Source of the DNA: Streptomyces sp. SX92
GTDB taxonomy: Bacteria; Actinomycetota; Actinomycetes; Streptomycetales; Streptomycetaceae
Reading direction: 5' to 3'
DNA length: 32,000 nucleotides
Assembly: GCF_030845235.1 (NCBI RefSeq)
Contig: NZ_CP132593.1
Span: forward strand, 2,186,082-2,218,081
The position numbers and the translations under genes were made by a program. How positions within the stretch are numbered: position 1 is the stretch's first letter; every line of letters starts with the position of its first letter. This document shows positions 1 through 32,000 of this stretch, piece after piece. The notes under the pieces were generated by a model. That model was not told where the DNA came from. It did no database searches and saw only the letters and a list, made by a program, of their open reading frames with translations.

Positions 1-1931
1 AGCAGGTCCGTGACGTCGACGCCGCGCGCCGCCGCGCCCTCCAGGGCGGCCAGCGTCCCGGGGAACACGGCGCCCGAGGCGGCGCCGACCGCCGCGTACT
101 GGCTGCGCAGCAGGCCGGCGGCCTTGAGCGACCACGGCATCAGCTCGGCGTCCAGCAGGAGCCAGTCCGTGCCGAGTTCGGCCCAGAGGCCGGCCTCGTC
201 GACGGCCGTCCTGAGGCGGCCGAGGATCTCCTCCGTCACCGCGGTGTCGTCGAAGAACGGGCGGCCGGTGCGGGTGTACAGCGAGCCGGTCGGGCCGTCC
301 ACGCCGAAACGCTCGCGGGCCGTCTCCGCGTCCCGGCAGACCAGCGCGACCGCCCGCGAGCCCATGTGCTTCTCCTCGCACACGACCCGGGCGACGCCGT
401 CCTCCTGGTACTGCCTGAAGGCCTCCTCCGGGTGCTCCAGGTAGCCCTCCACATGGCTGGTCGCCGTCGGTGCCATGGTCGGCGGCAGGTACGGCAGCAG
501 CCGGGGGTCGACCGCGAAGCGGCTCATGACCTCCAGGGCCGCCGCCGCGTTCTCCTCGCGGACCGCGATCCGGCCCTGGTGGCGGGTCTCCACGACCCGG
601 CGGCCGTGCACGTCGGCGAGGTCGAGCGGCCGTCCGTCGTGACCGCCGGGCGCCTCCGAGCGCAGCGGCTTCACCGGCTCGTACCAGACCCGCTCCGCCG
701 GTACGTCGACCAGTTCCCGCTCCGGGTAGCGCAGCGCGGTCAGCTTGCCACCGAAGACGGCGCCGGTGTCCAGGCAGATGGTGTTGTTGAGCCAGGTGGC
801 CTCGGGGACCGGGGTGTGGCCGTAGACCACGGCGGCCCGGCCGCGGTAGTCCTCGGCCCACGGGTAGCGCACCGGCAGCCCGAACTCGTCGGTCTCGCCG
901 GTGGTGTCGCCGTACAGGGCGTGCGAGCGGACCCGGCCGGAGGTGCGGCCGTGGTACTTCTCCGGCAGACCGGCGTGGCAGACGACCAGGCGGCCGCCGT
1001 CGAGGACGTAGTGGCTGACCAGACCGTCGATGAACTCCCGGACCTCGGCCAGGAATTCGTCCGAGGCCCCCTCCATCTGCTCGATCGTCTCGGCCAGACC
1101 GTGCGTGTGCTGGACCTTGCGGCCCTTGAGGTAACGGCCGTACTTGTTCTCGTGGTTGCCGGGCACGCACAGGGCGTTGCCCGACTTCACCATCGACATC
1201 ACGCGGCGCAGCACACCGGGGCTGTCGGGGCCGCGGTCGACCAGGTCGCCGACGAAGACGGCGGTCCGGCCCTCCGGGTGGACGCCGTCGACGTAGCCCA
1301 ACTTGCCGAGCAGTGCTTCCAGTTCGCCGGCGCAGCCGTGGATGTCGCCGACGATGTCGAACGGGCCGGTGAGGTGGGTGAGGTCGTTGAAGCGCTTCTC
1401 GGTGACGATCGTGGCGTTGTCGATGTCCTCCACCCCGCGCAGGACGTGCACCCTGCGGAAGCCCTCGCGCTCCAGGTGGCGGACGGAGCGGCGGAGTTCG
1501 CGGATGTGGCGCTGGATGACCCGGCGCGGCATGTCGGCCCGGTCGGTGCGGGTGGCGTTGCGCTCGGCGCACACCTCCTCGGGCACGTCGAGCACGACGG
1601 CGATGGGCAGCACGTCGTGCTGCCGGGCCAGGTCGATCAGCTGCCGGCGGGAGTCCGACTGCACGCTGGTGGCGTCCACGACGGTACGGCGGCCGGCGGC
1701 CAGGCGCTTGCCGGCGATGTAGTGGAGCACGTCGAAGGCGTCCTTCGTCGCGCTCTGGTCGTTCTCGTCGTCGGAGACCAGACCCCGGCAGAAGTCGGAG
1801 GAGATGATCTCGGTGGGCTTGAAGTGCCGTCGCGCGAAGGTGGACTTGCCGGAGCCGGAGGCGCCGACAAGGACGACGAGGGAGAGGTCGGTGACGGGCA
1901 GGACGCGCCCCTTGTGCTGGGTCTCGGTCAT
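1..1931 (-). CDS. pnkp: Polynucleotide kinase-phosphatase / RNA-repair enzyme Pnkp (5' part; C-terminus runs off the left edge)
   Basis: Not in the ORF track because it is open to the window edge. My reverse-strand translation from the ATG at 1931-1929 gives MTETQHKGRVLPVTDLSLVVLVGASGSGKSTFARRHF, which contains a P-loop kinase motif. It is followed by metallophosphoesterase motifs (GDIHGC, GDLVDRGP, GNHENK) and then VCEEKHMGSR around 365-390, a ligase-like adenylyltransferase lysine motif. The ATG overlaps the hen1 stop (ATGA at 1928-1931). The 366..2063 + ORF is its antisense shadow. Confidence 0.85.
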   Translation of the reverse strand, partial: MTETQHKGRVLPVTDLSLVVLVGASGSGKSTFARRHFKPTEIISSDFCRGLVSDDENDQSATKDAFDVLHYIAGKRLAAGRRTVVDATSVQSDSRRQLIDLARQHDVLPIAVVLDVPEEVCAERNATRTDRADMPRRVIQRHIRELRRSVRHLEREGFRRVHVLRGVEDIDNATIVTEKRFNDLTHLTGPFDIVGDIHGCAGELEALLGKLGYVDGVHPEGRTAVFVGDLVDRGPDSPGVLRRVMSMVKSGNALCVPGNHENKYGRYLKGRKVQHTHGLAETIEQMEGASDEFLAEVREFIDGLVSHYVLDGGRLVVCHAGLPEKYHGRTSGRVRSHALYGDTTGETDEFGLPVRYPWAEDYRGRAAVVYGHTPVPEATWLNNTICLDTGAVFGGKLTALRYPERELVDVPAERVWYEPVKPLRSEAPGGHDGRPLDLADVHGRRVVETRHQGRIAVREENAAAALEVMSRFAVDPRLLPYLPPTMAPTATSHVEGYLEHPEEAFRQYQEDGVARVVCEEKHMGSRAVALVCRDAETARERFGVDGPTGSLYTRTGRPFFDDTAVTEEILGRLRTAVDEAGLWAELGTDWLLLDAELMPWSLKAAGLLRSQYAAVGAASGAVFPGTLAALEGAAARGVDVTDL

Positions 1932-3418
1932 GCCGCCTTCGCCTCCTTCTCGGTCTTCTCGGTCTTCTCGGTGGTGGCTGTGCTCAACTCGAAGACGGCC
2001 ATCTGGGTGGGCGGTCCCACCTCCGGGTCGTTGGGGCCCACGGGGACGAACTCCACGGTGTAGCCGTGCCGTTCGGCCACCGCGGTCGCCCAGGCGCGGA
2101 ACTCCTCGCGGGTCCACTCGAAGCGGTGGTCGCCGTGCCGGACGTGGCCGGCCGGGAGGGTCTCCCAGCGGACGTTGTACTCGACGTTCGGGGTGGTCAC
2201 GAGCACGGTGCGGGGGTGGGCGGCGCCGAACACGGCGTACTCCAGGGCGGGCAGCCGCGGCAGGTCGACGTGTTCGACGACCTCGCTGAGCACGGCGGCG
2301 TCGTACCCCTTGAGCCGGTTGTCGGTGTAGGCGAGCGAGCTCTGGAAGAGCTTCACGCGCGAGGCCTGCCGCTCCCCCATGCGGTCCAGCTTCAGCCGCC
2401 GGGAGGCGATGGTGAGGGCGCGCATCGACACGTCGGTGCCGACGATCTCGGTGAACCGCGGGTCCTTGAGCAGCGCCTGCACCAACTGGCCCTGTCCGCA
2501 GCCGAGGTCGAGAACGCGGGCGGCGCCGGACTCCTTGAGCGCGGCGACGATCGCGTCCCGGCGCTGCACGGCGAGCGGCGTCGGCTTCTCCTCGGTCTCG
2601 GCCTCCGCCTCGACCGCGTTGTCGATCTCCTCGACCTCGCTGTCGTCTGCCTCAGCCAGCCGCACCAGTTCCAGGGCCTCCATCGCCTGCCGGGTCAGCG
2701 ACCAGCGGCGCGAGAGGTACCGGCTGGTGATCAGCTTCTGCTCGGGGTGCTCGGACAGCCAGCCCTCACCGGCCCTGAGCAGCTTGTCGACCTCGTCGGA
2801 GGACACCCAGTAGTGCTTGGCGTCGTCGAGGACCGGGAGCAGGACGTACAGATGGCGCAGCGCCTCGGCGACGGTGAGCCGCGCGGACTCCAGTTCGAGC
2901 CGGACATAGCGCGAGTCGCCCCATTCGGGGAACCGCGCGTCCAGCGCGACGGGCTCGGCGGTCACCGCCCAGCCCAGCGGCTCGAAGAGACTCCGTACCA
3001 GCTCCGGGCCGCCGCGGGCCGGCAGCGCGGGTACCTCCACGCGCAACGGCCGTGCCTGCTCGGGCAGTTCCGGCCTGGCGGCGCACACGCCTCGCATCGC
3101 GCTGGAGAACACGGCGCTCAGCGCCACGGCGAGCAGCGAGGAGGCCGCGTAGGGGCGGTCGTTGACGTACTGCGCGAGCGCCGCGTCGGGAGCGCCGCCG
3201 CGGCCCTTGCCCTTGCCGCGCCGGACCAGCGCCACCGCGTCGACCTCCAGCAGCAGCGCCGCCGTGCACCGATGATCGTCCGCCTCGGGGTAGAGGACGT
3301 GCGCCGTCCCGTAGGAGGTGGAGAACGCCTGCGCCTTCTCGGGATGCTTGTGCAGCAGGTAGCCGAGGTCGGTGGCGGGTCGGTCGGCGGTGCCGGTGGT
3401 GGTGATGGTCAGGAACAC
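1928..3418 (-). CDS. hen1: RNA 3'-terminal ribose 2'-O-methyltransferase Hen1 (bacterial Pnkp partner)
   Basis: Track ORF 1928..3529 (-). The N-terminus VFLTITTTGTADRPATDLGYLLHKHPEK is typical of bacterial Hen1, so I place the start at the GTG at 3418. The C-terminal half carries SAM motif I (VLDLGCGQGQL) and EVVEH. It is translationally coupled to pnkp. Confidence 0.85.
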   Translation of the reverse strand: MFLTITTTGTADRPATDLGYLLHKHPEKAQAFSTSYGTAHVLYPEADDHRCTAALLLEVDAVALVRRGKGKGRGGAPDAALAQYVNDRPYAASSLLAVALSAVFSSAMRGVCAARPELPEQARPLRVEVPALPARGGPELVRSLFEPLGWAVTAEPVALDARFPEWGDSRYVRLELESARLTVAEALRHLYVLLPVLDDAKHYWVSSDEVDKLLRAGEGWLSEHPEQKLITSRYLSRRWSLTRQAMEALELVRLAEADDSEVEEIDNAVEAEAETEEKPTPLAVQRRDAIVAALKESGAARVLDLGCGQGQLVQALLKDPRFTEIVGTDVSMRALTIASRRLKLDRMGERQASRVKLFQSSLAYTDNRLKGYDAAVLSEVVEHVDLPRLPALEYAVFGAAHPRTVLVTTPNVEYNVRWETLPAGHVRHGDHRFEWTREEFRAWATAVAERHGYTVEFVPVGPNDPEVGPPTQMAVFELSTATTEKTEKTEKEAKAA

Positions 3419-3509
3419 GGTGAGGCCTCGAAGGGTCGTCCGAAGGGAACGCGCCTGGTGATCCAGGGTGTGCGTCCGTTCAACGTACAGGCAGGGCCCC
3501 GGCGCGCAC

Positions 3510-5105
3510 TCAGGATTTTCCGCCCGCACCCGGCCCCAGCAGGGCCGCGAGTTCCCGTTTGAGGACCTTCCCGCTCGGGCCGAGGGGCAGCGTGGCGGCG
3601 AACTCCACGCGGCGCGGGTACTTGTAGGCGGCCATGCTCCGGCGCGACCAGTCGACGATCTCCTCGGCCAGGGCCGCGTCCGGCGCGGCGCCCGGCCGGG
3701 GCACGACCACCGCGCACACCTCCTGGCCGTAGCGGGCGTCCGGGACGCCGACGACCGCGACCCGGGCCACGGACGGGTGGCGGGCGAGGACCTCCTCCAC
3801 CTCGCGCGGGTACACGTTGTACCCGCCCCGCACGATCATGTCCTTCTTGCGGTCGACGATCGTCAGACAGCCCTCGGCGTCCTTCACGCCGAGGTCGCCG
3901 GTGCGCAGCCAGCCGTCGACCAGGACGGCCGCGGTGGCCCCGGGGTCGTCGAGGTAGCCGGTCATGACGTTGTGTCCGCGGACCACGATCTCGCCTACCT
4001 CGCCCGGCGGAAGCAGCACGATCCGGTCCTCGGTGCCGGCCTCGGCGATCTCCGCCTCCACGCCCCGGACGGGTCGGCCCACGGTGCCCGGCCGGCGGGG
4101 CCAGGCGGGCTGGTTGTAGGCGACGCAGGGGGAGGCCTCGGTCAGGCCGTAGCCCTCGTAGACCGGACAGCCGAAGGTGGCCTCGATGTCCTGGAGCACC
4201 GGCACCGGCAGGGCCGAGCCGCCGGAGTAGGCCCGGGTCAGGGGCGGGCGCCGGGGGTCCCGGGCCGCGGCCTCCAGCAGCCCGAGGTACATGGTCGGGA
4301 CGCCCATCAGGACCGTGCAGCGTTCACGGACCATCAGGTCGAGCGCCTCGTCCGGGGTGAAGCGAGGGATCAGCACGAGCGTGGCGCCGACGCGGAAGCA
4401 GGTGCCCATGCCGCAGATCTGGCCGAAGGTGTGGAACAGGGGCAGGCAGCCCAGCAGGACGTCGTCGGCCTCCATCGCGAAGGGCGACAGGGCCGTCGTG
4501 TCGATGTTCATGACCAGGTTGAGGTGGCTGAGCAGGACGCCCTTGGGGCGCCCGGTAGTGCCGGAGGTGTAGAGGATCAGCGCGATGTCGTCCGGGGCGC
4601 GGGGCACCGGGGTGCCGAGGGGCTCGGCGTCGGCCGCGAGCGCGTCGAGCGCGTCGAGTGCGTCGAGTGCGTCGGGCCCCGGGCGCCCGGTGTCCCCGTC
4701 CTCCGCGTCGACCGTCATCAGCGGCACGTCGGCGCGGCGTGCCGCGGGCTCCCCCTCCCCCAGCAGGGAGCCCGCGCACAGCAGGAGGCGGGCGCCCGAG
4801 TGCCGGAGGATGTACGTGATCTCCTCGGCCTTCAGCAGCGCGTTCACCGGGACGACGGTCGCGCCGAGCGCGAGGACGCCGAAGTACGCCGTGGGGAAGG
4901 CCGGGGTGTTGGGCAGCAGCAGCGCGACCCGGTCGCCGGGGCCCACGCCCCGCTCGCGCAGCACCGTCGCGCGGCGGCGGGCGGCCAGCCACAGGGCGCC
5001 GTAGGAGACGCGCTCGGGTCCGGACACCAGGGCCGTGCGGTCGGGGCTGCGGATCGCGGTGTCGGCGAGGACGGAGACCAGCGAGAGGGTGGCGCCGCCC
5101 CTCAC
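3510..5105 (-). CDS. moeB5: AMP-dependent acyl-CoA ligase (moeB5-like; predicted 5-aminolevulinate-CoA ligase of the C5N pathway)
   Basis: 531-aa ORF with the full adenylate-forming motif set: LYTSGTTGRPKGV, GYGLTE, TGDLG, DRKKDMI and PSGKVLKREL. It is divergent from an ALA synthase gene. The start (GTG at 5105) has no clear RBS. Confidence 0.8.
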   Translation of the reverse strand: MRGGATLSLVSVLADTAIRSPDRTALVSGPERVSYGALWLAARRRATVLRERGVGPGDRVALLLPNTPAFPTAYFGVLALGATVVPVNALLKAEEITYILRHSGARLLLCAGSLLGEGEPAARRADVPLMTVDAEDGDTGRPGPDALDALDALDALAADAEPLGTPVPRAPDDIALILYTSGTTGRPKGVLLSHLNLVMNIDTTALSPFAMEADDVLLGCLPLFHTFGQICGMGTCFRVGATLVLIPRFTPDEALDLMVRERCTVLMGVPTMYLGLLEAAARDPRRPPLTRAYSGGSALPVPVLQDIEATFGCPVYEGYGLTEASPCVAYNQPAWPRRPGTVGRPVRGVEAEIAEAGTEDRIVLLPPGEVGEIVVRGHNVMTGYLDDPGATAAVLVDGWLRTGDLGVKDAEGCLTIVDRKKDMIVRGGYNVYPREVEEVLARHPSVARVAVVGVPDARYGQEVCAVVVPRPGAAPDAALAEEIVDWSRRSMAAYKYPRRVEFAATLPLGPSGKVLKRELAALLGPGAGGKS

Positions 5106-5307
5106 CGGTCACGTCCGGGGGCTCCGCGGGTTCCGGTACGGCCGGAAAAGAGGCCGTGAATCGCGGCGACGGATATTTCACATTCGGTCATCGACACTCC
5201 GCTTCGTGCGATCACGTCGAAAGGGAAATCGCGCACTGTGCAGGGCTCGCGGCGCATCCTACGATGAGGCGCGCCGAAGGGAAAGCGACAGAGAGCGAGC
5301 ATGAGTC

Positions 5308-6504
5308 ATGTCCGGGTACATGGATTTCTTCGCACGCCTTGCGCAGGAAACAGCCGAGCGGAAAAGGGAGTTCCTGGAACTCGGCCGCATCGCGGGGCGC
5401 TTCCCGGCAGCCGATACCGCACACCATGGCGAGATCTCGATCTGGTGCAGCAACGACTACTTAGGTATGGGGCAGCACCCGGACGTCCTCGCCGCGATGA
5501 AGCACGCCATCGACGAATGCGGTGCCGGTTCCGGGGGTTCGCGCAACATCGGCGGGACGAACCGCTATCACGTCGCCCTGGAGGCGGAACTCGCCGCGTT
5601 GCACGGAAAGGCCGACGCGGTGCTGTTCACCTCCGGTTATTCCGCCAACGAGGGCGCGCTCTCGGTGCTCGCCGGACGGATCGACGACTGTGCCGTGTTC
5701 TCGGACCAGTTGAACCACGCGTCGATCATCGACGGTTTGCGGCACAGCGGGGCCGAGAAGTTCATCTACCGGCACAACGACTGCGCACATCTGGAGGAAC
5801 TGCTCTCCGGGGTCGATCCGCAGCGGCCGAAACTCGTCGTGACGGAATCCGTGCACTCGATGCGCGGTGACATCGCGCCACTCGCGGAGATCGCCGACCT
5901 CGCCAAGCGGTACGGGGCGGTGACGTTCCTGGACGAGGTGCACGCGGTCGGCATGTACGGGCCGGAGGGTGCCGGGATCGCGGCGCGGGAGGGCATCGAC
6001 TCCGAGTTCACCATGATCATGGGGACCCTGGCCAAGGGCTTCGGCATGACGGGCGGCTACGTCACCGGGCCCGCCGTGCTGATGGACGCGGTGCGGGCCT
6101 TCGCCCGCTCCTTCATCTTCACCACGGCGCTGCCGCCCGCCGTCGCGGCCGGCGCGCTGGCCGCCGTACAGCATCTGCGCGCCTCCCGGAGCGAGCGGGA
6201 CCGGCTTGCGGCCAACGCCACGCTGACGCACGCCCTGTTGCGCGAGCGGGGCATCCCCTTCCTGTCCGACGAGACCCACATCGTGTCCGTCCTCGTCGGG
6301 GAGGACCGCCTGTGCAAGCGGATGTCCGCCCTGCTCCTGGAGCGGCACGGCGCCTACGTCCAGGCCATCAACGCGCCCAGCGTGCCCAAGGGCGAGGAGA
6401 TCCTCCGCGTCGCGCCGTCCGCCGTGCACGACGCCGCCGACGTCCGCCGGTTCGTCGACTGGCTGGACGGGATCTGGGCGGAGTTGGGGGCGGCTCGGGG
6501 GTGA
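5308..6504 (+). CDS. moeA5: 5-aminolevulinate synthase, PLP-dependent alpha-oxoamine synthase family (moeA5-like)
   Basis: 398-aa ORF with [31 protein letters not shown] and the PLP-lysine motif GTLAKGFG. It is full length for the family. An in-frame TTA codon lies at 5461-5463. An alternative start is the ATG at 5320 (MDFFARL). Confidence 0.85.
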
Positions 6505-6542
6505 GGCGGGCGGGTCGGGGGCCGGTTCCCCCGGACCTGGTC

Positions 6543-8390
6543 CTACGCCGGACCGGTGTCGTCCCGGTGGTCGGGGCCCGTGGTGAGGCGGCGGGTCTCG
6601 GGGGACTCGGCCAGGATCTCGTCCCAGGTTCCCGTCGCCTCCACGCGTCCGTCCCCGAGGACGATCACCTGGGCCGCGGCGCGCAGCAGGGCGGGTCGGT
6701 GGGAGACGGCCAGGACGGTGACGGGGCTGTCGAGGAGTCTGCTCCACAGGAGTTGCTCGGTACTGGGGTCCAGGGCGCTGGAGACGTCGTCCAGGACCAG
6801 GAGGTCGGGGCAGCGGGCCAGCATCCGGGCGATCGCCGTCCGCTGGAGCTGGCCGCCGGAGAGCCTCAGGCCCCGGGGGCCCACGACGGTGTCGACGCCG
6901 TCCCGCATGGCCGCCACGTCGGGTGCCAGGACCGCGGTGTGCACGGCGTCCTCCAGCACCGTGCCGTCCTCGTCGGGCAGGCCCAGCAGGATGTTCTCCC
7001 GCAGCGTTCCGCTGAACAGGCGCGGGTCCTGGGGGGTGTAGCCGCAGCGCGGGGGCACCAGGAAGGACGCGGGGTCGGCGATCGGCTCACCGTTCCACAG
7101 CACCGCGCCCCGCTCGTGCGGCAGCAGCCCCAGGACGGCCTGGATCAGCGTCGACTTGCCCGCGCCGACGCCTCCGGTGACCACGGTGACCGAGCCGCGT
7201 ACGACGGTGAGGTCCACGTCCTCGACGCCGTGCTCGGTGCCGGGGTGCCGCGCGGTCAGGCCCCGGACGGTCAACTCCCGCAGACCGGAGTGCTGTCGGG
7301 GCGCGGCGGGCGAGGGCACAGTCACAGGCGCGGGCCCGGGGACCGGCTCCGGCTTCTCAGCACCGACCGAAGACGCCGTACCCGAGGGCCTCCCCAGAAA
7401 CACCCCGATCCGATCCAGCGCCACCGAAACCCGCTGGAGCCGCACCGACAGGATCCCGATCGAGGCCAGCGCCTCGGCGAGGATCTGGAGGTAGAAGGTG
7501 AACAGCGCGAGGTCGCCCACGCTGAACGTGCCCTCGTGCGCCCGTCCCGCCGTCAGCAGCAGGACCACGCCGATCCCGAGGGGCGCCGCGTTGCCGATCA
7601 CCGTCCGCTGGACGCCCGCGAAGAGCTCCTCGCGTACCGCCGCCCCGGCCCGCGCGGTGTTCAACCGGGCGATGTGCGCGGCCACATGGTCCTCGGCGCC
7701 CGCCGCCTGCACCGCCTTCACGGCGCCGAACGCCTCGCGCAGGGCGCCCGCGACCTCGGCCGAGGCGGCGCGGGTGGCCCGCCGGTGGCGCAGGAAGCGG
7801 CCGTGGACCGCGGCGGTGACCAGGGTGATCAGGACCAGCAGCACGAGCAGCGCGGTCGTGACGAGCGCGTCGATGCGCATCATGACGGTGACCGCCGCGA
7901 CCACGAACAGCCAGTGCGCGAGGTTGGTGGGGGCCCAGGCCACGAAGAAGCCGGTCTCGTCGACGTCCTCGCCCACCACGCGCAGCGACTCCCCCGGAGC
8001 CGTCCGGGCGGCGGCGCCCCGGCCGCGCAGGGCGGAGCCCAGCAGGCGGCGGCGCAGCCGTGCGGTCGTGGCGTACTGGACGTGGGGTTCCAGCCGGTTG
8101 ATCATCACGCCGAACTGGAGGCACATCCGGGCCCCCTCGATCGCGGCCACCCAGGCGATGAGCAGCCAGACCCCGCCGCCGGCGCCGATCTCGTCGAACA
8201 GCCGCTGGAACAGCAGCCCCACCGCCAGGGTCCCGGCCCGCAGCAGCACCCACAGCCCGGTCAGGGTCCAGTAGGCCCCGGCAGAGCCGCGCAGCACCAC
8301 CCCGAGCCGCCCGAACGTACCCCGTGGCCCGGCGTCTTTTTGCGCCCGCGCCCCGACGTCGCCCTGCGCGCGCGTCCCTGTGTCCGTCAC
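6543..8390 (-). CDS. moeD5: ABC transporter, fused permease/ATPase (moeD5-like exporter half)
   Basis: 615 aa. An N-terminal transmembrane domain is followed by Walker A (GGVGAGKST), the ABC signature (LSGGQLQR) and Walker B (LLVLDD). GTG start at 8390, 12 nt after the stop of the upstream ABC gene. Confidence 0.85.
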   Translation of the reverse strand: MTDTGTRAQGDVGARAQKDAGPRGTFGRLGVVLRGSAGAYWTLTGLWVLLRAGTLAVGLLFQRLFDEIGAGGGVWLLIAWVAAIEGARMCLQFGVMINRLEPHVQYATTARLRRRLLGSALRGRGAAARTAPGESLRVVGEDVDETGFFVAWAPTNLAHWLFVVAAVTVMMRIDALVTTALLVLLVLITLVTAAVHGRFLRHRRATRAASAEVAGALREAFGAVKAVQAAGAEDHVAAHIARLNTARAGAAVREELFAGVQRTVIGNAAPLGIGVVLLLTAGRAHEGTFSVGDLALFTFYLQILAEALASIGILSVRLQRVSVALDRIGVFLGRPSGTASSVGAEKPEPVPGPAPVTVPSPAAPRQHSGLRELTVRGLTARHPGTEHGVEDVDLTVVRGSVTVVTGGVGAGKSTLIQAVLGLLPHERGAVLWNGEPIADPASFLVPPRCGYTPQDPRLFSGTLRENILLGLPDEDGTVLEDAVHTAVLAPDVAAMRDGVDTVVGPRGLRLSGGQLQRTAIARMLARCPDLLVLDDVSSALDPSTEQLLWSRLLDSPVTVLAVSHRPALLRAAAQVIVLGDGRVEATGTWDEILAESPETRRLTTGPDHRDDTGPA

Positions 8391-8402
8391 CCGCCCTGCC
8401 CG

Positions 8403-10142
8403 TCAGCCGGTGCGCAGCAGTTCGTGGAAGCGGGAGGTCGGGTCGGCGGCGAGGGTGGTCTGTTCGCCGTGCTCGACCACGGTGCCCCCGTCGAGGACGA
8501 GGACGCGGTGCATGCTGCCCAGGGCGTGCGGCCGGTGCTGGACGACGACGGCGGTGCGCCCTTCCAGGAGCCGTTCCATCGCGGGCATGAGGAGCCGTTC
8601 GGTGTGGGGGTCGAGGCGGGCGGTCGGCTCGTCCATCAGGACGATTGCCGGGTCGCGCAGGAACACCCGGGCGAGGGCGAGGAGTTGCTCCTGGCCGGCG
8701 GACATCCCGCGGGCTCCGGTGCCCAGCACGGTGTCCAGTCCGTCGGGCAGCTCCCGGCACCACTCGGTGAGCCCGGCCTCCTCCAGCGCGGCGCGCACCC
8801 GGCCGTCGTCCACCGAGGGGTCGTAGAAGGTGAGGTTGTCGCGGAGGGTGGCGTGCAGGATCTGGACCTCCTGGGTGACCAGGGCGACGCGGCGGCGCAG
8901 CGCGCGCGGGTCGAGCCCGGCCACGTCCGCCCCGCCGACGCTGACGGTGCCGCGGGCCGGGTGCTGGAGTCCGAACAGCAGCCGTACGACGGTGGACTTG
9001 CCGCTTCCGGTGCGGCCGACGATGCCGAGCCGCTCCCCGGGACGCAGCCGGAAGGAGACGTCCCGCAGCACCGGTTCGCCCGGGTCGTAGCCGAAGAAGA
9101 CCCCGTCGAGGCGGGCGCCCAGCGGTCCGTCGGGCAGCCGTCCGGTCCGGGAGGGCGCCGGGTCCACCTCCTCGTCCCCGTCCGTGCGCAGCAGTTCGGT
9201 CAGGCGTCGCACGCTGACCGCGGCCTCCTCCAGGTCGTGGAAGCGGGTGGTGACGGCCAGCAGCGGACGGCGCAGCAGCATGGCGTAGGAGAGGCAGGCG
9301 AAGGCCGTGCCGGTGGAGAGCTGGCCGCGGTCGTGCAGCCAGACGCTGACGCCGAGGGCGAGGACGACGCTGACCGTGGACAGGCTCTGGACGGTGGCGG
9401 GCCAGCGGACCGAGACCCGGGCCGCGCGGTGCGCCCGCCGGTACAGCTCGTCCTGCCGGGCCTCCAGGTCGGCCAGGGTGTGGGCGGCGGCCCCGTTGGT
9501 CCGCAGGTCCTGGGCGCCGGCGAGACGTTCCTCCAGGAAGCCCAGGAGGTCGGCGGAGGAGGCCTGGCGGGCGGCGACGAAGGGCATGGCGCGGCCCACG
9601 AGCCCGCGCAGCAACAGCAGGGTGCCGGCCGCGAACGGGGCGAAGACCAGGGCCAGTCGCCAGTCGAGCAGGAACAGGGCCCCGAGGATGCCGGCCACCA
9701 GCAGCAGCTGGGCCAGCACCTCCAGCACCAGCGCGGACATCACCGCGGCGAGGCGGGTGACGTCGCCGTCGACGCGGTCGAGGAGCTCGCCGGGCGGATG
9801 GCGCTGGTAGAAGCGGGAGGGTCGGCGCAGACAGTGGGCCACCAGGTCGGCGCGCAGCCGGTTGGTGCCGCGCCAGGCGAGCCGGGCGGCCACGGCGTCA
9901 CTGGCGACGGTCACCACGAGCAGCCCGAGCGCGGCCGTCAGGTACCAGGCGGCGACGCCCAGCAGGAGATCGGCCGGGCTGCCGGTCAGCGTGTGGTCGA
10001 TGAACCGGCGCAGCATCTGGGGCGCGACGAGTTGCAGCCCCACCCCGAGAGGGACGAGCAGGGCGAGAAGGAGAACGGACGGCCGTTCCCCGCGCAGATA
10101 GCGGATCAGAACGGAGAGCTGCCGTAACGGGCTGCCTGCCAA
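8403..10142 (-). CDS. moeJ5: ABC transporter, fused permease/ATPase (moeJ5-like exporter half)
   Basis: Track ORF 8403..10226 (-). Walker A (GRTGSGKST), signature (MSAGQEQL) and Walker B (IVLMDEP). I prefer the TTG start at 10142, which is preceded by GGGGGAGGGACGCG (an RBS 6 nt upstream). An in-frame TTA codon lies at 10125-10127. The start is uncertain. Confidence 0.8.
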   Translation of the reverse strand: MAGSPLRQLSVLIRYLRGERPSVLLLALLVPLGVGLQLVAPQMLRRFIDHTLTGSPADLLLGVAAWYLTAALGLLVVTVASDAVAARLAWRGTNRLRADLVAHCLRRPSRFYQRHPPGELLDRVDGDVTRLAAVMSALVLEVLAQLLLVAGILGALFLLDWRLALVFAPFAAGTLLLLRGLVGRAMPFVAARQASSADLLGFLEERLAGAQDLRTNGAAAHTLADLEARQDELYRRAHRAARVSVRWPATVQSLSTVSVVLALGVSVWLHDRGQLSTGTAFACLSYAMLLRRPLLAVTTRFHDLEEAAVSVRRLTELLRTDGDEEVDPAPSRTGRLPDGPLGARLDGVFFGYDPGEPVLRDVSFRLRPGERLGIVGRTGSGKSTVVRLLFGLQHPARGTVSVGGADVAGLDPRALRRRVALVTQEVQILHATLRDNLTFYDPSVDDGRVRAALEEAGLTEWCRELPDGLDTVLGTGARGMSAGQEQLLALARVFLRDPAIVLMDEPTARLDPHTERLLMPAMERLLEGRTAVVVQHRPHALGSMHRVLVLDGGTVVEHGEQTTLAADPTSRFHELLRTG

Positions 10143-10266
10143 CGCGTCCCTCCCCCGCGGCGGAAGGCCACAGCATAAAGTCGGCGGGCCGCCGTTGGGA
10201 ATGACGCATACGGATGCGGAATACATGCCACCGCTTTTTTCTCGAAGCGCGGGCGACAGGACGCCG

Positions 10267-10295
10267 TTGCTGCCGATTCATCGCGCTGTTAGACT
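10267..10295 (+). promoter_or_regulatory. Putative sigma-70-type promoter for the moeE5 operon
   Basis: TTGCTG (10267-10272), a 17-nt spacer, then TAGACT (10290-10295), inside the 348-bp lower-GC divergent gap between moeJ5 and moeE5. This is a pattern match only. Confidence 0.3.
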
Positions 10296-10490
10296 CCACG
10301 GGTCTTCCGGGCAATTCGCCCTGCACGCCGTCGCTGCGCACCAGTCATTCTCGGCCACATTCTCTGGCTTCCGTGTACCTCCGGACCGGCCGGTTTCTCG
10401 TGCCCCGCAGCCGACCGAAGCCCGAGGACTGCACCAGTACGGAGCACCGCCTTGAACGACCGGATATCCACGGACCAAGGGGGATGAGCA

Positions 10491-11513
10491 ATGTCGGGTG
10501 ACGCGCACGACGGGGCCGACAGCACAGGAAAAGCGGTGGTCACCGGTGCCGCGGGTTTCATCGGCTCCCATCTCGTCGAGGCGTTGCGGCGCTCCGGGAC
10601 AAACGTCGTCGGTATTGACCGAAAAGCCTCCTGGGCCAACCGCGAAATCCCGCCGACCGCCGAACGCGGATCCCTGCACGCCCTCCACGCCGACCTCGTC
10701 TCCGCGGACCTTTCGGCCTGTCTGGAAAATGCCTCCACGGTCTTCCACTTGGCCGCACTGCCCGGTGTCCGCCCGTCCTGGACGCAATTCCCGGAGTATC
10801 TGCACTGCAACGTGCTGGCCACCCAGCGACTTATGGACGCCTGCGTCCGTTCCGGCGTGCCCAAGGTCGTGATGGCCTCCTCGTCGAGCGTGTACGGCGG
10901 CGCCGAGGGCACGATGTCCGAGGATGACGTGCCCCGCCCGCTGTCGCCGTACGGCGTCACCAAACTCGCCGCGGAACGGCTCGCCCTGGCCTTCGCCGCC
11001 CGGCGGGACGCCACCCTCTCGGTGAGCGCCCTGCGCTTCTTCACGGTCTACGGCCCCGGCCAGCGCCCGGACATGTTCATCGGCCGGGTCATCCGCGCCA
11101 CCCTGGAGAACACCCCCATCGAGGTGTACGGGGACGGCACCCAGATCCGTGACTTCGTCCATGTCTCGGACATCGTGCGCGCCCTGCGGCTCGCCGCCAC
11201 GCGGTTCGACGAGGGCAGCAGCGTGCTGAACATCGGCACCGGACACGCCGTGTCGGCCAACGAGATCCTCGCGCTGACCGGGGAGTTGACCGGCCTGACG
11301 CCGAACGCCCGCTACGGGCCCGCCCGGATCGGCGACGTACGGGCCACCACGGCCGACACCGGCCGGGCGCGACAGCGGCTCGGCTTCACCGCGCGCACGG
11401 ACCTGCGCTCCGGGCTGGCCACCCAGATCGAGTGGGCCCGCCAGGTGCTCGCCCAGGCCCCGCCACAGGGGACCGCCTCGTCGGCCGGGATGGCCCCCAC
11501 CCACCGGTCGTAG
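10491..11513 (+). CDS. moeE5: NAD-dependent nucleotide-sugar 4-epimerase, SDR family (moeE5-like; UDP-GlcA to UDP-GalA)
   Basis: 340 aa. Rossmann motif VVTGAAGFIGSHLV and catalytic SPYGVTKLAAE (YxxxK). RBS AAGGGGGA lies 6 nt upstream of the ATG. Confidence 0.85.
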   Translation: MSGDAHDGADSTGKAVVTGAAGFIGSHLVEALRRSGTNVVGIDRKASWANREIPPTAERGSLHALHADLVSADLSACLENASTVFHLAALPGVRPSWTQFPEYLHCNVLATQRLMDACVRSGVPKVVMASSSSVYGGAEGTMSEDDVPRPLSPYGVTKLAAERLALAFAARRDATLSVSALRFFTVYGPGQRPDMFIGRVIRATLENTPIEVYGDGTQIRDFVHVSDIVRALRLAATRFDEGSSVLNIGTGHAVSANEILALTGELTGLTPNARYGPARIGDVRATTADTGRARQRLGFTARTDLRSGLATQIEWARQVLAQAPPQGTASSAGMAPTHRS

Positions 11514-11517
11514 CCGT

Positions 11518-13470
11518 ATGTGCGGCTTCGTGGGATTCAGTGACACCGGCGCGGGCTCGGACGACTCCCGTGCCACGGCCGAGCGGATGCTGGCCGCGGT
11601 GGCGCACCGCGGTCCCGACGGCAGCAGCTGGTGCCACCACCGGGGCATGACCTTCGCGCACTGCGCCCTGACCTTCGTCGACCCCGACGGCGGGCGGCAG
11701 CCGTTCGTCTCCGCGAGCGGTGCCACGGCGCTCGTCCTCAACGGCGAGATCTACAACCACGAGGAGCTGCGCCGCGAACTGCGGGCCACGGGCGCCCGGT
11801 TGCGCACGGGCAGCGACACCGAGGTGCTGGCCGAGCTGTACGAGCGGCACGGCATGAAGGTGCTGGACCGGGTGCGCGGCATGTACGCCTTCGTGCTGCA
11901 CGACGCGCGCACCGCGACGACCTCGCTGGTGCGCGACCCGATGGGCAAGAAGCCGCTCTACTACGCACGCGTCCCCGGCGGGATCGCCTTCGCCTCCGAA
12001 CTCACCGCGCTGCTGCGCCATCCCGACGTCCGCGCCACCCCGGACGTGCGCGCGCTGGCCGGCTATCTGACGCTCCAGGCGTTCTGCGCGCCCGACTCGG
12101 CCGTGGCCGATGTGCGCAAGGTCCGCCCGGGCAGTTGTCTGGAGTACTCCAAGGGGCGGCTGCGCGAAGTGGAGTACTGGCGGCCGAGACTGACCGCAGA
12201 GGGGCGGCCGCCGGGCCGGCGGGAGGCCGCCGCGCGCTTCGAGGAGCTGTTCCGGGCCGCGGTCGCCCGCCGGGTCACCAGCACCGACCGTCGGCTCGGT
12301 GTGCTGCTGAGCGGCGGGCTCGACTCCAGCGCGGTGGCCGCCGTCGCCCAGCAGCTCTCCCCGCACCGGCCGGTGCCGACGTTCAGCGCGGGCTTCGAGG
12401 CGCACGACTTCGACGAGAGCGCGCACGCCCGCGCGGTCGCCCGGCATCTGGGCACCGAGCACCACGTGGTCCGCATCGGCGGCCGTGATCTCGCCGAGGT
12501 GGTGGAGTCCGAGTACGCCCGTGCCGACGAGCCGCTCGCCGACCCCTCCCTGCTGCCCACCCGGATCGTCTGCCGGGCGGCGCGCTCGCACGTGCGCGGG
12601 GTGCTCACCGGGGACGGCGCCGACGAACTCCTGCTGGGCTACCGGTACTTCCAGGCCGAGCGGGCGATCGAGATCCTGCTGCGGCTGATGCCGGCGGCCC
12701 GGCTTGAGGCGCTGGTGCGGGCCCTGGTGCGCCGGCTGCCCGCGCGGTCCGGGAACCTGCCCGCCGCCGCTGCCCTGGGGCTGCTGGCCCGTGGGCTGCG
12801 GGCCGCGCCCGAGCACCGCTTCTATCTGTCGACCGCTCCCTTCGGCCCGGCCGAACTGCCGGGTCTGCTGCGGCCGGAGGCGCGCGCCGCCCTCGCCGGG
12901 CACGACCCCTTCGCCGAGGTCGCCCGGCTCCTGGAGGGCCAGCCGCACCTGACCGGCGTCCAGCGCAGCCAGCTCGCCGTGGTGGCGCACTTCCTGCGGG
13001 ACGTGATCCTCACCAAGACCGACCGCGGCGGGATGCGCAGCGCCCTCGAACTGCGCTCGCCCTTCCTCGACCTGGACCTGGTCGAGTACGGCAACGCGCT
13101 GCCCGTCTCGCTGAAGCTGCGCCGCTTCACCGGCAAGTACCTGCTGCGCCGGGTGGCCGCCGACTGGCTGCCCGAGGACATCGTGCGGCGCACCAAGCTC
13201 GGCTTCCGCGCCCCGCTGGCGGCCCTGCTCCGCGACGAACTGCGGCCGCTGCTGCTGGACACGCTCTCGGCGTCCGCGCTGGACCGGGGCGGGCTGTTCG
13301 ACGCCGGTGCCGTACGGGTGCTGGCCGACGACCATCTCAGCGGCCGGCGCGACACCTCACGCAAGCTGTGGGCGCTGCTGACCTACCAGCTGTGGTTCCA
13401 GGCGCTGCCCGTGCACTCCCCGTCCCCCGACTGCCTCGACCTGACCGAGGAGCCCCACCGTGCGCCCTGA
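11518..13470 (+). CDS. moeF5: Glutamine-dependent asparagine-synthase-type amidotransferase (moeF5-like)
   Basis: 650 aa. The N-terminal MCGFVGF supplies the Cys2 Ntn nucleophile. PP-loop LLSGGLDSS. Starts 4 nt after the moeE5 stop. Confidence 0.85.
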   Translation: MCGFVGFSDTGAGSDDSRATAERMLAAVAHRGPDGSSWCHHRGMTFAHCALTFVDPDGGRQPFVSASGATALVLNGEIYNHEELRRELRATGARLRTGSDTEVLAELYERHGMKVLDRVRGMYAFVLHDARTATTSLVRDPMGKKPLYYARVPGGIAFASELTALLRHPDVRATPDVRALAGYLTLQAFCAPDSAVADVRKVRPGSCLEYSKGRLREVEYWRPRLTAEGRPPGRREAAARFEELFRAAVARRVTSTDRRLGVLLSGGLDSSAVAAVAQQLSPHRPVPTFSAGFEAHDFDESAHARAVARHLGTEHHVVRIGGRDLAEVVESEYARADEPLADPSLLPTRIVCRAARSHVRGVLTGDGADELLLGYRYFQAERAIEILLRLMPAARLEALVRALVRRLPARSGNLPAAAALGLLARGLRAAPEHRFYLSTAPFGPAELPGLLRPEARAALAGHDPFAEVARLLEGQPHLTGVQRSQLAVVAHFLRDVILTKTDRGGMRSALELRSPFLDLDLVEYGNALPVSLKLRRFTGKYLLRRVAADWLPEDIVRRTKLGFRAPLAALLRDELRPLLLDTLSASALDRGGLFDAGAVRVLADDHLSGRRDTSRKLWALLTYQLWFQALPVHSPSPDCLDLTEEPHRAP

Positions 13471-14671
13471 CCTGCCCCGCATCCAGGTGCTCTCCCCGCG
13501 GACCTGGGGGGAGTTCGGCAACTATCTGGCCGCCACCCGGTTCTCCCGGGTGCTGCGCGGCGCCGTCGACGCGGACGTGACCCTGCTGGAGGCCGAGCCG
13601 ATCCTGCCCTGGCTCGGCGAGGCCGGGGCCGAGATCCGCACGATCTCCCTGGAGAGCCCGACCGCGGCCGTCCGCACCGAGCGGTACATGGGCCTGATGG
13701 CCCGCCTCCAGGAACGTTTCCCCACCGGCTTCGAGACCAACCCCACACCCGCCCAGAGCGCCGAACTCGCCCCGCTCGTCGCCCACTTGCGCGAGGCCGC
13801 ACCGGACGTGGTGGTCGGCACCAAGGGCTTCGTGGCACGGCTGTGCGTGGCCGCCGTACGCCTCGCGGGACTGCCCACCCGGGTGGTCAGCCATGTCACC
13901 AATCCGGGGCTGCTCCAGCTGCCGCTGCACCGCAGCCCGCATCCCGACCTGACGCTGGTGGGGTTCGCCCACGCCAAGGAGCGGCTGGTGGAGGCCGCCG
14001 GCGCCGACCCGGACCGGGTGCGCGTGGTGGGCCCGCTGGTCGCCCAGCACGACCTGCGCGACTTCATGACCGACGAGTCCGCCGCCCCGGCGGCCGGGCC
14101 CTGGGGCGGGGACACCGAGTCCGGGCGCCCCCGCCTGATCGTGTTCTGCAACCGGGGCGGCGACGTCTATCTGGAGCTGGTCCACCACATCGCCGCCCAC
14201 CACCCGGACACCGACCTGGTGTTCGTCGGCTACGACGACCCCGACCTGGCCCGGCGGGCCGCCGCCGGCGCCGAGCGGCTCGCGCACTGGCGGTTCCACA
14301 GCCGGCTCACCCAGGCCCAGTACTTCGACTACATCGACCGCGCCTCCCGCTCGCCGTACGGGCTGCTCGTCTCCAAGGCCGGGCCCAACACCACGCTGGA
14401 GGCGGCCTACTTCGGGATCCCCGTGCTGATGCTGGAGTCGGGCCTGCCGATGGAGAGTTGGGTGCCGGGGCTGATCCACGAACACAACCTGGGCCGGGCC
14501 TGCGCCGCGCCCGAGGACCTCTTCCGCACGGTCGACGACTGGCTGGCCCGGCCCTCGGCGATCGAGGTGCACAAGAAGGCCGCGATCGGCTTCGCCGAGT
14601 CCGTGCTCGACCAGGAGGCCGTGGCCCGCCGGATCGGGGACGCCGTGCGCCCCCTGCTGGATCCCCGGTGA
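13460..14671 (+). CDS. moeGT1: GT-B fold glycosyltransferase, MurG/MGDG-synthase-like (moeGT1-like; first sugar onto the prenyl-phosphoglycerate)
   Basis: 403 aa. The GTG start overlaps the moeF5 end by 11 nt. The C-terminal half (GLLVSKAGPNTTLEAAYFGIPVLML) is typical of the GT28-like nucleotide-sugar binding domain. Confidence 0.75.
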   Translation: MRPDLPRIQVLSPRTWGEFGNYLAATRFSRVLRGAVDADVTLLEAEPILPWLGEAGAEIRTISLESPTAAVRTERYMGLMARLQERFPTGFETNPTPAQSAELAPLVAHLREAAPDVVVGTKGFVARLCVAAVRLAGLPTRVVSHVTNPGLLQLPLHRSPHPDLTLVGFAHAKERLVEAAGADPDRVRVVGPLVAQHDLRDFMTDESAAPAAGPWGGDTESGRPRLIVFCNRGGDVYLELVHHIAAHHPDTDLVFVGYDDPDLARRAAAGAERLAHWRFHSRLTQAQYFDYIDRASRSPYGLLVSKAGPNTTLEAAYFGIPVLMLESGLPMESWVPGLIHEHNLGRACAAPEDLFRTVDDWLARPSAIEVHKKAAIGFAESVLDQEAVARRIGDAVRPLLDPR

Positions 14672-16176
14672 AGCCCCGCGTCCGGCTCCTCGCCACGCCC
14701 GACGGGGTCCGCGCCGAGGGCGACAAGGAGGCGCGGCTCGGCCACGTCCTCGAGGGCGACCCGCTGGCCGAAGGCCCGCCGCCCGAGGGGGTCTTCGCCG
14801 CCTGGGAGTGGGACGGCGACCGCCTGCTGGCCCGCACCGACCGCTACGGCACGCACCCGCTGTACTACCGCGCCGGCGCCGGTTCGCTGGCCCTCTCCCC
14901 CGACCCGCTGGCGCTGCTGGCGCCCGGCGAGCACGCCGACCTCGACCACGACGCGCTCGCCGTCTTCCTGCGGCTGGGCTTCTTCCTGGGCGAGGACACC
15001 GCCTTCGCCGAGATCCGCGCGCTGCCTCCCGCCGCCACCCTGACCTGGACCCGCGGCACGCTCGACCTCACCTCCGCGGCACCCCCCGTGCCGCCCCCGG
15101 CCGACCTCACCCGCGAGCAGGCCGTCGACGGCTTCGTCGACCTCTTCCGCGCCGCCATGGCCCGCCGACTGCCCGAGGGGCCGTACGACCTTCCGCTGAG
15201 CGGCGGCCGGGACTCCCGGCACATCCTGCTGGAGCTGTGCCGCCAGGGGGCACCGCCGCGGCTGTGCGTCAGCGGCGCGAAGTTCCCGCCGGACCCGGGC
15301 GCCGACGCCCGGGTGGCCGCCGAGCTCGCCGGACGCCTCGGCCTGCCGCACCGCACCGTGGCCCCGCCGCGCTCACAGCTGCGGGCGGAGCGCTTCGCCA
15401 ACGCGGCCCAGGGCATGGGCACGCTGGACGGCGCCTGGATCCTGCCGCTGCTGGCCTTCCTGCGCCGCCGCGGCGGCCTGTGGTACGACGGGCTCGGCGG
15501 CGGCGAGCTGGCCCAGAACCCCAGCATCCAGCTGATCCGCGAGACCCCCTACGACGCGGCCGGGCTGCCCGCTCTCGCCGACCGGCTGCTGGCCGCCGGC
15601 CGCACCGGAGCGCACGTCGAGCACCTCCTCGGCCCGCGGACCCGCGTCCTGTGGAGCCGGGAGCGCGCCCGCGACCGGCTGGTGCGGGAGCTGGCCCGGC
15701 ACGCCGAGGCCGCCCTCCCGCTCGGCTCGTTCTTCTTCCACAACCGCACCCGGCGGTCCATCGCGCTCGCCCCCTTCGCGCTCGGCGACGGCCGCGCGGT
15801 GATCCACACCCCCTACCTCGACCACGCCCTCGTCGACCATCTCGCCTCGGTGCCGCGGCGGTTCCTGATCGACGGCACCTTCCACGACCAGGCGCTGCAC
15901 CGGGCCTTCCCCGAGCACGCCGCGCTGGGCTTCGCCTCGGCCGTACCGCAGCGCCACGGGCCGGTGCTCGTCGGGCACCGGCTGGCGTATCTGCTGCGTC
16001 TGCTGGCCGAGGCGTCGTTCGCCGAACGCGACTGGTGGCGGGGCCCCGACCGGATCCTGCCGCGGCTGCTGGCCGCCGGCCGCGGCCCGGGGGCCCCGCA
16101 GCGGGTCAGCCGGCTCCAGCCGCTCGCCCTCTACCTGCTCCAACTCCAGTCCCTCGCGGCCGGCAGAGCCGCCTGA
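14668..16176 (+). CDS. moeH5: Asparagine-synthase-like amidotransferase lacking the N-terminal Cys nucleophile (moeH5-like)
   Basis: This is the in-frame 3' part of track ORF 13843..16176. The GTG at 14668 forms a GTGA overlap with the moeGT1 stop. The protein starts VKPRVRLLATPDG (no Cys2) and has PP-loop LPLSGGRDSRH. GC3 bias supports this frame. Confidence 0.8.
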   Translation: MKPRVRLLATPDGVRAEGDKEARLGHVLEGDPLAEGPPPEGVFAAWEWDGDRLLARTDRYGTHPLYYRAGAGSLALSPDPLALLAPGEHADLDHDALAVFLRLGFFLGEDTAFAEIRALPPAATLTWTRGTLDLTSAAPPVPPPADLTREQAVDGFVDLFRAAMARRLPEGPYDLPLSGGRDSRHILLELCRQGAPPRLCVSGAKFPPDPGADARVAAELAGRLGLPHRTVAPPRSQLRAERFANAAQGMGTLDGAWILPLLAFLRRRGGLWYDGLGGGELAQNPSIQLIRETPYDAAGLPALADRLLAAGRTGAHVEHLLGPRTRVLWSRERARDRLVRELARHAEAALPLGSFFFHNRTRRSIALAPFALGDGRAVIHTPYLDHALVDHLASVPRRFLIDGTFHDQALHRAFPEHAALGFASAVPQRHGPVLVGHRLAYLLRLLAEASFAERDWWRGPDRILPRLLAAGRGPGAPQRVSRLQPLALYLLQLQSLAAGRAA

Positions 16177-16246
16177 GACCCGCCCGTACAGCGCCACCAC
16201 GCGTACGACCACCACCACCCGCACGACCCCAGAAGGAGGGGACATC

Positions 16247-17761
16247 ATGCGGAAGACACTGCCCGTCATCAGTACCGGTGCGGCGGGGGCCGCGTCGGGT
16301 GGCTGCTCGACGGCCGTCGCCCCGGCACCGGACCGCACGCGGCTGCCGCGCTGGCGCAAGCGGAACCTGCGCATCGCCCTGGTCCGCCACCACGACCTGT
16401 GCCTCAACACCCGTCAGATCACCCAGATCCAGAAGCGGGCCGGCGTGCTGCCGCACCTCGGGCTCGGCTACATCCACACCGCGCTGAAGTCGGCCGGCTT
16501 CCACAACGTCATCCAGGTCGACACCCCCGCCCTCGGCCTGGACAGCGAGGGCCTGCGCAAGCTCCTCGCCGACTTCGGCCCCGACCTGGTCGGCGTCAGC
16601 ACCACCACGCCCGGTCTGCCCGGCGCGGTGGAGGCCTGCCAGGCGGCCAAGAGCACCGGCGCCAAGGTCATCCTCGGCGGACCGCACACCGAGGTCTACG
16701 CCCACGAGAACCTCTTCCACGAGTGCATCGACTACGTCGGGGTCGGCGAGGGCATCACGATCATGCCGGAGCTGGCCGAGGCACTGGAGCAGGGCGAGAA
16801 ACCCGAGGGCATCCGGGGGCTGGTGACCCGCGAGCACGACGGCGGGGCCGCCCCGATGGTGAACCTGGAGGAGGTCGGCTGGCCCTCCCGCGACGGCCTG
16901 CCGATGAACAGCTACTACTCGATCATGGCCCCGCGGCCGTTCGCCACGATGATCTCCAGCCGCGGCTGCCCCTTCAAATGCAGCTTCTGCTTCAAGCAGG
17001 CCGTCGACAAGAAGTCGATGTACCGCAGCCCCGAGGACGTCGTCGGCGAGATGACGGAGCTGAAGAAACGCTTCGGGGTGAAGGAGATCATGTTCTACGA
17101 CGATGTCTTCACCCTGCACCGCGGCCGGGTCCGGGAGATCTGCGCGCTCATCGGCGAACAGGGCCTGAAGGTGCGCTGGGAGGCGCCCACCCGGGTGGAC
17201 CTGGTACCGGAGCCACTGCTGAAGGCGATGGCCGGCGCCGGCTGCGTACGGCTGCGGTTCGGCATCGAGCACGGCGATCCGGAGATCCTCAAACGGATGC
17301 GCAAGGAGAGCGACATCGCGAAGATCGAACGGGCCGTCACCTCCGCGCACGAGGCGGGCATCAAGGGGTTCGGCTACTTCATCGTCGGCTGGCTCGGCGA
17401 GACCCGCGAGCAGTTCCGCGCCACCGTCGACCTCGCCTGCCGCATCCCGCTGGACTACGCGAGCTTCTACACCGCGACCCCGCTGCCGGGCACCCCGCTG
17501 CACACCGAGTCGGTGGCCGCGGGACAGATACCCGCCGACTACTGGGACCGGTTCGTGCAGGGCGAGTTCGACGCCCGGATCGGCTATCTGGTGCCCGACG
17601 CCCAGCGCCGCGCCCAGGCCGCCTACCGCGCGTTCTTCCTGCGCCGCGAGATGGCGAAGCCGCTGGTGACCCACATGGCCACGACCGGCCAGTGGCGCAA
17701 CACCCTGGACGGTCTGCGCAGTCTGGCGAAGTCGACCTCCAACACCGACCGTGACTTCTGA
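16247..17761 (+). CDS. moeK5: Cobalamin-binding (class B) radical SAM methyltransferase (moeK5-like)
   Basis: 504 aa. The N-terminal region is B12-binding-like. Radical SAM cluster motif SRGCPFKCSFC (CxxxCxxC). Strong RBS GAAGGAGGGG lies 5 nt before the ATG. Confidence 0.85.
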   Translation: MRKTLPVISTGAAGAASGGCSTAVAPAPDRTRLPRWRKRNLRIALVRHHDLCLNTRQITQIQKRAGVLPHLGLGYIHTALKSAGFHNVIQVDTPALGLDSEGLRKLLADFGPDLVGVSTTTPGLPGAVEACQAAKSTGAKVILGGPHTEVYAHENLFHECIDYVGVGEGITIMPELAEALEQGEKPEGIRGLVTREHDGGAAPMVNLEEVGWPSRDGLPMNSYYSIMAPRPFATMISSRGCPFKCSFCFKQAVDKKSMYRSPEDVVGEMTELKKRFGVKEIMFYDDVFTLHRGRVREICALIGEQGLKVRWEAPTRVDLVPEPLLKAMAGAGCVRLRFGIEHGDPEILKRMRKESDIAKIERAVTSAHEAGIKGFGYFIVGWLGETREQFRATVDLACRIPLDYASFYTATPLPGTPLHTESVAAGQIPADYWDRFVQGEFDARIGYLVPDAQRRAQAAYRAFFLRREMAKPLVTHMATTGQWRNTLDGLRSLAKSTSNTDRDF

Positions 17762-19022
17762 GATCACGCGCCCGGCCGCCCCGGTGCGGCCGGGCCCTCC
17801 CGTCCGGCTCAACGAACCGCTCCCGCCCTTCGGCCGCAAACGGTCGGGGGAGCCGCTCCCGACCCATCTGATCCGCACGGTCATGGCCCGCGGCTTCCGC
17901 CCGCCGGCGTCCTGGTCGGTGCCGGTGCGCCACGTCCTGCCCGACGGACCGTCCGGCGAGGCATCCCTGCCCGGCCACGCCCGGGCCGCCGCCGACGCCC
18001 TGCGCGCCGACGTGCCGGCCGCCCTCGCCCTGATCGCCCCGACCTACGTCTCCCGCGGCCCCCTGGGCGACCAGGAGAAGCGGCTCGACGCCCTGCTGGA
18101 TCAGGTGGCCGGGCTGACCGAGGCCCAACCGGGCGCGCCCGTCGTGCTGTTCGTCGGCATGCAGTGGTCCTCGCCCGAGGAGGAGGACGAGTCCGTACGA
18201 CGGCTGCGGGCGCTGCTGGCCCGGGCCCGCGCCCGGCTGCCCCGGCTGGCCGTCTGCGGGCTGTCCCTGCCGGGGCCGGGCAAGCCCCGCACGCTCAACG
18301 CGGCCGTCGAGGTGGCCGAACTCCTTGGCTGTGTCGGGGTCGGCTGGGTCGACGACGACGTGGTCCTGGAACCGGGCTGCCTGGCGGCGCTGGCCCGGGA
18401 CTTCCTGGCGGGCGGCTGCCGGGGCGCGGTGGGCGCGACGAAGGTCCCGCACACCAAGGCGTTCGCCACCTCGCGGCTGCTGGCCCGGGCCAAGGAGATC
18501 GCGGCGCCCGCGACCGCCTATCCGCACGGCTGCTGCATCCTGGTGGCCACCGACGTGCTGTCCGGCGGGATGCCCGGCCGGTACATCTCCGACGACGGCT
18601 ACGTCTGCTTCCGGCTGCTGGACCCCGAGGCACCCGATCCGCTGGGCCGGCTGCGCCTGGTCCCGGACGCGCTGTGCCACTACCACGTCGCCGGGCCCGC
18701 GGGAGAGACCCGCCGCCGTATCCGCCGGATCCTGCTCAACCATCTCGTCGACCTCGCCGACTGGCCGCTGCCGGTGGTCCGCCACTACTTCCGGCATCTG
18801 CTGTTCTCCGGCATGTGGCCGCTGACCGGTTTCGACGCCGAGGACGGGCGCCGGCGCGGGGTCCAGAAGGCGGCCATCAAGTGGCTCTACTTCGCCTGGT
18901 TCGCGGGGATCGGCACGGAGCTGTTCCTGCGCGGGCTGACCGGCCGGCCGCTGTACCGCGTCGAGTGGGCCCCGTACTCGGCCCTCACCCCCTTCACCCC
19001 TGCTGACCAGGAGCGCCGATGA
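17751..19022 (+). CDS. moeGT4: Glycosyltransferase, GT-A-like (moeGT4-like)
   Basis: 423 aa. PGPGK..N and WVDDDV (DxD) motifs. It is a paralogue of the 25494..26636 gene. The GTG start overlaps moeK5 by 11 nt, and GC3 stays high from 17751. An alternative ATG lies at 17883. Confidence 0.7.
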   Translation: MTSEITRPAAPVRPGPPVRLNEPLPPFGRKRSGEPLPTHLIRTVMARGFRPPASWSVPVRHVLPDGPSGEASLPGHARAAADALRADVPAALALIAPTYVSRGPLGDQEKRLDALLDQVAGLTEAQPGAPVVLFVGMQWSSPEEEDESVRRLRALLARARARLPRLAVCGLSLPGPGKPRTLNAAVEVAELLGCVGVGWVDDDVVLEPGCLAALARDFLAGGCRGAVGATKVPHTKAFATSRLLARAKEIAAPATAYPHGCCILVATDVLSGGMPGRYISDDGYVCFRLLDPEAPDPLGRLRLVPDALCHYHVAGPAGETRRRIRRILLNHLVDLADWPLPVVRHYFRHLLFSGMWPLTGFDAEDGRRRGVQKAAIKWLYFAWFAGIGTELFLRGLTGRPLYRVEWAPYSALTPFTPADQERR

Positions 19023-20611
19023 AGGTACTGTCTCTCCACTCCGCCGGTCACGACACCGGCGTCGGCTACTTCGAGGACGGACGGCTGGTCTTCGCCGTCG
19101 AGACCGAACGGCTCACCCGCGTCAAGCACGACCACCGCTCCGACCTCGCCCTGGAGCACGTGCTGTCCCAGGAGTGCGTGGACGTGGACGGCATCGACCT
19201 GGTGGCGGTCAGCACCCCGGTCCGCAGCGCGCTGCTGCGGATCCCGGACCTGGACCGGGCCATGGAGCGGATCGACGGCGGCGCGCCGCACCACCGGACC
19301 ACCTGCGAGCTGCTGGGCCGCAGCGTGGACTGCGTGGTCGTCACGCACGAGGTCTCCCACGCCGCCCTGGCGGCCCACTACGCCGGGCACGAGGACGGCA
19401 CGCTCGTCCTGGTCAACGAGGGCCGCGGACAGCTCACCCGCAGCTCCCTGTTCCGGGTCGACGACGGCCGTCTGGAGTGGGTGGCCAAGGACCCGCTGCC
19501 CTGGTACGGCAACGGCTTCGGCTGGACCGCGATCGGCCATCTGCTGGGCTTCGGCAAGAGCCCCAGTGTCGCCGGCAAGGTGATGGCCCTGGGCGGCTAC
19601 GGTCAGCCGGACCCGCGCGTCCGTGAGCAGCTGCTCGCGGTGGACCCGCGGGTGATGCACGACCTGGAGCTGGCCGAGCGGGTGCGGGCCGAGCTCGCCG
19701 GACGCCCGGAGTTCAACCCGGAGTTCGAGTCGGCGGCCCATGTCGTGGCCACCTTCCAGGAGCTGTTCACCGAGACCGTGCACGCCGTCCTGGACCGGCA
19801 TGTCACCCGCACCGCGACCGGCGTCGGCCCGATCGCCCTCGGCGGCGGCTGCGCGCTGAACATCGTCGCCAACTCGGCGCTGCGCGAGAGCTTCGGCCGC
19901 GACATCGCCATCCCCCCGGCCTGCGGCGACGCCGGCCACCTCGCGGGCGCGGGCATCTACGCCCTCACCTACGTGCTGGGACAGCGGCCCGAGCCCCTCA
20001 GCGTCTACGGCAACGGCACCGGCGAGGCCCCCGCGGACGTCCTGGCCACCCTGGACACGGCGGGCCTCAAGGCCGTTCCCTACGACGCCTCCGCGGTCGC
20101 CCAACTGCTCGCGGACGGTGGTGTGGTGGCCCTGACGGAGGGGGCGGCCGAGCTCGGGCCGCGGGCGCTCGGGCACCGCTCGCTGCTGGGCAGCCCGGCC
20201 GTGTCCGGCATGCGCAAGCGGATGAGCGAGAAGCTCAAGCAGCGCGAGTGGTACCGCCCGTTGGGCGCGGTGATGCGGGACGAGCGGTTCGCCGAGCTGT
20301 ACCCGGGCGGGCGGCCCTCGCCGTACATGCTCTTCGAGTACGAACTGCCGGAGGGGACCGCTCCGGAGGCCCGGCACGTGAACGGCACCTGCCGGATCCA
20401 GACACTGGGCGCGGACCAGCGGCGGCTGCACGGGCTGCTCGGGTCGTTCGAGACGCTGACCGGGGTCCCGGCGCTGATCAACACCTCGCTCAACGGTCCC
20501 GGCCAGGCCATCGCGCACACCGCCCGGCACGTCCTGGACGACTTCGCGGACGGCGACGTCGACCTGTTCGTCTTCGACGACGTGATGGCCTACCGGGGCG
20601 AGCCCCGATAG
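19019..20611 (+). CDS. moeM5: Carbamoyltransferase, NodU/CmcH family (moeM5-like)
   Basis: 530 aa. N-terminus MKVLSLHSAGHDTGVGYFEDGRLVFAVETERLTRVKHD. ATGA overlap with the moeGT4 stop. Confidence 0.85.
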   Translation: MKVLSLHSAGHDTGVGYFEDGRLVFAVETERLTRVKHDHRSDLALEHVLSQECVDVDGIDLVAVSTPVRSALLRIPDLDRAMERIDGGAPHHRTTCELLGRSVDCVVVTHEVSHAALAAHYAGHEDGTLVLVNEGRGQLTRSSLFRVDDGRLEWVAKDPLPWYGNGFGWTAIGHLLGFGKSPSVAGKVMALGGYGQPDPRVREQLLAVDPRVMHDLELAERVRAELAGRPEFNPEFESAAHVVATFQELFTETVHAVLDRHVTRTATGVGPIALGGGCALNIVANSALRESFGRDIAIPPACGDAGHLAGAGIYALTYVLGQRPEPLSVYGNGTGEAPADVLATLDTAGLKAVPYDASAVAQLLADGGVVALTEGAAELGPRALGHRSLLGSPAVSGMRKRMSEKLKQREWYRPLGAVMRDERFAELYPGGRPSPYMLFEYELPEGTAPEARHVNGTCRIQTLGADQRRLHGLLGSFETLTGVPALINTSLNGPGQAIAHTARHVLDDFADGDVDLFVFDDVMAYRGEPR

Positions 20612-20637
20612 GCCGTCGGCCGGCGGTTCACAGGCTC

Positions 20638-21456
20638 TCAGTGCACCAGGTGCCGCGGCAGCAGCCGGTCCCGTACGTCGTCGGTGTAGAGGCCGACGAC
20701 GGGGACCAGTCCCGAGGAGGCCGGCTGCTCCCGCACCGCGTCGAGCGCCTGTGTCCGCAGCCGCTCCAGGAGCGCCTCGACGTCCGCGGCGGGGACGGCC
20801 CCGGTGCGCATCAGGTGGCCGAGGTTGCCCTCGCGCTCGCCGTGGCGGTCGTAGTCGGTGAGGTCGTCGGCGATGGTGATGATCGTGCCGAAGGCCTCGG
20901 CGAACCGCCGGGCGGGGTCCACGGACTTCTCCTCGCGGCCGCAGAGCGCGGCGAGCGAGCCGTAGCAGCCGAGGAAGGTGGCGCCGTAGGTGCTGGCGTT
21001 GGCGCACCACTCGTCGAGGTCGCGGGCCCGGTGGCTCTTGGTGCGGATCTGGCCGGTGCAGACCGCCGTGAAGTCCCGCTCCAGCAGGTCGGTCACCGAC
21101 CGGGCGTCCGCGGCGAGTTCGCACATCTCCTTCAGGGCCGTCAGATGCAGATGCAGGCACAGACAGGCGAGTTCGATGCGGTTGAGGCCGGTGTCGTCGT
21201 CCATGAGGTCGTCGAGCAGCTTCATCGCCACGATGTCCAGGGCCAGCGCGCGGGCCACCGCCGCCCGCGTGTGCGGGTCGGTGATCCACTCGGTGAGGAA
21301 GTGCGGCACCCGCAGGTACAGGCGCAACGCGGCGGTGTGGGCGACGAGGTCGGGCGAGCCGCCGTTGCGGGCGACGAACTCCGTGACGTGGTCGCGGTTG
21401 TCGGACTCGGTGACCAGCATGGCCGCGGTGTAGTCCGCGGGCAGCGCGGCGGTCAC
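20638..21456 (-). CDS. moeN5: All-alpha prenyltransferase (moeN5-like; C10 addition to the farnesyl chain)
   Basis: This is the 3' part of track ORF 20638..21882 (-). Asp-rich motifs DDLMDDD and IADDLTDYD. The GTG at 21456 forms a GTGA overlap with the moeO5 stop. An alternative ATG lies at 21420. Confidence 0.75.
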   Translation of the reverse strand: MTAALPADYTAAMLVTESDNRDHVTEFVARNGGSPDLVAHTAALRLYLRVPHFLTEWITDPHTRAAVARALALDIVAMKLLDDLMDDDTGLNRIELACLCLHLHLTALKEMCELAADARSVTDLLERDFTAVCTGQIRTKSHRARDLDEWCANASTYGATFLGCYGSLAALCGREEKSVDPARRFAEAFGTIITIADDLTDYDRHGEREGNLGHLMRTGAVPAADVEALLERLRTQALDAVREQPASSGLVPVVGLYTDDVRDRLLPRHLVH

Positions 21457-22274
21457 GGCCGGTCCGCGCTGATCTCGGTGAGCGTCGTCCGCCAGTCGGC
21501 GTGCTCCAGCGCCCCGGCGAAGCCCACGTAGTCGGCGCCCGCCTCCAGATAGGCGGTGACATGCTCCCGCCGGCGGACGTTGCCGCTGACGAACACGATC
21601 TGGTCGGGGTCCAGCCGGCGGCGGAAGTGCCGGACGACCTCGACGGGGACCTGGGTGTAGCGGGAGTACAGGTACACCATGTGGAAGCCGAAGCTGCGGG
21701 TGACCGCGATGTACCGGTCGATCTGCTCGGTGCCGACGGTGGCGACCGGCACGGTGCCCAGCAGGTCGCCGGTCTTGTGGTCCTCGCCGAAGGTGAGGGC
21801 GACGGCGAGCAGGAGCTCGGGCCACTCCTCGCGGTCGACCCGGACGGGCAGGTTGACCAGGGTCTCCAGATAGCTCTTCCACACGTAGTAGTCGTCGCGC
21901 GAGCCGAGCAGCGCCGGCAGCAGCAGGGCGTCGGCGCCGCGGGCCAGGGGGAAGCCGAGCCCCTTGCGCGGTGGGAAGTGCAGCAGCACCGGCAGCGAGG
22001 TGACCTCCTTGATCGCCGCCACGTACGGCTCCATCCGGGCCTCGAAGGACTCGTAGTCGGTGCTGGCGAGGATCACGGCGGGATAGCCGAGCGTGTCGAG
22101 GAGCTTGGCCTTCTCCACGGCCTCGGCCTGCGGCACCTTGAACGGGTCGATGATGTGGATGGGCCCCCGTTCGTGGTCCCGCAGCCGCGCGAGGACGTCG
22201 CCCTGGCCCAACAGCGATGGTCCGGCCGGGACGTGTGTGCGCTGGACGAGCTGCGGTGAGGTGTTCACCGGCAT
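21453..22274 (-). CDS. moeO5: Prenyl-3-phosphoglycerate synthase, PcrB/GGGP-synthase-like TIM barrel (moeO5-like)
   Basis: This is the 3' part of track ORF 21453..22766 (-). The ATG at 22274 is preceded by AAGGGGGA. The sequence (IHIIDPFKV..., LASTDYESFE, LLLPALLGS, FHMVYLYSR, VSGNVR, ADYVGFAGALE) matches my recollection of MoeO5 closely but is not identical. Confidence 0.85.
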   Translation of the reverse strand: MPVNTSPQLVQRTHVPAGPSLLGQGDVLARLRDHERGPIHIIDPFKVPQAEAVEKAKLLDTLGYPAVILASTDYESFEARMEPYVAAIKEVTSLPVLLHFPPRKGLGFPLARGADALLLPALLGSRDDYYVWKSYLETLVNLPVRVDREEWPELLLAVALTFGEDHKTGDLLGTVPVATVGTEQIDRYIAVTRSFGFHMVYLYSRYTQVPVEVVRHFRRRLDPDQIVFVSGNVRRREHVTAYLEAGADYVGFAGALEHADWRTTLTEISADRP

Positions 22275-22279
22275 TCCCC

Positions 22280-22383
22280 CTTGTTGTCCGGCTTGTTGTC
22301 CGGTCGTGGCGCGGCTTGTTGTCCGGTGGTGGCGCGGTTTGTTGTCCGGTGGTGGCTCAGCTTGTTGTCCGGTCGTGGCGCGG
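22280..22383. repeat. Tandem direct repeat, 23-bp unit x 4 plus a 12-bp half unit
   Basis: Units are cttgttgtccggtcgtggcgcgg at 22292-22314 and 22361-22383 (identical), 22315-22337 (1 mismatch) and 22338-22360 (4 mismatches), plus a half unit cttgttgtccgg at 22280-22291. The core TTGTTGTCCGG occurs 5 times. A palindrome cggcgcgcgccg at 22381-22392 abuts the upstream stop codon. Confidence 0.95.
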
Positions 22384-22392
22384 CGCGCGCCG

Positions 22393-23475
22393 TCATGCCC
22401 GGCCGGTCGCGCGGCTCGGCCCGGCCGCCGGGGCCGCCGCCGCGGCGTTCGCCCTGGCGAGGGCGGCGACGACGGACGCCGTGGTGTAGAGCGCCCTGGT
22501 GTCCAGGACGACGGAGCCCAGCGCGGCCTTTCCGCGCCGGCCGCGCTCCCAGTGCTCGCGTGCGTCGGGGTCGAACTCCATGGGGCCGGGCACCCGGCAC
22601 CACGCCGAGGGCCGCCAACCGCCGTCCTTCTCCTGGGAGTCGAGCAGATACGACACCGCCCGGCGGACGGTGTCACGGTCCTCGGGCGCCCCCGCCAGGA
22701 CGGCGCGCAGGGCGAAGGCGGTGGCGAAGGCGGAGCCCTCCGGCTCCCACTCGGTGCGTACGGCACCGTCGGCGCCGATCCTGGCCGCGGCCCAGCGGGC
22801 GGCCGGACGCACCTCGGCCGGCACGTCGGCCCGCGGACCGGCGGTGAGCGCCTCCACGGCGAGCGCGGTCGGGTACTCCCGGTCGGGCCACCAGTAGGCG
22901 GGCCATGCCCCGTCGGGGCGCTGGATCTCCCTGAGCCGGGCCAACAGCCGTTCGTGGACGGGGAGTTCGAACAGTCCGGCGGCGGCCGCGGTGACGCAGG
23001 CGTGGCTCGCGTACCAGGCGTCCCAGCGGGGGGCCACCCGGTCCAGGAAGGGTGCGGCGAACTCCGGCAGGTAGCTGGAGATGCCGCCGTCGTCCTGGAG
23101 GTGCGCGGCCACGAAGCGGTAGCCCTCCTCGGCGCGGGCGTCCCGCGAGGCGTCCAGCGCCTCGGCCAGGCGCAGCACCCAGGAGGTGATGTCGGCGTCG
23201 CCGGGGACCTGGGGACAGTAGCCCCAGCCGTCGGACGGGCCGCGGGCCTGTTTCAGCAGTTCCCAGGCGGAGACCGCCGCCGCGCGCCCTGGTCCCTCGG
23301 GCAATTCCGCGAGGGAGGCCCCGACAAAGGCGGTGGCCCAGAACTGGCCGGGGCCGCGGACTTCGTAGTCGTTCCACCAGCCGTCCGCGTCACGTGCGGA
23401 TCGGAGGAATTCCGTCGCCCTCGACAGGGCTTGTTCCGTGGAATCGCCGAGGGGTAATCGCTGTGCACCGTTCAC
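22393..23475 (-). CDS. Squalene-hopene-cyclase-like / prenyltransferase alpha-alpha-toroid repeat protein (putative class II terpene cyclase), single domain of about 360 aa
   Basis: Track ORF 22393..23514 (-). I place the start at the GTG at 23475, 4 nt after GAAAGGAGAG. There is a perfect QW motif, RAVSYLLDSQEKDGGW (22615-22662), matching [KR][GA]xx[FYW][LIV]xxxQxxxGxW. A near-perfect second copy is RATEFLRSARDADGWW, and further DG[GA]W-type repeats occur (QRPDGAW, QDDGGI, PSDGWGY). GDADITSW (23185-23199 encodes DADIT) sits where SHC has DxDDTA. High GC3 in this frame. TTA codon at 23455-23457. Confidence 0.7.
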   Translation of the reverse strand: MNGAQRLPLGDSTEQALSRATEFLRSARDADGWWNDYEVRGPGQFWATAFVGASLAELPEGPGRAAAVSAWELLKQARGPSDGWGYCPQVPGDADITSWVLRLAEALDASRDARAEEGYRFVAAHLQDDGGISSYLPEFAAPFLDRVAPRWDAWYASHACVTAAAAGLFELPVHERLLARLREIQRPDGAWPAYWWPDREYPTALAVEALTAGPRADVPAEVRPAARWAAARIGADGAVRTEWEPEGSAFATAFALRAVLAGAPEDRDTVRRAVSYLLDSQEKDGGWRPSAWCRVPGPMEFDPDAREHWERGRRGKAALGSVVLDTRALYTTASVVAALARANAAAAAPAAGPSRATGRA

Positions 23476-23617
23476 GAACTCTCCTTTCTGGGGAGAGGCG
23501 ACGAGCCGGGCCACCGAACCGAGCGGCTGACGCCGTGTCGGCAGGACGATTACCCAACCCTACACGTGTTCGTATCGGCGAGACAGAGTCACTTTTCCTT
23601 CGACGGGTTCCGCAAAG

Positions 23618-23650
23618 CATCGGGGGCCGGGACGGACCCGGCCCCCGATG
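23618..23650 (-). terminator. Intrinsic-terminator-like hairpin after moeX5
   Basis: Perfect 14-bp GC-rich stem, catcgggggccggg (23618-23631) with cccggcccccgatg (23637-23650), and a 5-nt loop. On the minus-strand transcript it is followed by CUUUG. It lies 23 nt downstream of the moeX5 stop. Confidence 0.6.
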
Positions 23651-23672
23651 GGCGGACAGACGCGCGGTGGAT

Positions 23673-24353
23673 TCACACGAATTGCATGTGCGTGCGTCGC
23701 CGCAATCGCACCGACAGGACGGCACCGCTCGTCAGGACCAGCAACGCGGTCACCACCACGGCATGGGTGACGCCGGACGCGAGGGAGCCGCTGCCGGCGC
23801 CGTCGACGGCGTAGGTGATGATCTCCCGGGTCGACCAGAAGGGCAGGGCCTTGGCGGCGTCCTTGGCCGGGTCGATCACCATCTGCGCGCCGATGACGGA
23901 GATCAGCAGCAGACTGCCCTCCAGGTCCCGGGGGACGGCGAGGCCCAGCAGCAGCCCGAGCGGCACCGCGACCAGCGTGGTCAGGACCAGCTCCAGGGCG
24001 ACGGCCTGCGGGTTGGCCACGTCCTGGTCCACGACGACGACCACGGCGTACAGCGCGGAGATCAGCAGTCCGGCGGTGAGCAGGGCGAGGGTGCGGCCCA
24101 GGTACAGGTGCCGGGGCCGGAAGCCGGACAGGGTCAGCCGGGACTCGATCTCCCGGCCGCCGACGGCCGAGAAGAGGGCCGCGGTGCTCACCGCGAAGCC
24201 GACTCCGAGGCTGGCGAAGCGGATGGCCTGGCCCGGCTGGTCGTGCCGGCCCAGGTAGAACACCAGCGGCACGAGCAGGAGCAGTCCCAGCACCCCGCGC
24301 CGGCGCAGCAGTTCCCGCAGGGTCATCTCGGCCATGCGCAGGGTGCGGATCAT
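23673..24353 (-). CDS. moeX5: ABC-2 type transporter permease (moeX5-like)
   Basis: 226 aa, highly hydrophobic with about 6 predicted transmembrane segments. ATGA overlap with the upstream ATPase gene. Confidence 0.75.
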   Translation of the reverse strand: MIRTLRMAEMTLRELLRRRGVLGLLLLVPLVFYLGRHDQPGQAIRFASLGVGFAVSTAALFSAVGGREIESRLTLSGFRPRHLYLGRTLALLTAGLLISALYAVVVVVDQDVANPQAVALELVLTTLVAVPLGLLLGLAVPRDLEGSLLLISVIGAQMVIDPAKDAAKALPFWSTREIITYAVDGAGSGSLASGVTHAVVVTALLVLTSGAVLSVRLRRRTHMQFV

Positions 24354-25024
24354 CGGCCGGCCTCCTGGGCGCGCGGGCTGAGGTCCAGCACCTGGTCCAC
24401 CTGGTCGAGCTGGTTGAGCATGTGGGTCACCACGACGATCGCCTTGCCCTGGTCGCGCCAGTTCCAGACGTTCTGCCAGAAGTCCACGTAGGAGCCCCGG
24501 TCGAAGCCCTGGTAGGGCTCGTCGAGCAGCAGGACGTCGGGGTCGCCGAGGGCGGACAGGACGACGTTCAGCTTCTGCCGGGTGCCGCCGGAGAGGTCCT
24601 TGGCGAGGGTGCCCCGGGCGACGGACCAGTCGAGTTTGGAGGCGAGTTCACGCCCGCGGCGGTCGGCGTCGCGGCCGCCCATGCCCCGGCCCGTGCCGAA
24701 CAGCGTGAAGTGCTCGCGGGGGGTGAGGAATCCCATGACACCGGCGTTCTGGGGGCAGTAGCCGAGGCGTCCGGTGATGGTGACCCGGCCCTTGTCCGGG
24801 GCGAGCAGGCCCGCGCAGATCTTGAGCATGCTGGACTTGCCGGCCCCGTTGCTGCCGACGATCGCGGCGACCTCGCCGGCGCGGACGACGAGGTCGACGC
24901 CGTTCAGGACACGGCGGCGGCCGTAGCTCTTGACGATCCCCTGCGCGTGCAGCCGGACGTCACGCCCGGCCGACGGCCCGGACGCCCCTCCCCACTGCTG
25001 TTCCGCGGGTGCGGAATACCTCAT
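24350..25024 (-). CDS. moeP5: ABC transporter ATP-binding protein (moeP5-like)
   Basis: Walker A (GSNGAGKSS), signature (LSGGTRQKL) and Walker B (VLLLDEP). I prefer the ATG at 25024, downstream of the duplicated GGAAGGAAGG, over the GTG at 25033. Confidence 0.85.
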   Translation of the reverse strand: MRYSAPAEQQWGGASGPSAGRDVRLHAQGIVKSYGRRRVLNGVDLVVRAGEVAAIVGSNGAGKSSMLKICAGLLAPDKGRVTITGRLGYCPQNAGVMGFLTPREHFTLFGTGRGMGGRDADRRGRELASKLDWSVARGTLAKDLSGGTRQKLNVVLSALGDPDVLLLDEPYQGFDRGSYVDFWQNVWNWRDQGKAIVVVTHMLNQLDQVDQVLDLSPRAQEAGR

Positions 25025-25330
25025 GCGTGCCACCTTCCTTCCGCCTTCCTTCCGTCGCCGCGACGAATGGCGCGGAATGGCGTGCCGTTAGCCTGCCACA
25101 GCCGTGGCGGCCGACCGCACCGGGCACCGGCCCACCGGGCGGGGCGGAAAAATCCGGCCGACTCTTTTCGGTCGTTTCCCGGATCATGGTGGAGGCGAAC
25201 CGTGTGCGGCAGCAACGCAATTCGGCCAGGCTGCCGCCTTAATGGGGTGCGCCTGCCCGGCGGATTCACCGAACAGATACAAGCGGAACGCCAGCATTTC
25301 GGCCACAGATCAGAAACAGGGTGACCGGTC

Positions 25331-25360
25331 TTGTGATCACTTCGGAACGCCGGTTAGAGT
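25331..25360 (+). promoter_or_regulatory. Putative promoter for the moeGT5-GT2-GT3 operon
   Basis: TTGTGA (25331-25336), an 18-nt spacer, then TAGAGT (25355-25360), in the 460-bp lower-GC divergent gap. This is a pattern match only. Confidence 0.3.
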
Positions 25361-25493
25361 ACGCCCCGTCGAAATCAGCGCATTCCACGCATTGTGCGGC
25401 GGGCGCCTCGACGGTGAATTCCCCTTCGTCCGCGGTAATCCGGCGGAGGGCCGGAACGGGCGGTGCACGGGTTCGGCCGACGAAGGGACACGG

Positions 25494-26636
25494 ATGCGCG
25501 GGGGCACCGGAGGCGGACGTGTGGCGTGGCAGCGCGCGGTGGCCCGCGGCTTCGATCCGCCGCCCGCGCCGCGGACCCCGGTGACCCTGGTCCGCTCGGG
25601 CGAGATCCGGGAGGATCCAGGGCCCCTGCCCTCCGGCGGACTCGGCGTGCTGCTGCCGACCTATGTGGCGCGCTGCGACCGGGCCGCGCAGGAGACCGCG
25701 CTCGACCATCTCCTCGACGCCCTCGACGACGTCCGACGGGCCCGTCCCGAACTGCCGCTGACGGTCTGGTTGGGCATGCAGTACGGCCCCGGCGAACAGG
25801 CGGAGGCCCTGGACCGGCTGCGCGGGCTGACCCGGTCCACCGCACTGCCCCTCGTCGGCTTCGCACTGCCCGGACCGGGGAAGATCCGCACGATCAACGC
25901 GGCCCTCGAACTGGCCCGCCCGCTCGGTCACGACGGCTGGCTGTGGACCGACGACGACGTCGAGTTCGGCCCCGGCTGCCTGGCCCGGCTCGTCGACCGC
26001 TTCCACGAACGCGGCCGCACCGGTGCCGTCGGCGCCCGTCTCGTCGCCCTGCCCCGCGCCTCGGCCACCTCCCGCACGATGGACCGGGTCTCCGGCGTCA
26101 CGGTGCCGCCCGGCGCCCTGCCGGCGGCGGCCTGCATGCTCGTCGCCTCCGATGTGCTCGCCGGGGGCATCCCGGCCCGGCGGCTCGCCGACGACGGCCA
26201 TGTGCTCTTCGAACTCCTCGACCCCGACGCGGCCGACCCCCTGCACGCCCTCGAAGTGGTGCCCGACGCCCACGGCAGCTTCTACCGCGTCGCCCGCACC
26301 TCGGACACCCTGCGCCGGCTGCGCCGCTCCCTGTACAGCCATGTCACCTGCACGGCCGACTACCCGTGGCCGACTGCCCGCACCTACCTCACCGGCACCC
26401 TGTTCCACGGCCTGTGGCCGCTCGCCGCCTGGGACGGCAGCGGCGGCACGGTACGCGGCCTGAAGCGCTGGACCGTCAAGGCCGTGCACCTGACCTGGTT
26501 CTGCGCGGTCGCCGCGCAGCTCGCCGCGCGCGGTGCGGCGGGCCGCCCGTTGCGGCAGGTGGCCTGGGGCGACGAGGGCGACTTCCGCAGCCCGGCCGCC
26601 GAGACGCGGCCCGCCGCGGCGCACACCGGACGCTGA
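25494..26636 (+). CDS. moeGT5: Glycosyltransferase, GT-A-like, paralogue of the moeGT4-like gene (moeGT5-like)
   Basis: This is the 3' part of track ORF 25104..26636. The ATG at 25494 is preceded by GAAGGGA. It shares ARGF.PP, LPTYV, LPGPGK.RT.NAA, W.DDDV, PGCLA and DDG..F.LLDP blocks with the 17751..19022 product. The start is uncertain because GC3 is already fairly high upstream. Confidence 0.7.
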   Translation: MRGGTGGGRVAWQRAVARGFDPPPAPRTPVTLVRSGEIREDPGPLPSGGLGVLLPTYVARCDRAAQETALDHLLDALDDVRRARPELPLTVWLGMQYGPGEQAEALDRLRGLTRSTALPLVGFALPGPGKIRTINAALELARPLGHDGWLWTDDDVEFGPGCLARLVDRFHERGRTGAVGARLVALPRASATSRTMDRVSGVTVPPGALPAAACMLVASDVLAGGIPARRLADDGHVLFELLDPDAADPLHALEVVPDAHGSFYRVARTSDTLRRLRRSLYSHVTCTADYPWPTARTYLTGTLFHGLWPLAAWDGSGGTVRGLKRWTVKAVHLTWFCAVAAQLAARGAAGRPLRQVAWGDEGDFRSPAAETRPAAAHTGR

Positions 26637-26719
26637 CACGGGACGGCCGCCTCGCTCGGCGGCCGTCCGCACGCCCACACAGGCGGTCGCCGGCAGCGGC
26701 GGCCCGGAAGGGAGACACC

Positions 26720-27538
26720 GTGCGGACACCGGCACAGACTCACGCGGCGGTCACCGTCGTCCTGCCCCACTACGACTGCGCGGACTACGTGGGCCAGGCG
26801 GTCGGCTCGGTCCTCGCCCAGGACCGGCCCGACCTCCGCCTCGTCGTGGTCGACGACTGCTCGCCCGACGAGGCGTGGACCGCGGCCCTGCGCCCGTACG
26901 CCGGGGACCCGCGGCTGACCGTGCTGCGGACCTCCGAGAACGTCGGCCATCTGCGCATCAAGAACAAGGTGCTGGAGACCGCGGACACCCCCTACATCGC
27001 CTTCCAGGACGCCGACGACATCAGCATGCCCGGCCGGCTGCGCCATCAACTGGCCCTGCTGGAACGGGGCAAGGCGGATCTGGTGGGCTGCGCCTACGAG
27101 TACATCGACGCGTCGGGCCGGGGCACCGGCCGACGCCGAATGCCCCGCAACGGCAACCTGTGGATGCGACTGGGCCGCTCGACGGTGCTCCTGCATCCCT
27201 CGTCGGTCGTGCGCCGCGAGGTGCTGGAGCGGCTCGGCGGCTTCGACGGCACCGTCCGGCTGGGCGCCGACACCGACTTCCATCTGCGGGCGGCCCGGCT
27301 GTACCGGCTGCGCAGCGTCCGCAGCGTCCTGTACCGGTACCGGATCTGGCCGCAGTCCCTGACCCAGGCGCCCGAGACCGGGTTCGGGTCGGCGCAGCGC
27401 CGGTCCTACACCGAGGCGATGAACGCCCAGGAACGCCGTCGCCGCGAGGCCCGCACCCGCGAGGAACTGCTCCCGCTGCTGGTCGCGCCGCCCAACGACG
27501 TCGACTTCCGCCTGGAGCCCGTCGCGGTGGGCGGCTGA
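26720..27538 (+). CDS. moeGT2: Family 2 glycosyltransferase (moeGT2-like)
   Basis: This is the 3' part of track ORF 25463..27538. The GTG at 26720 is preceded by GGAAGGGAGA. GT2 signature VTVVLPHYDCADYVGQAVGSVLAQ...LVVVDDCSPD and FQDADD. Confidence 0.8.
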   Translation: MRTPAQTHAAVTVVLPHYDCADYVGQAVGSVLAQDRPDLRLVVVDDCSPDEAWTAALRPYAGDPRLTVLRTSENVGHLRIKNKVLETADTPYIAFQDADDISMPGRLRHQLALLERGKADLVGCAYEYIDASGRGTGRRRMPRNGNLWMRLGRSTVLLHPSSVVRREVLERLGGFDGTVRLGADTDFHLRAARLYRLRSVRSVLYRYRIWPQSLTQAPETGFGSAQRRSYTEAMNAQERRRREARTREELLPLLVAPPNDVDFRLEPVAVGG

Positions 27539-27540
27539 CG

Positions 27541-28992
27541 GTGACACCCACCGAACCCCCCGCGATCGGGGTCGTCGTCGCGGCTCCGGACGGCATCTGG
27601 GAGCCGGCGGTGCGCGGCCTGCTCGGCCAGTCCGCGCCGCCCGCGGCCGTCACCGTGGTGACCCCGGCGGCCCCCTCCCCCGGCCCCCGGCTGCGCTTCG
27701 TGCCCTGCACTCCTGACACGGCCGCCGCGACCTGCGTCGAGGCCGCACGCGCCCTGTCCACCGCGTACGTCGCCTTCCTCCACGGCCGCGACGAACCCCT
27801 GCCCCCCTGGCTGCGCCACCTGGCCGGAGCCGCCCGCGACGGCGCGGGCCTCGTCACCTGCGGCACGCTCCGGCTGCGCCCCGACGACCTCGTCGACGGC
27901 ATCACCCTGACGCCCGGACTCGACGGCGCCGCCTACGCCGTACGCCGTGATCTGCTGGGTACGACGGGCCGGACGGCGGCACACGTCGTGGTGCCGCGGC
28001 TGCTGGTGCGGCGCCGCGGTGACGACGGGGCCGCCACCGTGTCCGCGGCCCGTGCCGCCGGAACGGCGCTGGTGGGGGGTGTCCGCCTGACCGCCGCCGT
28101 GGCCGAGCCCGCCCCGGCCGGCCCCCGCCGCGGGCGCGCCCCGGACCTGGTGTCCGTGGTGATCCCCGTCCGCGACGGCGCGCTCACCCTGCCGGCGCAG
28201 TTGCGCGCGCTCGCCGCCCAGGAGTACCCGGCCGACTGGGAGGTCCTCGTCGTCGACAACGGCTCGACCGACGCGACCCGCGAGGTGGCGGAGAAGGCCC
28301 GCCCCGACCTGCCCGGGCTGCGGGTCGTCGACGCGGGCGAACGCGCCGGCGAGGGCTACGCGCGCAACCGCGGGATCGCCGCCGCCCGCGGCGACCTCAT
28401 CGCGTTCTGCGACGCGGACGACGTCGCCGACCCCGGCTGGCTCGCCGCGCTCACCGCCGCCGCGCGGGACGCGGACCTGGTGGGCGGCAGCCTGGACAGC
28501 AGCGTCCTCAGCCCCGCCTACGCCGACGAACAGCCGATGCCGATGACCGAGCAGACGGACTTCCTGCCCTTCGCGCGCGGTGCCAACTGCGCCGCCTGGA
28601 AAGACGTGTTGAGCACGATCGGCGGCTGGGACGAGCGGTACCGGGGCGGCGGCGAGGACATGGACCTGTCCTGGCGGGCCCATCTGTGCGGCTACCGCGT
28701 CGGCTACGCGCCCGACGCCCGGATGCACTACCGGCTGCGCGCCGAACTCACCTCGCTGGCCCGGCAGAAGTGGAACTACGGCAGGTCCGGCGCCCGCCTG
28801 TACGCCGCCTACCGCCACGCCGGCTTCGAGCGCCGGGACGGCCGGACCGTCCTGATGAACTGGTCCTGGCTCCTGCTGCACACCCCTGACCTGGCCCGCT
28901 CCCCCACCCTGCGCCGCCGCTGGATCCGCTACGGCGCCCGCCTCTCCGGCTTCCTCGCCGGCAGCGTGGAACGGGGCGTCCGCTACCTCTGA
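27541..28992 (+). CDS. moeGT3: Two-domain glycosyltransferase: degenerate N-terminal GT-A-like half plus canonical C-terminal GT2 domain (moeGT3-like)
   Basis: This is the 3' part of track ORF 26533..28992. The GTG at 27541 lies 2 nt after the moeGT2 stop. High GC3 runs throughout. The C-terminal domain has VSVVIPVRDG...VLVVDNGSTD...FCDADD...GEDMDLSWR. The N-terminal roughly 190 aa (IGVVVAAPDG...VAFLHGRDE) resembles a GT2 domain that has lost its DxD. Confidence 0.7.
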   Translation: MTPTEPPAIGVVVAAPDGIWEPAVRGLLGQSAPPAAVTVVTPAAPSPGPRLRFVPCTPDTAAATCVEAARALSTAYVAFLHGRDEPLPPWLRHLAGAARDGAGLVTCGTLRLRPDDLVDGITLTPGLDGAAYAVRRDLLGTTGRTAAHVVVPRLLVRRRGDDGAATVSAARAAGTALVGGVRLTAAVAEPAPAGPRRGRAPDLVSVVIPVRDGALTLPAQLRALAAQEYPADWEVLVVDNGSTDATREVAEKARPDLPGLRVVDAGERAGEGYARNRGIAAARGDLIAFCDADDVADPGWLAALTAAARDADLVGGSLDSSVLSPAYADEQPMPMTEQTDFLPFARGANCAAWKDVLSTIGGWDERYRGGGEDMDLSWRAHLCGYRVGYAPDARMHYRLRAELTSLARQKWNYGRSGARLYAAYRHAGFERRDGRTVLMNWSWLLLHTPDLARSPTLRRRWIRYGARLSGFLAGSVERGVRYL

Positions 28993-29017
28993 CGCCCCGC
29001 TCCACGCCCGCGCCGCC

Positions 29018-29941
29018 CTACGACAGCTGCGACTGCACCTGGGACGAAATCAGTTCCAGGTGGTCCAGGTCGGAGAGGTCGAGGATCTGGAGGTAGAGGC
29101 GCCGGGAGCCGATCTTCGCGTACCGGCCGATCTTGTCGACGACCTCGTCCGGGGTGCCGGCCAGGCCGTTGGCCTTCAGCTCGGGCACCTCGCGGCCGAT
29201 GGCGGCGGCGCGGCGGGCCACCTCCTGGTCGTCCTTGCCGACGCAGACGACGAGGGCGTTGGAGTAGGTGATCTCGTCCGCCGCGCGGCCGGCCTCCTCG
29301 GCGGCGGCCCGGACCCGGCCGAACTGGCGCTCGCTGTCCTCGATCGAGCCGAACGGCATGTTGAACTCGTCGGCGTACCGCGCGGCCAGCCGCGGGGTGC
29401 GGGTCGCCCCGTGGCCGCCGATGAGCACGGGAACCTTCGGCTGCGCGGGCTTGGGCAGCGCGGGCGAATCCTTGAGGTCGTAGTACTCGCCGTGGAAGTC
29501 GAAGGTCTCGCCGACCTCCGTCGCCCACAGCCCGGTGACGATCGCCAGCTGCTCCTCCAGACGGGCGATCTTCTCCTTCGGGAACGGGATGCCGTACGCC
29601 GTGTGCTCCTCCTCGAACCAGCCCGCGCCCAGGCCGAGTTCGACGCGGCCGCCGGACATCTGGTCGACCTGCGCGACCTGGATGGCGAGCACACCGGGGA
29701 GGCGGAAGGTTCCTGCGGTCATCAGCGTGCCCAGCCGGATGCGCCGGGTCTCCCGGGCGAGGCCCGCGAGGGTGACCCAGGCGTCGGTGGGGCCGGGGAG
29801 ACCGTCCCCGTCGCCCATCTTCAGGTAGTGGTCCGAGCGGAAAAATGCGTCGAACCCCAGGTCTTCCGTGGCCTTGGCGACGGCGAGGAGGGTGTCGTAC
29901 GTGGCGCCCTGCTGGGGCTCGGTGAAGATGCGGAGATCCAT
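29018..29941 (-). CDS. LLM-class (luciferase-like) F420-dependent oxidoreductase
   Basis: MDLRIFTEPQQGATYDTLLAVAKATEDLGFDAFFRSDHY and GRVELGLGAGWFEEEH are typical of this family. I chose the ATG at 29941 within track ORF 29018..29968. Confidence 0.75.
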   Translation of the reverse strand: MDLRIFTEPQQGATYDTLLAVAKATEDLGFDAFFRSDHYLKMGDGDGLPGPTDAWVTLAGLARETRRIRLGTLMTAGTFRLPGVLAIQVAQVDQMSGGRVELGLGAGWFEEEHTAYGIPFPKEKIARLEEQLAIVTGLWATEVGETFDFHGEYYDLKDSPALPKPAQPKVPVLIGGHGATRTPRLAARYADEFNMPFGSIEDSERQFGRVRAAAEEAGRAADEITYSNALVVCVGKDDQEVARRAAAIGREVPELKANGLAGTPDEVVDKIGRYAKIGSRRLYLQILDLSDLDHLELISSQVQSQLS

Positions 29942-29971
29942 GCACCCATCATGCATGTAGCCACTCACGCC

Positions 29972-30586
29972 TCAGGACTCCGGCAGGGTCACGGAGAACA
30001 GCGGACCCTCCGCGTTCGGGTCCTCGGACCCGTTGTAGCTCACCGTGCCGCCCTTGCGGCCCACGTCGAGGACGAGATACCCGGTGGCCGACTGTCCCGG
30101 CCGGTAGGTCGCGTCGAGGGCCCGCCCGTCGCCGGAGCCGGCCGGCGTGGAGGCGTCCTGGGAGGCCGTGTCGGTGTCCTGCCACTCCATGACGCCGTAC
30201 GTCATGACCATCGCGGGAGCGTCGCCGATGTTCTTCAGCCTGAGCGACAGCTTGACGAACTGCCCGTTCTCCGGCCCGCTCCCCACGTCCACCTCGTCCG
30301 GTGTCACGTACTCGGCGCCGACGACCTCGACGGACATCCTCGACGTGACCTTGTAGGTCTCGCCGTCCGCGCCCAGTTCGCCGGTCTCGAACTCGCCCTT
30401 CTCCCCGACCTTCAGGACGGGACCGGCGGAGGACACCTTCCCCGACGACGCGTCCTTCTCGGCGGCGGGCGGTGCCGAGGCGTCCGGCTCCGGTCTCGCC
30501 GTCAGCGCGTCCGACGTACATCCCGACAGCAGAACGGCGGACAACAGCACGGCCGGCACGCGGGCACGGCGAACGTAGGCGCGCAT
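29972..30586 (-). CDS. Secreted lipoprotein, unknown function
   Basis: The ATG at 30586 is preceded by GGGGGGAAG. The signal peptide has a lipobox: MRAYVRRARVPAVLLSAVLLSGC. The rest is low-complexity Ala/Pro/Ser followed by a beta-rich domain. Confidence 0.65.
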   Translation of the reverse strand: MRAYVRRARVPAVLLSAVLLSGCTSDALTARPEPDASAPPAAEKDASSGKVSSAGPVLKVGEKGEFETGELGADGETYKVTSRMSVEVVGAEYVTPDEVDVGSGPENGQFVKLSLRLKNIGDAPAMVMTYGVMEWQDTDTASQDASTPAGSGDGRALDATYRPGQSATGYLVLDVGRKGGTVSYNGSEDPNAEGPLFSVTLPES

Positions 30587-30870
30587 GGCGCTTCCCCCCA
30601 GTCTCGGTGGCCCTCCCTGGCCACACGGAGTAGAAAGCGTAAGGCACGGGCGGTAGATGCTCCGGCGGCGGCGCCCTTGTCCCCGGTCGGGTGAAAATCC
30701 GTCAACGCCGCACGCGGGGGGCGACCTCGCCAGTGACCCGCCCGGGTGGTGATCGTTGGCTCGGGCGGAGCCGGACCGTCCGGCGCCCCGCCACCGGACG
30801 GTCGCCGCCGGGGCGTCATCCCTCACCCGCGTCGGCCTCCCCTCGGGGGCCTTGGGCCTAGGAGGCCGTC

Positions 30871-31041
30871 ATGTCCGAAGAAACCGTGCCGCTCGCTGCG
30901 GGGGCCGGACAGCCGAAGGGGCTGTTGCAGCAGATGGAGGAGCTGATGGCGGCGCTGAACGCGGACCTGTCGGCCCTGGACGCGGATCTTCAATCGGCCG
31001 GGGGGAGCGAGCGGAGGGTTGGTGCGGAGGAGCGGGACTGA
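30871..31041 (+). CDS. Small hypothetical protein (56 aa), below the ORF-track size cut-off
   Basis: The ATG at 30871 lies 5 nt after a perfect AGGAGG. It translates to MSEETVPLAAGAGQPKGLLQQMEELMAALNADLSALDADLQSAGGSERRVGAEERD. Third-position GC is high and the helical heptad-like core looks coding. Confidence 0.4.
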   Translation: MSEETVPLAAGAGQPKGLLQQMEELMAALNADLSALDADLQSAGGSERRVGAEERD

Positions 31042-31145
31042 TCCTCTGGGGTCGACCTGTGCACGGGCCTGTTGGCGACGGGGGTTGGCTCGTTCGCCAG
31101 CAGCTCGGGCGGAGCAGGCAGGCGAGGGTGACCGCACCCACCTAA

Positions 31146-31215
31146 GGGGCGCGGGGAACTGCGCGACCAGCCCCCACTCAGCCGCAGACGAACAACCGCG
31201 CCCACAACCACCGCA
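31146..31215. repeat. Streptomyces intergenic repetitive element (GGGGCGCGGGGAACTGCGCGACCAGCCCC... type)
   Basis: The sequence ggggcgcggggaactgcgcgaccagcccccactcagccgcagacgaacaaccgcgcccacaacc lies in a convergent intergenic gap. I recognise this motif from memory as a dispersed intergenic repeat of Streptomyces genomes. Only one copy is in this window, so copy number cannot be confirmed here. Confidence 0.45.
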
Positions 31216-31218
31216 CCG

Positions 31219-31677
31219 CTACGCGGGTAACGCCTCATCCCGGTCCGTCAGCTTCCGCAGCATCTCCACGACCCGATCCCGCGCCTCGTCCGCCGCGTCG
31301 ATCGCCTCCATGCACTGCCAGTACGTCCGCTCGTCGTCCGCCGCGGAGGCGAGGCCGACGAGGGCGATGCCGACCTCGCCGAGGAGGCCGCCGAGGCAGA
31401 GCAGAGCCTGCCGGGCGTCGCCCAGTTCGGTGAGCTGGGCCGCCCGCAGGGTCTCGGTGTCGATGTCGGGGGGATCGAGCACCCCGCAGCCCCGGCCCGC
31501 CAGTTCGGTCAGGCCCAGGGCCTCGCCTCTGAGTTCGGGCGGGCCGGAGACCGCGAGGCGGCTGCCTATCGCCTGGGCCAGGGCCTGCGCCTGCCATATC
31601 TCCGCCATGATCTGCGGCGCCCCGCCACTCCCCGCCAGGGCACGCCTGCTCGTCACGATGAGCCGCACCGCGTCCAT
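31219..31677 (-). CDS. Hypothetical protein
   Basis: Track ORF 31219..31737 (-). High GC3. The ATG at 31677 (MDAVRLIVTSRR) has a G-rich stretch upstream, while the GTG at 31737 has no RBS. TTA codon at 31228-31230. I recognise no motif. Confidence 0.5.
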   Translation of the reverse strand: MDAVRLIVTSRRALAGSGGAPQIMAEIWQAQALAQAIGSRLAVSGPPELRGEALGLTELAGRGCGVLDPPDIDTETLRAAQLTELGDARQALLCLGGLLGEVGIALVGLASAADDERTYWQCMEAIDAADEARDRVVEMLRKLTDRDEALPA

Positions 31678-31851
31678 GCGCTGCCCCCGTCTGCTCCCGA
31701 CGCGCCTCGGCACGTCCGCCCGAACTCCCTTGTCCACTACCCAGAGTGAGGGCGCCTGAGACGAAAAACCAGAGGAAGGCGGAAATCTTCGGACAACGAA
31801 TCGGTTTCGGACAGGCGAACAACTCCGGAGAGTGATAACGGAGTTGAGGAT

Positions 31852-32000
31852 TCTACGGCGCCGGGAACCTCCGCTCGTTCCGGTCGATCTTCGCGTCCAG
31901 GGCGGCCAGCGGGTCGATGCCGAGCACCTCGCACAGTTGCAGCAGATACGCCAGCACGTCGGCGACCTCGTCCGTGACGCGGTGCGCCGTGTCCGGGTCG
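31852..32000 (-). CDS. MazG-like nucleotide pyrophosphohydrolase (C-terminal fragment; the gene continues beyond the right edge)
   Basis: My reverse translation gives ...HRVTDEVADVLAYLLQLCEVLGIDPLAALDAKIDRNERRFPAP*, which resembles the C-terminal helix pair of MazG/dCTP-pyrophosphatase-type proteins. TAG stop at 31852-31854. Confidence 0.5.

Follow-up and report, generated by a model that had tools for sequence, protein, structure and literature searches.

A moenomycin-family gene cluster with a putative lipid cyclase in a close relative of Streptomyces lincolnensis

The DNA analysed here (the window) is a 32,000-nucleotide stretch from Streptomyces sp. SX92, a close relative of Streptomyces lincolnensis. 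It very probably carries a biosynthetic gene cluster for a phosphoglycolipid of the moenomycin family, the likely product being a congener that resembles diumycin and AC326-alpha. Third-position GC frame analysis and open reading frame calls identify 19 intact genes from position 3510 to 28992, comprising 18 moe homologues and one gene for a terpene cyclase, and 13 of these 19 calls reproduce deposited protein sequences exactly. All 19 frames have high third-position GC, and dN/dS values range from 0.07 to 0.53 across the 16 cluster genes tested. The boundaries are exactly those of the original prediction, whose gene order is upheld by two related loci described below, but whose count of twenty genes falls to 19.

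The proposal that this is a complete but diverged cluster from another producer holds. In sequence searches of the PDB, the window homologues are 69.7% identical to Streptomyces ghanaensis MoeO5 (E 3.8e-124), 69.5% to MoeN5 (E 2.4e-112) and 68.9% to MoeE5 (E 2.8e-141), and the cluster is collinear with 15 related Streptomyces genome loci. The same gene order, with 49–88% identity per gene, is found in locus L027, one of three loci labelled Streptomyces prasinus (L027–L029) that we take as the moenomycin-producer type. The order is also common to the cluster on Streptomyces clavuligerus plasmid pSCL4, although GT5 is split and GT3 is missing there, whereas every frame in the window is intact. 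Moe names (MoeGT1, MoeGT4, MoeN5, MoeH5, MoeO5 and MoeE5) have been deposited on identical or more than 90% identical proteins, and antiSMASH has been reported to label a region in strain SX92, to which UniRef assigns the exact proteins of the window, as ‘Phosphoglycolipid, teichomycin 83%’ (PMC13550158).

The cluster is not new. It is largely known through the orthologous BGC18 of the sister species S. lincolnensis, which is 96.4% identical to the window DNA including the flanks and was described in 2020, in silico only, as moenomycin-like with exactly the gene-content differences reported here (PMC7160387). The window is thus not identical to a characterised cluster. Deposits under Streptomyces sp. 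YU58 / S. coralus also contain its proteins, in some cases with Moe names.

Pfam and NCBIfam searches recognize an AMP-binding ligase, a 5-aminolevulinate synthase (ALAS), an SDR epimerase, a B12 radical-SAM enzyme, a carbamoyltransferase and a PcrB-like enzyme, along with two fused ABC exporters, an ABC-2 permease and its ATPase, an AsnB-type amidotransferase as well as an AsnB-like protein that lacks the N-terminal Cys. The left end carries the putative genes for the C5N unit. The moeB5-type acyl-CoA ligase (3510–5105, minus strand, 531 amino acids, start codon uncertain) spans the AMP-binding profile (3–384 of 384) and its C-terminal domain (AMP-binding_C, 1–76 of 76) and is 66% identical to the pSCL4 homologue; its exact 531-residue sequence was not found in the protein collection, which indicates that the deposited start differs. 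The moeA5-type ALAS (5308–6504, plus strand, 398 amino acids, identical to WLW51620.1) covers positions 16–400 of 402 in TIGR01821 and reaches 529.9 bits (cut-off 338.55). Both are therefore full length, as originally proposed; S. ghanaensis cluster 1, by contrast, has a truncated ligase and a moeA5 that does not function (PMC4525017).

Next come two fused exporters with ABC_membrane and ABC_tran domains, the moeD5 type (6543–8390, minus strand, 71% identical to its L027 orthologue) and the moeJ5 type (8403–10226, minus strand), for which an alternative start at 10175 would match the 590-residue S. lincolnensis annotation (L018 gene model). Seven plus-strand genes follow. These encode a moeE5-type UDP-uronate 4-epimerase (10491–11513, 340 amino acids, matching PDB 6kv9 and identical to WLW51623.1), whose S. 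lincolnensis orthologue carries the deposited name ‘MoeE5’; a moeF5-type glutamine-dependent amidotransferase (11518–13470, 650 amino acids, GATase_7 and Asn_synthase domains) with the Met-Cys N-terminus MCGF; a moeGT1-type glycosyltransferase (13460–14671, 403 amino acids), identical to WLW51625.1, which is deposited as ‘Moenomycin biosynthesis protein MoeGT1’; and the AsnB-like moeH5-type protein (14668–16176, 502 amino acids), which has only a weak Asn_synthase match and lacks the N-terminal Cys nucleophile, and whose 90% cluster includes an S. lincolnensis member deposited as ‘MoeH5’. The remaining three are a moeK5-type radical-SAM methyltransferase (16247–17761, 504 amino acids) with B12-binding and Radical_SAM domains and a CPFKCSFC motif, to whose cluster an S. 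clavuligerus protein named moeK5 belongs; a moeGT4-type glycosyltransferase (17751–19022, 423 amino acids), which shares 97% identity with a protein of S. lincolnensis and has one member of its 90% cluster deposited as ‘MoeGT4’; and a moeM5-type carbamoyltransferase (19019–20611, 530 amino acids, Carbam_trans_N and Carbam_trans_C, identical to WLW51629.1).

The other glycosyltransferases lie at the right end, all on the plus strand. The moeGT5-type gene (25494–26636, 380 amino acids as called) probably starts at GTG 25521 to give 371 amino acids, as in the S. lincolnensis L018 gene model, and the exact 380-residue sequence is not among deposited proteins. It is a paralogue of the moeGT4-type gene; neither protein has a Pfam match, and GT4 and GT5 homologues cross-match at roughly 41% on S. 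clavuligerus DNA. The moeGT2-type (26720–27538, 272 amino acids, WLW51636.1) and moeGT3-type (27541–28992, 483 amino acids, WLW51637.1) proteins are family-2 enzymes that match Glycos_transf_2 and are identical to the cited deposits, and the moeGT1-type protein is GT1-like with a weak Glyco_trans_1_4 match.

Lipid genes occupy the minus strand between these groups. The moeN5-type prenyltransferase (20638–21456, 272 amino acids, PDB 5b00) retains DDLMDDD and DDLTDYD motifs and has orthologues deposited as MoeN5. The moeO5-type farnesyl-3-phosphoglycerate synthase (21453–22274, 273 amino acids, PDB 3vk5) conserves the VYLYS tyrosines and SGN asparagine that correspond to Y199, Y201 and N230 (PMC13096315), and MoeO5 is the deposited name of its S. 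lincolnensis orthologue. Upstream of the cyclase gene lie a moeX5-type ABC-2 permease (23673–24353, minus strand, 226 amino acids, ABC2_membrane matches, WLW51633.1) and a moeP5-type ABC ATPase (24350–25033, minus strand, 227 amino acids, ABC_tran, 98% identical to the S. lincolnensis orthologue).

The extra cyclase-like gene of the original prediction (22393–23475, minus strand, GTG start, AAAGGAG ribosome-binding site) encodes a 360-residue, single-domain class II terpene cyclase of the MstE/TchmY-like kind, with a SQHop_cyclase_C match and a sequence identical to WLW51632.1. An AF2 model (pLDDT 91.4) has as its top Foldseek matches PDB 6ij1 (TM 0.88/0.95) and MstE, and phmmer finds the same two proteins (E 4e-82 and 1.5e-62, respectively). 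The 6ij1 entry, named ‘Prenylcyclase’, is the crystal structure of a protein 46% identical to the window protein. Its sequence matches over its full length (residues 1–346 of 346, 789 bits) the protein encoded immediately upstream of the MoeO5 homologue in a moe-like cluster of Actinoplanes teichomyceticus. The cyclase gene adjoins moeO5 in 13 of the 15 related Streptomyces loci and also in Streptomyces umbrinus, a diumycin producer (PMC7284819), and was not found in the three S. prasinus-labelled loci. Its dN/dS values of 0.18 and 0.14 indicate purifying selection. Species and lipid type are only loosely linked, since Streptomyces ederensis, regarded as synonymous with the S. umbrinus / S. 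phaeochromogenes group, is a reported moenomycin producer.

Following the S. ghanaensis route, MoeO5 would couple farnesyl diphosphate with 3-phosphoglycerate, five glycosyltransferases would assemble the sugar chain, with MoeE5, MoeF5, MoeK5 and MoeM5 contributing sugar epimerization, amidation, methylation and carbamoylation, and MoeN5 would then lengthen the lipid from C15 to the C25 moenocinyl chain. The C5N ring would be made within the cluster by the intact ALAS and acyl-CoA ligase and attached by MoeH5, which transfers this unit (PMC13096315), and two ABC systems would export the product. By analogy with MstE, which uses DxD as its acid (PMC12414744), a DxD aspartate of the cyclase probably donates a proton to the terminal double bond of the moenocinyl chain, and ring closure would then yield a diumycinol-type cyclic lipid as in the diumycins and in AC326-alpha, which bears cyclic moenocinol, the diumycinol chain (PMC4126109). 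As predicted, neither a 4,6-dehydratase nor a 4-ketoreductase (moeR5/moeS5) occurs anywhere in the 32-kb window, so unit C should remain GlcNAc; in L027, these genes are likewise missing between moeP5 and moeGT5, although the absence in the window extends beyond that one slot. The reading that makes most sense is the original one, with both the lipid and unit C altered. The three gene-content features would set the product apart from moenomycin A, and it is likely to combine a C5N ring and GlcNAc at unit C with a C25 lipid that has been cyclized.

It is doubtful, in comparison, that the cyclase-like protein leaves the C25 lipid uncyclized and acts instead on another prenyl substrate, such as a C15 farnesyl intermediate, or serves in lipid binding, as a chaperone or in immunity, in which case the product would carry ordinary moenocinol or something else. 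Such roles would fit a motif (D93-A-D95) that continues with Ile or Ser in place of the canonical DxDD, a nearest characterized relative, MstE, that acts on a prenylated aromatic acid rather than a phosphoglycolipid (PMC12414744), and a literature search that found no enzymatic assay for any moe-cluster cyclase or its subfamily. However, 17 homologues with identities down to 36% all share D93, D95 and T97, along with further aromatic and His/Cys residues; the position beside moeO5 and moeN5 is fixed in two genera; the gene occurs in a diumycin-producing species and not in loci of the moenomycin-producer type; and known cyclic-lipid congeners require such an enzyme. An ordinary product of the moenomycin A type is unlikely. 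This would need unit C 6-deoxygenation and an amide synthetase encoded elsewhere, for which there is room, as the window is 32 kb of a chromosome of about 10.3 Mb, and a precedent, as the S. ghanaensis pathway is itself split over two loci (PMC4525017). Yet no dehydratase/reductase pair lies beside the cluster in any of the 15 related loci or in those of S. umbrinus and S. lincolnensis, BGC18 lacks these genes according to the authors who described it in S. lincolnensis (PMC7160387), and the cyclase would still predict a different lipid. moeR5/S5 or an amide synthetase could sit elsewhere in the genome, like moe cluster 2 of S. ghanaensis.

A possible reading is that this strain carries a genuine cluster that is silent or impaired, conserved yet cryptic as on pSCL4, where the related cluster is silent under laboratory conditions and moenomycins were undetected (PMC8788787). 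In keeping with this, and as originally noted, domain searches of the window reveal no regulator gene in the cluster, so that control is presumably pleiotropic. TTA codons, which would make expression bldA-dependent, occur in three genes, those for ALAS (position 52), the moeJ5-type exporter (codons 17 and 34 as called) and the cyclase (codon 7). A strain-specific 23-bp tandem repeat (22289–22384, TRF score 157) lies in 4.2 copies between the stop codon of the cyclase gene and the start of moeO5. In S. lincolnensis, the unit occurs once and the cyclase frame ends 6 nucleotides before the moeO5 ATG; the expansion could disturb moeO5 expression. Against silence stand the intact frames with their dN/dS values, which set the window apart from pSCL4, and the fact that S. 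ghanaensis, likewise without a cluster regulator (PMC3814723), nevertheless produces its compound.

The cluster at window positions 3510–28992 consists of 19 intact genes (g03 to g21), one fewer than the twenty counted in the original prediction. The window DNA is roughly 73% G+C and raw lists of open reading frames (ORFs) are consequently full of false frames; gene models were established by third-position GC frame analysis and by inspection of start sites. The genes are arranged in six transcription blocks, comprising g03 (reverse), g04 (forward), g05–g06 (reverse), g07–g13 (forward), g14–g18 (reverse) and g19–g21 (forward). Thirteen models match deposited proteins exactly, and the start positions of g03, g06 and g19 are uncertain. 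The exact proteins of the window are deposited as WLW51620–WLW51637, and UniRef attributes them to Streptomyces sp. SX92.

Profile searches with Pfam and NCBIfam recovered the enzyme set expected for moenomycin-type biosynthesis; the NCBIfam matches were to generic families, and no Moe-specific one was hit. Three products can be compared directly with solved Streptomyces ghanaensis structures, and searches of the PDB indeed returned MoeO5, MoeN5 and MoeE5 as their matches. Specifically, the MoeO5-type prenyl-3-phosphoglycerate synthase, a PcrB-like TIM barrel, matches PDB 3vk5 (E 3.8e-124) with 69.7% identity, and so is similar to the reference yet distinct from it, as had been anticipated. 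This protein keeps the residues corresponding to Tyr199, Tyr201 and Asn230 (a Tyr-x-Tyr pair plus Asn) that have been highlighted in MoeO5 (PMC13096315). The MoeN5-type prenyltransferase, of a type that builds the C25 chain, matches PDB 5b00 (E 2.4e-112, 69.5% identity) and retains both Asp-rich motifs, and the MoeE5 homologue matches PDB 6kv9 (E 2.8e-141, 68.9% identity).

Five glycosyltransferases, GT1 to GT5, are predicted to be encoded. Two are GT2-family enzymes with Pfam matches, GT1 is deposited as MoeGT1, the GT4 orthologue is deposited as MoeGT4, and GT5 is assigned by its paralogy to GT4 and its position. The tailoring set found by profile and PDB searches is complete, with a uronate epimerase, a B12 radical-SAM methylase, a carbamoyltransferase and a pair of AsnB-type amidotransferases, the second of which has an orthologue named MoeH5. 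The names MoeGT1, MoeGT4, MoeN5, MoeH5, MoeO5 and MoeE5 are carried by deposited proteins that either match the window's products exactly or exceed 90% identity to them.

Gene order is also consistent with this family assignment. Apart from the insertion of a cyclase gene, the cluster is collinear with L027, a moenomycin-producer-type locus labelled Streptomyces prasinus, with the moe-like locus on Streptomyces clavuligerus plasmid pSCL4, and with 15 other Streptomyces loci. The collinearity proposed for moe cluster 1 of S. ghanaensis (viridosporus) ATCC 14672 is thereby upheld through L027, in which the order of the 18 shared gene types was seen and whose MoeO5 shares 89% identity with that of S. 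ghanaensis. Per-gene identity between L027 and the window is 49–88%, and the reference type represented by L027 lacks the cyclase that the window carries. Taken with the enzyme set and the roughly 70% identity of MoeO5, MoeN5 and MoeE5 to their S. ghanaensis counterparts, this order bears out the view that the DNA holds a moenomycin-family cluster from another producer.

The pSCL4 locus (NZ_CP027859.1, 1421104–1461763) shares 64–90% protein identity with the window. Unlike the window, it has no cyclase (a 650-bp gap is present instead), its GT5 gene is in two pieces about 745 bp apart and GT3 is missing. These features might contribute to the reported silence of the pSCL4 cluster (PMC8788787). 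A plasmid origin for the window's cluster was considered and rejected, as pSCL4 is the sole plasmid match and reaches only 76.6% DNA identity.

Both flanks of the cluster carry genes of housekeeping type. On the left (1–3529, reverse strand) lies an RNA-repair pair, Pnkp (kinase-phosphatase-ligase), which crosses the left edge of the window, and a bacterial Hen1 methyltransferase. The longest Hen1 ORF (1928–3529, reverse) overlaps the stop-codon end of the ligase gene at 3510 by 20 nt, and the Hen1 profile match begins only at residue 39, so the true start is probably further in. The right flank (29018–31822) encodes an oxidoreductase of the luciferase-like (F420) type and proteins with domains DUF4352 and DUF6099, the former with an N terminus resembling that of a lipoprotein. 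The oxidoreductase gene also comes after GT3 in Streptomyces lincolnensis, whereas in Streptomyces umbrinus that place is taken by argininosuccinate synthase, and on this basis the cluster is taken to end at 28992. No regulator gene was found among the window's cluster genes or in either flank, in agreement with the original prediction, and S. ghanaensis likewise has no cluster-situated regulator (PMC3814723).

The genes for supply of the 2-amino-3-hydroxycyclopent-2-enone (C5N) ring differ from those of S. ghanaensis cluster 1. The moeB5-type acyl-CoA ligase gene (3510–5105, reverse) and the moeA5-type 5-aminolevulinate synthase (ALAS) gene (5308–6504, forward) are divergent, in head-to-head orientation. 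The ALAS product scores 529.9 bits against TIGR01821 over nearly its full length, well above the NCBI equivalog cut-off of 338.55 bits, and the ligase matches the AMP-binding profile over its entire length and also has the C-terminal domain. Both genes are thus intact, as had been claimed. In S. ghanaensis cluster 1, by contrast, an amide synthetase is lacking, the ligase is truncated and moeA5 is non-functional, the latter two being rescued by moe cluster 2 (PMC4525017). Intact ALAS and ligase genes are not unique to the window, since pSCL4 has both at full length.

Profile searches of the window found no dedicated amide synthetase, an enzyme also reported missing from the related cluster BGC18 of S. 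lincolnensis (PMC7160387). The triad of ALAS, ligase and amide synthetase is therefore incomplete, although the missing function is probably covered by MoeH5, for which transfer of the C5N unit has been reported (PMC13096315).

The composition of unit C, one sugar of moenomycin, can be approached in the same manner. No hexose 4,6-dehydratase or 4-ketoreductase of the moeR5/moeS5 type is present in the 32-kb window, where the only short-chain dehydrogenase/reductase (SDR) gene is the MoeE5 homologue and the gap between moeP5 and moeGT5 spans 461 bp. The predicted lack of moeR5 and moeS5 therefore holds across the window. S. ghanaensis reportedly makes its 6-deoxy unit C by means of these two genes (work of Ostash et al., 2007 and 2009). 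Since the related loci examined likewise show no dehydratase/ketoreductase pair beside their clusters, unit C is likely to be GlcNAc, unless dehydratase and ketoreductase genes reside elsewhere in the genome. By calculation, GlcNAc at this position would raise the mass of moenomycin A ([M-H]- of about 1580.6) by 16 Da, to m/z 1596.6 or so, whereas ring closure of the lipid would leave the mass unchanged and remove one C=C bond if the product is monocyclic. A displaced moeR5/moeS5 pair beyond GT3 was considered for L013 and L014, two more distant cyclase-containing clusters that carry an SDR gene there. This candidate was rejected on a direct reading of the sequences: just past GT3, at positions 160–2500 of these loci, the pair resembles a UDP-sugar dehydrogenase and a second SDR epimerase. 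The two genes may represent a dedicated uronic-acid supply that is missing from the window's cluster.

A further feature that separates the window from the reference type is g16, the extra cyclase-like gene noted from the sequence (22393–23475, reverse strand). Its GTG start lies behind an AAAGGAG ribosome-binding site, and its 360-amino acid product is identical to WLW51632.1. Pfam detects only a partial squalene-hopene-cyclase repeat in this protein. An AF2 model built with 17 homologues (pLDDT 91.4, pTM 0.91) and Foldseek comparison show one (alpha/alpha)6 barrel, some 350 amino acids long and with no gamma domain. The closest structural relatives are PDB 6ij1, an Actinoplanes protein annotated ‘Prenylcyclase’ (TM 0.88/0.95, 46% identity), and the merosterolic acid synthase MstE of Scytonema (PDB 6sbb–6sbg; TM 0.87–0.91, 36% identity), and sequence searches with g16 match the same two proteins (E 4e-82 for 6ij1, E 1.5e-62 for MstE).

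Residues D93-A-D95-I-T97 of g16 align with the MstE sequence GDADTT and the 6ij1 sequence EDADST. This DxD motif, which serves as the general acid in MstE (PMC12414744), is invariant in the 17 g16 homologues, even at 36% identity. MstE, like g16, consists of one beta-type (alpha/alpha)6 domain of about 350 amino acids and carries DxD rather than DxDD as its acid motif. By modelled fold and motif, g16 is thus a single-domain class II terpene cyclase of the MstE/TchmY type with putative cyclization activity, in line with the cyclase-like gene of the original prediction. MstE and g16 differ in cluster context and in substrate, which is geranylgeranyl dihydroxybenzoate for MstE and presumably the lipid tail of a phosphoglycolipid for g16. 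The possibility that g16 is a pseudogene was rejected on the basis of its intact ORF, its exact match to a deposited model and dN/dS values (0.18 in comparison with S. lincolnensis, 0.14 with S. umbrinus) that indicate purifying selection.

The cyclase gene is widespread among related clusters: 13 of the 15 Streptomyces loci compared carry it, as do S. lincolnensis and three genomes in which the MoeX5 sequence of S. umbrinus recurs (BMUM01 among them). It is absent from pSCL4 and from the S. prasinus-labelled loci of moenomycin-producer type (L027–L029), and is absent or degraded in Streptomyces lavendulocolor. In Streptomyces sp. NPDC003077 (L009, 8770–10000), all that is left of the cyclase is roughly 27 N-terminal residues (MARLVASPPKGEYVNGAQRLPLGDSAE...), after which comes about 1.1 kb of DNA rich in repeats. 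This cluster is otherwise collinear, and the cyclase has apparently undergone decay or replacement.

The S. umbrinus cluster matches the window's architecture, including a 360-amino acid cyclase between moeX5 and moeO5, at 80–95% protein identity. This species is reported to produce diumycins (PMC7284819), and through that species-level report its cluster is a putative source of these compounds. Beyond Streptomyces, the moe-like tchm (teichomycin) cluster of Actinoplanes teichomyceticus encodes a homologous single-domain cyclase, 46% identical to the window's and with the same DxD motif. Its 346-amino acid product aligns with 6ij1 across residues 1–346 of 346 (789 bits), and its gene is immediately 5′ of the one for the MoeO5 homologue. 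Moe-like clusters of two genera thus share a moeO5-adjacent cyclase as a conserved accessory gene. The A. teichomyceticus cluster differs from the window in its rearranged gene order, an extra polyprenyl synthase, a second AsnB and its genus. By antiSMASH, the SX92 cluster is 83% similar to that of teichomycin (PMC13550158).

On the simplest reading, the cyclase would act on the moenocinyl chain and give a cyclic lipid of the diumycinol type. The paper describing 6ij1 (TchmY; Acta Cryst F, 2019) reportedly proposed, without assaying it, just such a terminal ring closure yielding diumycinol. A bolder and rather doubtful version of this model is that the enzyme acts late, on the C25 tail of the glycosylated phosphoglycerate, and so yields an undescribed congener with a cyclized (possibly more than monocyclic) lipid, GlcNAc as unit C and a C5N ring made by the cluster's own enzymes. 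We know of no class II terpene cyclase that has been shown to use this class of substrate.

The cluster as a whole is a further-strain instance of a subtype that has already been published. The genome paper on S. lincolnensis B48 describes BGC18 as 19 genes, 18 of which are homologous to S. ghanaensis moe genes at 65–90% identity, with one additional putative cyclase and without hexose-4,6-dehydratase, hexose-4-ketoreductase and amide synthetase (PMC7160387). These are the same differences from S. ghanaensis as those of the window, and the 19 genes of BGC18 have an identical order and the same flanking luciferase-like gene. The two clusters share 96.4% DNA identity and 93–99% protein identity, and remain collinear through the right flank. 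Between window positions 7801 and 29152 the alignment with the S. lincolnensis locus has 96.4% DNA identity and dS values of 0.03–0.12; the published genome-wide average nucleotide identity between SX92 and S. lincolnensis is 92.41%. A 2026 description of strain SX92 (PMC13550158) lists the antiSMASH cluster ‘Phosphoglycolipid, teichomycin, 83%’. The original prediction is therefore a correct rediscovery, from raw sequence, of a cluster type published for a sister species. A literature search found no product chemistry and no report of phosphoglycolipid production for this strain or for S. lincolnensis.

To our knowledge, moenomycins are the sole natural products that inhibit peptidoglycan glycosyltransferases directly at nanomolar levels. 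Their C25 lipid is blamed for poor pharmacokinetics (PMC13096315), and a cluster with its own lipid cyclase and without 6-deoxy-sugar genes represents a natural source of lipid- or sugar-modified congeners. The cyclase could be transferred to the well-developed Streptomyces viridosporus production strains and, if late cyclization of the C25 tail proves true, would offer a genetic handle on the lipid that limits moenomycin pharmacology. The link between the cyclase and a cyclic lipid is attractive and testable, yet it has been proposed before. Practical value is modest, because the architecture is published for S. lincolnensis and common among related loci, and because the structure of the Actinoplanes homologue has been solved. 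What the present analysis adds is a set of verified gene models, a direct tie between PDB 6ij1 and the gene beside the Actinoplanes MoeO5 homologue, a match between cyclase presence and the species reported to make cyclic-lipid congeners, and the purifying selection on the cyclase.

Two local features set the window apart, one from S. lincolnensis and the other from S. ghanaensis. Between the cyclase stop codon and the moeO5 start (22289–22384), a 23-bp unit (CGCCACGACCGGACAACAAGCCG, coding strand) is repeated 4.2 times, duplicating the sequence immediately 5′ of the moeO5 ribosome-binding site. In S. lincolnensis this unit occurs once and the 111-bp expansion is missing; there the cyclase ORF extends to 6 nt before the moeO5 ATG, and the cyclase C terminus differs between the two strains. 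A scan for promoters and terminators across 20–26 kb of the window returned nothing beyond chance level. The second feature concerns the rare, bldA-dependent TTA codon. In S. ghanaensis, UUA codons occur in moeO5 and moeE5 (PMC3814723), whose homologues in the window contain none; those of the window's cluster are instead found at codon 52 of the ALAS gene, at codon 7 of the cyclase gene and in the gene for the moeJ5-type exporter (8403–10226).

Follow-up and report, generated by a model that had tools for sequence, protein, structure and literature searches.

The analysed stretch of Streptomyces sp. SX92 DNA (32,000 nucleotides, hereafter the window) holds a complete moe-type cluster in which an additional gene, orfX, lies between moeX5 and moeO5 (Table 1). 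The ABC transporter genes moeX5 and moeP5 are located upstream of orfX, whereas moeO5 and moeN5 follow directly downstream on the same strand, an arrangement proposed in the initial annotation and confirmed here by Pfam and tblastn; the moeN5 start appears to overlap the moeO5 stop. The stop-to-stop ORF extends over 22393-23514 on the minus strand (373 aa counted from the first GTG), and the 360-aa version that had been proposed begins at the GTG at 23475. This start is well supported, because the GTG, the ribosome-binding site and the TTA at codon 7, the last two also described initially, recur together in 13 of the 15 intact Streptomyces copies, the window counted; the copies of loci L027 and L028 are devoid of the TTA at codon 7. 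The TTA codon is a possible point of bldA-dependent translational control. The GC3 of orfX is 0.89, as usual for coding sequence, and the gene is under purifying selection (dN/dS of 0.16-0.37). As orfX is placed directly upstream of moeO5 and moeN5 in the same orientation, it is probably co-transcribed with them.

Table 1. Features of the orfX locus, in window coordinates.
Feature	Position	Strand	Evidence
orfX, predicted MstE-like beta-monodomain class II terpene cyclase ("moe prenylcyclase"), 360 aa	22393..23475	-	ORF, Pfam, PDB sequence hits, AF2 + Foldseek, dN/dS
Ribosome-binding site aaaGGAGAG, 3 nt spacer (ttc) to orfX GTG	23479..23487	-	GGAGAG and spacing kept in Streptomyces orthologues
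TTA (Leu) codon 7 of orfX	23455..23457	-	TTA at codon 7 in 13/15 intact Streptomyces copies
GDADITSW, putative DxD general-acid motif (residues 92-99)	23179..23202	-	Alignments; MstE D109A/D109N entries identify second Asp
D93 codon	23197-23199	-	Invariant in 46 homologues, all three subgroups
D95 codon	23191-23193	-	Aligned with MstE D109 and SHC D376
QW motif RAVSYLLDSQEKDGGW (residues 272-287)	22615..22662	-	Full motif
Near-QW motif RATEFLRSARDADGWW (residues 19-34)	23374..23421	-	
Basic loop WERGRRGKAALGS (residues 309-321)	22513..22551	-	HMMER alignment to MstE R337 loop; R337A entry 6SBG
moeO5, farnesyl-3-phosphoglycerate synthase (PcrB family)	21453..22274	-	Pfam PcrB; 66-92% identity to MoeO5 of L001, L002
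moeN5, C10 prenyltransferase building C25 chain	20638..21456	-	tblastn 65-95% to MoeN5 of other Streptomyces moe loci; function PMC7839719
moeX5, ABC transporter pair member	23673-24353	-	Pfam, tblastn
moeP5, ABC transporter pair member	24350-25033	-	Pfam, tblastn
14-bp perfect GC-rich hairpin 3' of moeX5 stop codon	23618..23650	-	
Upstream non-coding region of orfX	23469..23576	-	blastn conservation with part of moeX5-moeO5 spacer of orfX-less clusters
23-bp tandem repeat x4.2, orfX-moeO5 spacer	22289..22384	.	Related repeats upstream of moeO5 in L026, L015

The non-coding region upstream of orfX aligned by blastn with the spacers of L018, L019, L022, L024 and L026 (68.5-71% over 108 nt), and the match to L011 reached 87% over 159 nt. 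This conservation with orfX-less spacers suggests that the region is probably the promoter or 5'UTR region of the orfX-moeO5-moeN5 unit; a sigma-70 promoter scan of the orfX upstream region found no consensus. The hairpin beyond it had been taken for a terminator that insulates orfX from the ABC genes. The hairpin itself is present, but it is followed by CUUUG only and, for want of a U-tract, was not flagged in the terminator scan, which found no intrinsic terminator; it is at most a possible terminator. On the other side of orfX, a repeat-bearing spacer of 118 nt separates the gene from moeO5. Related repeats are found upstream of moeO5 in L026 and L015, whose L011 counterpart is instead occupied by short tandem repeats of other kinds. 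A luciferase-like monooxygenase gene (29018-29971) and its neighbours were considered as accessory genes co-occurring with orfX and rejected: they lie outside the cluster, as they have no counterpart in any other locus.

The orfX product scored above the Pfam cut-offs for both SQHop_cyclase_C (44.9 bits, cut-off 26.1) and SQHop_cyclase_N (27.8 bits, cut-off 26.2); the Prenyltrans family, also named in the initial annotation, was not matched among the Pfam hits at E <= 1. In PDB sequence searches, orfX matched entry 6IJ1 over its full length (E 4e-82) and the squalene-hopene cyclase (SHC) only at E 9e-8, and phmmer aligned residues 14-342 with residues 25-363 of MstE (E 1e-62), the merosterolic acid synthase of Scytonema sp. 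(PDB 6SBB-6SBG) and founding beta-monodomain class II terpene cyclase. The AF2 model (pLDDT 94.3, pTM 0.92) is all-helical and consists of a single (alpha/alpha)6 beta domain of 360 aa, the gamma domain being absent. Foldseek against the PDB ranked 6IJ1 first (TM 0.88/0.95, rmsd 1.6 A) and MstE second (TM 0.87-0.91), followed by the beta domains of didomain cyclases, and the alignments with 6IJ1 and MstE run end to end (TM 0.87-0.95). These sequence matches and the predicted fold place orfX among the known beta-monodomain class II terpene cyclases of the MstE-like type. The SHC-superfamily single alpha/alpha barrel proposed at the outset is thus borne out, and the predicted fold is that of the monodomain class II cyclases; a barrel so much shorter than the two-domain SHC is, however, not unusual, since it corresponds to a described monodomain family.

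The SHC of A. acidocaldarius (PDB 1SQC/2SQC) shares with orfX the superfamily, the QW motifs and the acid Asp (D376, aligned with D95). However, it is a 631-aa beta-gamma didomain enzyme with a DxDD motif, whereas orfX has 360 aa and DADITS, with Ile for the third Asp, and the TM between the two is only 0.37-0.38. The scores of orfX against the SHC-type families of NCBIfam were 35-49 bits, for cut-offs of 323-851 (TIGR01507, 40.1 versus 431.1 bits; TIGR01787, 49.2 versus 322.7 bits). A truncated or degenerate SHC was rejected on the basis of these scores and of the full-length match to the monodomain family. The initial annotation was correct in reading an Ile at the third Asp of a short SHC-like protein, but the motif is not a degenerate DxDD, as the beta-monodomain class II cyclases typified by MstE normally use DxD (PMC12414744). 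The myxobacterial monodomain "squalene-hopene cyclases" of Cystobacter fuscus (8PAK) and Archangium gephyra (8PAJ) are likewise single-domain proteins, of 361-365 aa, with E values against orfX of 1e-24 and 3e-23, respectively, and TM of 0.80-0.84; with about 28-30% identity to orfX, however, they form a separate subgroup.

At the residue level, the full QW motif, its near-perfect copy and three DGxW elements were found, in agreement with the initial description. D93 and D95 are invariant among 46 homologues, with identity down to 33%, as are several Trp, Tyr, Cys and His residues, and the two Asp are also invariant in all three homologue subgroups; the aromatic residues common to the orfX homologues and MstE are strictly invariant in the 46 sequences. 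MstE, which is 35-38% identical to orfX and has the same fold and size, carries the DxD acid motif as D107/D109. The second Asp of its GDADTTGW sequence is D109, as identified from the D109A and D109N structure entries, and aligns with D95 of orfX, so that the Asp noted initially as retained in DADI is aligned with the catalytic acid (SHC D376, MstE D109). By homology to MstE, D95 would be placed at the base of the cavity. MstE protonates a terminal alkene through its DxD motif, and the head group of its substrate is not a diphosphate (PMC12414744, PMC9401909). These residues bear on the idea that orfX has no catalytic role and instead binds or chaperones lipids, or acts in self-protection, by sequestering the prenyl tail either of intermediates or of the antibiotic. 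Toroids of the alpha/alpha type can be binding modules as well (among the distant Foldseek hits are alpha2-macroglobulin and C4 thioester domains) and 6IJ1 has no reported activity; nevertheless, the strict invariance of both acid-motif Asp and of the MstE-shared aromatics down to 33% identity, and the location of orfX with the lipid-building genes, with a hairpin between it and the transporter genes, make a non-catalytic role improbable.

MstE Y157 aligns with Phe in orfX and R337 with Ala, within a loop that is 3 residues shorter and more basic than in MstE. As these MstE-mutated residues are not kept, substrate recognition is not transferable from MstE; the basic loop of orfX may bind an anionic head group. 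The two enzymes also differ in what they are expected to make: MstE forms a polycyclic product from geranylgeranyl-dihydroxybenzoate, whereas orfX would close one ring on a C25 phosphoglycolipid.

The best PDB match of orfX, 6IJ1, is the "Prenylcyclase" of A. teichomyceticus (UniProt A0A1B1ESM0, WP_122980619), encoded in the teichomycin (tchm) cluster, which is of the moenomycin family. The two proteins are 46-48% identical over their full length, the DAD motif is present in 6IJ1 (PEDADSTGW), and the gene directly precedes the moeO5 homologue of its moe-type cluster. The reverse search ranked the Streptomyces moe-cluster proteins next after those of Micromonosporaceae, and searches in both directions made orfX and 6IJ1 each other's closest relatives outside their own genus groups. 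The identity is nevertheless only about 47%; the tchm gene is flanked by the homologues of moeGT1 and moeO5, its stop overlapping the moeO5 start, whereas orfX lies between moeX5 and moeO5; and the tchm gene has no TTA codon, in contrast to orfX. The PDB entry is entitled "Crystal structure of a protein from Actinoplanes" and does not state a function. Because the 6IJ1 gene has the same position upstream of moeO5, a cyclase is already on record for the moenomycin family, and this class of cyclase gene has been annotated and crystallised. The statement in the initial annotation that the cyclisation has no assigned enzyme was therefore too strong. In a literature search with partial coverage of the moenomycin papers, we found neither biochemical nor genetic evidence on any moe or tchm cyclase member, nor a published activity for the diumycinol ring-closing step.

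orfX is intact in 15 of 29 scorable Streptomyces moe-type loci, the window counted, and the cyclase gene in both of the Micromonosporaceae loci (A. teichomyceticus and Micromonospora ureilytica; L031 and L032). It is immediately upstream of moeO5 on the same strand in the window, in 14 further Streptomyces loci and in L031 and L032, a linkage conserved across three genera. L011 bears a decayed orfX pseudogene. No homologue is present between moeX5 and moeO5 in S. viridosporus NRRL 2414 (L026), a species formerly named S. ghanaensis, or in S. clavuligerus (L001). The absence from the S. ghanaensis cluster thus agrees with the initial annotation, as does the co-occurrence with moeO5 in other genomes; moreover, none of the computational outcomes that it had listed as contrary to its reading was observed. 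When orfX-less spacers were searched with tblastn and with a profile on six-frame translations, orfX remnants were found in L011 only, and none in the S. viridosporus and S. clavuligerus clades. A fusion of the orfX start codon to moeO5 through a GTGAAC-repeat deletion in orfX-less clusters was considered and rejected, because the start of moeO5 in S. viridosporus corresponds to the start region of moeO5 in the window itself; in this spacer, the homology to the sequence upstream of orfX is found about 360 nt farther upstream.

Members of the cyclase family also exist in quite other contexts, in Sorangium (L034) and in Chloroflexota (L035). Together with the lack of orfX in about half of the Streptomyces moe-type clusters, such contexts would suit a gene of another terpenoid pathway merely inserted as a passenger in the moeX5-moeO5 spacer. 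We regard this as highly improbable: in three genera the cyclase is found at the same place with respect to moeO5, it has diverged in step with MoeO5 and MoeN5 and with the core genes, the TTA codon is conserved, the gene is under purifying selection, and upstream of it lies a region that is conserved in the spacer preceding moeO5 in clusters devoid of orfX.

We consider it probable that orfX is a diumycinol-type lipid cyclase, in which protonation would start the closure of a single ring within the terminal C10 of the C25 moenocinyl chain. Ring formation at the terminal isoprene unit to yield a diumycinol-type lipid had been one of the options raised initially, and it is the best-supported function; what orfX acts on, when it acts relative to MoeN5 and what it makes are inferred. 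MoeN5 would extend by C10 the farnesyl chain carried on the glycosylated phosphoglycerate lipid to give the C25 moenocinyl chain, and the lipid tail would enter the barrel of orfX, acting as a soluble single-domain (beta-only) class II cyclase. Asp95, held by Asp93, would protonate the isopropylidene double bond at the chain end, the tertiary cation so formed would be attacked by the neighbouring trisubstituted double bond, closing one six-membered ring, and loss of a methyl proton would leave an exocyclic-methylene cyclohexane; the lipid would then be of the diumycinol type (cyclic moenocinol) known from AC326-alpha and the diumycins. Only one ring is expected, since further along the chain the double bonds no longer follow the regular 1,5-diene pattern. 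Such a cyclisation would be an isomerisation that leaves the mass unchanged, so that plain LC-MS of the intact antibiotics would not tell the two lipids apart. To our knowledge, no orfX-positive strain has been described as making diumycinol. Diumycinol, described in PMC4126109 only as a cyclic moenocinol chain, is found in AC326-alpha, MoeN5 acts on the FPG-trisaccharide (PMC7839719), and S. viridosporus makes acyclic moenocinol (PMC13096315); that this acyclic-moenocinol producer has no orfX counts for the formation of diumycinol by orfX.

In all moe-type loci the nearest neighbour of the cyclase is moeO5 and not moeN5, and in the Micromonosporaceae loci the cyclase stop overlaps the moeO5 start. 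This proximity would be consistent with an active class II pathway cyclase having another step or product, such as C15 farnesyl-phosphoglycerate or a non-moenocinyl chain as substrate, or a hydrated or bicyclic product, and the head-group residues, which differ from those of MstE, allow for a different specificity of orfX. We nevertheless judge such an assignment unlikely: MoeN5 requires the distal part of the farnesyl chain to be still uncyclised (C6-C11 attack on GPP; PMC7839719), moeN5 is kept in every orfX-positive cluster, and in L033, where MoeO5 is absent, translational coupling joins a cyclase homologue to a MoeN5 homologue, which ties the family to a MoeN5-type chain. orfX is thus a good but unproven candidate for ring closure in the diumycin-type moenomycin lipid tail.

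A broader scenario, which we advance tentatively and with slightly less than even confidence, is that the cyclase is ancestral to the moenomycin-type cluster and has been repeatedly lost, the acyclic moenocinol of moenomycin A being derived; about half of the Streptomyces moe-type clusters would then make cyclic-lipid (diumycin-type) congeners, and the enzyme would be the first class II terpene cyclase acting on a glycosylated phosphoglycerate prenyl lipid. The C25 lipid of moenomycin is blamed for its poor pharmacokinetics and its diversification is an active aim (PMC13096315); if the scenario is true, the cyclase, a natural tail-remodelling enzyme within the pathway, would be a ready and direct engineering tool to reshape this pharmacologically troublesome tail. 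With orfX, the monodomain class II cyclases, so far few in number, gain a clearly delimited subgroup linked to a pathway, and the cyclic diumycinol lipid would be given an enzyme. The gene divides the Streptomyces moe-type clusters into two roughly equal classes, and its presence predicts which uncharacterised strains should make cyclic-lipid congeners.

The initial annotation took orfX, which lies between moeX5 and moeO5, to be a genuine gene with a squalene-hopene cyclase (SHC)-like product. An ORF scan of the window placed a first GTG of this minus-strand ORF at 23514, the annotated GTG at 23475 and the stop at 22393. As the annotation had noted, GTG 23475 is preceded by a ribosome-binding site (aaaGGAGAG) and followed by TTA as codon 7; this arrangement (GTGAACGGTGCACAGCGATTA behind GGAGAG) is identical in 13/15 intact Streptomyces copies including the window, indicating that the 360-aa version starting there is the real gene. 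A third-position GC of 0.89 and Pfam matches agree with a real, relevant gene. The first 21 nt, which hold the TTA codon, are near-invariant among Streptomyces copies, and some clusters without orfX (L019, L024) have TTA at moeO5 codon 4 instead. The early TTA in orfX, or in moeO5 of some orfX-less clusters, suggests that bldA control acts on the first gene of the unit.

The orfX product matched SQHop_cyclase_C (44.9 bits, cut-off 26.1) and SQHop_cyclase_N (27.8 bits, cut-off 26.2) in Pfam, and carries the annotated motifs at residues 19-34, 92-99 and 272-287; NCBIfam squalene/oxidosqualene cyclase models scored 35-49 bits, below their cut-offs of 323-851. The top PDB sequence match was the 346-aa 'Prenylcyclase' 6IJ1 (E 4e-82); merosterolic acid synthase MstE (6SBB-6SBG) gave E 1e-62, the myxobacterial monodomain proteins 8PAK and 8PAJ 1e-24 and 3e-23, and a classical 631-aa SHC only 9e-8. 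When the all-helical AlphaFold2 model (46-sequence alignment; pLDDT 94.3, pTM 0.92) was compared with the PDB by Foldseek, 6IJ1 ranked first (TM 0.88/0.95, rmsd 1.6 Å), followed by all MstE entries (TM 0.87-0.91), then 8PAK and 8PAJ, and only after these by beta domains from drimenyl diphosphate synthase, SHC, oxidosqualene cyclase and diterpene cyclases. The class of 'monodomain class II terpene cyclases' was founded on MstE, which has a DxD motif in place of DxDD and a mobile loop capping the active site (PMC12414744). By profile, alignment and predicted fold, the orfX protein is a regular member of this described MstE-like family.

GDADITSW had been read as a degenerate DxDD motif. The deposited MstE variants D109A and D109N alter the second Asp of GDADTTGW, which aligns with orfX D95, the first Asp aligning with D93. 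Both aspartates are invariant in 46/46 aligned homologues, at identities down to 33%, and within each of three subgroups; W34, W46, W154, C160, W195, W196 and others are likewise invariant in 46/46. The initial reading is therefore revised: by alignment, this is the normal acid motif of the MstE-like family. The invariant dyad also speaks against orfX being a non-catalytic lipid binder, which we consider improbable. Two further MstE positions that the depositors probed, Y157 and R337, differ in orfX (Phe143 and Ala317), and the loop around Ala317 is three residues shorter than in MstE and contains R311, R313, R314 and K316, changes that would fit a different, anionic head group.

The 6IJ1 sequence, whose PDB entry is titled simply 'Crystal structure of a protein from Actinoplanes', matched at 100% an Actinoplanes teichomyceticus protein (UniProt A0A1B1ESM0, 'Prenylcyclase'). 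The gene for this protein is part of the moe-type teichomycin (tchm) cluster, and the Micromonospora ureilytica cyclase gene is arranged in the same way. The tchm gene sits between GT1 and moeO5 homologues, its stop overlapping the moeO5 start, whereas orfX lies between moeX5 and moeO5 and is separated from the latter by a 118-nt repeat-bearing spacer. A prenylcyclase in the moenomycin family is already on record: the closest relative of orfX is annotated and crystallised, and belongs to a sister cluster. The abstract of the tchm study reportedly mentions two novel structural genes. In the literature searched, which did not extend to that study, no activity report for a 6IJ1-type moe cyclase was found. 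The tchm study is that of Horbal et al. 2016, in which the cluster was published; it is cited in PMC13453071 and PMC8788787.

Pfam scans and tblastn identified a complete moenomycin-type cluster in the window and confirmed the annotated placement of orfX. The terminator hairpin proposed upstream of orfX held in part: a perfect hairpin exists, but it lacks a U-tract and was not flagged by a terminator scan. The orfX-moeO5 spacer consists mainly of a 23-bp tandem repeat, one possible role of which is a regulatory binding array. Related repeats lie directly upstream of moeO5 in S. viridosporus and in locus L015, and other short tandem repeats occupy the spacer of Streptomyces sp. NPDC003077. The moeB5-like and moeA5-like genes are full length; those of S. 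ghanaensis cluster 1 we take to be defective, with a second locus as backup, and if so the window's cluster may on its own suffice for the C5N chromophore. A Pnkp/Hen1 RNA-repair pair lies just beyond the cluster at the left edge. The three right-flank genes have counterparts in 0/33 related moe-type-gene loci, which makes them boundary markers of the cluster and not accessory lipid-modifying genes.

Features of the window and of compared loci
Feature	Locus	Position	Strand	Remarks
Pnkp/Hen1 pair	window	3-3835	-	PNKP ligase, AAA_33, metallophosphatase; Hen1_L + methyltransferase
moeB5-like, moeA5-like (first in cluster order)	window	3510-6504		AMP-binding, 532 aa; aminotransferase class I/II, 399 aa
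moeD5, moeJ5	window			two ABC exporters
moeE5, moeF5, GT1, moeH5-like ORF, moeK5, GT4, moeM5	window			moeK5, radical-SAM; moeM5, carbamoyltransferase
moeP5-moeX5, then orfX-moeO5-moeN5	window		-	
Repeat CGGCTTGTTGTCCGGTCGTGGCG	window	22289-22384		23 bp, x4.2, 89% matches
TTA codon 7 of orfX	window	23455-23457	-	in 13/15 intact Streptomyces copies
14-bp perfect hairpin	window	23618-23650		after moeX5 stop
GT5, GT2, GT3 (last in cluster order)	window			
Right-flank genes	window	29018-31998		luciferase-like monooxygenase, DUF4352 protein, next gene
Decayed orfX	L011, Streptomyces sp. NPDC003077	8767-10000		only pseudogene
Cyclase and MoeN5 homologue	L033, Streptomyces sp. NPDC053048	10001-12009		46% and 40% identity
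Cyclase operon	L034, Sorangium sp.	4964-13077		38% identity

A MoeO5-profile scan of one genome per species gave 28 Streptomyces loci, to which the window, the closest homologue's locus (L002) and S. clavuligerus pCLA1 were added. Among the 30 of these 31 loci that include the moeX5-moeO5 interval (the S. prasinus contig, which breaks off within moeO5, was left unscored), tblastn detected an intact cyclase between these two genes in the window and 14 others. None was found in this interval in 14 loci including S. clavuligerus and S. viridosporus NRRL 2414 (formerly S. ghanaensis), the latter in line with the initial annotation; the reference producer belongs to S. viridosporus (PMC13096315). 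The NPDC003077 locus retains the upstream region, start codon and frameshifted remnants of residues 1-119, with 92% DNA identity over the upstream region and first 17 codons and short tandem repeats beyond residue 119. As it is also sister to an orfX-positive locus (200/200 bootstraps), it clearly points to recent loss inside an orfX-positive clade. In a neighbour-joining tree built from MoeO5+MoeN5+MoeM5 with the Micromonosporaceae as root, both outgroups, the window's clade (13 loci) and L027/L028 carry the cyclase; L027/L028 cluster with a pair that lacks it, S. lavendofoliae/S. lavendulocolor (191/200). Cyclase identities to the window (68-92%) parallel those of MoeO5 and MoeN5, and dN/dS is 0.16-0.37. 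The ~108 nt leading up to the orfX start codon are conserved in the mid moeX5-moeO5 spacer of cyclase-less clusters, and the repeats directly upstream of moeO5 are common to clusters with and without the gene, so both flanks persist where orfX is missing. The remnant, distribution, identities and shared flanks are best explained by ancestral presence followed by repeated loss; gain at the same site through exchange between clusters is a less likely alternative. Support for deep nodes is low (124/200, 106/200).

The family also extends beyond moe-type loci. In NPDC053048, the cyclase gene and that of a MoeN5 homologue are translationally coupled; their cluster contains moeD5/J5- and moeE5-like genes, two P450s, a SnoaL protein and a class I terpene synthase, lacks MoeO5, and may encode a different cyclised 'head-to-middle' terpenoid. 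The partners of the Sorangium member in its apparent operon (two PhyH and two JmjC-type oxygenases and a LanM-like protein, DUF4135 + LANC_like) suggest that the prenyl group which is cyclised sits on a peptide-derived product.

The C25 moenocinyl chain arises when MoeN5 attaches GPP to the farnesyl chain of the FPG-trisaccharide (PMC7839719). The end of this chain is a geranyl-like unit, i.e., the substrate pattern for proton-initiated cyclisation. D95 would protonate the terminal double bond, one six-membered ring would close on orfX, and deprotonation would then yield a diumycinol-type lipid. Most likely, and on the simplest reading, orfX is thus a candidate enzyme for diumycinol-type cyclisation, which is favoured by an acyclic-lipid producer lacking orfX, by the retention of moeN5 in all cyclase-bearing clusters examined and by the coupling to a MoeN5 homologue where MoeO5 is absent; no orfX-positive strain is known to produce diumycinol. 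The putative prenyl cyclisation first proposed was the right kind of chemistry. That orfX is an active cyclase serving another step or forming another product is unlikely; that it is a passenger from another pathway is very improbable, its linkage being conserved in three genera. Worth keeping are the concrete, testable assignment of orfX to diumycinol-type cyclisation, the near-even division of Streptomyces moe-type clusters into those with and those without the cyclase, and the evidence for its loss.
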